Part shown: one piece after another, positions 1 through 54,523 of the stretch | Layout of the letters: every line of letters begins with the position of its first letter | Position numbering within the stretch: the stretch's first letter is position 1 | IMG/VR virus record: IMGVR_UViG_3300044641_010325 | Span: 1-54,523 of that record | Direction: 5' to 3' (one strand) | DNA from: a virus | Taxonomy: Duplodnaviria > Caudoviricetes | DNA length: 54,523 nucleotides | Notes under the pieces: generated by a model | Databases searched by the model: none | Seen by the model: the letters and a program-made list of their open reading frames with translations, nothing else | Told to the model about the DNA's origin: nothing | Translations under genes and position numbers: made by a program

Positions 1-297
1 AGCGCGCGCAGCGATGGCGGCAAGGACTTCGGCGTCGTTCATATCGCCGACGGCGAGATCCGCCTGAGCGTGGATGTGTCCAAGCGCGTGACCTGGGACC
101 AGACGCAACTGGCGACGATCGCCAAACGCATCGATGCCGCGGGCGAGTCCGTCGAGGAATTTATCGACGTGAGCTACAGCATCTCCGAGTCGCGCTTCCA
201 GAGCTGGCCATCGACGCTGCGTTCGCAGTTCGAGGCCGCGCGCACCGTGAAGCCCGGCAAGCCGACGTATCGGCTGACCCCGAGCGAGGAGGCCTGA
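1..297 (+). CDS. Conserved phage hypothetical protein (5' truncated by window edge)
   Basis: Frame open from base 1 (SARSDGGKDFGVVH...KRVTWDQ...KPGKPTYRL); stop 1 nt before the next ATG. Confidence 0.75.
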   Translation, partial: SARSDGGKDFGVVHIADGEIRLSVDVSKRVTWDQTQLATIAKRIDAAGESVEEFIDVSYSISESRFQSWPSTLRSQFEAARTVKPGKPTYRLTPSEEA

Positions 298-298
298 G

Positions 299-1180
299 AT
301 GACACTTCCCATCATCGGCGCCGACCAGCGCATGTCCGAACGCCGCGGCGTGAAGGGCGTGCTCATCGGCAAATCCGGCATCGGCAAGACCTCGCAGCTG
401 TGGACCCTCGACGAGGGATCGACCCTGTTCCTCGATTTGGAGGCCGGCGATCTCGCGGTCGAGGACTGGGCCGGCGACAGCCTGCGCCCGCGGACCTGGA
501 GCGAGTGCCGCGACCTGGCGGTGTTCATCGGTGGCCCGAACCCGGCGCTGCGCGACGACCAGGCCTACAGCCAGGCGCATTACGACGCTGCCTGCGCGCG
601 CTACGGCGATCCGGCGCAGCTCGACAAGTACCACACGCTGTTCGTCGACTCGATCACCGTCGCCGGCCGGTTGTGCCTGCAGTGGAGCAAGGGACAGCCG
701 CAGGCGTACTCCGACAAGACCGGCAAGCCGGACATGCGCGGCGCCTACGGCCTCATGGGGCAGGAGATGATCGCTTGGCTCAACCACCTGCAGCACACCC
801 GCGGCAAGAGTGTGTGGTTCGTCGGCATCCTCGAAGAGAAGATCGACGACTTCGGCCGCCGCATCCTGCAGTTGCAGATCGACGGCAGCAAGACCGGGCT
901 GGAACTGCCGGGCATCGTCGATGAAGTCGTCACGATGACCGAGATCGCCGCCGCCGACGGCACGGCGTACCGCGCCTTCGTCTGCCACACCCTCAATCCA
1001 TGGGGATATCCGGCCAAGGATCGCTCGGGCCGACTCGAACAGATCGAGGAGCCGCATCTCGGTCGTCTCATGCAGAAGATCGCCGGCGCCGTGCGTCCCG
1101 CCATTGAGCGGCTCGATTACACGCGCCCTGCGCCGTCCAACAATTCCACTCCGGCTCCGGCCGCACAGGACGCACCATGA
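299..1180 (+). CDS. Phage AAA-family ATPase (AAA_24/Sak4-like recombination protein)
   Basis: Walker A GKSGIGKT, Walker B LFVDS, C-terminal AKDRSG motif. Confidence 0.85.
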   Translation: MTLPIIGADQRMSERRGVKGVLIGKSGIGKTSQLWTLDEGSTLFLDLEAGDLAVEDWAGDSLRPRTWSECRDLAVFIGGPNPALRDDQAYSQAHYDAACARYGDPAQLDKYHTLFVDSITVAGRLCLQWSKGQPQAYSDKTGKPDMRGAYGLMGQEMIAWLNHLQHTRGKSVWFVGILEEKIDDFGRRILQLQIDGSKTGLELPGIVDEVVTMTEIAAADGTAYRAFVCHTLNPWGYPAKDRSGRLEQIEEPHLGRLMQKIAGAVRPAIERLDYTRPAPSNNSTPAPAAQDAP

Positions 1181-1767
1181 CCATCTGGCACGATTTCAAC
1201 GACGCCGAACAGCAGCAGACCTTCGACCTCATCCCCAAGGGCACCGTCGCCTGGGTGCGGATGACGATCAAGCCCGGCGGCTACAACGACCCGAGCCAGG
1301 GCTGGACCGGCGGCTGGGCGACGCGCAGCGACGAGACCGGCGCGATCTACCTGGCCTGCGAGTTCGTGGTGCTGGAAGGCCCGTTCGCCAAGCGCAAGCT
1401 CTGGTCGAACATCGGTCTGCACAGCAGCAAGGGACCGACATGGGCGGGCATGGGCCGCAGCCTGCTGCGCGCCATCCTCAACTCCGCGCGCAACGTGCGG
1501 CCGGAGGACAACAGCCCGCAGGCCGCCGCCGTGCGTCGGATTCATGGATTCCACGAACTGGAGGGCATCGCCTTCGTCGCGAAGATCGATGTCGAACGCG
1601 ACGGCCGGGACGAATTGCGGAACATCATCAAACAGGCGGTGGAGCCTGGCCAGCCCGACTACCCCTCGGGCGCACCGCCGGCCGCCGGTGCCGCCGCGCG
1701 CGTGCCGGCGCAGGCGACGCCCAGCGCACCGGCCGCGCCGACCGGCCGCCCGACGTGGGCGCAGTAA
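1177..1767 (+). CDS. Phage ssDNA-binding-like protein (DUF669-like)
   Basis: ATGA overlap with the ATPase; DFNDA start, EFVVLEGPFAKRKLW, Pro/Ala-rich tail ending PTWAQ; usual partner of Sak4-like ATPases. Confidence 0.6.
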   Translation: MTIWHDFNDAEQQQTFDLIPKGTVAWVRMTIKPGGYNDPSQGWTGGWATRSDETGAIYLACEFVVLEGPFAKRKLWSNIGLHSSKGPTWAGMGRSLLRAILNSARNVRPEDNSPQAAAVRRIHGFHELEGIAFVAKIDVERDGRDELRNIIKQAVEPGQPDYPSGAPPAAGAAARVPAQATPSAPAAPTGRPTWAQ

Positions 1768-1776
1768 GGCGCGCAC

Positions 1777-2196
1777 TTGCGGTGCTGGGCCTGCGGCCAA
1801 CCGGCACGCGGGTTCGGTCACCTTGACCTGAGACACCCGCCCGCCGATCCACGGCGTTACCCGCACCGTTGGGCCTTCTGCTCAACGCGCTGCCAGGACG
1901 CCTTTCACCAACTCTACGACACCCACCGCCGGCACCAGCCGGCGGCGCTGGAGGAGCTTGTTCCCGTGACTCTGCCCTTGTCCCCCGATGCCCAGCGCGC
2001 CTGCCTGCTCGCGCTCGGCAACGCCGCCGATGCGGTCGGCTTCGCCGTGCCACTGGCGCAGTACTCGCAGACCCAGGCGCTGCACGTCATCGACGCGGTG
2101 ATCCACGCCTACGAGCGCCAGCAGCACCAGCACTCGCGCGCGCTGCGCGGACTGCCGCCGCTGGACGATTTCGAAGACAGCGAAATTCCGTTCTGA
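1777..2196 (+). CDS. Phage hypothetical protein with putative Zn-binding motif (DUF6511-like)
   Basis: CWAC...FCSTRC, acidic end EDSEIPF; TTG start. Confidence 0.6.
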   Translation: MRCWACGQPARGFGHLDLRHPPADPRRYPHRWAFCSTRCQDAFHQLYDTHRRHQPAALEELVPVTLPLSPDAQRACLLALGNAADAVGFAVPLAQYSQTQALHVIDAVIHAYERQQHQHSRALRGLPPLDDFEDSEIPF

Positions 2197-2205
2197 GGCC
2201 GACCG

Positions 2206-2940
2206 ATGCTGGATTTCAACTCATCGTCGACCGAGTCCGGACGGCTCGAAGCCCTGATCGACATCGGCCTGCAACAGGCGCGTGCCGCCGAACCCAAACG
2301 CACCTACCTCGGCGCATCGCGGCTCGGCGTGGCCTGCTCGCGTGCGCTGCAGTACGAGTACGCCGACGCGCCGGTCGATTCCGGTCGCGACACCGATGGC
2401 CGCATGCTGCGCATCTTCGAGCGTGGCCACGTGCTCGAGGAGAGCATGGTCGCGTGGCTGCGCGGTGCCGGCTTCGATCTGCGCACGCGACAGGACGACG
2501 GCACGCAGTTCGGCTTCTCCGCGCTCGACGGTCGATTGCGCGGTCACGTCGACGGCGTCTTCGTCGCCGGTCCCGAAGGCTACGTCTACCCGGCGCTCTG
2601 GGAGTGTAAATTCCTCGGCGCCAAGGCCTGGCGCGACCTGGAGAAGCACAGGCTCGCCGTCGCCAAGCCGGTGTATGCCGCGCAGGTCGCGATATACCAG
2701 GCGTATCTCGATCTGCACGCCCACCCGGCGCTGTTCACCGCGATCAATGCCGACACGATGGAGGTCTACGCCGAGCGCGTGCCCTTCGACGGCCAGCTCG
2801 CGCAGCGCATGTCCGACCGCGCGGTGCAGATCGTGCTCGCCACCGATGCCGGCGAGCTGCTGCCGCGCAGATTCTCCGATCCCACCCATTTCGAGTGCCG
2901 CTTCTGCGCCTGGCAGGACCGCTGCTGGAGATCCGCATGA
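2206..2940 (+). CDS. PD-(D/E)XK exonuclease, Cas4-like phage nuclease
   Basis: YLGASRLG-C, GHVDG, WECK, QVAIYQAY, terminal CRFCAWQDRC Fe-S-type cysteines. Confidence 0.85.
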   Translation: MLDFNSSSTESGRLEALIDIGLQQARAAEPKRTYLGASRLGVACSRALQYEYADAPVDSGRDTDGRMLRIFERGHVLEESMVAWLRGAGFDLRTRQDDGTQFGFSALDGRLRGHVDGVFVAGPEGYVYPALWECKFLGAKAWRDLEKHRLAVAKPVYAAQVAIYQAYLDLHAHPALFTAINADTMEVYAERVPFDGQLAQRMSDRAVQIVLATDAGELLPRRFSDPTHFECRFCAWQDRCWRSA

Positions 2941-3173
2941 CCCCCGATGTCCTTCCCGATTTCAACGAGCCGATGGTCGCTGCGCGTACCGCGCATCAGG
3001 CGTTGTGCATTCCGATGCAGTGGCTCAACAACAAAGTCCAGCGCCGCGCGCGGGGCGTACCGCACTACCGCATCGGTCACCTGGTCCGGTTCCGTCTGGG
3101 CGAACTGGAGCAGTGGCGCGATCGCCACGCGACCGTGATCGTGACGGCGAGGGAGCACGCCGATGGCGAATGA
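2937..3173 (+). CDS. Small excisionase-like/HTH DNA-binding protein
   Basis: ATG 2937 overlaps upstream stop; PHYRIGHLVRFRLGELEQW resembles the Xis/MerR-type wing. Confidence 0.6.
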   Translation: MTPDVLPDFNEPMVAARTAHQALCIPMQWLNNKVQRRARGVPHYRIGHLVRFRLGELEQWRDRHATVIVTAREHADGE

Positions 3174-5445
3174 CTGGCTCGACTTCAATGACGCCGAGCC
3201 GGCCACGCCTGTACACCCGCAGGACGACTCGCGCGAGGCGATCCGCGTCGAGCTGATCGCGCGCCTGGAGGCAGTGCTGACGATGCTGTTCCCGGCCGGC
3301 AAGGTACGCCGCGGCAAGTTCATCATCGGCGATGCGTTAGGCAGCCCCGGCGACAGTCTCGAAGTGGTGCTGACGGGTGAGAAGGCCGGATTGTGGACCG
3401 ACCGCGCCGACGGCAACGGTGGCGACATCTTCGACCTGATCGCGGCGCATTTCCGGATCGACGTACACGCCGAGTTTCCGCGCGTGCTGGAAGAAGCGGC
3501 TCGCCTGTTGGGGCGCATCCGCGACGCCGATCGCGAAGCCGAAAAAGACCCCGCCGATGGACGACCTCGGCCCGGCGACCGCGAAGTGGGATTACCTCGA
3601 CGCCGACGGCGAGTTGATCGCGGTGGTGTACCGCTACGATCCGCCGGGCGGCAAGAAGGAATTCCGGCCGTGGGATGCGAAGCGCCGCAAGATGGCGCCA
3701 CCGGAGCCGCGTCCGCTGTATCACCAGCCGGGCATCGCGACCGCGGACACGGTGGTCCTGGTGGAAGGCGAGAAGTGCGCGCAGGCGCTGATCGACGCCG
3801 GTATCGTCGCGACCACGGCGATGCACGGCGCGAACGCGCCGGTCGACAAGACCGACTGGTCGCCGCTGGCCGGCAAGGCGCTGCTGCTGTGGCCTGACAA
3901 GGACGTGCCGGGCTGGGAGTACGCGACGGCCGCGGCGCAGGCCGCGCTCGCCGTTGGCGCAACGTCCTGTGACATTCTGCTGCCGCCTGACGAGAAACCG
4001 GAAGGTTGGGATGCGGCCGACGCGCTGGCCGACGGCTTCGACGTCGCCGGCTTCATCGCCAGCGGCCCGCGCATGTGCATCAAGCCCGCGACCGCGACGC
4101 CGACGCAGGAGGCCTCGGTCTGGGCGACCGACGACGCGCTCGCGCTGTCCTTCACCACCCGCTACGCCGAGGACTGGCGCTACTGCGCGGCCTGGGACAA
4201 GTGGCTGTTGTGGGAGGGGCGCCGCTGGCAAGCCGACGACACGCTCCTGGTCCAGCACCTGTCCGGGCGGTGTGCCGCGAGGCGGCGCTGAAGGCCGACT
4301 CGCACCGGCTTGCCGCGAAGCTCGCCGCCAGCGGCACCGTCGGCGGGGTGGAGCGGCTGGCGCGCACCGACCGTCGGCATGCGGCGACGGCGGAGGTCTG
4401 GGACGCGAATCAGTACGCGCTGAACACGCCCAGCGGGATCGTCGATCTGCGCAGTGGCCGGCTCCGGCCGCACGACCGAGGCGAGCACCACACCCGGCTG
4501 GCGACGGCCACGCCGAAGGGCGACTGTCCCCGCTGGCGGGCGTTCCTCGGCGATGTGACCGGCGGCGATGCGGATCTGCAGGCGTACCTGCAACGCATGG
4601 CCGGCTACTGCCTCACCGGCGCGACCAGCGCGCATGCGCTGTTCTTCCTGTACGGCACCGGTGCGAACGGCAAGTCGGTGTTCGTGAACGTGCTGGCGAC
4701 GCTGCTGGGCGACTACGCGACCAACGCGCCGATGGACACGTTCATGGAGGCGCGCGGCGACCGCCATCCGACCGACCTGGCGGGGCTGCGCGGTGCGCGC
4801 TTCGTGGCCTCTGTCGAAACCGAGCAAGGTCGGCGCTGGAACGAATCGAAGGTCAAGGCCATCACCGGCGGCGACAAGGTCTCGGCGCGGTTCATGCGTC
4901 AGGACTTCTTCGAGTACACGCCGCAGTTCAAGTTGGTGATCGCCGGCAACCACAAGCCCGCCATCCGCAACGTCGACGAGGCGATGAAGCGGCGCATGCA
5001 CCTGATCCCGTTCACGGTGACGATCCCGCCCGCGCGTCGGGATCCGGCACTCACCGAAAAGTTGCTGGCCGAGCGCGACGGCATCCTCGCTTGGGCGCTG
5101 ACCGGGTGCCTGCAATGGCAGCGCACGGGGCTGCAACCGCCCGCCAGCGTGGTCTCGGCGACCGAGGAGTATTTCGAGGCCGAAGACGCGCTCGGGCGGT
5201 GGATCGACGAGCGCTGCGTGCGCGAGGTCAACGCCAAGGCACTGACCGGCGAATTGTTCAACGACTGGAAGGCGTGGGCCGAAGCGGCGGGCGAATTCGT
5301 CGGCTCGCAGCGCCGCTTCTCGGACCTGCTCGTGGCACGCGGCATCGAAAAGTGGCGTAACCCGCTTGGCGTGCGGGGCTTCCAGGGGATCGGCGCGAAG
5401 GTCGTGCCCAGGTCTGGATACACGCCTTATGCCGATCCCGATTAA
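3163..5445 (+). pseudogene. P4-family phage/plasmid primase-helicase (TOPRIM + D5/SF3 helicase) split by two frameshifts (about 3514 and 4261); may be sequencing errors
   Basis: Three overlapping frames join into one protein: N-terminal domain, TOPRIM (VLVEGEKCA, WPDKD, GWDAAD), SF3 helicase (YGTGANGKS, GNHKP, RRMHLIPF). Confidence 0.85.
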
Positions 5446-5450
5446 CCCGC

Positions 5451-5542
5451 CCGACGCAGCCGACGCAGTTCATGATTTACGCCCACGCGTGCGCGCACAC
5501 GCACGTATAGGGAGGAACCACGAACAGCGTCGGCTGTGTCAG
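5451..5542. repeat. Tandem CCGACGCAG x2 with an inverted partner; candidate replication origin
   Basis: ccgacgcag at 5451-5459 and 5460-5468; near reverse complement gcgtcggctgtgtcag at 5527-5542; alternating purine/pyrimidine tract between. Confidence 0.45.
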
Positions 5543-5566
5543 GCATCCCTCAATGGAAACCTGACG

Positions 5567-6034
5567 ATGACCCAGACACTTCTCGCCCTGGACCTGGGCA
5601 CCACCACCGGCTGGGCACTGCGCACCCCCGATCGCCGTATCGTGAGCGGCACCCACTCCTTCAAGCCGCAACGCTTCGAGGGCGGCGGCATGCGCTTCCT
5701 GCGCTTCGTGCGTTGGCTCGACGAACTGCAGACGCTCTCGGGCGGACTGCACCAGCTCGCGTTCGAGGAAGTGCGCCGGCATGCGTCCACGGACGCGGCG
5801 CACGCCTACGGCGGTTTCCTTGGCCAGCTCACGGCCTGGTGCGAACAACGCCAGATCCCGTACCAGGGCGTACCCGTGGGTACGATCAAGAAGCACGCCA
5901 CCGGCAAGGGCAACGCGAACAAGGACGCAATGCTCGCCGCGGTGCGGGGCTGGGGCTATGCCCCGGTCGACGACAACGAAGCGGATGCGCTTGCCCTGCT
6001 GCATTGGGCCATCGCGCAGGAGCGTTCGGCATGA
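5567..6034 (+). CDS. RuvC-like Holliday junction resolvase
   Basis: LALDLGTTTGWA, FEEV, IKKHATGKGNANK, DDNEADALA. Confidence 0.85.
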   Translation: MTQTLLALDLGTTTGWALRTPDRRIVSGTHSFKPQRFEGGGMRFLRFVRWLDELQTLSGGLHQLAFEEVRRHASTDAAHAYGGFLGQLTAWCEQRQIPYQGVPVGTIKKHATGKGNANKDAMLAAVRGWGYAPVDDNEADALALLHWAIAQERSA

Positions 6035-6447
6035 CCGTGTGGACGTTCGACGAGGTCGAGCACCGCTTCCACGAAGCCGCGGCGACGTCGTTCCGGTTGC
6101 CCGCGGCGCGGGTCGCCGGCTACGTCAGCCTGTGGCCCGAGATCGCACGCCAGTCGTGGGAGGGCTACGCGGACGAGCGGATCGTGCTGCGCTTCCCGGC
6201 GACGCCTGCGGCGGTCGATCGCCTGGCCGAGACCACGCAGTGGCTGCAATGGCTGAGCGTGGAGCAACGCAAGCTGGTGTGGGCACGCGCCCGCTACGTG
6301 CCGTGGCGCGCGATCTGCGCAGCGCACCACTGCTCCAAGCCCACCGCGTGGCGACGCTGGCGGCACGCGCTCACGCTGATCGTAGTGCAGCTCAACGGCC
6401 AGCCGCCGCGCATCGTGGATGCGATTGCGCAGCGTGACGCGACGTGA
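6031..6447 (+). CDS. DUF6362-like HTH protein; possible late-gene regulator
   Basis: ATGA overlap; WLQWL...RKLVWARA...W..IC...TAWRRW HTH-like C-terminus; last gene before the cos/late region. Confidence 0.65.
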   Translation: MTVWTFDEVEHRFHEAAATSFRLPAARVAGYVSLWPEIARQSWEGYADERIVLRFPATPAAVDRLAETTQWLQWLSVEQRKLVWARARYVPWRAICAAHHCSKPTAWRRWRHALTLIVVQLNGQPPRIVDAIAQRDAT

Positions 6448-6618
6448 AGCAATCGAACGCAAGCGCGCGCGTTGGATCGTAAAACCCCACGAAAATCGAT
6501 GAAATACTTCCCCCGATTGCAGGGTATCTTTTGTGCCACGGTGGTCATGCGTCCTGAAGCAGCACGCTTCGGACGCGATGGCGACCCACGAGGTCCGACG
6601 TAGACCCACAGGGTCTAC

Positions 6619-6743
6619 GGGTCCTCCCTGCGCCCCTGCTAGAGCGGGCGGCAGAGCCGCAGAACCCCGCTACCGTCAGACCGCAAACCGAGGTTTGCGC
6701 CGGTTTGCGGGTTTGCAGGTTTGCGGTGCAACCCACGGTTTGC
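6619..6743 (+). other. Lambda-like cos packaging site (cosQ-, cosN- and cosB-like elements)
   Basis: GGGTCCT at 6619-6625 (lambda cosQ sequence); GGGCGGC-N5-CGC-N7-CGCTA at 6646-6672 (same layout as the lambda left end); five GGTTTGC plus one inverted GCAAACC within 6683-6743. Confidence 0.7.
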
Positions 6744-6843
6744 AGGCCCCATCCCTGGGGCCTGTCGCTCCGCGACCCGCCTGCGGCGGTCCAAACGCGC
6801 TCCATGCGCGTTTGTGCACCGCGACGATGTTCCACTTCTCTCC

Positions 6844-6911
6844 AACCCACCGGCCATTGCGTTCGCGTTCCCCCCTGTTCCCGGGCGCGATGGTCGGTGG
6901 GTTCCTTTTTT
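6844..6911 (+). terminator. Long hairpin plus T-tract just upstream of the methyltransferase operon (terminator/attenuator)
   Basis: AACCCACCGGCCATTGCG pairs with CGCGATGGTCGGTGGGTT (G-U allowed), followed by CCTTTTTT. Confidence 0.55.
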
Positions 6912-6921
6912 CGAGTCCACG

Positions 6922-8406
6922 ATGTCCCACGCCCTCACCGTCGAGACCCGTCGGGTCGAGGCGCTGATTCCCTACGCGAAAAACCCGCGCACGCACAGCG
7001 ACGCGCAGATCGCGCAGATCGCCGCGAGCATCGTGGAATTCGGCTGGACCTCGCCGCTCCTGGTGGATGGCGAGAACGGCGTGATCGCCGGCCACGGCCG
7101 GCTGCTCGCCGCGCGTCGGCTCGGCATGACCGAGGTGCCGGTGATCGAACTGGCGCACCTGAGCGCGGCGCAGAAGCGCGCGTTGGTGATCGCCGACAAC
7201 CGCATCGCCCTCGATGCCGGTTGGGATGAGGCGCTGCTGGTGCTGGAACTGGCCGATCTCGCCGAGGTCGGTTTCGACCTGGACATGACCGGCTTCACCG
7301 CCAGCGAGATCGAGCGCCTGCTCGACCTGGTGGAAGACGGCGACGCGGCAGGCGGCGATCAGGAACCTGTATCGCGTGCTGCGGACGCGGCCAACGACGA
7401 AAGCGCGGATGCCGACGACGATGCGATCGACAACGGCGAGGAAGACAGCGGCGAGGACCACGATCCCGCATCGACGATCGCGCCGGTGTCCCGCGCGGGC
7501 GATGTCTGGATCATCGGCAGGCACCGGCTGATCTGCGGTGACGCTGGCGATCCGGCCGTCGTCGCGGCGCTGATGCGTGGCGAGACCGCGCACCTGTGCA
7601 TCACCTCGCCGCCCTACGCCCGGCAGCGCGACTACGCCAGCGGCATCGGCGATTGGGACGCGCTGATGCGCGGCGTGTTCGCCGCGGCCGAGGACGCATT
7701 GCGCGACGACGCCCAACTGCTGGTCAACCTCGGCCTCGTCCACGACGACAACGAAGTGCAGCCGTATTGGGACGCCTGGGTCGCGTCGATGCGCGCGCAA
7801 GGATGGCGTCGCTTCGGCTGGTACGTCTGGGACCAGGGGCCGGGTCTGCCGGGCGACTGGCGCGGTCGTCTCGCGCCCAGCTTCGAGTTCGTCTTCCACT
7901 TCAACCGCCACAACCGCAAGGCGAACAAGACCGTGCCGTGCAAGTTCGCGGGGCAGGACATCCACCTGCGCGCCGATGGCTCGTCCACCGCGCTGCGCGG
8001 TCGGGACGGCGGGGCGCTGGCGTGGTCGCACGAACACCAGCCGACGCAGGCCATGCGGATTCCAGACTCGGTGATTCGCATCATGCGCCACAAGGGCAAG
8101 CTCGGCCGGGACATCGACCATCCGGCCGTGTTCCCGGTCGCGCTGCCGACGTTCGTCATCGAAGCGTATTCGGAAGCGGGCGAGGTGGTGTACGAACCCT
8201 TTGGCGGCAGCGGCACGACGCTGATCGCCTGCGAGCGCACCGGGCGCGTCTGCCGGGCGGTGGAGATCGCCGCCGAGTACGTCGATGTCGCCATCGAACG
8301 CATTCGCCAGCAATTGCCGGGGCTCCCGATCACGCTCGAAGCGACCGGCCAACGATTCGATGCGGTCGCGGCCGAGCGCTGCGGCACTGCGTCGGAGGCG
8401 GCATGA
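6922..8406 (+). CDS. ParB-N-domain fused DNA methyltransferase (N4-C/N6-A, beta class)
   Basis: LIPYAKNPRTHS...IAGHGRL...ADNRIA ParB domain; catalytic TSPPY; HPAVFP; EPFGGSGTT. Confidence 0.9.
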   Translation: MSHALTVETRRVEALIPYAKNPRTHSDAQIAQIAASIVEFGWTSPLLVDGENGVIAGHGRLLAARRLGMTEVPVIELAHLSAAQKRALVIADNRIALDAGWDEALLVLELADLAEVGFDLDMTGFTASEIERLLDLVEDGDAAGGDQEPVSRAADAANDESADADDDAIDNGEEDSGEDHDPASTIAPVSRAGDVWIIGRHRLICGDAGDPAVVAALMRGETAHLCITSPPYARQRDYASGIGDWDALMRGVFAAAEDALRDDAQLLVNLGLVHDDNEVQPYWDAWVASMRAQGWRRFGWYVWDQGPGLPGDWRGRLAPSFEFVFHFNRHNRKANKTVPCKFAGQDIHLRADGSSTALRGRDGGALAWSHEHQPTQAMRIPDSVIRIMRHKGKLGRDIDHPAVFPVALPTFVIEAYSEAGEVVYEPFGGSGTTLIACERTGRVCRAVEIAAEYVDVAIERIRQQLPGLPITLEATGQRFDAVAAERCGTASEAA

Positions 8407-9653
8407 GCTGGGTCGCAGACAAGATCGAGCAGTGGCCGCTCGCGCGGCTGCTGCCGTATGCGCGCAATGCGCGCACGCACTCGGACGACCAGGTCGCGCA
8501 GATCGCGGCCAGCATCGTCGAGTTCGGGTTCACGAACCCGATTCTGGTCGGTGGCGACGGCGTGATCGTCGCCGGCCACGGCCGCCTGGCCGCCGCGCGC
8601 AAGCTCGGACTGGAGGCGGTGCCGGTGGTCGTCCTCGATCACCTGACCCCGACCCAGCGTCGCGCGCTGGTGATCGCGGACAACCGCATCGCCGAGAACG
8701 CGGCGTGGGACGACGCCATGCTGCGCACCGAACTGGAAGCGCTGCAGGCCGACGGTTTCGATCTGGACCTGACCGGCTTCGATCCGGACGCGCTCGCCGA
8801 ACTGCTGGCCGGCGAAGAAACCGACCAGGCCGGTGACGTCGACGATGACGAGGTGCCCGAGGAAGCCGCCGCGGTGGTGTCGCGCCCCGGCGACCTGTGG
8901 GTGCTGGGCGAACACCGCGTGCTGTGCGGCGATGCCACTGACCCCGAGAGCTACGTGCGTCTGCTGTCGGGCGAACGCGCGGACATGGTCTTCATCGACC
9001 CTCCGTACAACGTCGATTACGCCAACAGCGCCAAGGACAGGCTCCGCGGTACGCAGCGTCCGATCCTCAACGACAATCTCGGCGCGGCCTTCCACGACTT
9101 CCTGCTCGCCGCGCTGACGCCGATCGTGGCGCAGTGCCGCGGTGCGATCTACATCGCCATGTCTTCGGGCGAACTCGACACGCTGCAGGCGGCGTTTCGC
9201 GCCGCAGGCGGTCACTGGTCGACGTTCGTGATCTGGGCGAAGAACACCTTCACCCTCGGACGCGCCGACTACCAGCGCCAGTTCGAGCCGATCCTCTATG
9301 GCTGGCCGGAAGGCGCGCAGCGCCACTGGTGCGGCGATCGCGACCAGGGCGACGTGTGGCAGATCAAGAAGCCGCAGCGCAACGATCTGCACCCGACGAT
9401 GAAGCCGGTGGAACTGGTGGAGCGGTGCATCCGCAACTCCAGCCGGCCGGGCGACGTGGTCCTCGACGGCTTCGGCGGATCGGGCACGACGCTGATCGCC
9501 GCGCACAAAAGCGGCCGGCGCGCGCGCCTGATGGAACTCGATCCGAAATACGTCGATGTGATCGTGCGCCGCTGGCAGACCTGGAGCGGCGAATCCGCCC
9601 TGCGTGAAGCCGACGGCGTGTCGTTCGACGACGCCGCCGATGCGCTCGCATGA
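8403..9653 (+). CDS. Second ParB-N-domain fused DNA methyltransferase (N6-A/N4-C)
   Basis: ATG 8403; LLPYARNARTHS ParB domain; DPPY; HPTMKPV; DGFGGSGTT. Confidence 0.9.
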   Translation: MSWVADKIEQWPLARLLPYARNARTHSDDQVAQIAASIVEFGFTNPILVGGDGVIVAGHGRLAAARKLGLEAVPVVVLDHLTPTQRRALVIADNRIAENAAWDDAMLRTELEALQADGFDLDLTGFDPDALAELLAGEETDQAGDVDDDEVPEEAAAVVSRPGDLWVLGEHRVLCGDATDPESYVRLLSGERADMVFIDPPYNVDYANSAKDRLRGTQRPILNDNLGAAFHDFLLAALTPIVAQCRGAIYIAMSSGELDTLQAAFRAAGGHWSTFVIWAKNTFTLGRADYQRQFEPILYGWPEGAQRHWCGDRDQGDVWQIKKPQRNDLHPTMKPVELVERCIRNSSRPGDVVLDGFGGSGTTLIAAHKSGRRARLMELDPKYVDVIVRRWQTWSGESALREADGVSFDDAADALA

Positions 9654-9862
9654 ACCCGGCACTGCACGCGCCGGCCTTCTACAACGAAATCGAACCCTAC
9701 CTCTGCGCATGGCTCAACAACCAGATCGCCGCCGGCCTCATTCCACCGGGCCGCGTCGACGGGCGGGACATCCGTGACCTCGACCCGCACGACCTCGCGG
9801 GCCACCGGCAAGTCCACCTGTTCGCAGGCGTCGGCGGCTGGGCCTACGCCGCCCGGCTCGCC
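9650..9862 (+). pseudogene. N-terminal fragment of a phage C5-cytosine DNA methyltransferase
   Basis: AFYNEIEPY...GRVDGRDIRDL...HLFAGVGGW (motif I); similarity and GC-rich codon usage stop at about 9862; no PCQ catalytic motif follows. Confidence 0.8.
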
Positions 9863-10197
9863 TGCCTTCTTCCTCCTAGGTGGCGCGGTCGTTGTGCCGA
9901 GGGCGAAAACCGCAAGGCGTCGATGTGGCTGGACCCCCCAGGGCATTGCCAGTGGCGCGACTTTCGACTCATTGTCTGGGACAAGTTACTAGCCCATTGG
10001 TCGCGGAGCTGCCGAATTGGCGCGATAGCGCTCGGCAAAAAAAGCCGATTGAATGTTCGCTTGCCAACTAGTCGAGGATATGATAAGAGTTGGACATCGG
10101 TGCTGGATGTGCACTCGTTGATGCTTCTGAGCTGACTCTGCCAAGATCAGGAGGCGGTGAGGAAGATTCCTTGCTCAGTCATGGAATGGAGACGAAA

Positions 10198-11850
10198 ATG
10201 ACGCAAGCACAACGTAAGTCCTGCAAGCTCGTCGAGCAGATGAATCGTGATCGAATTCGACTTGAAGCAGCCAGAGCCTTCAGCTGCATTCAAGGTTCTC
10301 GCTTAGTCACTCCTCAATCGGCTTCTGGCGAAAGTTCAGCACCTACGCCAGAGCGGACGAAAGGCCGAGCAGACGCAGCACTCATTAACAATAGCCTTCA
10401 CGACGATTTGGTCAATACTCTAGATCAGAGGGGAGCATTGATCATTTCCGAAGCGATGCTTGATGCACTCGTTCTCGATTCGCTAAAGGCCAGCTCCATC
10501 GCAAGTAGCGGTGCAGGTTCGTTTCCCACGTCACATGAAAAAGTCTTGGCGAGGGTATCGAGCTCGACTTTAGACGTCAACAAGATTTACGCCTCATTCG
10601 AACCAACTAATCCGGCCTCTGAGAAAGCAGAAGTCATTGTCAGGCCGGGTTTTCAAGTGACATTTACGCTCTTCGCGACCAATGCGTCGCACTTGAGCTT
10701 CAGTGACGTAGTGTTGGATGTTCCGGAGTTTTCTGTTGAACTGACCGGTCGAAAGCAAGCGATCGAGTTTCGGGCCAAAGAGTTCTTGGTCAGCAGCCGA
10801 GTCAATGAGAGTGTGGATCGGGAACAAGCGAAATTGGCGGCCCAAATTACTGAAAACGATCTGCTAAGGATCGAGGGGATTTTCGCGTATGGAGGTGTCG
10901 CTAGCAAGCTGATAGACGAGGCGATGGGAGAGATCCCTGATATCGATCTCGCAGCGATGTTTCCAGCAATCGACTTTGGTGGGTCGCTTGAGTTGAGGAA
11001 GATCGGTGAGCATCTTGTAATTGTCCCAGAAAAGTTCTCCGTCCTGGGAAATTCTGGTTGCCCCCAGGGAGATGTTCTTGATGGGGTCAGGCCTGTACCG
11101 CAAAATCCAGTTCAGAATGATCAAGAGGCGCGAATTCCACTCTTCTTTGATACCTCCCGTGCACGAGTTATTCCGAAGGCGAGGAACACGTTCGGCTTTG
11201 CTGGCACGTACATACCTAAAGCACTTCTGGACGTTAAGTTCGGTAAGGTCTCTCCTGGCGCTTCACACAAGGATAGTGGCGGCGGAACGTTCAAGTGGCT
11301 GCTTGATCTAAGTGTGGCGCTTAAGGGAATCAGAGTAGAGATTGACGAACAACTTCTGGCGCTGAGGCTCACAGTCCATCTGGAGAGCTCGGGATACGGC
11401 GAGCTCTGGTTGAATCTACCATGCATAGGAAGAACTACGGTTGCAATAGTGAGGGTAGAGCTTCCGGAAACGGGCTCGCCCCCTTCAACAGTCCAAGTCC
11501 TTCTGCGTCCAGTCGTCAACAGTAACGGGGAGCTACGAATCGCCGCAGGTCTTGAGAGTGTGAATCTTGGCGATGTCTATGTTCGTGTCGAACTATTTGG
11601 AAGATGGGTGGGCGGCGATTGGAAGGCGAAGGTATTGGCCTTCATTGCCGACGCGATTCTTGCTCGGTTCATCGCTTGGAAGATTCCCAGCATGGTCTGC
11701 GACGAGCTCCGCAAGAACATCAACAAGCACTTCTTTGTGCTTGTCAGCATTGAGCGGTTGACACGGTATCTGCGACGAGCGCCGGACGTTCCCGCCTTTA
11801 GTGCCAGACCACAATCGGCGCTACTGTCGATGACGCTCAGCGATTGGTGA
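10198..11850 (+). CDS. Hypothetical protein, about 550 aa, lower-GC insertion
   Basis: Long ORF in lower-GC DNA; GGAG 6 nt before ATG 10198; no family recognised. Confidence 0.75.
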   Translation: MTQAQRKSCKLVEQMNRDRIRLEAARAFSCIQGSRLVTPQSASGESSAPTPERTKGRADAALINNSLHDDLVNTLDQRGALIISEAMLDALVLDSLKASSIASSGAGSFPTSHEKVLARVSSSTLDVNKIYASFEPTNPASEKAEVIVRPGFQVTFTLFATNASHLSFSDVVLDVPEFSVELTGRKQAIEFRAKEFLVSSRVNESVDREQAKLAAQITENDLLRIEGIFAYGGVASKLIDEAMGEIPDIDLAAMFPAIDFGGSLELRKIGEHLVIVPEKFSVLGNSGCPQGDVLDGVRPVPQNPVQNDQEARIPLFFDTSRARVIPKARNTFGFAGTYIPKALLDVKFGKVSPGASHKDSGGGTFKWLLDLSVALKGIRVEIDEQLLALRLTVHLESSGYGELWLNLPCIGRTTVAIVRVELPETGSPPSTVQVLLRPVVNSNGELRIAAGLESVNLGDVYVRVELFGRWVGGDWKAKVLAFIADAILARFIAWKIPSMVCDELRKNINKHFFVLVSIERLTRYLRRAPDVPAFSARPQSALLSMTLSDW

Positions 11851-11998
11851 CCGATCCGCCGTTGCATGGCACGCACAGTCGGGTCTGCTGAGGGCGGTTG
11901 TCTTTGTCGAATTGGCGCGTCCAAGCCAGAACGCCATCGCGCGTTGCGCGATGGCCGGGAATACCAACCGAAGGACCTTTCGAAGGAAAATTGCGTAG

Positions 11999-12184
11999 GC
12001 GCTGAAAGACGAGATTGAGTCCAAGGTATCGTTGTTGCGAACGCACCCGATGGCCTTCCGGCAGGGGCGAGTCGCGGGCACGCGCGAATGGGTCGTTCGC
12101 TCGAATTACGTGGTGGTGTATCGCGTGGACGCGCAGACCATCACCATTCTTCGGATCCTGCACGCCGCGCAGCAGCGGCCGTAA
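11999..12184 (+). pseudogene. 5'-truncated RelE/ParE-family toxin remnant
   Basis: Manual translation ALKDEIESKVSLLRTHPMAFRQGRVAGTREWVVRSNYVVVYRVDAQTITILRILHAAQQRP*, preceded by in-frame TAG; resembles the intact toxin at 21796-22092. Confidence 0.75.
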
Positions 12185-12220
12185 CTCCATTCGCGACGTG
12201 CGGACTCGCTTGCGGGACGA

Positions 12221-12595
12221 TCAGTCTTCGGCGGTCTCGTCGTGGATCGCGGCGTGCATCACGAAGCCGGTGAGGTAGGGCACGCCGTGCGGGATGCCGT
12301 AGTCGATCGCGGTGCGCCGCTTGATGGTCATGCGCATCCATGCCGCGACGGTGTTCGCAATCGCGTCGGGCAGCGCCTGACCGTGGGACTGATGGCCGCA
12401 GACTTCATCGGCGAAGTGCCGTCCGGCCTTGCTGTCGAGAAAGGCCCTCACCGCGTCGAGCGATTCGCCGGTGGCCTCGGCGATGGCGGTCATGGCCAGC
12501 GGCCACGCGACGCTGGCGTGGCCGCGCATCGTGCCCCAGAAGCCCCAGCTTTCGTTTTCGGTGGCGGGGATGGCGGTGTTCGTGTGCGTTTTCAT
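12221..12595 (-). CDS. Conserved phage hypothetical protein (124 aa)
   Basis: ATG at 12595 downstream of a motif copy; NESWGFWGTM...VRAFLDSKAGRHFADEV. Confidence 0.75.
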   Translation of the reverse strand: MKTHTNTAIPATENESWGFWGTMRGHASVAWPLAMTAIAEATGESLDAVRAFLDSKAGRHFADEVCGHQSHGQALPDAIANTVAAWMRMTIKRRTAIDYGIPHGVPYLTGFVMHAAIHDETAED

Positions 12596-12628
12596 GCTGT
12601 GATGTCTGTCGTGTGGTTTGTGTGCGGA

Positions 12629-12661
12629 CATGAACGCGCTGTTCGCGATGGAAGCCAAGCG
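12629..12661 (-). promoter_or_regulatory. 33-bp repeated motif, copy 1
   Basis: Minus strand CGCTTGGCTTCCATCGCGAACAGCGCGTTCATG, 33 nt before ATG 12595. Confidence 0.7.
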
Positions 12662-12782
12662 AAAGATCGCGTTCTTCGGCTTGTTTTTTCCGTTCTTTCG
12701 CGAGCCGCATCGCATGCCGATTTTCACTGCGCAATGCCGCGCCTCGGCACGGCATTGCGTTGGGCTGCGTTGCGCTGCGACA

Positions 12783-13376
12783 TCAGGCCGTCGGCGCTGT
12801 GTCGGCGATGCGGTACACGCGCACGCCGCCTTCGGCCTTGTCGGAGGTGACGGTCAGGCCGAGCTTCTTCTTGAAGGCCCCGGCGAAGGTGCCGCGCACC
12901 GTGTGCGCCTGCCAGCCGGTCGCTTCGCAGATCTGCGGGATCGTGGCGCCTTCGGGCCGCTTGAGCATCGCGATCACCTGCGCCTGCTTGCTGTTCTCGC
13001 GGGTGCGCGGTGCAGGCGTTTCGCCGTCGCCCGATGCGGTGGTGTCCTGCGTCGGCTTCGCGGCCTTGCGCGCGGTCTTCCGTGCGGGCTTGGCGGCGTT
13101 CTCGCCGGCCGGCGTCGCCGCTTCGGCGGTGGCCTGCGCGGCGGGGCGCGCGCGACCAAGCGCCTCGTAGGCGGCGTCGGTGACGATCCAGTCGCCGTGG
13201 TGGCCGATGATCATCGCGCGCACAAACAAGGCCTCGATGACCTTCTTCTGCGCGCCGCCCTTGATGGTGTCGGGGAACCATTCGATCTTGCCCTGCGTGC
13301 GGTCGATGGCGTGGGTCAGCACGGCGGTCTGGGTGTCGTTCAGCGTGATCGGCTTGGCGGTCGTTGCGGTGTTCAT
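12783..13376 (-). CDS. DUF3489-family protein (winged-helix-like C-terminus)
   Basis: RENSKQAQVIAMLKRPEGATIPQICEATGWQAHTVRGTFAGAFKKKLGL; AGGAG RBS before ATG 13376. Confidence 0.85.
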   Translation of the reverse strand: MNTATTAKPITLNDTQTAVLTHAIDRTQGKIEWFPDTIKGGAQKKVIEALFVRAMIIGHHGDWIVTDAAYEALGRARPAAQATAEAATPAGENAAKPARKTARKAAKPTQDTTASGDGETPAPRTRENSKQAQVIAMLKRPEGATIPQICEATGWQAHTVRGTFAGAFKKKLGLTVTSDKAEGGVRVYRIADTAPTA

Positions 13377-13421
13377 GCGTTGCTCCTGAGTGAGTGGTGT
13401 TGGATGTGGTTGGCGCGATGG

Positions 13422-13454
13422 GATGAACGCGCTGTTCCGCACCGAAGCCAAGCG
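13422..13454 (-). promoter_or_regulatory. 33-bp repeated motif, copy 2
   Basis: Minus strand CGCTTGGCTTCGGTGCGGAACAGCGCGTTCATC, 45 nt before ATG 13376. Confidence 0.7.
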
Positions 13455-13552
13455 CGATCTCGCGCATCCGCGTCGCGTTAAGCCAACGGACGGGAAGCCG
13501 TCGCCTGGCGCGCTGTGCGCGCATGAAGTCAAGTCATCGGTCAAACATTCGG

Positions 13553-14104
13553 ATGGGAATTTCGATCCGCGCGTATGCGCGCCATCGCGGCGTCACCGAC
13601 ACCGCGGTCCACAAGGCGATCCGTGCCGGGCGCGTTACACCGGAGGCCGATGGCACCATCGATGCGGCGAAGGCCGACGCGGAGTGGACGCGCAATTCCG
13701 CGCCCCCGCGCGCCGGGACGCAGGCACGCGCGCCGCGGGTGGTGGTCCCGGAGGTGGCAGAGAGGTTGCGCGACACGGGCCGCGACGCGGGCGCGTCGGC
13801 GCTGCCGGCTGTCGGTGCGTCGCTGCTGCAGGCGCGCACGGTCAACGAGGTGGTGAAGGCGCAGACCAACAAGGTGCGTCTCGCGCGCCTGAAAGGCGAA
13901 CTGGTCGAGCGTTCGCAGGTGGTCGCGCACGTGTTCAAGCTGGCGCGCGATGAGCGCGATGCGTGGCTCAATTGGCCCGCACGCGTGTCGGCGCAGATGG
14001 CGGCGACGCTGGCGGTCGATCCGCACGCGATGCATCTGGCGCTGGAGGCGGCAGTTCGCACGCACCTTGCAGAACTGGGCGAGCTGCGCGTGAAGGTGGA
14101 TTGA
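13553..14104 (+). CDS. Probable terminase small subunit (Nu1-like)
   Basis: N-terminal HTH SIRAYARHRGVTDTAVHKAI; LARLKGELV...ARDERDAWLNWPAR; directly upstream of TerL. Confidence 0.75.
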   Translation: MGISIRAYARHRGVTDTAVHKAIRAGRVTPEADGTIDAAKADAEWTRNSAPPRAGTQARAPRVVVPEVAERLRDTGRDAGASALPAVGASLLQARTVNEVVKAQTNKVRLARLKGELVERSQVVAHVFKLARDERDAWLNWPARVSAQMAATLAVDPHAMHLALEAAVRTHLAELGELRVKVD

Positions 14105-14108
14105 CAGG

Positions 14109-16070
14109 ATGTTCGATTACGAAGGCGCGCACGAGATCGAGCGCGCCTGGCGGGAAGGCCTGACCCCCGATCCGTGGCTGTCGGTGTCGGACTGGTCCGA
14201 CCAGCACCGGATACTGTCCAGCAAGGCAGCGGCCGAGCCGGGGCGCTGGCGGACGGCGCGCACGCCCTACCTGCGCGAGATCATGGATTGCCTCTCGCCG
14301 GCCTCGCCGATCGAGCGCGTGGTCTTCATGAAGGGCGCGCAGGTCGGCGGCACCGAAGCGGGCAGTTGCTGGATCGGCTACGTGATCCACCACGCGCCCG
14401 GCCCGATGATGGCGGTCTGGCCGACGGTGGAGATGGCCAAGCGCAACTCCAAGCAGCGGATCGATCCGCTGATCGAGGAGTCGCCGGTGCTCGCCGCGTT
14501 GATCGCACCCGCGCGTTCGCGCGATGCGGGCAACACGATTCTGACGAAGGAGTTCCGCGGCGGCGTGCTGGTGATGACCGGCGCGAACAGCGCGGTCGGC
14601 CTGCGCTCGATGCCGGTGCGGTACCTGTTTCTCGATGAAGTGGATGGTTATCCGCTCGACGTCGAAGGGGAGGGCGATGCGATCTCGCTGGCGGAGGCGC
14701 GCACGCGCACGTTCACGCGGCGCAAGATCTTCATCGTCTCGACGCCGACGATCGCGGGCGCCAGCAGCATCGAGCGCGAGTACGAGGCGTCCGACCAACG
14801 TCGGTACTTCGTGCCGTGCCCGCACTGCGCGCATGCGCAGTGGTTCAAGTTCGAGCGGCTGCGCTGGGAGCGCGGCCAGCCTGAAACCGCTGCCTACATC
14901 TGTGAAGGTTGCGAGCAGCCGATCGCCGAGCACCACAAGACGTGGATGCTCGAACACGGCCAGTGGCGGGCGACGGTACCGGGCAATGGTCGGACCGCCG
15001 GGTTCCACTTGTCGTCGCTGTACAGCCCGGTGGGCTGGCGCAGCTGGCGCGAGATCGCCGCCGCCTGGGAGAGCGCGACCGACAAGACCACCGGCTCGGC
15101 CTCCGCGATCAAGACCTTCAAGAACACCGAACTCGGTGAGACCTGGGTGGAGGAGGGCGACGCGCCGGACTGGCAGCAGTTGCTGGAGCGGCGCGAGGAC
15201 TATCGCATCGGCACGGTGCCGCGCGGCGGCCTGTTGCTGGTGGGTGGCGCCGACGTGCAGAAGGATCGCATCGAGGTCTCGGTGTGGGCCTTCGGTCGCG
15301 GCAAGGAAGCGTGGCTCATCGAACACCGCGTGCTGATGGGCGACACCGCGCGCGAGGGCGTGTGGACGCAACTGCGCGCATTGCTCGGCGAGACCTGGAC
15401 GCACGACGGTGGCGCGCAACTGCCGCTGGCGCGCTTCGCCATCGACACCGGTTTCGCGACGCAGGAGGTCTACGCCTTCGTGCGCGCGTGCCGCGACAGT
15501 CGGGTGATGGCGGTGAAGGGCGCGGCGCGCGGCGCGGCACTGGTCGGTACGCCGACCGCGGTGGATGTCACCGTGGCTGGCAGGAAGCTGCGCCGGGGCA
15601 TCAAGCTCTACACGGTCGTGGTCGGCATCGCCAAGCAGGCGCTGTACCAGCATCTGCGCCTGCACGCCGACGTGGCGGCCGATGGCCTGACGCCGGTGTA
15701 TCCGGCCGGCTTCATTCACCTGCCGAAGATCGACGCCGAGTTCCTGCAGCAGTTGTGCGCGGAGCAGTTGATCACGCGGCGGGATCGCAACGGCTATGCG
15801 GTGCGCGAGTGGCAGAAGCTGCGCGAGCGCAACGAGGCGCTCGACTGCTACGTCTACGCGCGCGCCGCGGCGGCGGCGGCCGGACTGGACCGATTCGAGC
15901 ACAGGCACTGGCGCGAACTGGAGCGATCGCTCGGGATCCAGGAGGCGCCCGATCCGCCACTGATGGCGATCACGACACCCCCAGACGAGGCCACCGGCGA
16001 CGGTGGCCTTTCCACATCCGCGCGCCCGAGTCGTCGGCGCGTGGTCAAGAGCCGCTGGCTCCACCGTTGA
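14109..16070 (+). CDS. terL: Terminase large subunit, lambda GpA family
   Basis: RTPYLREIMD, KGAQVGGTE, LFLDEVD, STPT, CPHC...CEGC, GADVQKDRIE, RNEALDC. Confidence 0.95.
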   Translation: MFDYEGAHEIERAWREGLTPDPWLSVSDWSDQHRILSSKAAAEPGRWRTARTPYLREIMDCLSPASPIERVVFMKGAQVGGTEAGSCWIGYVIHHAPGPMMAVWPTVEMAKRNSKQRIDPLIEESPVLAALIAPARSRDAGNTILTKEFRGGVLVMTGANSAVGLRSMPVRYLFLDEVDGYPLDVEGEGDAISLAEARTRTFTRRKIFIVSTPTIAGASSIEREYEASDQRRYFVPCPHCAHAQWFKFERLRWERGQPETAAYICEGCEQPIAEHHKTWMLEHGQWRATVPGNGRTAGFHLSSLYSPVGWRSWREIAAAWESATDKTTGSASAIKTFKNTELGETWVEEGDAPDWQQLLERREDYRIGTVPRGGLLLVGGADVQKDRIEVSVWAFGRGKEAWLIEHRVLMGDTAREGVWTQLRALLGETWTHDGGAQLPLARFAIDTGFATQEVYAFVRACRDSRVMAVKGAARGAALVGTPTAVDVTVAGRKLRRGIKLYTVVVGIAKQALYQHLRLHADVAADGLTPVYPAGFIHLPKIDAEFLQQLCAEQLITRRDRNGYAVREWQKLRERNEALDCYVYARAAAAAAGLDRFEHRHWRELERSLGIQEAPDPPLMAITTPPDEATGDGGLSTSARPSRRRVVKSRWLHR

Positions 16071-16080
16071 GACGTGTCGC

Positions 16081-16302
16081 ATGGCTTTCACCCCCGAACA
16101 ACTCGCGGCGCTCGAACGCGCGCTCGCGACCGGCGAGCAGCGCGTCACCTTCGGCGATCGCACCGTCGAGTACCGCTCCATCGACGACCTGATCGCCGCC
16201 ATCGGCGTCGTTCGACGCGGGCTCGAAGAGCAGGCGATCGCAACGGGCACTGCCAGGCGTCGCCCCCGTCGCGTCGTCGTGAACACCGACAAGGCGACGT
16301 AA
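16081..16302 (+). CDS. Head-tail joining protein, gpW-like
   Basis: 73 aa between TerL and portal; LERALATGEQRVTFGDRTVEYRSIDDL. Confidence 0.85.
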   Translation: MAFTPEQLAALERALATGEQRVTFGDRTVEYRSIDDLIAAIGVVRRGLEEQAIATGTARRRPRRVVVNTDKAT

Positions 16303-16306
16303 TCGG

Positions 16307-17791
16307 ATGAGTTGGTGGTCTCGGCTGCGCGCCCGGCTGTTCGGCGCGTCGCCCACCTATGACGGCGTCGGCGGCGGACGCCGTGCGCGGTTCTGGCAGG
16401 TCGGCAATCCCGGTGCGGTCGCAGCGCTCGCCTTCGCGCAGGACGAGTTGCGCGCCAAGAGCCGCGACCTGGTGCGCCGCAATGCCTGGGCGGCGACCGG
16501 CGTCGAGGCGTTCGTCGCCAACGCCATCGGCACCGGCATCAAGCCGCAGTCGATGCTGCACGATCTCGCCCAGCGCGAGGCGGTGCAGGCGCTGTGGCGC
16601 GACTGGTGCGAGGAAGCGGATGCGGCCGGCCTGACCGACTTCTACGGCCTGCAGGCGCTGGCCTGCCGGGCGATGCTCGAAGGCGGCGAGTGCCTGGTGC
16701 GGTTGCGCTACCGGCGTCCCGAAGATCGTCTCGCGGTCGGTCTGCAACTGCAGTTGCTCGAACCGGAGCACCTGCCGACGACGCTGAATCGCGAACTGCC
16801 GAACGGCAACGTGATCCGCGCCGGCATCGAGTTCAACGCCATCGGTGTGCGCGTTGCTTACCACCTCCACAAGAGCCATCCCGGCGACGGGATGCTCGCG
16901 CCGATGTCCGCGCACGGTGGCCTCGACACCGTGCGCGTCCCGGCCGACGAGATCCTGCACCTGTTCCGGCCGCTGCGGCCGGGCCAGATCCGCGGCGAGC
17001 CGTGGCTGGCGCGGGCGCTGGTGAAGCTGCACGAACTCGACCAGTACGACGACGCGGAACTGGTGCGCAAGAAGACCGCAGCGATGTTCGCGGGCTTCAT
17101 CACCCGCGGCGGGTTGGAGGACCCGTTGCTCGGAGAGGACGAGGCCGACGCGCAGGGCGTGGCGATGGCGAGCCTGGAGCCGGGGACGATGCAGTTCCTG
17201 GAACCGGGCGAGGACGTGAAGTTCTCGCAGCCGGCCGATGTGGGATCGAGCTACGCCGAGTTCATGCGCCAGCAGTTCCGCGCGGTCGCGGCGGCGATGG
17301 GGATCACTTACGAGATGCTGACCGGGGATCTGTCGCAACTGAACTACTCGTCGATCCGCGCCGGCCTGCTGGAGTTCCGACGCCGTTGCGAAGCGATCCA
17401 GCACGGCGTGATCGTCCACCAGCTGTGCCGCCCGTTGTGGCGCGCGTGGATGACGCAGGCCGTGCTCGAAGGCGCGCTGACGCTGCCCGGTTACGCACGC
17501 GGCGGCGTCGCGCGCCGTCGCCAGTACCTCGCGGTGAAGTGGATCGCGCAGGGCTGGCAGTGGGTCGATCCGAAGAAGGAGTTCGACGCGATGATCGCGG
17601 CGATCCGCGGCGGGTTGCTGTCGAGGTCAGAAGCGATTTCGAGTTTCGGCTACGACGCCGAGGACATCGACCACGAGATCGCCGCCGACAACGCCCGCGC
17701 CGATGCCTTGGGCCTGCGCTTCGACTCCGATCCCCGTCACGAGGGTCGTTCGACCCCGTCCAACACCGCTCCATCTTCCCAGGCGAATTGA
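16307..17791 (+). CDS. Portal protein, lambda family
   Basis: LRAKSRDLVRRN, RPGQIRGEPW, YEMLTGDLSQLNYSSIRAG, WVDPKKE. Confidence 0.95.
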   Translation: MSWWSRLRARLFGASPTYDGVGGGRRARFWQVGNPGAVAALAFAQDELRAKSRDLVRRNAWAATGVEAFVANAIGTGIKPQSMLHDLAQREAVQALWRDWCEEADAAGLTDFYGLQALACRAMLEGGECLVRLRYRRPEDRLAVGLQLQLLEPEHLPTTLNRELPNGNVIRAGIEFNAIGVRVAYHLHKSHPGDGMLAPMSAHGGLDTVRVPADEILHLFRPLRPGQIRGEPWLARALVKLHELDQYDDAELVRKKTAAMFAGFITRGGLEDPLLGEDEADAQGVAMASLEPGTMQFLEPGEDVKFSQPADVGSSYAEFMRQQFRAVAAAMGITYEMLTGDLSQLNYSSIRAGLLEFRRRCEAIQHGVIVHQLCRPLWRAWMTQAVLEGALTLPGYARGGVARRRQYLAVKWIAQGWQWVDPKKEFDAMIAAIRGGLLSRSEAISSFGYDAEDIDHEIAADNARADALGLRFDSDPRHEGRSTPSNTAPSSQAN

Positions 17792-19113
17792 TGACCTCCC
17801 TCGTCCACCTGGCGTCCCGTCTATACGGGACGCCGCTGCTGATCGCGCGCGCCAAACTCGACACGATCCTCGCCGTGCTCGGTCCGCGCATCGGCCTGGC
17901 GCCGGTCGAGACGGCGTCCATCGGGCTCGTGCTGCCGACGGCCGCGCCGATGGCGTCGGACCCCGTGCCGACGATGCCCGGCATCGCCGTGATTCCGATC
18001 CACGGCACGCTGGTGCGCCGCGCGCTTGGGCTCGACGCGATGTCGGGGCTGACCTCCTACGCGCGCATCACGGCGGACCTCGATGCCGCGCTCGCCAGTC
18101 CGGACGTGGCCGGCATCCTGCTCGACATCGACTCGCCCGGCGGCGAGGCGGGTGGGGTGTTCGAGCTGGCCGACCATATCCGCGCGGCGACTGCGATCAA
18201 ACCTATCTGGGCGCATGCCGGCGACAGCGCGTTCTCGGCCGCCTACGCCCTCGCATCCGCCGCGCAGCGCGTGACCCTCGCGCAGACCGGCGGCGTCGGC
18301 TCCATCGGCGTGATCGCGCTGCACATCGACCAGTCGGTGCGCAACGCGCAGAACGGTCTGAGCGTGACCGCGCTGTATGCCGGCGCGCACAAGAACGACG
18401 CCACCCCGCACGCACCACTGACGCCGCAGGCGACCGAGGCGCTGCAAACCGAGATCGATCGGCTCTACGCCCTGTTCGTCGATCACGTCGCCGCGATGCG
18501 CGGCCTCGACACCGCCGCCGTGCGTGCGACCGAGGCGGCGCTGTTCTTCGGTGAGGACGCGGTGACGGCGGGCCTGGCCGATGCGGTCGCGCCCTTCGAT
18601 GCCGTCCTCGCCGACTTCGCCTCCGCCCTTCGCGAGCGCGGACGTTCGCCCGGCTCGCCCACACCGCCCGCATCGACGAAGCGGCTTGCACTTCCAACCC
18701 CTACGGAGACTTCGATGACTGTTCCCACCGAGGCTGCGCCCGCGCAGCCGACGCCTACTGCTGCGCCCGCATCGGCCGTCGTGCCCACGGTCGCGCCCGC
18801 CGCGCTGCCGGCGCCGACCGCGTCCGTCGCGCCGCCTTCCACCGATCCGCAAGGAGAGGCCGTCGCCATCGCCGAGCTGTGCCTGCTCGCCGGCTGCCCG
18901 GAGCGCACCGGCGAGTTCCTCGCCGCACGCATGAGCGCGGCGCAGGTGCGACAGGTGCTGCTGCAGGCCCGCGCCGATCAGGTCGAGATCGCCTCGCACC
19001 TCACGGTCACCTGCACCGCTGGCGCGACGAACGCGGCGAATGCCAGCGCCGCCAACCCCGTCCTGGATGCGGTGCGCAAGCGCCTCGCGTCCACGTTTCC
19101 GCAGGGAGCCTGA
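17791..19113 (+). CDS. S49-family capsid maturation protease with C-terminal scaffold region
   Basis: ATG 17791; LDIDSPGGEAGG, AFSAAYALASAA, GSIGV; Pro/Ala-rich linker. Confidence 0.9.
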   Translation: MTSLVHLASRLYGTPLLIARAKLDTILAVLGPRIGLAPVETASIGLVLPTAAPMASDPVPTMPGIAVIPIHGTLVRRALGLDAMSGLTSYARITADLDAALASPDVAGILLDIDSPGGEAGGVFELADHIRAATAIKPIWAHAGDSAFSAAYALASAAQRVTLAQTGGVGSIGVIALHIDQSVRNAQNGLSVTALYAGAHKNDATPHAPLTPQATEALQTEIDRLYALFVDHVAAMRGLDTAAVRATEAALFFGEDAVTAGLADAVAPFDAVLADFASALRERGRSPGSPTPPASTKRLALPTPTETSMTVPTEAAPAQPTPTAAPASAVVPTVAPAALPAPTASVAPPSTDPQGEAVAIAELCLLAGCPERTGEFLAARMSAAQVRQVLLQARADQVEIASHLTVTCTAGATNAANASAANPVLDAVRKRLASTFPQGA

Positions 19114-19116
19114 GCC

Positions 19117-19524
19117 ATGCCCGTTCTCCATGAACCGATGACCCTCGGCGATCTGCTCAAGTACGAAGCGCCGAACCTGTACTCGCGCGACGAGGTGGTC
19201 GTCGCCTCGAACCAGACCCTCGCGCTCGGCGCCGTCGTCGGTCGCGTGACCGCCACCCGCGAGATCGTCGCCCTCGATCCGACCGCCAGCGATGGCCGCG
19301 AGACCGTCGCGGGCGTCCTGATCGAAGCGGTGACCACGTCCGCGACCGAACGTCGTCGCAGCGTGATCGTCGCGCGTCACGCGATCCTCTTCGGCGGCGT
19401 GCTGGTGTTTCCCGCTTCCCTCACCTCCGAACAGACCGCCGTCGCCCTCGCGCAGCTGGCGGCGCTCGGCGTCCTCGTCCGTCAGTTCCCGCAGAGCACG
19501 ACCCATGCTGAATCCGTTCAATAA
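19117..19524 (+). CDS. Head decoration protein
   Basis: Position between protease and capsid; LGDLLKYEAPNLYSRD. Confidence 0.8.
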   Translation: MPVLHEPMTLGDLLKYEAPNLYSRDEVVVASNQTLALGAVVGRVTATREIVALDPTASDGRETVAGVLIEAVTTSATERRRSVIVARHAILFGGVLVFPASLTSEQTAVALAQLAALGVLVRQFPQSTTHAESVQ

Positions 19525-20515
19525 CCCCGCGTTCTCGATGGCCGCGCTCACCGCCGCCATCAACCTGATCCCCAACCGCTATGGGCGCCTGCAGGAACTG
19601 GACCTGTTTCCGGAGAAGCCGGTGCGCCAGAACCAGATCCTGGTCGAGGAGCGGGCCGGTGTCCTGACCTTGCTGCCCACCAAGCCGCTCGGCGCACCGG
19701 GCACGCTGGCGGCGCGCAGCAAGCGCCGCATGCGCTCGTTCGTCGTGCCGCACATCCCGCACGACGATGTCGTGCTGCCCAACGAAGTGCAGGGGCTGCG
19801 CGCCTTCGGCTCGGAGACCGAACTCGAATCGATCGCGAGCGTGGTCGCCGAAAAGCTCGAGACCATGCGCAACAAGCACGCGATCACGCTCGAGCACCTG
19901 CGCATGGGCGCACTCAAGGGCCTGATCCTCGATTCGGACGGCAGCGTGCTCTACGACCTGTTCGAGGAGTTCCGGATCGCGCAGCAGTCGGTGGCGTTCC
20001 AGATCGACAACCCGAACAACGGCACCGACGTCAAACAGAAGTGCATCGAGACGCTCGCGCTGATCGAGGAAGGGCTGCTCGGCGAGTTCATGACCAGCGC
20101 GCGCGTGCTGTGCTCGCAGGAGTTCTTCGCCGCACTGACCTCGCACAAGGACGTGAAAACGGCCTATGCGCAGTGGCAGCAGGGCGCGGTGCTGATCAAC
20201 GACGTGCGCAAGGGCTTCAGCTTCGGTGGTCTGGTGTTCGAGGAATACCGCGGCAAGGCCTCGGACCTCGACGGCAACGTGCGCCGCTTCATCGCCCCGG
20301 GCGAGGCGCACGCCTTCCCGATCGGCACCATCAACAGCTTCGCAACCTACAACGCCCCGGCGGACTTCAACGAGACCGTCAACACGCTCGGTCAGCCGGT
20401 CTACGCCAAGCAGGAGCCGCGCAAGTTCGAGCGCGGGACCGACATGCATACCCAATCGAACCCGCTGCCGCTGTGTCTGCGCCCCAGCGTGCTGGTCAAG
20501 CTCTCGATCAACTGA
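19505..20515 (+). CDS. Major capsid protein, lambda gpE family
   Basis: LTAAINLIPNRYG, TLEHLRMGALKG, QSNPLPLCLRP. Confidence 0.9.
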   Translation: MLNPFNNPAFSMAALTAAINLIPNRYGRLQELDLFPEKPVRQNQILVEERAGVLTLLPTKPLGAPGTLAARSKRRMRSFVVPHIPHDDVVLPNEVQGLRAFGSETELESIASVVAEKLETMRNKHAITLEHLRMGALKGLILDSDGSVLYDLFEEFRIAQQSVAFQIDNPNNGTDVKQKCIETLALIEEGLLGEFMTSARVLCSQEFFAALTSHKDVKTAYAQWQQGAVLINDVRKGFSFGGLVFEEYRGKASDLDGNVRRFIAPGEAHAFPIGTINSFATYNAPADFNETVNTLGQPVYAKQEPRKFERGTDMHTQSNPLPLCLRPSVLVKLSIN

Positions 20516-20524
20516 GGCACGACG

Positions 20525-21049
20525 ATGACCGACACCGAAATGCCGGCAGCATCGCTGCCGGCACAGGAGCGCTTTGTCCGCGCGATCGACCGCGTGCTGA
20601 TCCACGAGGGTGGGGATGCCGACGACCCGCGCGATGCCGGCGGGCGCACGCGCTGGGGCATCAGCCAGCGCACCTATCCGACCCTCGACATCCGCCGGCT
20701 CACGCGGGCGGAGGCGATCGCACTGTACCGGCGGGACTTCTGGACGCCGCTGAAGGGCGATGCGTTGCCGCCCGCGCTCGCGTTCCAGGCGCTCGACGCC
20801 GCCGTGAACCACGGCGTCGGTCGCACGGTGCGTTGGCTGCAGCGGCTGGCGGGCGTGCGGATCGATGGGCAACTCGGGCCGGTGACGCTGGCGGCCCTGC
20901 GCTCGGCCGACGAGGCCTCGCTGATCGAGCGGCTACTGGCGCTGCGGCTCGACCTGTATGCCGAACACGACCGCTTCGCCGCGTTCGGTCGCGGCTGGAC
21001 GCGGCGGATCGCCGAGAACCTGCGCTACGCCGCGCGGGATCTGGCGTGA
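20525..21049 (+). CDS. Glycoside hydrolase family 108 endolysin with peptidoglycan-binding domain
   Basis: HEGG...DPRDAGGRTRWGIS, DAAVNHG, LQRLAGVRIDGQLGPVTL, FGRGWTRR. Confidence 0.9.
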   Translation: MTDTEMPAASLPAQERFVRAIDRVLIHEGGDADDPRDAGGRTRWGISQRTYPTLDIRRLTRAEAIALYRRDFWTPLKGDALPPALAFQALDAAVNHGVGRTVRWLQRLAGVRIDGQLGPVTLAALRSADEASLIERLLALRLDLYAEHDRFAAFGRGWTRRIAENLRYAARDLA

Positions 21050-21351
21050 GCGCGCCGCTCGATCCGGCCTTCGAGGCCGCCCACGACGCGCTGTTCGCGG
21101 TGTTCGGCGAGCCGGCCATCGTGCGCCGGGGCCGCAGGCCACCGGTGGCCGTGCGTGTGGTGATCACCTACAACGTGGCCGAGTTGGGCGACTACAGCCA
21201 GGGCTTCACCCGCGTCACCACCGTGAAGTTCCGCAAGACCGAGTGGACGCCGCGTGCGGGGGATGTGTTGCACGTGCCCGGCGGCCGGTTCCGGATCGAG
21301 CGCATCGTCGTCGACGACGGCTTCGTGACCGAAACGGTGCTGCATGGGTGA
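21046..21351 (+). CDS. Head-tail joining/closure protein
   Basis: GTG 21046 overlaps the endolysin stop; 101 aa beta-rich (PRAGDVL...FRIERIVVDDG); position. Confidence 0.65.
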   Translation: MSAPLDPAFEAAHDALFAVFGEPAIVRRGRRPPVAVRVVITYNVAELGDYSQGFTRVTTVKFRKTEWTPRAGDVLHVPGGRFRIERIVVDDGFVTETVLHG

Positions 21352-21784
21352 GACGCCGATCCCGTGGGCGATTCTGGAGCTGGTGCAGACGCGATTGCGC
21401 ACCGTGCGTCGAGCGAACGACTACCGCACCGACGCCGGCCGCGACGTGCGTCTGGAGCCGGGGGCATTCGACCCGAGCGATGCGCCGCGCCTGACGCTGT
21501 ATCCGCTGACGAGCGTGTTTCCTGACGACGCGCGCAGTGCCGGCGAACGTGGGTTCACCTTCGTCGTCGAGGCGCTGGTGCCGGTGAAACTCGACAACGC
21601 GCAGCAGCGCATCGTCGAGACCATCGCCGACATCGAGGATGCGCTGGATGGCTACGCGCAGGCACCGCTGGCATTGCCGCTGCAGTTCCAGGAATCGGTG
21701 CTGCTCGACCGGCCGGATGGCCTAGCCGCGATGGCGGGGCAGGTGCTGTTCGGAACGCGCTACAGACGGGTAGGGCGCCTGTGA
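21344..21784 (+). CDS. Tail terminator/completion-like protein
   Basis: RLRTVRRANDYRTDAG; size and position in the neck region. Confidence 0.6.
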   Translation: MGETPIPWAILELVQTRLRTVRRANDYRTDAGRDVRLEPGAFDPSDAPRLTLYPLTSVFPDDARSAGERGFTFVVEALVPVKLDNAQQRIVETIADIEDALDGYAQAPLALPLQFQESVLLDRPDGLAAMAGQVLFGTRYRRVGRL

Positions 21785-21795
21785 TGCCGGTGGGC

Positions 21796-22092
21796 TCAGG
21801 GCTGTGCCGGCGGCCACATCCGCGCAACGTGAACCAGGGCCAGCACCCAGATGATCTGCGCGGTCTCGTCGACCTCATACACGAGCCGGTAGTTTTCGTG
21901 CGGTATCAGCTCGCGTGTGCCCGGCACGAGGCCGGCGCGGCCCATCATCGGAAATCGCGCCAGCGTCGCTGCGGCCTCGCCGAAGCGTTCATCCAGCGCC
22001 AGCGCCGCCATCGGCGCGTCTTCGCACACGGTCTCGAAGATGGCGAGGCGATCCTGACGGGCGGCGTCGCTCCAGCGGACCTTCACGCTCAA
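21796..22092 (-). CDS. Type II toxin, RelE/ParE family
   Basis: VRWSDAARQDR...FPMMGRAGLVPGTRELIPHENYRLVYEV...LVHVAR. Confidence 0.9.
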   Translation of the reverse strand: MSVKVRWSDAARQDRLAIFETVCEDAPMAALALDERFGEAAATLARFPMMGRAGLVPGTRELIPHENYRLVYEVDETAQIIWVLALVHVARMWPPAQP

Positions 22093-22373
22093 GCGCCGGC
22101 CTGGCGCCGCACGGCGTCGCGGCGCGCCGCGAACTCAGCCTCGACGGTCTCGTCCGAGGCATGCCGACCTTCGGCGATCTGCGCGCGGGCGCGTTCGACC
22201 TTGTCCTGCACGAAGGCCTCGTATGCCTGGCGTTGCTGCCGGCTGCGGACGTACTCGCGCATGAGTTCGCGCACGACCTGGGAGGCCGGTCGGTGCTCGG
22301 CTTCGGTCGCCGCCATGAAGGCATCGCGCAGTTCCGCTTCGAGCTTCAACGTGAACACGGTGGCTTTGGTCAT
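22089..22373 (-). CDS. Cognate antitoxin (ribbon-helix-helix type)
   Basis: VFTLKLEAELRDAFMAA...RPASQVVRELMREYV; overlaps the toxin start; GGAG RBS. Confidence 0.85.
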   Translation of the reverse strand: MTKATVFTLKLEAELRDAFMAATEAEHRPASQVVRELMREYVRSRQQRQAYEAFVQDKVERARAQIAEGRHASDETVEAEFAARRDAVRRQAGA

Positions 22374-22430
22374 GGCCAAGGCTCCAGAAAGGTACTAACG
22401 TCGTATGCACAATAGCATGACGGGACGGCC

Positions 22431-23060
22431 GTGAGTACCGGCCGCCCCCAGTCCGGCGGCGCGTTCGCGCTGCACGCCGATCTCGACGGCCTGCTGTCCG
22501 CCTCCCGCAATCTGAGCGTGCTGGCGTCGCGCCTGCCGACCCTGCACACGCGCGCGATCGGCACCTTGTCCCGCCGTCTGCCGGTCCAGGCCCGCCGCGA
22601 TATCCAGGCCGAGTACCAGATCGGCGCAAGGCGCATCACGCAAGACCTGTCATCGCGCGTCACCGACGAGGGCGTGCGCCTGGTCGGCCGCTTCCGCGGC
22701 ATCGGCCTGCGCAACTTCGCCGCCCGTCAGACGGTGCGCGGCGTCACCGCAGCAGTCCTCCGCGGCAAACGCAGCCTGCGCGAACACGCCTTCCTTGGCG
22801 TGGGCGTGAACCGCAACGCGCAGGTGTTCCGCCGCGAAGGCTCCAAGCGCCCGATGCAGCAGGGCCGCTACGCCGGCAAGCAGCGTCAGCCTGTGGTCGC
22901 TGAGTACGGCGCCACCGCCGCGCAAATGCTCGCCAAAGGCCGTCGCCCCGAACGCCTCGTCGACTACGCCCGCGGTGTGCTCGCCACCGAGTCCGAACGT
23001 CTCCTGCGGCTCGCCGCCGGGACGTCCGCCCCTGTTTCCCCCAACACGCCACGCACATGA
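22431..23060 (+). CDS. Minor tail protein (gpZ-like)
   Basis: Basic 209-aa protein in the neck/tail region. Confidence 0.55.
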   Translation: MSTGRPQSGGAFALHADLDGLLSASRNLSVLASRLPTLHTRAIGTLSRRLPVQARRDIQAEYQIGARRITQDLSSRVTDEGVRLVGRFRGIGLRNFAARQTVRGVTAAVLRGKRSLREHAFLGVGVNRNAQVFRREGSKRPMQQGRYAGKQRQPVVAEYGATAAQMLAKGRRPERLVDYARGVLATESERLLRLAAGTSAPVSPNTPRT

Positions 23061-23368
23061 AAACCATCCGCCTGTACCACCCGCACACCCACGAAGGCAT
23101 CGCCTACGACCCGCCGCCGGAAGGCATCGAACTCAGCGTCAACGACGCCGATGCCGCCGTGCTCGAGGCGTGGGGCCTGACCACGCCGCCGCCCGCGCTC
23201 GCCGATGCATCGACCACAGCACCCGCCGCGGATGCGCCTGTCGCCGACGCGTCCCTCGCCGACATGGTGACCGACGCGGTCCCGTCGCGCCACGACCGCC
23301 GCGCCCGCGTCGCGGTCGATCTTTCCTCCACCGAACCGGCCGCCGACACGACGGCCAGGAGCGCGTAA
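23057..23368 (+). CDS. Small phage hypothetical protein
   Basis: Translationally coupled on both sides; IRLYHPHTHEGIAY. Confidence 0.6.
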   Translation: MKTIRLYHPHTHEGIAYDPPPEGIELSVNDADAAVLEAWGLTTPPPALADASTTAPAADAPVADASLADMVTDAVPSRHDRRARVAVDLSSTEPAADTTARSA

Positions 23369-24123
23369 TGCAGGACTTTTCGTTCCAGGGAAAACTCTAT
23401 CTGGGCACCCGCCTGCCCGGCGGCCGGCCCGGCGCGCTGCGCTGGGTCGGTGATGCCCCCAAGTGCGACCTGACCCTCAAGACGGAGACCGAGACGCGCA
23501 AGGAATCGTACTCGGGCAATCGCCTGACCTCGGCCGTGTTGCAGAAGGGCAAGGAGGCCGAACTCACCGTCGCGATCAATTGGGCCGACATCGACAACCT
23601 GCTGCTCGGCCTGTACGCGAGTAAGGCGACGATCGCCGCGGGCACGGTGACGGGCGAGGCGTTTCCGGCGGGGCTCGCCGCGAACGATGTGATCGCGCTC
23701 GATCACACCACGATCAGCCAGTTCGTGTTGACCGACGGCAACGCCGCGCCAGCGACGCTGGTGGCCAACACCCACTACCGGATCGAGAGCGTCCGCGCGG
23801 GCCTGATCAAGCTGCTGAACCTCGCGGCCTTCACCCAGCCGCTGCGCGCGGCCTACCGCTATGGCGCACGCACCAGCGTGGCGATGCTCACCACGTCGGC
23901 GCCCGAACGCTTCCTGTATCTGGACGGCACCAACTCGATCGACAACGCGCCGGTGCAGGTGCGCCTGTACCGCGTGCAGTTCAATCCGGTGAGCAACCTC
24001 GGCCTGATCCACGAGTCGTTCGGCCAGTTCGAGCTGAGCGCGTCGGTGCTGTTCGATGCCGAAGCGGCGGCCGACCCGTTGCTCGGCGGTTTCGGGCGGC
24101 TCGATCTGCCGGAGGTCGTCTGA
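23368..24123 (+). CDS. Major tail tube protein
   Basis: ATG 23368 with AGGAG RBS; FSFQGKLYLG, KESYSGNR, VRLYRVQFNP; precedes chaperone and tape measure. Confidence 0.8.
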   Translation: MQDFSFQGKLYLGTRLPGGRPGALRWVGDAPKCDLTLKTETETRKESYSGNRLTSAVLQKGKEAELTVAINWADIDNLLLGLYASKATIAAGTVTGEAFPAGLAANDVIALDHTTISQFVLTDGNAAPATLVANTHYRIESVRAGLIKLLNLAAFTQPLRAAYRYGARTSVAMLTTSAPERFLYLDGTNSIDNAPVQVRLYRVQFNPVSNLGLIHESFGQFELSASVLFDAEAAADPLLGGFGRLDLPEVV

Positions 24124-24668
24124 TGGCCACCAAACTTCCCGCCTCATCGCCGTCCGCGTCCGAGGCGGCGAGCGCCACCGATGAACTCGCCGTCCTGCAC
24201 CCCGATCGCACGCTCGTCATCGGCGGTCGCACGATTGTCCTGCGCGAGTACGGTTTCTTCGAGGGCCTGGACGTCGCCGATCGCGCGGCCGGCTTCATCG
24301 CCGACCTCGTCGACGCCAGCGACGACGGCGCGCTGCGGTACGCGCACGTGCGCCGGCTGTTCGGTCGCCACCGCGCGGTGATCCCGGAGATCGCGGCGCA
24401 GGCGGGCGATGTCGAGGCCGCCTGGCTCGAAGCGCTGCCGCCGGACGACCTGGAACTGTACCTCGCGACCTGGTTCGCGGTGAACGCCGCTTTTTTCGTG
24501 CGCGAGGTGCTGGCAGAACTACGCGAGGAACACCTGCGCGAGGCACAGCTGCGCGCGGCGCAGGATCTCGCGGCCGGCGCCTCGGCTGGAGCGATCTCTT
24601 CGCCCAACTCGCCGCCGCCGGACACGGCACGCCCGATCAGCTCGGACGACGCACCGAGCGCCAGTTGA
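24123..24668 (+). CDS. Tail assembly chaperone (gpG-like)
   Basis: Between tail tube and tape measure; REYGFFEGL...WFAVNAAFFVR. Confidence 0.75.
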   Translation: MATKLPASSPSASEAASATDELAVLHPDRTLVIGGRTIVLREYGFFEGLDVADRAAGFIADLVDASDDGALRYAHVRRLFGRHRAVIPEIAAQAGDVEAAWLEALPPDDLELYLATWFAVNAAFFVREVLAELREEHLREAQLRAAQDLAAGASAGAISSPNSPPPDTARPISSDDAPSAS

Positions 24669-24799
24669 TCGCCGCGTTCGAGGCGCTGGAGCGCGCCGAT
24701 CGCCACCGTCGCGCGGACTTCATCGAGGACGTGGCCACCGCCGTATGGGGCGGGGAGGCTGCCGAGGCGCGCGTGAAGTCCCTGCGCGGCGGGCTGTGA
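24123..24799 (+). CDS. Tail assembly chaperone gpGT-like -1 frameshift product
   Basis: Slippery T TTT TTC at 24491-24497; the -1 frame is open to TGA 24797-24799 and encodes WSDLFAQLAAAGHG...TERQL. Confidence 0.7.
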
Positions 24800-24823
24800 T
24801 CCAAGTGCTGTGAATCGATCCCG

Positions 24824-27800
24824 ATGAATCAGGATTTCGTCCTCAATCTCAAGGTTCGCGGCGATTCCGCGCAGGCCGAGACCAGTCTCGGCCGGTTGCA
24901 GACTGCGCTCGTGCAGGTCGACCGTGCGCTGGGCCAGGTGCGCGCGGCCGGTCGGGAGGTGACCGTCGATGCGCAGGCCGCGCCCGCGCTCGCGGCGCAG
25001 CGCGCGATCACCGCCGAGGTCGAGCGACGCACGCGCCTGGAAGCCGATGCCGCGGCCCGCAACGCCGCCGCCTTGCGCCAGCAGGCGGTCGAGCAGGCGC
25101 GCATCGCCGAACGTCGCGCCGCGTCCACCGCGGTGTTCTCTGCAGCAACGCCGGAGCAGCTGCGCACGCCGGCCGACCGCACCGCGGCCCTCGGGCAGGC
25201 GCAGGCCCTGCAGCGCGACGCCGCGCTGCGGATGCTGGAGATCAACCGCCGCGCCGACGCGCTGGAAGCGCGGCTGGCAACGACGCGTACCGGGCTCGCC
25301 ACCGCGACCGTCACCGCCGCGCGGGCGACCGATGTCGGTCGCCGCGCGGTGGACCAGTACGGAATCTCGGTCGGCCAGACCCGGCAGGCGATGCGCCAGC
25401 TGCCGGCGCAGATCACGGACATCTTCACCTCGCTGGCCGGCGGTCAGAAGCCGTGGCTGGTCGCGATCCAGCAGGGCGGCCAGCTGAAGGATTCCTTCGG
25501 CGGCATCGTCCCCGCCGCACGTGCTCTGCTGGGGGCGCTCTCGCCGATGGTGATCGGCCTGGGCCTGACCGCTGCCGCGATCGGCGCGGTCGCCGTCGCG
25601 GCGGTGTCCGGCTACCGCGAGACGCAGGCCTACGAACGTGCGCTGATCGCCAGCGGCAACGCCGCCGCGACCACGGCCGGGCAACTGCGGGTGGTGAAGG
25701 ACAGCGTCGGCGGCGCGACCGGCGAGTACGGCAATGCCGAAGCCGCGCTGACCGCACTGGCCGCCGCAGGCTCTGTCGCGGGCGACACGCTCGAGGCGGC
25801 TGCGAGCGCCGCGGTCAATCTGTCGGAACTCACCGGCGCGTCGATCGAGGACACGACGCAGAAGGTGATTGCGCTGGCGCGCGCACCGTCCGCGCAACTG
25901 CTCGAACTCAATCAGCAGTACCGTTTCCTCTCCGTCGAGGTGTACCAGCATGTGCGCGCGCTCGAAGCGCAGGGTCGCGCGCAGGACGCCGCTCGTCTCG
26001 CGATCGAGACGTTCGCGCGGGTCCACGAGCAGCGCGTGCAGGACGCCTACGCGCGCGCCGGTTCGCTCGAGCGCGCGTGGATCGCGCTCGGCAAGGTCAT
26101 CAGCGGGGTCTGGCAGACGATCCGCAACATCGGTCGCGATGATCTCGCGTTCCGGCTGTCGAAGACCACCGACGAGCTGAACCGGATCGGCAACGAGTGG
26201 CGAGAACTCGGCGGCCTGAACTCGCTCGATGCGGTGCTGGCCAGCGCCGATGTCGATGCCGACACGAAGCAGCGCATTCGCGCGCTACGGCAGGAGCAGG
26301 CGACCCTGCAGCGCGAGGCCAATGCCGAACAGGCGAAGGCCGACGCGCAGGCGGCGACGCAGGCCAGGCAGACCAACGCGATCAACGCCCTAGGTCGCGC
26401 GCAGGCGGCGCTCGGTCAGGACCGTGCGGTCGCCAAGGCGCAGCAACTGCGCGAGCTTGAACGCGATATCGCGGCGCTGCGTGCGGGCGGTGTGACGCAG
26501 GTCGAGGGCGTCTCGCTCGCGGCTTTCGAGAAGACCCGTCGCGCGCAGATCGACGCGCAGTTCCAGGCGCCGAAGGGACCGCGCGTCCCGAAGCCCAAGG
26601 CGACCGACGCCGATCGCGCCCGCGAGTCCGCCGAGCGCGAACTGGAGTCCTTGCGCCGCGAGATCGCTCTACTGGCCGAAGTCGAGGTGGGGCAGACGCG
26701 CGCGGGCGAGGCTGCGCGTGTGCGCTACGAGACGACACAGGGCGCGCTCAAATCCCTTGCGCCGGCCCTGAAGGCGCAACTCCTCCAGGAAGCTGAAGCC
26801 CTCGACAAGGCCCGCGCCGCCGCCGAGGCCGAACGCGAACGCAAGGCCGAACTCGAGAAGACCACGCGCGCCTACGAGACGCTGCGCGCCAGTCTGCGCA
26901 CGCCGGCCGAAGTCGCGCTGGAAGAGGCGCGGGCGCAGGTGACGCTGCTGAACGATGCGCTGCAAGAGGGGATCGCGACCAAGGCCGCGTTCGACGCGGC
27001 GATGGCGCGCGTGGCGCAGACGAGTTTCCGTAAGCCCGATGCGGCGCTCGACCGCGTCCCCGGCGCGACACCGGATCTCGGGCAGACCGGCAGCGATCTC
27101 GCGCAGATCGAACAGTCGCGTACGCGGCTCGAAGCCTGGCACGCCGAACAGCTTGCGCTGCTCGCGCAGTTCCGTTCGCAGCGCGCCGATCTGAACGCGC
27201 AGTGGGATGCGCAGGAAGAGACGATCGAGCGCCAGCACCAGGCGGCGCTCGCGCAACTGCAATCGGCGCAGACGCAGGTGCTGCTCGCCGGTGCCTCCGC
27301 GACCTTCGGCCAGCTCGCCGACATCGCCAAATCCTTCGGCGGCGAGCAGAGCGCGACCTACCGCGCCCTGTTCGCGCTGTCGAAGGCGTTCGCCATCGCG
27401 CAGGCGGCGCTCGCGCTCGCCAACAATGTGGCCGAAGCGAGCAAGGTCGGTTTTCCGCAGAACATCCCCTTCATCGCGGGCGCCATCGCCCAGGGCGCGA
27501 CCATCGCCGGACTGATCGCGCAGGCCACCTTCAACGGCGGGGGCGGCTATGCGGGCGGCGGCCATGTGCGCGGGCCGGGTACGGCAACCAGCGACAGCAT
27601 CCCGGCGTGGCTGTCGGACTTCGAGTTCGTCACCCGCGCCGCCGTCGTGCGCCAGCCCGGGGCGTTGCCTTTCCTCGAAGACTTCAACCGTCGCGGCATG
27701 CCTGCGCTGGAGGCCTGGCACGCGCGCCGCTTCGCGGGCGCCACGCCGCCGGCCGTATGGCTGCCGCGTCCGCCGCGCATGCACTTCGCCGAAGGCGGCC

Positions 27801-27973
27801 TCGCGCGGGCAGCCTCGGGTCTGAACCCGCAACTCAATCTGCGCCTGATCAATGCGATCAACACCGATGCGCTCGCCGAGTCGATGGCGCAGAGCCGGGG
27901 GCTGGAGCAGACCATTCTCAACGTGATCGACCGCAACGGCAGTTTCCTGCGCCAGCGGATCGGAGGCGCCTGA
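24824..27973 (+). CDS. Tail tape measure protein
   Basis: 1049 aa, Ala-rich helical; MRQLPAQITDIFTSL...QQGGQLKDSFGG; C-terminal GPGTATSDSIPAWLS. Confidence 0.92.
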   Translation: MNQDFVLNLKVRGDSAQAETSLGRLQTALVQVDRALGQVRAAGREVTVDAQAAPALAAQRAITAEVERRTRLEADAAARNAAALRQQAVEQARIAERRAASTAVFSAATPEQLRTPADRTAALGQAQALQRDAALRMLEINRRADALEARLATTRTGLATATVTAARATDVGRRAVDQYGISVGQTRQAMRQLPAQITDIFTSLAGGQKPWLVAIQQGGQLKDSFGGIVPAARALLGALSPMVIGLGLTAAAIGAVAVAAVSGYRETQAYERALIASGNAAATTAGQLRVVKDSVGGATGEYGNAEAALTALAAAGSVAGDTLEAAASAAVNLSELTGASIEDTTQKVIALARAPSAQLLELNQQYRFLSVEVYQHVRALEAQGRAQDAARLAIETFARVHEQRVQDAYARAGSLERAWIALGKVISGVWQTIRNIGRDDLAFRLSKTTDELNRIGNEWRELGGLNSLDAVLASADVDADTKQRIRALRQEQATLQREANAEQAKADAQAATQARQTNAINALGRAQAALGQDRAVAKAQQLRELERDIAALRAGGVTQVEGVSLAAFEKTRRAQIDAQFQAPKGPRVPKPKATDADRARESAERELESLRREIALLAEVEVGQTRAGEAARVRYETTQGALKSLAPALKAQLLQEAEALDKARAAAEAERERKAELEKTTRAYETLRASLRTPAEVALEEARAQVTLLNDALQEGIATKAAFDAAMARVAQTSFRKPDAALDRVPGATPDLGQTGSDLAQIEQSRTRLEAWHAEQLALLAQFRSQRADLNAQWDAQEETIERQHQAALAQLQSAQTQVLLAGASATFGQLADIAKSFGGEQSATYRALFALSKAFAIAQAALALANNVAEASKVGFPQNIPFIAGAIAQGATIAGLIAQATFNGGGGYAGGGHVRGPGTATSDSIPAWLSDFEFVTRAAVVRQPGALPFLEDFNRRGMPALEAWHARRFAGATPPAVWLPRPPRMHFAEGGLARAASGLNPQLNLRLINAINTDALAESMAQSRGLEQTILNVIDRNGSFLRQRIGGA

Positions 27974-28998
27974 TGGCCTACGCCATCGACACCGTGGTCA
28001 AGGGCGCAGGCCCGGACGCCCATCTGCAATTGCTCGATGTCCTGCGCGCGCTGGCAGAAAACGCCGGCTGGACGACGTTGCGCTTCGACACGTCGATCCC
28101 TGAGCGCGAACTGATCCTGCGCTCGACCGGCACTACGGGCGAGGAGGGGATCACGGTCGGTTTCAAGGCCTATCAGAACGTCGCCGCCGATTACTACAAC
28201 CTGCTCGCCGCGACGATGGTGGGCTATGTGCCGGCTGCACCGTTCGAGGCGCAACCCGGCATCAAGACCAGCGGCGTGCCTGGTCACAACCAGGCGGTGA
28301 CGTACTTCCTGACCGCCAATCCGCGCCGGATCGTCGGCGCCCTCAAGGTGGGCTCGCCGATCTACGCACACGTCTACGTCGGCAAGGCGCTTGCGTACGC
28401 GCGGCCGAAGGAATTTCCCTCGCCGCTGGTCGTCGCCGGGCACTTCGACGGCCGCGACGCACGCCGCTACAGCGACCTGCACTGGTTCCCCTACAAGGGC
28501 CGCAAGGGGAGCAGCGACAGCGGCTACACCGACGGGTTCCTGTTCCTGCGCGATGCCGGCGGCACCTGGAAGAAGGTGCAGATCTCGCCCTTCGGCAACG
28601 GCCAGGCGAGCGAGACCACCTATGCCGGGCTGGCCGGCGAGTACGTCGGTCGCAATGGCAGCGGCTACCGCTGTCTGGTGCCGGCCGGCACCTTGCACCA
28701 GCCGCAGCCGCTGGAACTGTACGAGATGAGCTTCGGCACCTACGACAACGACGTGCGCGGCTACAGCAGCAGCGGCAATCTCTACGGCGTCCTCGACGGC
28801 GTGAGCTTCGTCTCCGGCTTCAACAATGCCTCGGAGAACGTGCTGCAGCTCGAAGGCAGCGCGGTCGTCGATCAAACCGGGATGAGCGTGCGCCAGGCGG
28901 TCGATGCGATCCGGGCCGTGAATGGTCGTGCGTTCGTGGTGCTGCAGGACGGCGCGCGCACGACCTGGCGCGACTACGTCGCGGTGGAGATGAACTGA
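27973..28998 (+). CDS. Virion structural (tail tip region) protein
   Basis: ATG 27973 coupled to the tape-measure stop; 341 aa; YGVLDGVSFVSGFNNASEN. Confidence 0.7.
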   Translation: MAYAIDTVVKGAGPDAHLQLLDVLRALAENAGWTTLRFDTSIPERELILRSTGTTGEEGITVGFKAYQNVAADYYNLLAATMVGYVPAAPFEAQPGIKTSGVPGHNQAVTYFLTANPRRIVGALKVGSPIYAHVYVGKALAYARPKEFPSPLVVAGHFDGRDARRYSDLHWFPYKGRKGSSDSGYTDGFLFLRDAGGTWKKVQISPFGNGQASETTYAGLAGEYVGRNGSGYRCLVPAGTLHQPQPLELYEMSFGTYDNDVRGYSSSGNLYGVLDGVSFVSGFNNASENVLQLEGSAVVDQTGMSVRQAVDAIRAVNGRAFVVLQDGARTTWRDYVAVEMN

Positions 28999-29918
28999 TG
29001 GCGACGTTCACCGGACCGATCGCCAGCTTCGCGGCGCTGAAGGTCGCTATCGAGACCACGCTCACGGCACGCGGCTGGACGCTGGCGAACGGCATCCTCA
29101 GCAAGGGCGTCGCCTTCGTGCAACTGACCGCGACGGCGACGGAACTGCGCCTGCAGGCCGGAACCGGGCAGGCGGGTGGGGCGCTGACCGGCGCCTGCCC
29201 GCAGTCGGTGAAGCTGTTGTCCTTCGCCAATGCGCCGATCCAGTGGCCGGCGGTGTACGTGCTCCATGCGTTCGATGCGCCCGACGAGATCTATGTCGTG
29301 CTGCGCTACAACGTCGACCGCCACCAGCACCTCAACTGGGGCGTGTCGGCGATGCCGCAGATCGGCGGCACCGGCCTGTGGTGCTCGGGGACCTTCCGTG
29401 GCGATGTCGATGGCACGCGCGCGGGCGTGAAGGCGTACATCGACACCAACGCCGGCACCCAGCTCGGCGCCGCGCCCTACGACGGCCACGGGCTCGGGTT
29501 CTTCTTCGCGAGCATGGCGGGTACGTATCACTCGTCGTTCATTCACTGCGGGCTCGAGGGTGCGCCGGCCTGGCGCACGTCCTATGGCGGCGCGACCGGC
29601 GATCTGCTCGGCGTCTCGCACAAGGCGGGCCTGCTGCACGCGCTGCCTTCGCAGTTCAATCAGGCCACCGTGCTGCTGCCGATCGACGTGCTGCTCGCGC
29701 GACAGGCGCAGGGCCAGACGATCGTCGCCACGTTCGCGCACGCGCGCTACTGCCGGCTCGACCACCTCGATCTGAGTCAACCGCTGGTCTACGGCCCCGA
29801 ACGCTGGACGCCGTATCCGCTGCATGCGGTCCACCCGGTGCAGCGCAACGGCGCCGGTTGGCCGATCGGTGCGCAGCACAGCGGCACCTTCGGCGTCGCG
29901 CTGCGGGATGCGCCCTGA
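28998..29918 (+). CDS. Virion structural (tail tip region) protein
   Basis: Coupled ORF, 306 aa, ends HSGTFGVALR. Confidence 0.7.
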   Translation: MATFTGPIASFAALKVAIETTLTARGWTLANGILSKGVAFVQLTATATELRLQAGTGQAGGALTGACPQSVKLLSFANAPIQWPAVYVLHAFDAPDEIYVVLRYNVDRHQHLNWGVSAMPQIGGTGLWCSGTFRGDVDGTRAGVKAYIDTNAGTQLGAAPYDGHGLGFFFASMAGTYHSSFIHCGLEGAPAWRTSYGGATGDLLGVSHKAGLLHALPSQFNQATVLLPIDVLLARQAQGQTIVATFAHARYCRLDHLDLSQPLVYGPERWTPYPLHAVHPVQRNGAGWPIGAQHSGTFGVALRDAP

Positions 29919-31642
29919 TGGCCGGACTGATCGGCCTTGCGCCGACGCCGCGGGCGTTCGGTGCGGCCAACCCGTTGCTCTCGATCGAACTGAATGCGCT
30001 CGGCGAGGGGGCGTTCGCCCCCGGCACTTACGCCCGCGAGCGGCTGACCGCAGGGGCGGGGGCGTTTCGGGCGCCGGAGGCGCTGCGCTGGCCCGCGACC
30101 GGGCGCCTCGCGCACCGGTTCGCGGAGGATCTGTTCGACCGCGTCCACGTCCTGCCGACCGCGCTGTCGCTGGGCAACGTCGTCTCCGAACTGACCCGCG
30201 AGATCGCGGTGTGGAACGCCTGGCGCAGGCTGCCGCAGACGCTGGTCGCGCTGCGACTGGACGGCGATGCCGGCAGCACGCTCACCGCGCCGGGGGCGCT
30301 GCCGCTGGCGCTGCATCCGCTGCAGGAGCGGGTGCTGACCCTCACCGTCGGCCTCGACGGCCCGCCGGTGATCGACGCGGTGGCGGCGCTGTCCTTCGCG
30401 GACGGCGCGAACTGGTCGATCCGCATCGACGGCCTGCGCCTGCAGGCGTGGACGCTGCCGCCGGACTGGTCCGAGCCGCTGACCGAAACGCTCGCCTGGC
30501 TCACCGACGTCCAGATCGCCGTCGCCGGCACCGTCACCCGCACGCCGCTGCGCGAGGCGCCGCACCGGTCGTGGGAGTTCGCCATCCTCGCCGACCGGCG
30601 CGAGCGGCGCTGGGTCGAGCACGCGCTGTTCGACTGGACGGCGCGGGTGTGGGCGCTGCCGGTGTTCGTCGATACGCGGCGGCTCGGTGCGCCACTGGCG
30701 GCGGGCGCGGTCGAGATCCCGGTCGACGCCAGGGGGTTGGATTTTGCGGTCGGCAGCCTCGCCATGCTCTGGCGCGACGTGGCGAGCTACGAACTGGTCG
30801 AAGTCGCGCAGATCGCGAACGGTCGTGTGTCCTTGCGTGCGCCGACGCGCCGCGCGTGGCCGGTCGGCACGCGCCTGATGCCCTGCCGCACCGCGCGCCT
30901 GACCGATGCGCCGGAGTTGCGGCGCCACACCGACCGGCTGATGTCCGCGCAGCTGCGCTTCGAGGCGGCCGAGCCGTGCGACTGGCCGGCGGCGTTGCCG
31001 GCGACGCGCTACCGCGGGTTCCCCGTGCTCGAACACCGCCCGGACGAAACCCGGGACCCGAGCGCGATCCTGGCCCGTCGCTTCGATCTGCTCGATGGCG
31101 ACGTCGGCCGCACGCAGGTCGACGATGCGTCGGGCCTGGCGTGGACCACGCAGTCGCACGCCTGGCGGTTGTTCGGCCGCGCCGAACGCGCCGCACACCG
31201 CAGCCTGCTCTATGGCCTGCAGGGGCGGGCGGAGGCGCTGTGGCTGCCGACCTGGACCGACGATCTCGAGGTGATCGAGACGATCGGCGAGACCGCACTC
31301 ACGTTCACCGTCGCCGCCTGCGGCGTCAGTCGCAGCCTGCGCCAGCAGGCCGGCCGTCGTCACCTCCGCATCGAACTCGTCGACGGCACGGTCTTCTACC
31401 GCGCCGTCGAAGCATCCACCGAACTCGAATCGCCCCACCCTGAAACACGCGAACGTGTGGAACGTGTGCGGATCGACGTCGCGCTGGGTCTCGTTGTCAG
31501 ACCCGAACGGGTCCGGCTGGTGAGCTGGATGGCGTTGGTCACGCTGGCGGGCGACACGGTCGAACTGCGCCACCACGCCGACAGCGACGGTCTGCTCGAC
31601 TGCGCCGTGTCCTTCGCAGGGGTTCCGGCGGAGGAGCCGTAA
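29918..31642 (+). CDS. Virion structural/tail protein
   Basis: ATG 29918 coupled; 574 aa; LSLGNVVS...VWNAW, PDWSEPLTETLAWLTDV. Confidence 0.75.
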   Translation: MAGLIGLAPTPRAFGAANPLLSIELNALGEGAFAPGTYARERLTAGAGAFRAPEALRWPATGRLAHRFAEDLFDRVHVLPTALSLGNVVSELTREIAVWNAWRRLPQTLVALRLDGDAGSTLTAPGALPLALHPLQERVLTLTVGLDGPPVIDAVAALSFADGANWSIRIDGLRLQAWTLPPDWSEPLTETLAWLTDVQIAVAGTVTRTPLREAPHRSWEFAILADRRERRWVEHALFDWTARVWALPVFVDTRRLGAPLAAGAVEIPVDARGLDFAVGSLAMLWRDVASYELVEVAQIANGRVSLRAPTRRAWPVGTRLMPCRTARLTDAPELRRHTDRLMSAQLRFEAAEPCDWPAALPATRYRGFPVLEHRPDETRDPSAILARRFDLLDGDVGRTQVDDASGLAWTTQSHAWRLFGRAERAAHRSLLYGLQGRAEALWLPTWTDDLEVIETIGETALTFTVAACGVSRSLRQQAGRRHLRIELVDGTVFYRAVEASTELESPHPETRERVERVRIDVALGLVVRPERVRLVSWMALVTLAGDTVELRHHADSDGLLDCAVSFAGVPAEEP

Positions 31643-31644
31643 GC

Positions 31645-32442
31645 ATGGCCTTGCTCTCGCGCGAGATCGAGCTCTACGACTTCTCGATCGGCCTGCACCA
31701 CTGGCGCTACACCGATGCCAAACGCGAAGCGATCGTCGAAGGCCAGCGTTACGCCCCGGTCACGCTCACGCGCGAGAAGATCGTGCAGTCGGCGGAAGAA
31801 TCGAAGAACGCGCTGCAGATCACCGCGCCGCTGGATCTGCCGCTGCTGAACCTGTTCCGCCCGGTGCCACCGGGGCTGCGCCTGCGCCTGGACCTCAAGC
31901 GCGTCAGAGTGCGCGACGGTCAGGTGCGCCTGGGCTGGACTGGGCACGTCGCCAACCTCGACGAAACCCACAGCGTCGCCAAGCTGCGCTGCGAGTCGCT
32001 CGCCGCCGCCGTCGAGACCCTCGGCCTGCGCCGCAGCTGGCAGTCGAACTGTCCGCTGGTGCTCTACAGCCAGGGGCTCGGATTGTGCAATGCCGATCCG
32101 GACGCGCACGCGGTGCTGGCGGTGCTCAGCGACGCGACCGGCTACACCGTGTCGTCGGCCGCCTTCGATGCGTTCGACGACGGTCACTTCGACGGCGGCG
32201 TGCTGCAGTGGACGGCGACGCTCGGCGTCGAACGCCGCTTCGTGGTCAGTCACGTGGGCACCACCCTGCGCCTGCTCACCCCAGCCGCGCTCGCGCCCGA
32301 CGCGCGCGTCGTCGCGTTCCCCGGCTGCGACCGCACGCTGGGGCCGAACGGCTGCCCGAAATTCCGCAACGAACTGAACTACGGCGGCCAGCCGACCTTG
32401 AAGGGCATGCGCAATCCCTTCGGCAGCGACCCGGTCTTCTGA
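31645..32442 (+). CDS. DUF2163/BR0599-family tail hub protein
   Basis: ELYDF...WRYTDA, CPLVLYSQG..C, PGCDRT...CPKFRNELNYGG. Confidence 0.85.
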   Translation: MALLSREIELYDFSIGLHHWRYTDAKREAIVEGQRYAPVTLTREKIVQSAEESKNALQITAPLDLPLLNLFRPVPPGLRLRLDLKRVRVRDGQVRLGWTGHVANLDETHSVAKLRCESLAAAVETLGLRRSWQSNCPLVLYSQGLGLCNADPDAHAVLAVLSDATGYTVSSAAFDAFDDGHFDGGVLQWTATLGVERRFVVSHVGTTLRLLTPAALAPDARVVAFPGCDRTLGPNGCPKFRNELNYGGQPTLKGMRNPFGSDPVF

Positions 32443-32522
32443 ATTCCCCTTCCCGAGCACCGCCCGACGCCATCGCGCCGGGCGACGGCTGCGCGCGTCC
32501 CGCCCCCAGGAACCCGTCCACG

Positions 32523-32750
32523 ATGTGGGTCTACGTCTTCGTGCTGATTCTCGCCATCGCGCTCAGCGTCGCGATGCGCCCCAAACCGCAATCGACCAAG
32601 CCGCCTTCGCTCGCCGACTTCTCGGTGCCGACCGCCGAAGAGGGCCGCGAGGTCATGGTGATCTTCGGCGAGGTGTGGGTGGACGATCCCAACGTGCTCG
32701 CCTACGGCGATCTGCGCACCACGCCGATCAAGGCCAGCGGCGGGAAGTGA
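32523..32750 (+). CDS. Small tail assembly protein
   Basis: 75 aa, hydrophobic N-terminus, PTAEEGREVMVIFG...NVLAYGDL. Confidence 0.75.
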   Translation: MWVYVFVLILAIALSVAMRPKPQSTKPPSLADFSVPTAEEGREVMVIFGEVWVDDPNVLAYGDLRTTPIKASGGK

Positions 32751-32995
32751 TGGACGTTCTGCGCATTCACCTTCGGCATGTGCGCGCGATCGATCCGGCG
32801 GGCGGGCCGCTGTGTACGCCGGGCATTCGCGCGTGGTGCCGCCAGCACGACATCGATCTGCGCGCGTTGCGTGAGGACGGCATCGCCGTCGACGACCTCC
32901 CCCATCTGCACGACGATCCCTTCGTCGTCCGCGTGATCGAGATCGCGCGCGCCGACCAGGCAGGTGGCGATGCCGGAGTGCCCGATGCGACGTGA
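32750..32995 (+). CDS. Small tail assembly protein
   Basis: 81 aa, coupled start; CTPGIRAWCRQHDID...DGI. Confidence 0.7.
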   Translation: MDVLRIHLRHVRAIDPAGGPLCTPGIRAWCRQHDIDLRALREDGIAVDDLPHLHDDPFVVRVIEIARADQAGGDAGVPDAT

Positions 32996-33266
32996 GTCGA
33001 TGTATCGCGGCTGGATCGTGGTCGCCTGCGTGGCCTCGATCGTCTCCGGCGCGGCGCTGTGGATGGCGGGCGAACGCCCGTTCGGCGCCTTCGGCATCGC
33101 GGCGGGCCTGTTCCACGCGGTGTGGGGCCTGGATCTGCGCGCGCTCGTGCGTGGGCGCTGGCGACGACGTCCGATCGTGATCCCCACGCTGCGCCCGATT
33201 GTGGTCTCGCCGCCGCGGCATACCCGGCTGCAGCGCCTGCGCGCCTGGGGCCGTCGCCGTGGGTAA
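32985..33266 (+). CDS. Small membrane protein (two hydrophobic segments, basic tail); holin candidate
   Basis: GGAG RBS before ATG 32985; WIVVACVASIVSGAALWM and FGAFGIAAGLFHAVWGL, Arg-rich C-terminus; fills the gap between tail genes. Confidence 0.5.
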   Translation: MRRESMYRGWIVVACVASIVSGAALWMAGERPFGAFGIAAGLFHAVWGLDLRALVRGRWRRRPIVIPTLRPIVVSPPRHTRLQRLRAWGRRRG

Positions 33267-35745
33267 GTCGAGCAAGCCGACCATCGGCTACCGGCACTTC
33301 ATGTACCTGTACATGGGCGAGTCGATCGGCCCGAACGACTACCTCGCAGGCGTGAAGGTCGGCGGGCAGACGGTGTTCGAGGGCGAACGCGCCGGCAGCG
33401 GCACGCTGGCGATCAACCTGCCGCAACTGTTCGGAGGCGACAAGAAGGAAGGCGGGCTCGTCGGCACGCTGCAGATCCGTATGGGCGAGCCGGACCAACT
33501 GCCGGTGCCTTACCTGCAGCAGCAGGTGCCCGGTCCGTGGCCCGCCGCGCGCGGCCTCTGCACCACGCTCTACCGCGGGATGGTGGGGGCGATGAACCCC
33601 TACCTGAAGCTGTGGGCCAAGCGTTGGGGACGCTTCGTGCAGGGCTGGTCGACGCCGGTGTGGCAGCCGCAGCTCGCGCGCATCGGTCGCGGCATGAACG
33701 CGGCGCACATCCACTACCAGTGCCTGACCGACACGGTCTGGGGCTGCGGTCTGGATCCCGCCCTGATCGATGGCGAGAGCTTCCTGCGCGCGGCCGAGCA
33801 GTTGCACGACGAGGCCTTCGGGTTGTGCCTCGGTTGGCGACGCGGGGACTCGATCGGGAATTTCCTGCAGACGGTGAACACCCACGTCGGCGGGCTGTGG
33901 GCGTTCGATCCGATGCGCGGCCAGTTCGTGTACCGGTTGTTCCGACCGGACTACGACGTCGCCACGTTGCCGCTGCTCGACGAAACCAGCGTGCTGGCGC
34001 TGGAGAGCTGGCAGACGCCGCTGCTGGATGGTTCGGTGAACGAGGTGACGGTGCTCGGCCGCGACTGCGTAACCAACCTCGAGATCGCCGCGACGTTCCA
34101 GAACATGGCGAACGTCCAGGCACAGGGCCGCGTCGTCGCCGATCGCCGTGCGTTGCCTGGGCTTTGGAATCGCACGCTGTGCGAGCGCGTCGCCGCGCGC
34201 GAGACCGCCGCGGCGAGCAGCCTGCTGCAGCGGATCAAGCTCACCGTCGACCGCCGCTGGTGGGGTGTGAAGCGCGGTGACGTGCTCGCGTTGTCGTGGC
34301 GGCGCAAGGGCGTGCAGCGCATGCCCGTGCGGGTGCTGGAGGTGGACGAGGGCACGCGCACGGACGGTGCGCTCGCGCTGGTGCTAGTGCAGGACATCGA
34401 CGGCATGGCCGCGACCGCCTACCTGCGGCCGGTGATCGGGCCGTGGACGCCGCCGGACACGCGTCCGGTTGCGGTGCCGGCACAGCGCCTCGTCGAGGCG
34501 ACATATCGCGATCTCGCCGGCCGCCTGCGCCCCGCGGATCTGGCGCAGGTCGAGGACGATGCCGGGTTCGTCGTCGCGCTCGGCGCGCGGCCGAACGGGC
34601 CGGCCTACGGCTACATGCTCACCACGCGCACAGGTGCGGGCGACTTCGTCGAGGTCGCGGGCGGGGACTTCTCCGCCACCGCAACCCTCGCGGGTGCTCT
34701 GGGATCGACCGACACGGTGGCGATGCTCGCGGATATGCGCGACCTGGATCAAGTCGCCGTCGGCAGCGAGGCGCTGATCGACGAGGAACTGGTGCGCATC
34801 GATGCCATCGATCCTGTCGCAGGGACGCTCACGCTCGCCCGCGGATGTGTCGACACCGTGCCGGTGCCGCATGCGGCGGGCGCGCGGGTGTGGTGTACGG
34901 ACATCTACGTCGGCGCCGATCCGACCGAATACCTCGCCGGGGATACCGTCCAGGCGAAACTGCTGACGCGCACGCAACAGGGCACGCTCGATCCCGCACT
35001 CGCGCCCGTTGCGCAGGTGCGCCTCGACGCGCGCCACGCCCGGCCCTATCCGCCGGGGCGGTTGCGGATCAACGGCGCCGCGTGGCCGCCGACGGCCTTC
35101 GCGCGACTCGACTTCGCCTGGGCGCACCGCGATCGCATGCTGCAGGGCGATCGCCTGATCGAACACGAGGCCGGCAGCATCGGCCCCGAACCGGGCACGA
35201 CGACGACCGTGCGCGTGCTGCACGCGCTCAGCGGGGCGGTGCTGCACGAAACGACGGGTATCGCCGGAACGAGCCATACGGTCGAGGTGCTGCTGGCCAG
35301 CGACGCCACCATCCGCGTCGAAATCCGCAGCCAGCGTGGCGCGCTCGCCAGTCGCCAGACGCACGTGCGCACGCTCCAGTGCGAGTGTGGCGAGAAGTTG
35401 GCGAATGCCGACTTCGATACCCAGGCCGCGTGGACACCCGGTGCCGGCTGGTCGATCGCCGGCAGTGCGGCGATCAAGGTCGCCGGTACCGCGACCGACA
35501 TGGCACAGACCTTCGCGTTCGTCGATGGCGCGCTGTACCGCGTCGAATGGGTGTTGTCCCAGGTGACCGCCGGCAGCGCGCGCGTCGTGCTGGACGGCGC
35601 TACGCCCGTGCAGGGCGAGGCGCGCGCCGGCAGCGGCACCTCCATCGACGTGTTCACGGCCAGCGCGCACACCGCGCTGCGCGTTGCCGCAGACGCTGCC
35701 TTCGCCGGTCGCGTCGAACGCGTCAGTCTGCGCCGATTGGCGTAG
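33259..35745 (+). CDS. Tail tip/host-specificity protein with C-terminal carbohydrate-binding-like domain
   Basis: GTG 33259; GKSSKPTIGYR, LFGGDKKEGG, NPYLK.W, ARGCVDTVP..H, RPYPPG, WAHRDR. Confidence 0.85.
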   Translation: MGKSSKPTIGYRHFMYLYMGESIGPNDYLAGVKVGGQTVFEGERAGSGTLAINLPQLFGGDKKEGGLVGTLQIRMGEPDQLPVPYLQQQVPGPWPAARGLCTTLYRGMVGAMNPYLKLWAKRWGRFVQGWSTPVWQPQLARIGRGMNAAHIHYQCLTDTVWGCGLDPALIDGESFLRAAEQLHDEAFGLCLGWRRGDSIGNFLQTVNTHVGGLWAFDPMRGQFVYRLFRPDYDVATLPLLDETSVLALESWQTPLLDGSVNEVTVLGRDCVTNLEIAATFQNMANVQAQGRVVADRRALPGLWNRTLCERVAARETAAASSLLQRIKLTVDRRWWGVKRGDVLALSWRRKGVQRMPVRVLEVDEGTRTDGALALVLVQDIDGMAATAYLRPVIGPWTPPDTRPVAVPAQRLVEATYRDLAGRLRPADLAQVEDDAGFVVALGARPNGPAYGYMLTTRTGAGDFVEVAGGDFSATATLAGALGSTDTVAMLADMRDLDQVAVGSEALIDEELVRIDAIDPVAGTLTLARGCVDTVPVPHAAGARVWCTDIYVGADPTEYLAGDTVQAKLLTRTQQGTLDPALAPVAQVRLDARHARPYPPGRLRINGAAWPPTAFARLDFAWAHRDRMLQGDRLIEHEAGSIGPEPGTTTTVRVLHALSGAVLHETTGIAGTSHTVEVLLASDATIRVEIRSQRGALASRQTHVRTLQCECGEKLANADFDTQAAWTPGAGWSIAGSAAIKVAGTATDMAQTFAFVDGALYRVEWVLSQVTAGSARVVLDGATPVQGEARAGSGTSIDVFTASAHTALRVAADAAFAGRVERVSLRRLA

Positions 35746-35820
35746 TTCGCGGACGAAGTCAACGCCTGCATCGAAGCCTGTACGACAGGTGTCCGGATGT
35801 CGCGGCGCGACATGCATCGG

Positions 35821-35853
35821 CGCTTGGCTTCCATCCCGCACAGCGCGTTCATG
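35821..35853 (+). promoter_or_regulatory. 33-bp repeated motif, copy 3
   Basis: CGCTTGGCTTCCATCCCGCACAGCGCGTTCATG, 24 nt before ATG 35878. Confidence 0.7.
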
Positions 35854-35877
35854 CGACCACACATCCCGGAGACGCCC

Positions 35878-36138
35878 ATGAACGACAACAGACCCGACGC
35901 CAAAGACGAAGGCGAGCGCCACCTGCGCGCGCTGATCGACGCGCTCGAAGCCACGCGCCTGGATATCGGACTGCAACTGCAGCGCCTCGAGCAGGCGACA
36001 TCGCTGGCGGAACGCGGCGATGTGCTGCGCGATGCCATCGTCGCGGTCGAAGACCGCCTCAGCCCGCAAGAGCGCCTCGCCCAATTGGCGCGGCTGGGCG
36101 ACGCCTACGACCTCATCACAGGAACGAGCCGCCGCTGA
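35878..36138 (+). CDS. Small hypothetical protein (86 aa, helical)
   Basis: GGAG RBS, ATG 35878, follows the motif; hairpin 36149-36173 downstream. Confidence 0.65.
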   Translation: MNDNRPDAKDEGERHLRALIDALEATRLDIGLQLQRLEQATSLAERGDVLRDAIVAVEDRLSPQERLAQLARLGDAYDLITGTSRR

Positions 36139-36148
36139 GGTCGGCAAG

Positions 36149-36173
36149 TGCCCCGCGCGTACGGCGCGGGGCA
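36149..36173 (+). terminator. GC-rich hairpin closing a small-gene unit
   Basis: TGCCCCGCGC-GTACG-GCGCGGGGCA, perfect 10-bp stem, no T-tract. Confidence 0.4.
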
Positions 36174-36215
36174 GCGATGCGCTCACCTGTACGTCGACGA
36201 TCTGCGTGCGTGTGG

Positions 36216-36248
36216 CGCTTGGCTTCCCTCCAGAACAGCGCGTTCATG
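36216..36248 (+). promoter_or_regulatory. 33-bp repeated motif, copy 4
   Basis: CGCTTGGCTTCCCTCCAGAACAGCGCGTTCATG, 38 nt before ATG 36287. Confidence 0.7.
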
Positions 36249-36286
36249 ACGACGTCGAATCGCCGACGCCCACACCGAGAACACAC

Positions 36287-36669
36287 ATGCCCACGATGAC
36301 GCTCGCCAGTCCGTACACCATGACCCTCCACATCCCCCGCACACCGCGCATCGTTCAATTCCGGGGCAATCGCTGCGCGTCGAACAACTCGGCGTGCGCC
36401 TTCCCTTCGCGTGCAAGCCCGACAACCTGCGCGAGATGTGCGCCACCGGCGAGCACCGCATCTACATCACCGAAACGGTCGAATTGACCATCGCGCAGTT
36501 CGATGACTTTACGAGGGACCTGACCCGGCCGCAGCCGTGGCTCGCCGGCAAGGGCGGCAACGTCGCCGATGGCTGCCTGTGCGTCGAAGTCCACGCGCCC
36601 AGCCGTCCCTACCTCTACGTCGATCCCTCGGGCGGCGACTACGCCCGTTACGTGGCGCGTCTGGGGTAA
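36287..36669 (+). pseudogene. Small hypothetical protein with a single frameshift at about 36363 (possible sequencing error)
   Basis: MPTMTL...RIVQFRG joins QSLRVEQLGVRLPFACKP...YVDPSGGDYARYVARLG if one G is added to the G4 run. Confidence 0.6.
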
Positions 36670-36698
36670 CCGAACAGCCTCGAAAAGAAGCCCGGCTG

Positions 36699-36731
36699 GG
36701 CTTGGCTTCTTCCCCGAACAGCGCGTACATG
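36699..36731 (+). promoter_or_regulatory. 33-bp repeated motif, copy 5
   Basis: GGCTTGGCTTCTTCCCCGAACAGCGCGTACATG, 26 nt before ATG 36758. Confidence 0.7.
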
Positions 36732-36757
36732 CAACCCCCGACACGGAATTCGACCCC

Positions 36758-37081
36758 ATGACATACGCACCCTCTCGCAAGATCCGCAAGCGCGTCAAGG
36801 AGTTCTATCTCGCCTCCCTGCTCGTGCACGTCCCCGGCCGACGTGGCCGCCACGCTTGGCGGCGCGAAGTGCTGCGCGCACGCACACCCCGCGCACTCCT
36901 GCGCCAGATCGACGGTCGCAAACACTTCGCCTACGCCAGCAACGGGATCGATGTGGTGCGGATCGAGCTGATCGAGGCCGGCGACCTGCTCTTGGCACCG
37001 ATTGCGGACGGCGCAAAAGTCGAGCCGCTCGACGATCTGCTCGCGCGTATCGCCGCGAGTCCGACCGGCCTTGTGTGGTGA
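36758..37081 (+). CDS. Small hypothetical protein (107 aa, basic N-terminus)
   Basis: ATG 36758 after the motif; MTYAPSRKIRKRVKEFYLASLLVH. Confidence 0.6.
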   Translation: MTYAPSRKIRKRVKEFYLASLLVHVPGRRGRHAWRREVLRARTPRALLRQIDGRKHFAYASNGIDVVRIELIEAGDLLLAPIADGAKVEPLDDLLARIAASPTGLVW

Positions 37082-37095
37082 AGGAGAAAGCCGAC

Positions 37096-37464
37096 ATGAC
37101 AATTTCCACTTTCAGCAACGCGCAAGACCCGTACCTGCGGATCGCAAGGCAGCGTTTCGGCATCGACGTCGAAGCCGCCGCGACCTCCGGCGACCCCGCC
37201 GAAATCAAGCGCGTCCAGACCCTGCTCGATGCGCTCGCCGAAGCCTACGAGATTGGCTTCGAAGACGGCGAACACTACGTCACCAGCAATGATGTGCCGC
37301 TGGACGAATGCGTCACCACTCTCGACACCGCGTTTCTGCTCGCGATCCATCGCGGCGACGCCGACCTGCGTGCCCAAGTCATTGCCGAGATCTCAAGCCG
37401 GGCCGGCATCGGCTCCGATCCCATTGTCGCCTTCGCACCACCACTTTCCGAACAGCACGGATGA
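37096..37464 (+). CDS. Hypothetical protein (122 aa); apparent fusion of a DUF6900-like domain and an AIHxGD domain
   Basis: Strong AAGGAG RBS; its halves resemble 38302-38499 and 38496-38696. Confidence 0.7.
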   Translation: MTISTFSNAQDPYLRIARQRFGIDVEAAATSGDPAEIKRVQTLLDALAEAYEIGFEDGEHYVTSNDVPLDECVTTLDTAFLLAIHRGDADLRAQVIAEISSRAGIGSDPIVAFAPPLSEQHG

Positions 37465-37527
37465 ACGCTGCTGTTGGAATACGGAAGCTGTCTGTCGCCT
37501 GTCTCCGCCGGGGAAGCGGCGAGTTCG

Positions 37528-37560
37528 CGCTTGGCTTCACTCGCGAACAGCGCGTTCATG
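37528..37560 (+). promoter_or_regulatory. 33-bp repeated motif, copy 6
   Basis: CGCTTGGCTTCACTCGCGAACAGCGCGTTCATG, 30 nt before ATG 37591. Confidence 0.7.
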
Positions 37561-37590
37561 GACACACACCCACCCACATCAGCAGCTTGC

Positions 37591-37875
37591 ATGAGTACCG
37601 GAATCAACCCGCGTGATCTCGAAACGCATCTCGCCCTGCGCAACGGCGCAGAGGCCCTGCAAAGCATGCGCGAAGCCATCGAACGTACTGCGCAGGAGAT
37701 CGCGCGATATGAAATTCAATTTCAGGAGGCTGCAGACCTCGGCCAGAAGGCCAAGGTCCTGAACTGGGCGATCAACCACATTTGCACCAGCATCATGCCA
37801 AACGCACGAATCGACCTCGCTGCCGGCGCGCAAGCCCAATTGCACGCGCTTGGCCTGCGGGCGGATGCGACATGA
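37591..37875 (+). CDS. Small hypothetical protein (94 aa, helical)
   Basis: ATG 37591 after the motif; KAKVLNWAINHI. Confidence 0.6.
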   Translation: MSTGINPRDLETHLALRNGAEALQSMREAIERTAQEIARYEIQFQEAADLGQKAKVLNWAINHICTSIMPNARIDLAAGAQAQLHALGLRADAT

Positions 37876-38054
37876 GCGTGGTCCGCACCTCACCGGACAA
37901 TGCGCGCGATCCCCTCGAGGCGATCCGCGCGCTCGATGCCCGGCTGCCGCTGGCGATGCAGCATGCCGATGACGACCTGCTGGCCGCAGTCCGCTGCGAC
38001 CTCAATCGGCGATGGCATGGCGACGGAGCGGGCGAAGGCGACGGTGCTTGCTGA
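37872..38054 (+). CDS. Small hypothetical protein (60 aa)
   Basis: ATGA overlap with the upstream gene. Confidence 0.4.
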   Translation: MSVVRTSPDNARDPLEAIRALDARLPLAMQHADDDLLAAVRCDLNRRWHGDGAGEGDGAC

Positions 38055-38216
38055 CCCGCGCAATATCGCCCACCGCCCGCACGGTTGCGCGATGTGCGGT
38101 ACCGGGGCGGTGTCGGCCGATAGCCGGTGGATTGGGCCTCGCGTGCCGGTGGCACGCGCAGGTGCCGGCGGGTGATGCCGTACCGAACCTGTCTGCCATT
38201 CCACTGACGCGTCTTG

Positions 38217-38249
38217 GACTTGGCTTCACATCCGAACAGCGCGTTCATG
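38217..38249 (+). promoter_or_regulatory. 33-bp repeated motif, copy 7
   Basis: GACTTGGCTTCACATCCGAACAGCGCGTTCATG, 52 nt before ATG 38302. Confidence 0.7.
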
Positions 38250-38301
38250 CCGTCACGCGGCGCACGGTGCGCCGCAAACCCACACCCAAGGGAATTCACT
38301 C

Positions 38302-38499
38302 ATGAGCAAGCCACCGGAACGTTGTCGTCGCGTCATTGCCGAGATCGCCACAAAGCATCTCGGCCTGCCCACTCTCGAAGAGCGAGGCGTGGATCGGTTG
38401 GATTTTCATGAATTGTCGGTCGCCTCGATTCGTGCCGCACTCGAAGCGGCCTATGCCGCCGGTGCCACGTCGGCGGCTGCCAAGGCGGTGCGCGCATGA
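38302..38499 (+). CDS. DUF6900-like small phage protein
   Basis: IATKHLGLPTLEERGVDRLDFHELSVASIRAALEAAYAAG. Confidence 0.75.
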   Translation: MSKPPERCRRVIAEIATKHLGLPTLEERGVDRLDFHELSVASIRAALEAAYAAGATSAAAKAVRA

Positions 38500-38696
38500 G
38501 CGGGCGCATCTCGCAGGGTGTCGACCACGATCTGGCCGAGGCGCTCCAGATCTTCGACACACGCTTCCTCGTGGCAATCCATCACGGCGATGTCGATATT
38601 GTGAAACTTGCACGCGAAGAGCTGATGAATCGAGGGCTCAACGGTGATGGTCGGTGGGTCGGATTTGCGAAGGCGGGCGAACTGCTGGGCGTCTAG
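38496..38696 (+). CDS. Small phage hypothetical protein (66 aa)
   Basis: ATGA overlap; LVAIHHGDVDIVKLAREELMNRGLNGDGRWVGF. Confidence 0.7.
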   Translation: MSGRISQGVDHDLAEALQIFDTRFLVAIHHGDVDIVKLAREELMNRGLNGDGRWVGFAKAGELLGV

Positions 38697-38740
38697 CACT
38701 GCCCGCCGGCACCGCGCGCGCCGGCGACAACTCGGAGTTG

Positions 38741-38779
38741 GCATACGCCCCGGCACGGAACCCCGTGTCGGGGCTATGC
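38741..38779. terminator. Long GC-rich hairpin after the small-gene array
   Basis: GCATA-C-GCCCCGGCACGG-AACC-CCGTGTCGGGGC-TATGC. Confidence 0.45.
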
Positions 38780-38948
38780 TTGCTTGCGGCGCTCGGGGGC
38801 GGGGCGAAGTCGAATGTGGTTTGAGATGCCGAATTGTGGCTGGGGGTAATCCGCAGCGTGGCAGTGCTCCTCGTGGTGCATCCGTCCAGTCACCCTACGG
38901 ATGAAGACATCGCGGGCATTCGACCAATCGAGAGAAAAGCAGCCAGTA

Positions 38949-38981
38949 GACTTGGCTTTTATCGAAAAAAGCGCGTTTATA
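38949..38981 (+). promoter_or_regulatory. 33-bp repeated motif, copy 8 (divergent, AT-richer)
   Basis: GACTTGGCTTTTATCGAAAAAAGCGCGTTTATA, same spacing as the other copies. Confidence 0.55.
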
Positions 38982-39153
38982 TGTACATGCCGAATCAGGA
39001 GGAAGCATCAAGCGTCAGTGGCCGATAGCGCACAGGAGCCGGCAGGTGCGCCGCCATCAAAATCGAATGCCGGCACATACCGTACATGCGGACGGCCGAG
39101 GTGCGTCAACACCCCGGCCGCCCTGACCACCACCGTTCACGAGAGGAACGACA

Positions 39154-39243
39154 ATGGCTGCAAATACTCTATCAGGCCCGATTCGGGTCGAACATCGTTC
39201 TTGGCGCCTAGCGGCCGTGGCCGCTTCCGGAGCGCGAACATGA
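39154..39243 (+). CDS. Putative 29-aa leader peptide
   Basis: GAGAGGA RBS; MAANTLSGPIRVEHRSWRLAAVAASGART*; ATGA-coupled to the next gene; hairpin 39093-39120 upstream. Confidence 0.4.
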   Translation: MAANTLSGPIRVEHRSWRLAAVAASGART

Positions 39244-39482
39244 GCGAAACCACGCGCGAGATCCCGTTCCGCATCATCCCTATCGACCAGCGCCCATTGC
39301 TGTTGGTCGCCTCTGGTGTAGAAGTCGCCATCGCACTTCGTGAAGCTGCCGACCTTGAAGATTCGGTTCGTCGCCTGCTATTGCTTGGAACAGAGACGGG
39401 CCTTGACGGAGGAATAGCATACCTTTGCGAGTTCGCTCTGGAGATCTCTGGCGCACTGCGAAAATCGACCGCTGATGAGTGA
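39240..39482 (+). CDS. DUF3077-like small protein (80 aa)
   Basis: PLLLVASGVEVAIALREAADL...IAYLCEFALEISGAL resembles the DUF3077/DUF6124 pattern. Confidence 0.5.
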   Translation: MSETTREIPFRIIPIDQRPLLLVASGVEVAIALREAADLEDSVRRLLLLGTETGLDGGIAYLCEFALEISGALRKSTADE

Positions 39483-40034
39483 CGGCGAACATATCTTGCT
39501 ACAGCAGCAACGCGATTGATCAGATTGCTGCGCGGCCTCAAACTCCAAGTGCAACACGAGAGGCGCTAATAGAAGCATGATTCCGACGGGGCACTGCAAG
39601 TCCGTTTTACGTTCCGGCAGAATGCCCGTGAACTTTTCCAGCTTGCACGTCCCTGCGCGCTTCACGCAGGCTCAGCGGCGGACGGAGGCCGCCTCACTCC
39701 TCGTACTGGGCCTCGACGCCTGCGCTGTGGTGACGCACACGAAAGCGCCGAGTGCATACAGTCTCCAGCTAGCCGTGCATTGCAGGCGTGCATGCCACCC
39801 CGCTCGCTGAAGCACATAGTGAAACGGCTACGCGCACCGGAGATGTTCGAGGCGACGGTCCCGAAGGCTGCCGCCCTCGACTCAACTCTGGAGGGGACGA
39901 AGGTGTCGGTGGCGATTACCTAGATCGCGCATGAATCTGCCACCTTCCCCATTACTAGGCGCCAAGGAGCGCGAGGTCAAGCGGCTTGGCGTACTTCTGT
40001 CAATAAGTATTGCAGCAGCCAGCTATGCTCATAC

Positions 40035-41114
40035 TCAGGTCTCTACTGCGCATCCGCGAGCTTCATCCCACTCGACCACCTGTCCATCGACAAGGAGGAA
40101 GGCAGCTCGCTTTCCAGGCGCGCCAGCCTCGAAGCGGTCAATTGCTTCGAGCGCCGTGGAATCGCATCGCAATACAGGGCGCGATGCTCCAGTACTACTG
40201 TCAATCACGGAATCACGTTGGCCGAGATCGTTGCCGTATACAAGAAGGTCCGTGGCACCGATCCAACCCAGCCCCGGGTTCTTTGCTGGAATTTGAGCGA
40301 TCTCCCGCCCAGCGGCGGCAACCAATATGAGCTTTCCCTCAGTCTCAACCGCTGCAATAGATGCGTCACGTGCCCCCAAGATGCGAGCGAACGGTCCATG
40401 CGCCAGTTTGCGCCGCACAAATCCTTTTGCGACGCGGCACACCGAAAACAAAGTGGCCATTCCACCGTTCCGGATGGTGTACAGGCTGCACTGACTATTT
40501 GGATCTGGCTGTTCGGTAGGAACAACTGCGATCCAAGGCTTAGGTGGGTTGCGTAAGATTCCACTCTCAAACGGAATGCCAAGTTTGAGCGCGTGGGACT
40601 CGGTAGGCGGAGGATCCCATCCATTATCTCTGTACCAAACAATGTCGCGGTACGTAGCGTCGATCATTGCTGCCTCCGACTTGCTGAACGGCGGATGAAA
40701 CAGCACCAGAGTCGGTCTCGGCACAGCTAGGTCAACCAGGTGGATGGCACCCTTCGCATCCACTAGCATCACGTGGCTCTTGGAGCGGACGTCAACCGCT
40801 TCAATCGTGCGGGGAAGCGCCGCAACCTCGCCCAACAACCGCTGGCTGGCTGCATCAAGCGCGATCTGTTCGCCAGCCACCTCGATGGCCGGCGCCTGAC
40901 CCGGCTGCGTGGCCCGGCGCAGTAGCCCGGCGACCTCTGTTGGCTGAAAGGGGCCCGTGCGCGCCAAGGTCCCCAGTACTTCGATGGCACCTTCGCCAGC
41001 CGGATTGGTCTGTTGTGCCGATAAGCCGACTGGGATTGAGGTAAGCAGTCCGAGCGCGACCACTGATAATAAGAGCCTCCCTAAAGTTCGACATGTTCCT
41101 GCAGTCCGTGGCAC
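40035..41114 (-). CDS. Exported hypothetical protein (start uncertain)
   Basis: Long ORF; signal-peptide-like RLLLSVVALGLLTSIPVGLSA-QQ; GTG 41114 chosen to avoid overlap with the divergent gene. Confidence 0.6.
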   Translation of the reverse strand: MPRTAGTCRTLGRLLLSVVALGLLTSIPVGLSAQQTNPAGEGAIEVLGTLARTGPFQPTEVAGLLRRATQPGQAPAIEVAGEQIALDAASQRLLGEVAALPRTIEAVDVRSKSHVMLVDAKGAIHLVDLAVPRPTLVLFHPPFSKSEAAMIDATYRDIVWYRDNGWDPPPTESHALKLGIPFESGILRNPPKPWIAVVPTEQPDPNSQCSLYTIRNGGMATLFSVCRVAKGFVRRKLAHGPFARILGARDASIAAVETEGKLILVAAAGREIAQIPAKNPGLGWIGATDLLVYGNDLGQRDSVIDSSTGASRPVLRCDSTALEAIDRFEAGAPGKRAAFLLVDGQVVEWDEARGCAVET

Positions 41115-41142
41115 GGTATAGTCGCTCAAGGAGGAAAGTTCT

Positions 41143-42606
41143 ATGCGCACTTGGAAACGATTTTTAGTGAGGTTACGGCGCGCGACCCGAACCCACCCGC
41201 TGATAGCACCAATCATCACAGTCGTTCCCCCACTCCTGATCGCGGCACTTTCTTTTAGCTTATTTCAAATCGCCGGTCAAAGTAAGTATGTCGGCGACCT
41301 CGCTGATCAGGCGCTTGCCACGCGCATGAGCATCTTTGCCAACACTTATGAGTCGCGCGTGGGCGCACGTTCGATTGTCTTCCTCAACTATGACGAAGTG
41401 ACCGCCGCCGCGCTGCGAGATCCAGTACTCATCCCTTCGGAAGTCACTGCTAAGACCCTGTCAACGCTGGCGGATTTCCGCCCATGGGCGGTGGTGGTCG
41501 ACTTCGATCTTGGCTATCTGACCAATAAGCAACAAGATTCAACGATATCAGGGCCGGCGTCGCTTGAAGCGTGGCGTGGACTCGATGCCTTGCGGCGTGC
41601 CATCAGGACGCTGGCTGAGGCGGGCACGGTTGTTATTCTCGTACGCGAGACGCTTCCAGGGATTGACGATCCCGATAGCCTGCGGCTGCGTGCGTCGGCG
41701 CTTGACGATTTCGTCGCGAAAACACCACGCGTGCTCTGGGCTACCGCTACCTATGCGGCTGAGCCAAACCGGGTAGTGCGCCGAATCTGGCCGATCCAGA
41801 GCGCCAGCTTAGATGGCAGGCCAGTCGTCCTGCCGTCGGTCCCGCTGGTGCTCAAGCTGCTCACGATGGATGGAAGCGCCGAACGGCTCGACGGCTTGGT
41901 AGCAGCTGGTCTGGCTGGCCAGTCTACCTGCGGAGCGCGCGCGCGGGACAGCTTTATTTTCTGTACGCGGTCGGGAGCGTTCTCAGTTACAGAAAAGCCG
42001 GCGCTGCCGATCGACTACACCCTGAAATGGCCCATTCCGGCCGCGCTGGGACTGCCTCGGATCCCTGACGGCGCCGGCAGCAGGCCACAGACTGCATTGG
42101 CCTCGATTCACCCTTTTGTATTCGGAAATGGCCAGCATGATCCTGCGCTGTTCCGTGACTCCTTGGTGGTGGTGGGCGCAACAGCGGGGCGCCGTGACCA
42201 GCGCCCCACGCCAATCGAGACCATGCCCGGAGCATATGTCATCGCGAATGCAGCTCGCGACTGGATCGAGTTCGGGCCTCGGCGAGATTCCTTTTTCGAG
42301 GGGCTATGTCTTGTGCTGCTTGCCACGCTGACACTTTCGATTCTGCTGCAATTGCTGCGGCAGATCAGCGTAGCTTTAGATCGGTTGCCCAAGACTTCCA
42401 TGGCCGCGCGGCTTTACGGTCGACTGTCACCGCTGCTGGCCCGTCTGCGCAAGTGGCTCGCGCCGTTGCTGACCGGGATTCTCTGGGCCGTATTCCTCGT
42501 CTACGGCAACCCGGCGGTCTCGGTGGGACTTGTAGTGACGGCCTATGTCGTGGTATCGGGAAGCGTCTTTTTCGAGACTTTCGCGTATAGACTGAGTCGT
42601 GCTTAA
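41143..42606 (+). CDS. CHASE2-domain membrane protein with no cytoplasmic output domain
   Basis: N-terminal TM; IVFLNYDE, AVVVDFDL, VVRR, VVVGAT...D.RPTP...MPGAYVIANA; three C-terminal TM segments, then stop. Confidence 0.8.
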   Translation: MRTWKRFLVRLRRATRTHPLIAPIITVVPPLLIAALSFSLFQIAGQSKYVGDLADQALATRMSIFANTYESRVGARSIVFLNYDEVTAAALRDPVLIPSEVTAKTLSTLADFRPWAVVVDFDLGYLTNKQQDSTISGPASLEAWRGLDALRRAIRTLAEAGTVVILVRETLPGIDDPDSLRLRASALDDFVAKTPRVLWATATYAAEPNRVVRRIWPIQSASLDGRPVVLPSVPLVLKLLTMDGSAERLDGLVAAGLAGQSTCGARARDSFIFCTRSGAFSVTEKPALPIDYTLKWPIPAALGLPRIPDGAGSRPQTALASIHPFVFGNGQHDPALFRDSLVVVGATAGRRDQRPTPIETMPGAYVIANAARDWIEFGPRRDSFFEGLCLVLLATLTLSILLQLLRQISVALDRLPKTSMAARLYGRLSPLLARLRKWLAPLLTGILWAVFLVYGNPAVSVGLVVTAYVVVSGSVFFETFAYRLSRA

Positions 42607-42624
42607 CGACAGGGAGAAAGGTGT

Positions 42625-43461
42625 ATGCGGGGTATAGTTTCGGTCCTGACTCTCGCGCTAATGTTGGTCTCTTCGGGATCGGCAATTGCACAGGCGAAGC
42701 AATGCCGCTCACTCAATCCTGGCGTGGTTATCGTCATGGAGGGCGGTTCGCAGGCATTCGAACTCATGCGCAAAGGTCAGCGCACAAAGGTTGGCTATTA
42801 CACTGAATTGCAAGAGGGAGACCGCATCCGGATGGTCGCTGCAGGGCTGCTGCGCATTCAGCAGGCCAATGGGCAATTCGTTTCCATCCAAGAGATGGGT
42901 TCATGGTTCTGCATCGTCGCTGGACCCCGGCTAACTTGGTGGAACAATGCGACTCGCTCGATTGGCGAACTGCTTACTGTCGAGCAGGATGGCGTGGATG
43001 ACCTGCTGACGCGCAACGACGAGTCCTTTCAAATCGCGCCACGGGATGTCGCGGCTGGGACTGCTCGGATCGGTACAGGGAAGCGTTATCTCGCCCTATC
43101 GTGGTTTGGTGGAGAAGCGCCGTTCAACGTCACAATATCGAAGCCGGGCCAGTCTGCATTAGTCGCGGAGACAAATATCAACGCACGGTTGTTGAGGCTG
43201 ACGTCGGCAGTGCGTGATGTGGCACCAGGAACTTATACCGTCGAGGTCCGCGACGCGGATGGACGCACCGTTACCGGGAGTTTCACTGCCTCGGGCAGCG
43301 TCGACCTCCCGGACGGCAGCGACGAAGCGCTCGCGCGTGCCGGTGCGCTTCTTGCCGCCGAGCCAGCGCAATTGTACGAAGCGTTTTTGCTGCTTAGCCC
43401 GTATCGCCGTGATAGTAAGGCTGCGTCCGACCTCATGAACATCATATCCAAGGTCAAATGA
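42625..43461 (+). CDS. Exported beta-rich hypothetical protein
   Basis: Signal peptide MRGIVSVLTLALMLVSSGSAIA; Ig-like C-terminal part (PGTYTVEVRD); coupled to the CHAT gene. Confidence 0.7.
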   Translation: MRGIVSVLTLALMLVSSGSAIAQAKQCRSLNPGVVIVMEGGSQAFELMRKGQRTKVGYYTELQEGDRIRMVAAGLLRIQQANGQFVSIQEMGSWFCIVAGPRLTWWNNATRSIGELLTVEQDGVDDLLTRNDESFQIAPRDVAAGTARIGTGKRYLALSWFGGEAPFNVTISKPGQSALVAETNINARLLRLTSAVRDVAPGTYTVEVRDADGRTVTGSFTASGSVDLPDGSDEALARAGALLAAEPAQLYEAFLLLSPYRRDSKAASDLMNIISKVK

Positions 43462-46388
43462 GCCGTTCATCGCTCCGACGCTTGGGCCGGCAGGCGCTGG
43501 CCCTGCTGTTGCCCCTAACGGTCAGCCTCGTTCTGGCAGAGGACCGGGCGCGTTCTCGCGAGATCGACGATTCGGTGGTGTGGGCCGAGCGATTGGTTGA
43601 ATCGCAAGAGAACAATGCTACCAAGGAACAAATTAGAGAAAGGCGGCTGGCGCTCGAAGCTGCGTATGAACGCGTGATCCGGCTGGGCCCCAGTTACCAT
43701 ACGTGGAACCCGACTCATTTCGGCCCCGTAAAGGTGCACCGGCTACTCGGCATGCTGGCGATCTATGAGGGCCAATTTGCTGAGGCTGAACGGCGGTTCG
43801 CGGAGGCAATCACACTCGCTGAACGATCGGAGCAGGAGCGCGAGGATCTTTCCGATCTCGCGCGCGCGCGCGCGACCGCGCTTGCGCTGGATGGCCGATT
43901 TCACGAATCCACCGTGCTCCTCGCCGAGACGCCGTGTGCGACGGGGGCATCATGTTCAATTTCATTGTATAGCAAGACTTGTCGCCAGGTGATGGCCAAG
44001 ACGATCACGATTGACTGGTCTCTGGTGAAGCGTGGACCGCGGGGGCTGTGTCCAGCGACCGCATTTATTCAGTCGGCAGAGATTGCCGAAGCTTTATCGC
44101 GCTCGGATCTGGTGGAGCCATTTGCAAGGCTCGCAGTGTTCGCGGCCACCGATCTGCGCTTTGTCGCCGCAGGAGAAGCAGGGGCGGTACGCTTCGATGC
44201 CACGTTGCTCCTATTCAACTGGTTCAGGCTTCGAAATCGTGATGCTGAGGCTGCTGCGCTCATACGTGCTGCTCGCACCGACACGGAACTGGCAGCCGCG
44301 GGCGGGGAGTTCTTTCGCTCGCTCGAAGCTTGGACTCGCGACATTGAATCGTCGCCCGCCACCGCCGCAGCACTACCTTCGGCGAATCCATACTCTAGCG
44401 ATACGCTCGACGAGGCAATTGCCAGTAACGAACGCGCGCTGGACGAGGTCACTCCCAATCTGATTACGGTTACGCCTTGGATCGGGGGCCCGCAAGCTAA
44501 CACCGGCAGCATGAAGAACGCCAGCGAAATTCTCAGGGCGCTCGCCATGCAGTACCGTCTCAAGCGAGACTTCGTCCGCGCGCGTCAATATAGTGACCAG
44601 GCGCTCTACTACGTGCCTGGCTTTGTCGCACCCTCACTACCGTTGCGGCTGGATTTTGGCCCGAGAGGCCCTACTTGCCCCCCAGGGCGCATGCACTTGG
44701 CCGAGTGCAAGGCATGGAACGAGGATTCAATCGACAGCTATGCCAACGCTTTCGTCTCCGAGCTACTGCACGAACGTGCTTTGATCGAGGCGGATGCGGG
44801 GAACGTCTCGGAAGCACTGTTGATCGATGAGCGCGGTACACGCGTGCTTCAGAATTGGCTGGCCCGCAATTGGCCCACGCAACAGGACGTACTGCAGACG
44901 CTCAAACAGCGACGCTGGCTGGAGAGCGAACGGCTTGGCATCTTCGCTCGCATCGCTCAAGGAAGTGGGCCAGAGGCCGATGCTGCCAAGGCGCGTGCAT
45001 TTGAAGCAGTACAGCTCCTTCAGTTCAACCGTGTAGAAGCTGGTTTGCGTTCAGCCATCGCGCGTGGTGCCAGCGGGACCGCTGAGCATCAGCTCATCCT
45101 ACAGCAGCGGCAAGTTCTTCAAGAGGAGCGGTTCCGCGTCCGAAATGATCGCGCCGCGAGCGAGGCGGTGGCTGGCCGCATCGCCTTGCTCGAGCGCCAG
45201 CTGCCCTTCTCGGCAAGCGAATTCGAGCGCCGCACCACGTTCGCGGCGCTGGATCTCGATTCAGCAAGAGCTGCGCTGACGCCTGACGAAGCGCTGGTGG
45301 TGCTCACTCAACTTGATGATCGCATCGAGGCGATGGCGATCACTACAGCAGGGGTCACCTGGGTGACCGCGCCAGCAAGCGAGGCATGGGTGCAAGCCGA
45401 GGTCGAGAAGCTCCGGCGCCACCTGGACAATCCCCGAGGTGATCCGCAAGGGTTTGACAGGAACGCTGCTTATATGCTCTACCAGCGCATTCTGGCGCCC
45501 CTCACGGGCCAATTCGGCAATCGCCTCCTTTTCATTTCTGCAAACGGGCCGCTCGCAGAAGTTCCACTTCAGATCTTGGTGACCGAGAGGCCGCGCGGCT
45601 CCGATGTTGCGCCGCAGGCACTGCGCGACACCGCTTGGCTGATGCGCAATCATGCGCTAGTTTCGCTGCCTTCGGTCGCGTCGCTTCGCTCCTTGAAGGC
45701 GAACAAGCGAGTGAACCGTCGCGACGCGCTCATCGGGATCGGCGCCCCCCCCGGCGCCTCGCCGCTGCCGGAAGAGGAGGTGCGCACCGACGAGGACAGG
45801 CAACTAAAATTTGCGGCAGCGGAGTTGAAGAAGCTCGGCGAGAGTCGACGTGGTGGTCCAGTCGTCCTACTTACAGGTCCCAATGCCACCGAGGCCAGGT
45901 TGCGCGCGACGGACCTGCGCAGCACTGCGATCCTTGCCTTCGCTACGCATGCCAAGCCGGGCGGAGCCCCAGAATCACCCTACCCCGGGCTGGTGCTTGC
46001 GCGCGATCCGCGTAATCTGGCCGGTGCGACCAACGACGGCTTCCTCAGCGCGGACGAAGTCGCATTGTTGCCGATCGGCGCGGACATTGTGATCCTGTCC
46101 GCGTGCAGCACTACAAGTTCCGACGGCCGTGGCGGTGAAGTGCTGAGCGGCTTAGCGCTCTCGTTCCTTTTCGCCGGGGGGCAGACCGTGATTGCTACGC
46201 ATTGGCCGGTGGTTGATGCTGCAGCCGCAGAACTCGTCACCGGTGCCATCGGAGGCGCCGCGAGCCCAAGCCCGCAGGAATTAGCCCGGAGGCTTCAGAT
46301 TCAAATGCAGCAACTGATGATGAGCTCAAGCGATTCGCGCTTCGCCGATCCGCGCGTATGGGGCGCTTTCGTCGTGGTCGGTGGCTAG
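43458..46388 (+). CDS. TPR + CHAT (caspase-like) protease with putative signal peptide
   Basis: TPR-like helices; LYQRILAPL, GPLAEVP, NATE, catalytic His AFATHA and Cys LSACST, HWPVVD, WGAFVVVG. Confidence 0.9.
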   Translation: MSRSSLRRLGRQALALLLPLTVSLVLAEDRARSREIDDSVVWAERLVESQENNATKEQIRERRLALEAAYERVIRLGPSYHTWNPTHFGPVKVHRLLGMLAIYEGQFAEAERRFAEAITLAERSEQEREDLSDLARARATALALDGRFHESTVLLAETPCATGASCSISLYSKTCRQVMAKTITIDWSLVKRGPRGLCPATAFIQSAEIAEALSRSDLVEPFARLAVFAATDLRFVAAGEAGAVRFDATLLLFNWFRLRNRDAEAAALIRAARTDTELAAAGGEFFRSLEAWTRDIESSPATAAALPSANPYSSDTLDEAIASNERALDEVTPNLITVTPWIGGPQANTGSMKNASEILRALAMQYRLKRDFVRARQYSDQALYYVPGFVAPSLPLRLDFGPRGPTCPPGRMHLAECKAWNEDSIDSYANAFVSELLHERALIEADAGNVSEALLIDERGTRVLQNWLARNWPTQQDVLQTLKQRRWLESERLGIFARIAQGSGPEADAAKARAFEAVQLLQFNRVEAGLRSAIARGASGTAEHQLILQQRQVLQEERFRVRNDRAASEAVAGRIALLERQLPFSASEFERRTTFAALDLDSARAALTPDEALVVLTQLDDRIEAMAITTAGVTWVTAPASEAWVQAEVEKLRRHLDNPRGDPQGFDRNAAYMLYQRILAPLTGQFGNRLLFISANGPLAEVPLQILVTERPRGSDVAPQALRDTAWLMRNHALVSLPSVASLRSLKANKRVNRRDALIGIGAPPGASPLPEEEVRTDEDRQLKFAAAELKKLGESRRGGPVVLLTGPNATEARLRATDLRSTAILAFATHAKPGGAPESPYPGLVLARDPRNLAGATNDGFLSADEVALLPIGADIVILSACSTTSSDGRGGEVLSGLALSFLFAGGQTVIATHWPVVDAAAAELVTGAIGGAASPSPQELARRLQIQMQQLMMSSSDSRFADPRVWGAFVVVGG

Positions 46389-46504
46389 GGCCGCCTACTA
46401 CTCAAAAGTGCGTAATTTTCGGAACAACTTGCGAAGGAAGCCACTGAAAAACAAGGTGCTTTCACCGCGGCTGTGTTCCCAAAGTTACTGACTTCTCAGT
46501 AATA

Positions 46505-46633
46505 CTACCGCAGCGCTTCGATGTTCAATGCGATATGAATGAAACCGACAAACAAGATGTCGAGTTTGTCGTATCTGCTAAAGATGCGCGGGAAGCCATT
46601 CAGTCTTCTGAATAGCCACTCGATCTCGTAGCG
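46505..46633 (-). mobile_element. IS5-family transposase C-terminal remnant
   Basis: Minus-strand translation RYEIEWLFRRLNGFPRIFSRYDKLDILFVGFIHIALNIEALR*. Confidence 0.7.
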
Positions 46634-46680
46634 TCAAAGATAGATTGCTTTTTTGAGGACACAGCTGTGGCTGGCTTTTG

Positions 46681-46860
46681 CTTTCTTGGGTCACTCCGCG
46701 TTGTATTCGCGACGCCATCGTTCGATTAGTGTTTGTGCTTATAGCTTGCTGGTAAACCAGTGCTCGTTCAGGTACTTGTCACGGAGTCAGCCATTGAACG
46801 ATTGAATGTAGGTGTTCTGGCCCAGCTTTTCTGGTTCGATCTGGCGCTGTGTCATACGCT
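46681..46860 (-). mobile_element. Degraded IS3-family transposase (integrase core) remnant
   Basis: Minus-strand RQIEPEKLGQNTYIQSFNG*LRDKYLNEHWFTSKL*AQTLIERWRREYNAE*, with internal stops. Confidence 0.75.
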
Positions 46861-46932
46861 GGTGGCGTGCTCAGACCGTCGTGTGCTTTGCTCAAAATTC
46901 TTTGATGTTTTCGTAGTGTATTCAACGATCAG

Positions 46933-47898
46933 CTATTGCGCCTTGGACGATATAGACCTAAATGGGTTGGCATTAGGGATGTAAACATCAAGATGTTTTG
47001 ACAACCAGTCTAACTGGTCCTGCAAATGAGGGGCGCTACGTATTTGCATTGAGAAGACATGCTCTCTGAAAGTGCGCGGGATAAGTCCAATGCCACCATA
47101 GCCATTAGGAATAGGGAAGTTCAAGCTGGGACCCTTGAAGAAAACCACGGAGTGCCTGTCCGAATCATCAACTGAGACTCGATGCATCGTGGCCTTAATG
47201 GTTCCCGCTGAAACTACTTCAAACATGTCCCCTGGGATGATGACTGAATGCAAGGGTTTCCATTCAACAGCTATCCATTCTCCTGTTGGCGTTTGCACTT
47301 CGAGCCCTGGTCCATCCGCAATTACTATCGTCAGCAGCTCATAGTCGGTATGCTCTTTGCTTACAAGATTTCGACCCAATGTTGAGTATTTCAAAAAGCG
47401 CGCTAATCCGTATGAAGACATTGCTGCAGGGAACTTGCAGTAATCGGAGTTATCAAATTGCATTTGCATATGCGCGACTACGCTTTCGCAAAGAAATGTC
47501 GCATACTCATTCAGTCGAGATGAAACATGGAGATATTGCTCTGTTGATATTTCGCAAGCCTGGAGCTTTGGGTTATCCAAAAATGGCATGTTGCCAAGTA
47601 GTTCTGTGCATGCAGTTGGAACCACATCGAACGAAGAATACCCTCGGGGCCGCTTAAGTGATTTTATCCAATGTGGCATTTCTATGCCGGAGCAACGCAA
47701 TGATTCGATCTCGTGTTCTGAAGGCATGTACCCTGGAATACCAAGAACCGGAGACACCAAGCAACTAGACCTATCCATTGCAGACAACGAGTGAAAGCGC
47801 ACACACATGTCCAATGCATAATCGCACAGATGCGGTTCAATTTTCTGAAGCGCATATCCTTTCTGAGCGATGCAGCTCATGATTCCTGGTGCATCCAC
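46933..47898 (-). CDS. 2OG-Fe(II) oxygenase (IPNS/ethylene-forming-enzyme-like fold)
   Basis: HTD (EHTDYELLTI), GLEVQ...GEWI, GDMFE.VSAG..KATMHRV, RHS 2OG-binding motif. Confidence 0.88.
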   Translation of the reverse strand: MDAPGIMSCIAQKGYALQKIEPHLCDYALDMCVRFHSLSAMDRSSCLVSPVLGIPGYMPSEHEIESLRCSGIEMPHWIKSLKRPRGYSSFDVVPTACTELLGNMPFLDNPKLQACEISTEQYLHVSSRLNEYATFLCESVVAHMQMQFDNSDYCKFPAAMSSYGLARFLKYSTLGRNLVSKEHTDYELLTIVIADGPGLEVQTPTGEWIAVEWKPLHSVIIPGDMFEVVSAGTIKATMHRVSVDDSDRHSVVFFKGPSLNFPIPNGYGGIGLIPRTFREHVFSMQIRSAPHLQDQLDWLSKHLDVYIPNANPFRSISSKAQ

Positions 47899-47913
47899 GT
47901 CGCCACCCAGTGC

Positions 47914-49146
47914 CTATTCAATCAGCCCACACACTGTGTCAGGTTGACCATGAACTTTAGTTCCTTTTCGGTACTGCGCGCGGACCCCGACCAACCCTAG
48001 CGGGCCATAAAAACTTGAGAACTTGGCACTCATCCTCCCCTTGCCTAGCGCTCCGGATCGTCCGTCAAAGAAGTCGACATCTGCCTTCCTACCAATAGAT
48101 GGCTGAATGACCCAAGGCCGGTTTCTCTTTACATCATGTAAGGCGCGCTCTATTAATTCCGCAGAATCACTTCCGTGCAGCGCGTAAACGGCACGGCTAC
48201 CCCAGTTGAGAGATGTATCTGAGCCCGCGTACTTTAGATAGTACCGGCGATCCTTTGGAGACCTCCCCAGGAACTGCTTGACTGAGCACCATTTTCCATC
48301 TACATCACGAAAACCAGATTCATGCAGCGGGTATGTGTAGACGAGGGCGTTTCGAATAGAGTCTGAAAATCTATGCCTTGTTGCATCCATGAACGGAAGC
48401 GTAAGAATAACTTTCTGATCAAATATCATGATGGGTGGCAAGTCAAATCGGCATAGCCCTTTAGCAGCTCTATCGAGTCGAGTCCAGAATAAATTCTCTG
48501 CAACCAGCCCCTGAACTGAGTGACTCCTAATTAGTTGAGCATCCAGACTCCGCAATCCAGGGGAGTGTCCGACGTACTTAACTCGAGACTGAGTAAGCCG
48601 CATTAGCAATCGCATCGAGCTTGGGTTCGAAGAGTTGTCCAAGAGATGCAAGACGGTAGGCGTGCCATTTCCAGCGGCAGCGCATATGTTATTCGTGAGC
48701 ATCTGGATATAAGCTTCGCATTTTGAATCGTCCGTAACCCCGATTAGCTCATAGACTCTCGCGAGTAGTGGTAAATCCCCCCAGCCTGAGCCAGGGCATT
48801 GGATTTCATAGATCTCTCCACTTACTGCCTCGTCTGTGCGATAAAACCTAGGCACATGCCATGCGCACTCCGGCAACAAATTGTAAAACTCTAGCCCGAA
48901 CTGCTTAATCGAATCATTCAAGAGATAAGGGAGAATATCTTGAAATCTACCCTCTACCACCGCTTCGCGAAAGAGAGCCAAGGCATCGGTCAGAAACTCG
49001 TTGATTACTTGATTTCGTGATTTACGCAACGACATCTCATCGCTTCTTATATGCGCAATATCACGTAAGAGAAATTGATCGAAGACGTCTGGTAGCGCCT
49101 GGGCCTCCCCCAATATTTGTTCAACAACACCAGCTTGAATTCTCAT
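47914..49146 (-). CDS. ATP-grasp-like amide ligase (glutathionylspermidine synthase/circularly permuted ATP-grasp-like)
   Basis: RTD...YEIQCPGSGWG, YYLKYAG...WGSRAVY, WVIQP. Confidence 0.55.
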   Translation of the reverse strand: MRIQAGVVEQILGEAQALPDVFDQFLLRDIAHIRSDEMSLRKSRNQVINEFLTDALALFREAVVEGRFQDILPYLLNDSIKQFGLEFYNLLPECAWHVPRFYRTDEAVSGEIYEIQCPGSGWGDLPLLARVYELIGVTDDSKCEAYIQMLTNNICAAAGNGTPTVLHLLDNSSNPSSMRLLMRLTQSRVKYVGHSPGLRSLDAQLIRSHSVQGLVAENLFWTRLDRAAKGLCRFDLPPIMIFDQKVILTLPFMDATRHRFSDSIRNALVYTYPLHESGFRDVDGKWCSVKQFLGRSPKDRRYYLKYAGSDTSLNWGSRAVYALHGSDSAELIERALHDVKRNRPWVIQPSIGRKADVDFFDGRSGALGKGRMSAKFSSFYGPLGLVGVRAQYRKGTKVHGQPDTVCGLIE

Positions 49147-49154
49147 GAGGATGC

Positions 49155-50648
49155 CTATGAATTCAGCACGCTTAAGCCAGGCGTATTTACGGCAGGAATT
49201 GAATCAGCTTCAACCTCAAAAGAAGCGGTCGCATATGAGCAGTAGTCTGCTGAAAGGTATCCGGCGGGCCTGTAGTTTCCGCTGTGCTTCACTCCCCCAA
49301 AAGGAGCGAAAGTGGTGGCGCCAGTAAGTTGCTGATTCCAGTTGATAATCCCGGCCTTTACACGCGATGAAAACGTGTGATATTTCTCGTATTCACGTGT
49401 GACAATTCCAGCGGCGAGCCCAAATTTTGTAGACGCAGCAGCGCGAATTCCGGCCTCAAATGTATCGTAGAACTCAAGCTGTAAAATTGGTCCAAATAAC
49501 TCCTCGTCTATTTTGCTAGTGCACTGACTTACATCGATCAGGCCTGGACTCAACATTGTCCCGTAAGGCCCAGAAAGAGTCGGCCTCTGAAGATAAACAG
49601 CCCCTCCTTCCTCTAACTTTTGTGCAAATTCCAATGCTCGCCTTGCCGTGCCAGGTCGAATCATGGGGCCATAGAAAGGCTCAGGGTCTTCCTTGTAGTG
49701 ACCGATTCGCACCTTAGGCAAAACACTCGCGATCTGAATAGCAAGATCGGCATGCTTATTGTTTATGAGAAGCCGCCGCGCTGCTGAGCAACGTTGTCCT
49801 GAACTAATGAAAGCCGAGTGTATTATTACGCTTAGGACGGATCGAAGGTCTTTCTCATCGAAGTCTTCGATAAGCAACGGGCTGTTTCCACCCATTTCTA
49901 CTGCTACAATCTTCTCTGGGTTTGCGGCAGTACTTTCAAGAATGGACATTCCTGCGGAGTGACTGCCAACAAAGAAAACACCGTCAACGTCGCGACTCTG
50001 AATCAGCATGCTGCCGACATCGCTGCCGCCAGTCACGCAACTCATCACACCAGGTGGAAGCCCTGCCTCGCTCCAAAGCTGGGCAACGGCCATTCCACAT
50101 AACGACGTCAATTCACTCGGTTTGAATACCACGGAGTTTCCGGCAATTAGCGCCGGCATGATGTGTCCATTTGCCATGCTGAGCGGGAAATTGTAGGGGC
50201 CTAGCACGACCACCAAGCCATGCGGCCGAAAACGCGTTCGCGATTGAAGTCCATTCACAGTTCGGCCACTTTCGGCACAACGTTTAGAATAGGCATCAAC
50301 ACTAGCTTCAAGCTTGGTGATCAGGCTGTTCACCTCTATCCTAGATTCCCATAAAGGTTTTCCAGCTTCTGTTGCAACTAACCTTGCAAGCTTTTCCTTA
50401 TCTCGCTGTACCAATTTCGTAAAATTCGTGGCAACTTCGATCCGTTTATCCAGACTTCGGCTACTCCATGACTCAAATGCTGCTTTGGATTCACAAATAG
50501 CTGATCTGATAATGTCAGCTGTTGGCGCCGAACTTGACCACAGCATCTCGCCTGTGTAGGGATCGACCGATTGGATATCGGTACCTGGTCCATAATTGAT
50601 TTTCTCGGCAGCTATGTACGCTGATGGCGATGAAGAATGCTCGCTCAT
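49155..50648 (-). CDS. Aldehyde dehydrogenase, succinylglutamate-semialdehyde dehydrogenase (AstD)-like
   Basis: FRPHG.VVVLGPYNFP, VVFKPSELT, EMGGN, SAFISSGQRCS, EELFGP, APFGG...SGNYRP...ADYC. Confidence 0.9.
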   Translation of the reverse strand: MSEHSSSPSAYIAAEKINYGPGTDIQSVDPYTGEMLWSSSAPTADIIRSAICESKAAFESWSSRSLDKRIEVATNFTKLVQRDKEKLARLVATEAGKPLWESRIEVNSLITKLEASVDAYSKRCAESGRTVNGLQSRTRFRPHGLVVVLGPYNFPLSMANGHIMPALIAGNSVVFKPSELTSLCGMAVAQLWSEAGLPPGVMSCVTGGSDVGSMLIQSRDVDGVFFVGSHSAGMSILESTAANPEKIVAVEMGGNSPLLIEDFDEKDLRSVLSVIIHSAFISSGQRCSAARRLLINNKHADLAIQIASVLPKVRIGHYKEDPEPFYGPMIRPGTARRALEFAQKLEEGGAVYLQRPTLSGPYGTMLSPGLIDVSQCTSKIDEELFGPILQLEFYDTFEAGIRAAASTKFGLAAGIVTREYEKYHTFSSRVKAGIINWNQQLTGATTFAPFGGVKHSGNYRPAGYLSADYCSYATASFEVEADSIPAVNTPGLSVLNS

Positions 50649-50687
50649 GCTTTTCTCGTTGACCTGATCAGAATAAGAAATTGCGTT

Positions 50688-51644
50688 CTATTTTGCTTCG
50701 TTTGAGTGCGATCTATGTTCTTTCGGAGCTAGATTTGTTGATGGCCTGTCGATACCATCATCCTTTGATGATGTAACTCGCAATATGCCTGCTTGGTCGG
50801 ATTTTTGCAGCTTGACGTTTGCTGCTTCGCTTCTTTCAGTTCCTGCGATTTGTTGCCATTTACCCAAGGGGTTGTATCCGGCAGCGGAGCCTGCAACTCC
50901 AAACGCACTTAGTACCACAAACACTAGGCTTGCAATTGTTAGCCGAACGCCAATAGTTATGCTCTTCCGCCCTTGATCCGTGTTGTGTGCCATTCCGTAT
51001 GCTTGGCGCAGAGTGTCCGAAATTGCATTTTGAAGCGAATAGTCGTGGAACGCTTGCTCGTACTTTTGCCAACTTTTGAAGGTTAGGATTCCACTCAACG
51101 CGCGCAGGTTCGGCGTTGCGCCACCCCTGCCTGATGATCCTTGAGGTATAACTTGCACCAGCGAGTAGAACAGACTTAGTGCGGATAGCACTAGCGCCAT
51201 GCTGATGAGTATTGTCGCGAGCACATCTTGAAGGCATTCTTTAAAGAGGAAGCCAATCGCAGCGAGGAGAAGGCTGTTTGTCGTAATCAGTGACAATGCC
51301 TTTGCGTCTGTCCAAGAGTAGAGTCGGTACTGCTTATCCAGCAAATCAAGAACGAATTCCTTGAACCAAATTTCGGAATTTGTGGCAGCATGCGTGCCTG
51401 AGGAATCAGCCGCGTCTATGTTTAAGGCGGGCGAAGTCTCCCCTTCAACGAGAGGATGCGTCGCTATCGAGATCTGTTCAGATTGATTGGAAACGGAGGA
51501 GTCAAGCTGCTGCGCTTGCGCAGTAGTCGCGACTCCGACTTGGAGCGGAGCATTTCCAATCGCTTGACTTATAGACTCGGCGGGGCTGACGTCGGGCACA
51601 CCCTCGTCGGGACTTGAATTAATCTTTTCCGTCGAGCCTTCCAT
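50688..51644 (-). CDS. Pycsar-effector-like (PycTM/DUF5706-like) membrane protein with a disordered N-terminus
   Basis: WTDAKALSLITTNSLLL (TM1), SLFYSLVQVIPQ (TM2), Y...F...ISDTLRQAYGMA...K, TM3; G-rich RBS before ATG 51644. Confidence 0.7.
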   Translation of the reverse strand: MEGSTEKINSSPDEGVPDVSPAESISQAIGNAPLQVGVATTAQAQQLDSSVSNQSEQISIATHPLVEGETSPALNIDAADSSGTHAATNSEIWFKEFVLDLLDKQYRLYSWTDAKALSLITTNSLLLAAIGFLFKECLQDVLATILISMALVLSALSLFYSLVQVIPQGSSGRGGATPNLRALSGILTFKSWQKYEQAFHDYSLQNAISDTLRQAYGMAHNTDQGRKSITIGVRLTIASLVFVVLSAFGVAGSAAGYNPLGKWQQIAGTERSEAANVKLQKSDQAGILRVTSSKDDGIDRPSTNLAPKEHRSHSNEAK

Positions 51645-52054
51645 GCTCACCCCCCCCAGGGAGTTGGTAAGAAAATCCTTTACAAATAGCTGCGCACTCA
51701 ACTTCCTTGAATATGATGACCGCCAGCCAGAATATCGAGCAGGTTGCTGCAGCCCCCACAACGGGGAAGCACCGCTTGTTAGTGCGCCCCGGATATGCTC
51801 CAGACCGAGTTTACATCAGCTTCAGCGTCTGTTGTCAACCAGGTGGTCGCACGGATCTATGACTTCTGCGTCGCCGGGCCTGATTGGCAATGTCGGGTTC
51901 AATCCAGCCGATGTCGGCGGTCGGCATTCGTCTCAACGATACCCACAAAAGGGCTATACCGGTCTGGCAAGCCTACGTTCTACTCTACGCTGCGATACAG
52001 CATCGTGATGGCACTGAGACACTTTCCGCTGGTTTGATATTCCAGCGAACTCCC

Positions 52055-52264
52055 GTGACGCCTTCCAACCTCCACGACCCGGCCCGCATGACGGCGTCAC
52101 AGCGGCGCACAGAGGCCGCCGTGCTACTCGCCTTGGGCCTGTACCGCCTACGTGACGGTAATGCGCACGGCGACACCGACGGCGCAGCCTCTCCGGTCTG
52201 TCTTGGCTTTGACGCGGCTCAGCGCGTCTATGTGGACCCCACCAACCGGAGTCCACAGGCATGA
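52055..52264 (+). CDS. Small hypothetical protein upstream of DUF2924
   Basis: PARMTASQRRTEAAVLLALGLYRLR; ATGA overlap with DUF2924; start uncertain. Confidence 0.45.
   Translation: MTPSNLHDPARMTASQRRTEAAVLLALGLYRLRDGNAHGDTDGAASPVCLGFDAAQRVYVDPTNRSPQA
52200..52232 (+). promoter_or_regulatory. 33-bp repeated motif, copy 9
   Basis: GTCTTGGCTTTGACGCGGCTCAGCGCGTCTATG, 28 nt before ATG 52261. Confidence 0.6.
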
Positions 52265-52731
52265 CCCATCCTTTCCCTCCCACCGCGGCGACCGCATCGA
52301 TGGCCGCTCGCATCGCGAGCTTGGCCGACTGGCCGTGGAGCGACCTCGCGAAGGAATGGCATCGGCTATTCAGCGTTGACCCGCCCGTCTCTAATCGGCG
52401 CTTCGTCGAAAAGCGCATCGCACACCGCTGGCAGGAAATCGAGTTCGCCAAAACGAATCGCGCCCTCCTTGATCGTAACCGTCGACGCATCGACGAGTTG
52501 GTCGCAACCGGAACGTTGACGCGACATCGGGTCGGCGCGGTGCCGGTCGCCGGTACCGAGCTGGTGCGTCTCTACGCTGGCGTCGAGCATCGCGTGCATG
52601 TCCTCGCCGACGGCGAGTTCGAGTACGCGGGCACCCGCTACCGGAGTCTGTCGATGATCGCCCGGAAGATCACGGGTACGCAGTGGTCCGGGCCTTTGTT
52701 CTTCGGCTTGCGCAAGGGAGGCCGTCGATGA
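52261..52731 (+). CDS. DUF2924-family protein
   Basis: LAKEWHRLF...RIAHRWQE, GTELVRLY.GVEH.V, FEYAGTRYRSLSMIARKITGTQWSGPLFFGL. Confidence 0.9.
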   Translation: MTHPFPPTAATASMAARIASLADWPWSDLAKEWHRLFSVDPPVSNRRFVEKRIAHRWQEIEFAKTNRALLDRNRRRIDELVATGTLTRHRVGAVPVAGTELVRLYAGVEHRVHVLADGEFEYAGTRYRSLSMIARKITGTQWSGPLFFGLRKGGRR

Positions 52732-54071
52732 GCGCCATTGCCCCCAAGCGCCTCCGCTGCGCGGTCTATACGCGCAAGTCGACGGAGGAGGGACTGGATC
52801 AGGAGTACACCTCCATCGATGCGCAGCGCGACGCTGGCGCAGCCTGCATCGCCAGTCGCCGCGCCGAGGGCTGGATTCCGGTCGCCGACGATTACGACGA
52901 CGGCGGCTTCTCGGGCGGCACCTTGGATCGCCCCGCCCTGCGACGATTGATCGCCGACATCGAAGCCGGTCAGATCGATATCGTCGTCGCTTACAAGATC
53001 GACCGCCTGAGCCGCTCGCTGTTCGACTTTGCCGAACTGGTCAAGGTCTTCGACAAACATGGCGTGACCTTCGTGTCGGTGACGCAGCAGTTCAACACCA
53101 CCGATGCGATGGGCCGGATGCTGCTGAACATCCTCTTGACCTTCGCCCAGTTCGAGCGCGAATTGACTGCCGAGCGCATTCGGGACAAGTTCGTCGCCAG
53201 CAAGAAGAAGGGACTGTGGATGCATGGCATCCCGCCGCTCGGATACGACGTCATCGATCGGCGGCTCTCGATCAATGAAGCCGAGGCCGAACAAGTCCGC
53301 ACGATATTCCGACGCTTTGTCGCGTTGGGGTCGATCCTGAAGGTGGTGCAAGACATCCGCACGCGCGGCTGGTGCAACAAGACGTGGACGACCAAGGCCG
53401 GGCGGACCCTCGCGGGCCAACTCCACGACAAGAGTTCGGTCCACAAGATTCTGCACTGCAGGACCTACCTCGGCGAAATGAAGCACCGCGACCAGTACTT
53501 CGAGAACACGCATGCGGCAATCATTGAGCGCGCCCTGTGGGACGAGGCACACGTGCTCCTGCAGGTCAACGGCCGGGTCCGGGCAGGTGCCTCGCGCCGG
53601 GGCAAGGTGGAGTTCCTGCTGAAGGGCCTGCTGACCGGCCCGGACGGCCGCGCCCTGTCGCCGTGGCACACGACCAAGGCCAACGGCCGCACCTACCGTT
53701 ACTACCTGAGTACGCGCGACACGCACGAGGGGCCGGGTACGTCCGGCCTGCCGCGCCTGCCGGCCGGAGAGTTGGAGGGGGCGGTCGTCGCGCAACTGCG
53801 GCGGGTGTTGCGGGCGCCCGAGATGATCGAGGCGATGATCCCGCAGGCTGTGGCGCTCGACCCGAGCCTGGACGAAGCGCAGGTCACGGTCGCCATGACG
53901 CAGGTCGACCGGGTGTGGGAACAGCTCTTCCCGGCTGAGCAGCAGCGGCTGGTCCGGCTGCTGGTCGAACGGGTCATCGTCTCCCCGACGAACCTGGAAC
54001 TGCGGCTTCGACCCGGCGGGATCGGCACCCTCGCCGCCGACGCCCGCCCGGCGGCCGGGGTGGCGGCATGA
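52728..54071 (+). CDS. Large serine recombinase (probable integrase)
   Basis: RCAVYTRKST catalytic Ser, YDDGGFSGG...RPAL, YKIDRLSRS, FAQFERE, PPLGYD recombinase domain. Confidence 0.95.
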   Translation: MSAIAPKRLRCAVYTRKSTEEGLDQEYTSIDAQRDAGAACIASRRAEGWIPVADDYDDGGFSGGTLDRPALRRLIADIEAGQIDIVVAYKIDRLSRSLFDFAELVKVFDKHGVTFVSVTQQFNTTDAMGRMLLNILLTFAQFERELTAERIRDKFVASKKKGLWMHGIPPLGYDVIDRRLSINEAEAEQVRTIFRRFVALGSILKVVQDIRTRGWCNKTWTTKAGRTLAGQLHDKSSVHKILHCRTYLGEMKHRDQYFENTHAAIIERALWDEAHVLLQVNGRVRAGASRRGKVEFLLKGLLTGPDGRALSPWHTTKANGRTYRYYLSTRDTHEGPGTSGLPRLPAGELEGAVVAQLRRVLRAPEMIEAMIPQAVALDPSLDEAQVTVAMTQVDRVWEQLFPAEQQRLVRLLVERVIVSPTNLELRLRPGGIGTLAADARPAAGVAA

Positions 54072-54523
54072 AAGGGCCGACGCTGGAGGTGTCCGGGCCG
54101 GCGGCCGAGGTGGTCGCCAGCGACGGCGGCGTGACCCTGAACATCCCGATCGCCCTCAGGCGGCGCAGCGGGCGGCGGGTCGTCGTATCCCAAGGCTCTG
54201 GGTTCGAGTCCGGAAGCCGGACTCGAACAGGCGCCACGCCGCTGCAACTGGCCCTGGCCCGCGGCCACCGCTGGCTCCGGATGCTGGAGGCCGGCGAAGC
54301 GGCCTCGATGAGCGAGATCGCCCGGCGCGAGGGGACCGATCACAGCTACGTCGCCCGGCACATCAACCTGACCCTGCTCGCACCGGACATCGTCGCGGCG
54401 ATCCTCGACGAGGAACTGCCGGACGGTGTCCGGCTGCATGCCCTGTCCATCAATCCGCCGGCGCATTGGGAGGAACAACGACAATTGAGGTGGGCGTGGC
54501 GGATCGAAATGGTTCATCTATAG
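54068..54523 (+). CDS. Recombinase-associated HTH protein
   Basis: ATGA overlap; RRRSGRR, ALARGHRW...LEAG...SEIARREG...SYVAR...LTLLAPDIVAAIL. Confidence 0.75.
   Translation: MKGPTLEVSGPAAEVVASDGGVTLNIPIALRRRSGRRVVVSQGSGFESGSRTRTGATPLQLALARGHRWLRMLEAGEAASMSEIARREGTDHSYVARHINLTLLAPDIVAAILDEELPDGVRLHALSINPPAHWEEQRQLRWAWRIEMVHL

Follow-up and report, generated by a model that had tools for sequence, protein, structure and literature searches.

A shared 30-bp candidate promoter precedes accessory-gene cassettes and the recombinase operon in AcaML1-like temperate phages

Why should unrelated small genes and the recombinase operon of one phage genome be headed by the same short sequence? A sequence-only reading of the window (the whole 54,523-nt stretch of viral DNA analysed here) had described nine copies of a fixed-length motif, proposed a phage-specific promoter or operator read by an element-encoded factor, and offered a gene-shuffling recombination site as an alternative. 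With a probability of roughly 0.6, we read the motif as a standardised, complete promoter of AcaML1-like temperate phages, extending from about −37 to −7 and probably read with a dedicated factor. Such a promoter would head self-contained accessory-gene cassettes (morons) as well as the DUF2924–serine recombinase operon.

Nine motif copies in the window

The repeat is confirmed at all nine places, with no indels among the copies. Comparison of relatives gave a refined core, CTTGGCTT-N11-AGCGCGTT-NN-T, which specifies 17 bases over 30 bp and has exactly 9 matches at up to 2 mismatches across the whole window, against 0.00 expected by chance; 7 are perfect and 2 carry one mismatch (Table 1). The earlier 25-position consensus recovers 7 copies at up to 3 mismatches (0 expected, 100 shuffles), and all 9 occurrences of the octamer CTTGGCTT in the window (1.04 expected) fall within a motif copy.

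Every copy has the orientation of the next gene. From the last T of the motif to the start codon, eight copies measure 34, 46, 25, 39, 27, 31, 53 and 29 nt; the start codon downstream of the copy at 38951 is uncertain. The core scan set against the gene map places no copy before replication, head or tail genes in the window. On copy number, fixed length, co-orientation, proximity to start codons (eight gaps of 25–53 nt) and avoidance of replication, head and tail genes, the sequence-only reading was borne out. One of the headed genes, at 36287-36669, is split by a frameshift in the window and intact in a 119-aa relative, and the phrog_8020 product has no match in Pfam, NCBIfam or PADLOC. By eye, GC-rich hairpins follow several of the window's cassettes; a terminator scan returned 2 sites, with 2.3 expected.

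Table 1. Motif copies and associated genes in the window
Feature	Positions	Strand	Details
phrog_8020 gene (family 0), 'AWGFWGT' protein, 124 aa	12221..12595	-	PHROGs
Motif copy, perfect core	12630..12659	-	Heads phrog_8020 gene
DUF3489 protein gene (family 1), phrog_10315, 197 aa	12783..13376	-	Pfam, PHROGs, structure model, fold searches
Motif copy, perfect core	13423..13452	-	Heads DUF3489 gene
Motif copy, perfect core, GCAC replacing GAAC	35823..35852	+	Heads 86-aa gene 35878-36138
Motif copy, perfect core	36218..36247	+	Heads gene 36287-36669
Motif copy, one core mismatch (GTACAT)	36701..36730	+	Heads genes 36758-37081 and 37096-37464
Motif copy, perfect core	37530..37559	+	Heads genes 37591-37875 and 37872-38054
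Motif copy, perfect core	38219..38248	+	Heads DUF6900 gene 38302-38499 and phrog_22970 gene 38496-38696
Motif copy, perfect core, variable part A/T-rich	38951..38980	+	Downstream frame 39018-39482, start uncertain
Motif copy, one core mismatch, recombinase-operon type without GAAC	52202..52231	+	Position matched in relatives
Recombinase operon	52261..54523	+	Pfam, PHROGs
DUF2924 gene in recombinase operon	52261-52731	+	
Large serine recombinase gene	52683-54071	+	
Recombinase-associated protein gene, phrog_14161	54068 to window end	+	

Distribution among phages and bacterial genomes

The motif is not confined to the window's prophage but recurs in other temperate phages. Exact copies were recovered from at least 119 stretches of IMG/VR and at least 120 of bacterial genomes; the cultured Acidithiobacillus phage AcaML1 also has them, with 4 motif copies. 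The 239 related loci and the window together hold 604 copies at up to 3 mismatches; a co-oriented ORF follows 587 of these, with its start codon 30–39 nt past the motif in 493 of the 587, and a Shine–Dalgarno site is present at 92% of the 604. Four annotated AcaML1 genes have motif copies inside them.

A scan of host chromosomes bears on whether the motif is a REP-like repeat, a finding that the sequence-only reading had named as one that would count against it. Across 5 whole genomes, all but one of 25 matches fall in prophage-sized groups, with 4–8 copies per genome. Among 251 sampled genomes of one order, 17 have matches to the exact core (68 in total), the other 234 have no copy, a reversed control pattern has 0 matches, and the exact core stands at no host gene. 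Given this grouping and the absence from 234 of 251 genomes, a REP/BIME-like dispersed repeat is rejected.

Copies in relatives head the same small-gene families and the DUF2924–serine recombinase operon. The proposed link between small accessory genes and recombinase operon is conserved, a copy lying upstream of DUF2924 in 8 of the 9 DUF2924-bearing records examined and in a further genome, G024. Arrays are ordered DUF6900, DUF3489, phrog_8020, each gene with its own copy; they differ by whole cassettes, which are placed between conserved modules, and 40 different protein families lie downstream of the motif. Some copies elsewhere sit behind the lysozyme gene that closes the late operon (G002, G005 and G007, the last two without a GpA-type terminase). 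Exchangeable cassettes have the motif at their 5′ edge and, because accessory cassettes and recombinase operon share it, these units would form one regulon.

Promoter-like geometry and conservation

Numbered from a predicted transcription start, CTTGGCTT occupies −36/−29 and AGCGCGTT −17/−10, with a 17-bp spacer and the final T at −7, which would put both boxes and the T where a sigma-70-family holoenzyme touches DNA. Among 117 dereplicated copies, 116 have a pyrimidine 6 nt past the motif and 103 a purine at the position after it. This step, 7 nt downstream of the −10 hexamer and present by eye in 7 of the 9 window copies, is the statistical signature that marks the predicted start; the start site and promoter activity are both predictions from sequence. 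The −44 to −40 region of the same copies is A-rich, and about 10% of bases are G over the 14 positions past the predicted start, in keeping with the G-poor leaders reported earlier. These leaders run for 24–33 nt and end in a strong Shine–Dalgarno site.

Because the related loci were retrieved by exact match, invariance within the pattern among the 117 copies is by construction, and only secondary copies inform on tolerance. In secondary copies variation falls on the central six nucleotides (N6) and the flanks and almost never on the core bases. Each downstream gene family has its own N6; the core is therefore maintained by selection and not by copying between sites. Further, the first copy of a cluster lies near the divergent terminase gene, and a consensus scan of two such regions found 0 sigma-70-consensus sites, which leaves the motif as the only promoter candidate there.

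The imperfect inverted repeat that had been pointed out exists, and it carries no weight; its bases are invariant and do not covary. An element acting within a longer transcript, as a signal for RNA processing, stability or translation, could draw on the G-poor leaders and the fixed start-codon distance to serve translation, and a reverse-strand coding start is suggested by a reverse complement that opens with ATG (ATG AAC GCG CTG TTC). Both are scarcely credible and were rejected: the consensus fold is −1.22 kcal/mol, covariation is not significant (no better than 84 of 500 shuffles), T8 and T9 stay fixed where the bases they would pair with change, Rfam has no match at the motif, and ORFs from the ATG are short (median about 25 codons), with invariant third-codon positions.

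Sigma class and candidate factors

The −35 element TTGGCT matches TTGACA at 4 of 6 bases and lies 17 bp from GTTCAT in all nine copies, as expected of sigma-70 promoters. The −10 element departs from them: GTTCAT and its variants (GTTACT, GTACAT, GTTTAT, GTCTAT) have T at position 2, and GTTCAT matches TATAAT at only 3 of 6 bases. With T at −11, the motif is therefore not a canonical sigma-70 promoter. The sigma70-like spacing with a non-canonical −10 had been noticed before and is backed by the pyrimidine/purine step. From T in the A(−11) position and the invariant extended −10, we infer that host RNA polymerase (RNAP) with sigma-70 alone probably reads the motif poorly and that a dedicated DNA-binding factor probably sets promoter activity.

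Extracytoplasmic function (ECF) sigma factors recognise a −10 core of CGT/GTT and a −35 containing AAC about 16–17 bp upstream. GCGTT at −14 to −10 fits that core; the −35, TTGGCTT, lacks AAC, and no cognate sigma gene was found in 25 records, of which 0 have Sigma70_r2 and in which Sigma70_r4_2 gives sub-threshold matches only, two of them within the DUF6362 HTH. Sigma-54 promoters carry GG at −24 and, 10 bases away, GC at −12; at that distance most copies have GG then GA (GAAC), and only the minority GCAC variant fits. Compared with the consensus sequences of sigma-54, sigma-32, sigma-E and sigma-28, the motif fits none of these classes.

No factor proposed for the motif is universal among motif-bearing records. 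DUF6362 is disfavoured, being missing from AcaML1 with its 4 copies, and so is DUF2924, missing from three motif-bearing records (G002, 96% complete, G019 and G021). A 'recombinase' PHROG matches the 54068 HTH protein, which seems to belong to the recombinase operon. The DUF3489 protein is a possible reader and the best candidate, a tentative choice at well below even odds. In its structure model and fold searches a disordered linker of about 45 aa connects two winged-helix domains, an arrangement that could set one domain on each promoter box; across 26 homologues the recognition-helix region does not vary. Additionally, at 57 of 291 loci a single perfect palindrome of box 1, AAGCCAAG-N9-CTTGGCTT, is present, in the examples inspected usually at the DUF3489 promoter. 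As its gene belongs to the regulon, DUF3489 would be autoregulated. It is missing from 3 of 23 IMG/VR records, all incomplete (64, 37 and 16%), and from 3 of 17 motif-bearing genomes, each with one recombinase-type copy; the one of these three DUF3489-less genomes that was examined is a remnant. Its co-occurrence with the motif is weak evidence because its gene sits in the motif cluster.

A bolder proposal, to which we give a small chance, is that the motif and the tandem winged-helix DUF3489 constitute a portable, host-independent transcription-initiation module, in which a non-sigma protein would read both boxes and recruit or remodel host RNAP at a fixed 30-bp plug-in standard. If so, a 30-bp promoter would serve unchanged across phages of Betaproteobacteria, Gammaproteobacteria and Acidithiobacillia, as an expression standard for any newly acquired gene.

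Alternative explanations

The motif might instead be a self-sufficient moron promoter that host RNAP reads alone, through its primary or a widespread alternative sigma factor, with no phage factor needed; the additional conserved bases would then adjust promoter strength or be bound by a host protein. Compatible with this are the geometry, the A-rich −44/−40 region and the lack of a universal candidate factor and of a phage sigma in the 25 records, and the hosts span several proteobacterial classes with near-identical RNAP. The motif also accompanies single cassettes into phages of other types (G002, G005, G007), and a portable cassette working in many phage types suggests a promoter that the host reads unaided. 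We nevertheless find this rather unlikely in view of T at −11, the 3 of 6 TATAAT matches, the scan without sigma-70 sites, the misfit to the sigma-54, sigma-32, sigma-E and sigma-28 consensus sequences, the absence of the exact core from host genes in 251 genomes, and 17 invariant bases, extended −10 region included, that exceed what sigma-70 requires.

Were the motif mainly an operator, a multi-copy phage-repressor site like the mycobacteriophage stoperators with its promoter-like position secondary, one would expect the asymmetric, orientation-locked copies seen here, and the box-1 duplication, a single palindromic site in each phage, and the tandem winged-helix protein encoded alongside would find a place. 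The fixed distance upstream of start codons with the pyrimidine/purine step, the lack of copies in early and late operons (replication, head, tail), where stoperators are located, and the divergent first copy, whose gene would be left without another promoter, make this improbable. The recombination-site alternative gains from the 40 families and whole-cassette differences, from similarity between loci that starts, by eye, at or just before the motif, and from the fact that 30 identical bases could support homologous exchange. As a primary function it is unsupported and very improbable: family-specific N6 means that copies are not homogenised, copies lie 5′ of genes at a fixed start-codon distance and head even the recombinase's own operon, covarying inverted-repeat structure is absent, and the only recombinase is a serine recombinase of phage-integrase type. 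What stands of it is that the motif borders exchangeable cassettes at their 5′ edge, and what stands of the promoter/operator proposal is a co-oriented, promoter-positioned element.

Discussion

If the standardised-promoter reading holds, one 30-bp sequence predicts accessory-gene transcription units across a large group of temperate phages, most of them uncultured, and offers an easy marker by which to locate morons and correct gene starts. It would tie expression of small uncharacterised proteins to that of the integration enzyme and supply a short promoter that might function in several proteobacterial classes. With its non-canonical −10, the motif poses a clear and testable question as to its reader.

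Like T4 middle promoters and the conserved early promoters of Streptomyces phage phiC31, the motif is one long conserved sequence before many phage units, in which a phage box replaces or extends the −35 and the host consensus is departed from. T4 middle promoters (MotA box) keep a good sigma-70 −10 and have known factors, MotA/AsiA; the −10 here lacks A(−11), and the genes served are accessory and integration genes in temperate phages of several bacterial classes. The lambda CII site, a direct repeat TTGC-N6-TTGC across the −35 present at three sites per phage (pI, pRE and paQ), similarly couples integrase and other non-lytic promoters through a shared activator-type −35 motif, with −35 and −10 weak for sigma-70. 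By contrast, CTTGGCTT and AGCGCGTT differ in sequence and are separated by 11 bp, with no direct repeat, each phage has 4–9 sites, and no CII homologue was identified.

AcaCD/SetCD boxes belong to conjugative elements (IncC plasmids, SXT elements) with a known FlhDC-like activator, which was not seen here; they too are element-specific boxes that replace the −35 before many operons, including excision/integration, and occur on unrelated hitch-hiking islands. Mycobacteriophage stoperators and SAS motifs share with our motif a short, asymmetric, orientation-locked form and many copies per genome. Cluster A stoperators are scattered over early and late operons, are bound by the immunity repressor and block elongation, and cluster K start-associated sequences (SAS motifs) lie 3–8 nt before the start codons of some genes and take in the ribosome site, whereas the motif here lies 30–39 nt upstream with promoter geometry.

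Morons normally have unrelated sigma-70 promoters. They are promoter–gene–terminator units inserted between phage modules, by the criteria quoted in PMC5567305. The cassettes described here resemble them as small autonomous units at module junctions (early/late, after tail or lysis, by the integrase). They differ in that dozens of unrelated cassettes share one invariant, non-canonical predicted promoter, and in that this predicted promoter also precedes a core function, the recombinase.

Motif copies and gene layout of the window

Allowing up to 3 mismatches, the consensus proposed in the sequence-only reading has 7 copies in the window, against 0 expected. Comparison with relatives, which indicated the bases that matter, gave a refined core of two boxes, CTTGGCTT-N11-AGCGCGTT-NN-T, which has exactly nine matches in the window at 2 or fewer mismatches (0.00 expected), seven of them perfect, and these coincide with the nine sites named in that reading. 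The octamer CTTGGCTT (box 1) likewise matches 9 times against 1.04 expected, always within a motif copy. Each copy points at the next gene and none of the nine stands before a gene for replication, head or tail, both as had been claimed.

The window is a 54.5-kb provirus record (IMG/VR) with 65% G+C, and its gene map was built from Pfam and PHROGs (table).

Gene blocks and individual features of the window
Feature	Position	Strand	Content
Replication module	0.3–9.7 kb		AAA_24, Cas4-like exonuclease, D5-type primase, DUF6362, two ParB-N DNA methylases
ParB-N/DNA-methylase ORFs	6721–8406 and 7596–9653		As listed, overlapping by ~800 nt in different frames
Second low-GC insert	10–12 kb (10000–12200)		51–54% G+C; between methylases and motif cluster
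586-aa ORF in this insert	10090–11850		No match in Pfam, PHROGs, NCBIfam or PADLOC
Two small genes	12.2–13.4 kb	leftward	
Structural block	up to 35.7 kb	rightward	TerS, GpA-type TerL, lambda-type portal, S49 protease, gpD, capsid E, lysin, tape measure, tail genes
ParE-type toxin gene	21796–22092	−	Inside head–tail block, on the opposite strand
Small partner ORF	22089–22379	−	Follows the toxin gene
Small-gene run	35.8–39.5 kb	rightward	
Split gene	36287–36669	+	Behind the 36218 motif; broken across two reading frames near 36355–36365
SymR antitoxin RNA match	39087–39159	−	Sub-threshold in Rfam: 42.7 bits (gathering score 61), E = 5.7e-6
R1162-like antisense RNA match	39089–39161	+	Sub-threshold in Rfam
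Lower-GC cargo block	39.5–52 kb (39500–52000)		48–60% G+C
CHASE2 protein	41143–42606		In cargo block
TPR-CHAT protease-like protein	43458–46388		In cargo block
2OG-Fe(II) oxygenase and aldehyde dehydrogenase		−	In cargo block
Cargo ORF	50688–51761		Weak PycTM/2TM-effector similarity
DUF2924, large serine recombinase, recombinase-associated gene	after cargo block, to window end		

Several features of this map deserve mention in their own right. The second of the overlapping methylase ORFs probably has its true start much later than the first in-frame start codon. The split gene, which has an intact 119-aa relative in a related motif locus (L039, 2469–2861, minus strand), owes its state to a frameshift or to an error in sequencing. 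Both sub-threshold Rfam matches lie directly past the last accessory cassette and may mark a small antisense RNA or a type I toxin–antitoxin locus, and the cargo block may be a defence or conversion island. When the window is circularised, the recombinase-operon motif lies 14.9 kb ahead of the leftward cluster; the corresponding spacing in a bacterial genome is 14.2 kb, with strands as in the window (G024:C1:1697455-1712653), and the record therefore looks permuted, with the recombinase operon running into the early genes.

Distribution across phages and bacterial genomes

An exact 23-base version of the motif occurs in IMG/VR (at least 119 stretches) and in bacterial genome contigs (at least 120). 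Among the matches listed, the genome labels include Burkholderiales, Rhodocyclales, Lysobacterales/Xanthomonadales, Pseudomonas, Halotalea and others, with a few unexpected ones (Nitrospira, Chloroflexota and alphaproteobacterial bins) that are to be taken cautiously. One such record, the Candidatus Nitrospira defluvii chromosome (locus L162, 2700–3600), carries a TerS, DUF6900 and DUF3489 module with two motif copies; the record is non-proteobacterial and the module has high nucleotide similarity to proteobacterial copies, which genuine transfer or an assembly problem could explain.

The cultured Acidithiobacillus phage AcaML1 (JX507079.1) has four copies (3015–3043, 20434–20462, 21112–21140 and 22244–22272). 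All four fall inside annotated coding sequences (gp5, gp29, gp30/31 and TerS gp33), and the annotation omits a DUF6900-like reading frame that precedes gp32, so several gene calls or starts in this record look wrong. A DNA search of the window's accessory region against cultured phages gave no match.

Genes behind the motif

We tallied positions over 239 loci and the window, which together hold 604 copies when up to 3 mismatches are allowed. A co-oriented open reading frame stands behind 587 of the 604; for 493 of these 587, its start codon lies 30–39 nt past the motif. A Shine–Dalgarno match accompanies 92% of all 604. The downstream proteins comprise 40 families, the largest being phrog_8020 (159 copies), the DUF3489 protein (142) and DUF6900 (104). 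Their usual array runs DUF6900, DUF3489, phrog_8020, with a motif copy for each gene, and occupies, on the opposite strand, the space separating TerS from the methylase genes; homologues of TerS, TerL and the methylases are present in 145, 131 and 124 of the 239 loci, respectively. PADLOC, NCBIfam and Pfam assigned no function to the motif-led proteins, and a protein atlas search with the phrog_8020 protein was uninformative, with scores of at most 0.77.

The proposed link between the small genes and the recombinase operon extends beyond the window. A copy lies upstream of DUF2924 in eight of nine DUF2924-bearing records, 57–140 nt before the DUF2924 match in AcaML1, the window and six further records (G004, G009, G011, G017, G022 and G023), the sole exception being G001; the bacterial genome G024 has the same arrangement. 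These recombinase-type copies carry a variant of their own, with GACC, CACC, CCCC or GCTC replacing GAAC. Where the late operon ends, other isolated copies lie behind a phage lysozyme gene.

Across 502 non-identical copies the core bases hardly ever differ, and variation is found at position 10, N6 (the variable stretch), GAAC and the CA of GTTCAT, a tolerance informed by secondary copies only, because the loci were fetched by exact match. N6 and the variants track the downstream gene family: TCAATC/GTTACT accompanies phrog_8020, and CCTGCCC-GACC the recombinase operon. The copies therefore descend with their own genes, the core being kept by selection and not by copying between sites.

A putative promoter

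On sequence grounds, we read the motif as a promoter. Taking GTTCAT as the −10 hexamer places TTGGCT at −35 with a spacer of 17 bp, which bears out the earlier description of sigma-70-like spacing with a non-canonical −10, GTTCAT having T at −11. Seven nucleotides past the hexamer, a pyrimidine stands in 116 of 117 dereplicated copies, and the base after it is a purine in 103 of the 117; a pyrimidine–purine step is usual at start sites, and 7 of the 9 window copies have it. Positions −44 to −40 are A-rich, and the 14 positions past the predicted start contain only ~10% G. Each cluster begins with a copy that is the sole candidate promoter for a divergently transcribed gene, and a sigma-70 consensus scan of both regions with divergent first copies found no site.

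A REP-like repeat spread through the host was named in the sequence-only reading as a finding that would speak against it, and copies do occur in bacterial chromosomes; these are grouped, with 4–8 copies in each of five whole genomes and a single copy overall outside prophage-sized groups. In an even sample of 251 genomes from the order of G024, the exact core occurs in 17 (68 matches) and is missing from 234, and a reversed control pattern has 0 matches in the same genomes. On the grouping and the occurrence in 17 of 251, we reject a dispersed host repeat. The imperfect inverted repeat remarked on earlier, CGCT..TTC-N6-GAA..AGCG, and the pairing GAAC/GTTC were considered as RNA hairpins; they lack covariation and have almost no folding energy. 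The consensus fold reaches −1.22 kcal/mol, its covariation is matched by 84 of 500 shuffles, Rfam has no match at the motif, and we reject a structured RNA.

Coding on the reverse strand (MNALF...) was rejected on the length of the open reading frames (median ~25 codons), and cosB-like terminase sites, iterons and partition sites on the occurrence of copies at distant loci and at a fixed distance from start codons. None of the sigma-54, sigma-32, sigma-E and sigma-28 promoters fits the motif, compared by hand with their consensus sequences. Sigma-70 requires A at −11; given T at this position and an invariant −17/−12 stretch, sigma-70 alone is unlikely to account for the motif.

A candidate regulator

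A Sigma70_r2 domain is encoded in none of 25 records, and weak region-4-like matches are located in the helix-turn-helix of DUF6362. Two of the factors suggested from the sequence are disfavoured: AcaML1 carries the motif without DUF6362, and DUF2924 is missing from three motif-bearing records, including G002 (96% completeness). A third, DUF3489, is present in the window, AcaML1, 20 of 23 IMG/VR records and 14 of 17 motif-bearing genomes, a co-occurrence that is weak evidence because its gene belongs to the motif cluster. The three IMG/VR records lacking it are all incomplete, and the three genomes lacking it have one recombinase-type copy each; the exception examined, G261, amounts to a remnant of 4 kb next to an IS element and host genes.

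The DUF3489 structural model (mean pLDDT 70) has two winged-helix domains, at residues 10–75 and 125–191, joined by a disordered linker of ~45 residues. Its best structural matches are winged-helix-turn-helix regulators: NiaR, DriD and BirA-type proteins for the C-terminal domain (Z 8–9.1, rmsd 1.6–2.4 Å over 62–68 residues), and MarR-type proteins and RuvB domain III for the N-terminal domain (Z about 8). Such Z scores are common for small domains, so these matches show the fold class only; Foldseek against the PDB gave weak winged-helix matches only (E of 0.035 or higher). Across 26 homologues the recognition-helix region does not vary. At 57 of 291 loci, a few of which overlap, box 1 and an upstream inverted copy form a perfect palindrome, once per locus and, among the examples inspected, mostly at the DUF3489 promoter. 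Fold, recognition helix and palindrome fit the suggestion that DUF3489 is the factor, and none of them proves it; the protein is a reasonable candidate regulator, which could engage one box with each of its modelled domains.

Comparison with known systems

In the searchable literature, the listings and passages covered hold no description of the motif or of roles for DUF3489, DUF2924, DUF6900 or DUF6362, and those on AcaML1 hold nothing on the motif. None of the papers listed contains motif 11-mers, and the 4 papers that contain both motif 8-mers are unrelated to it. Among the closest known systems are phage-specific promoter families, such as the MotA-dependent middle promoters of T4 and the early promoters of phiC31, together with the CII-dependent pI, pRE and paQ promoters of lambda, the AcaCD and SetCD boxes, and the moron concept.
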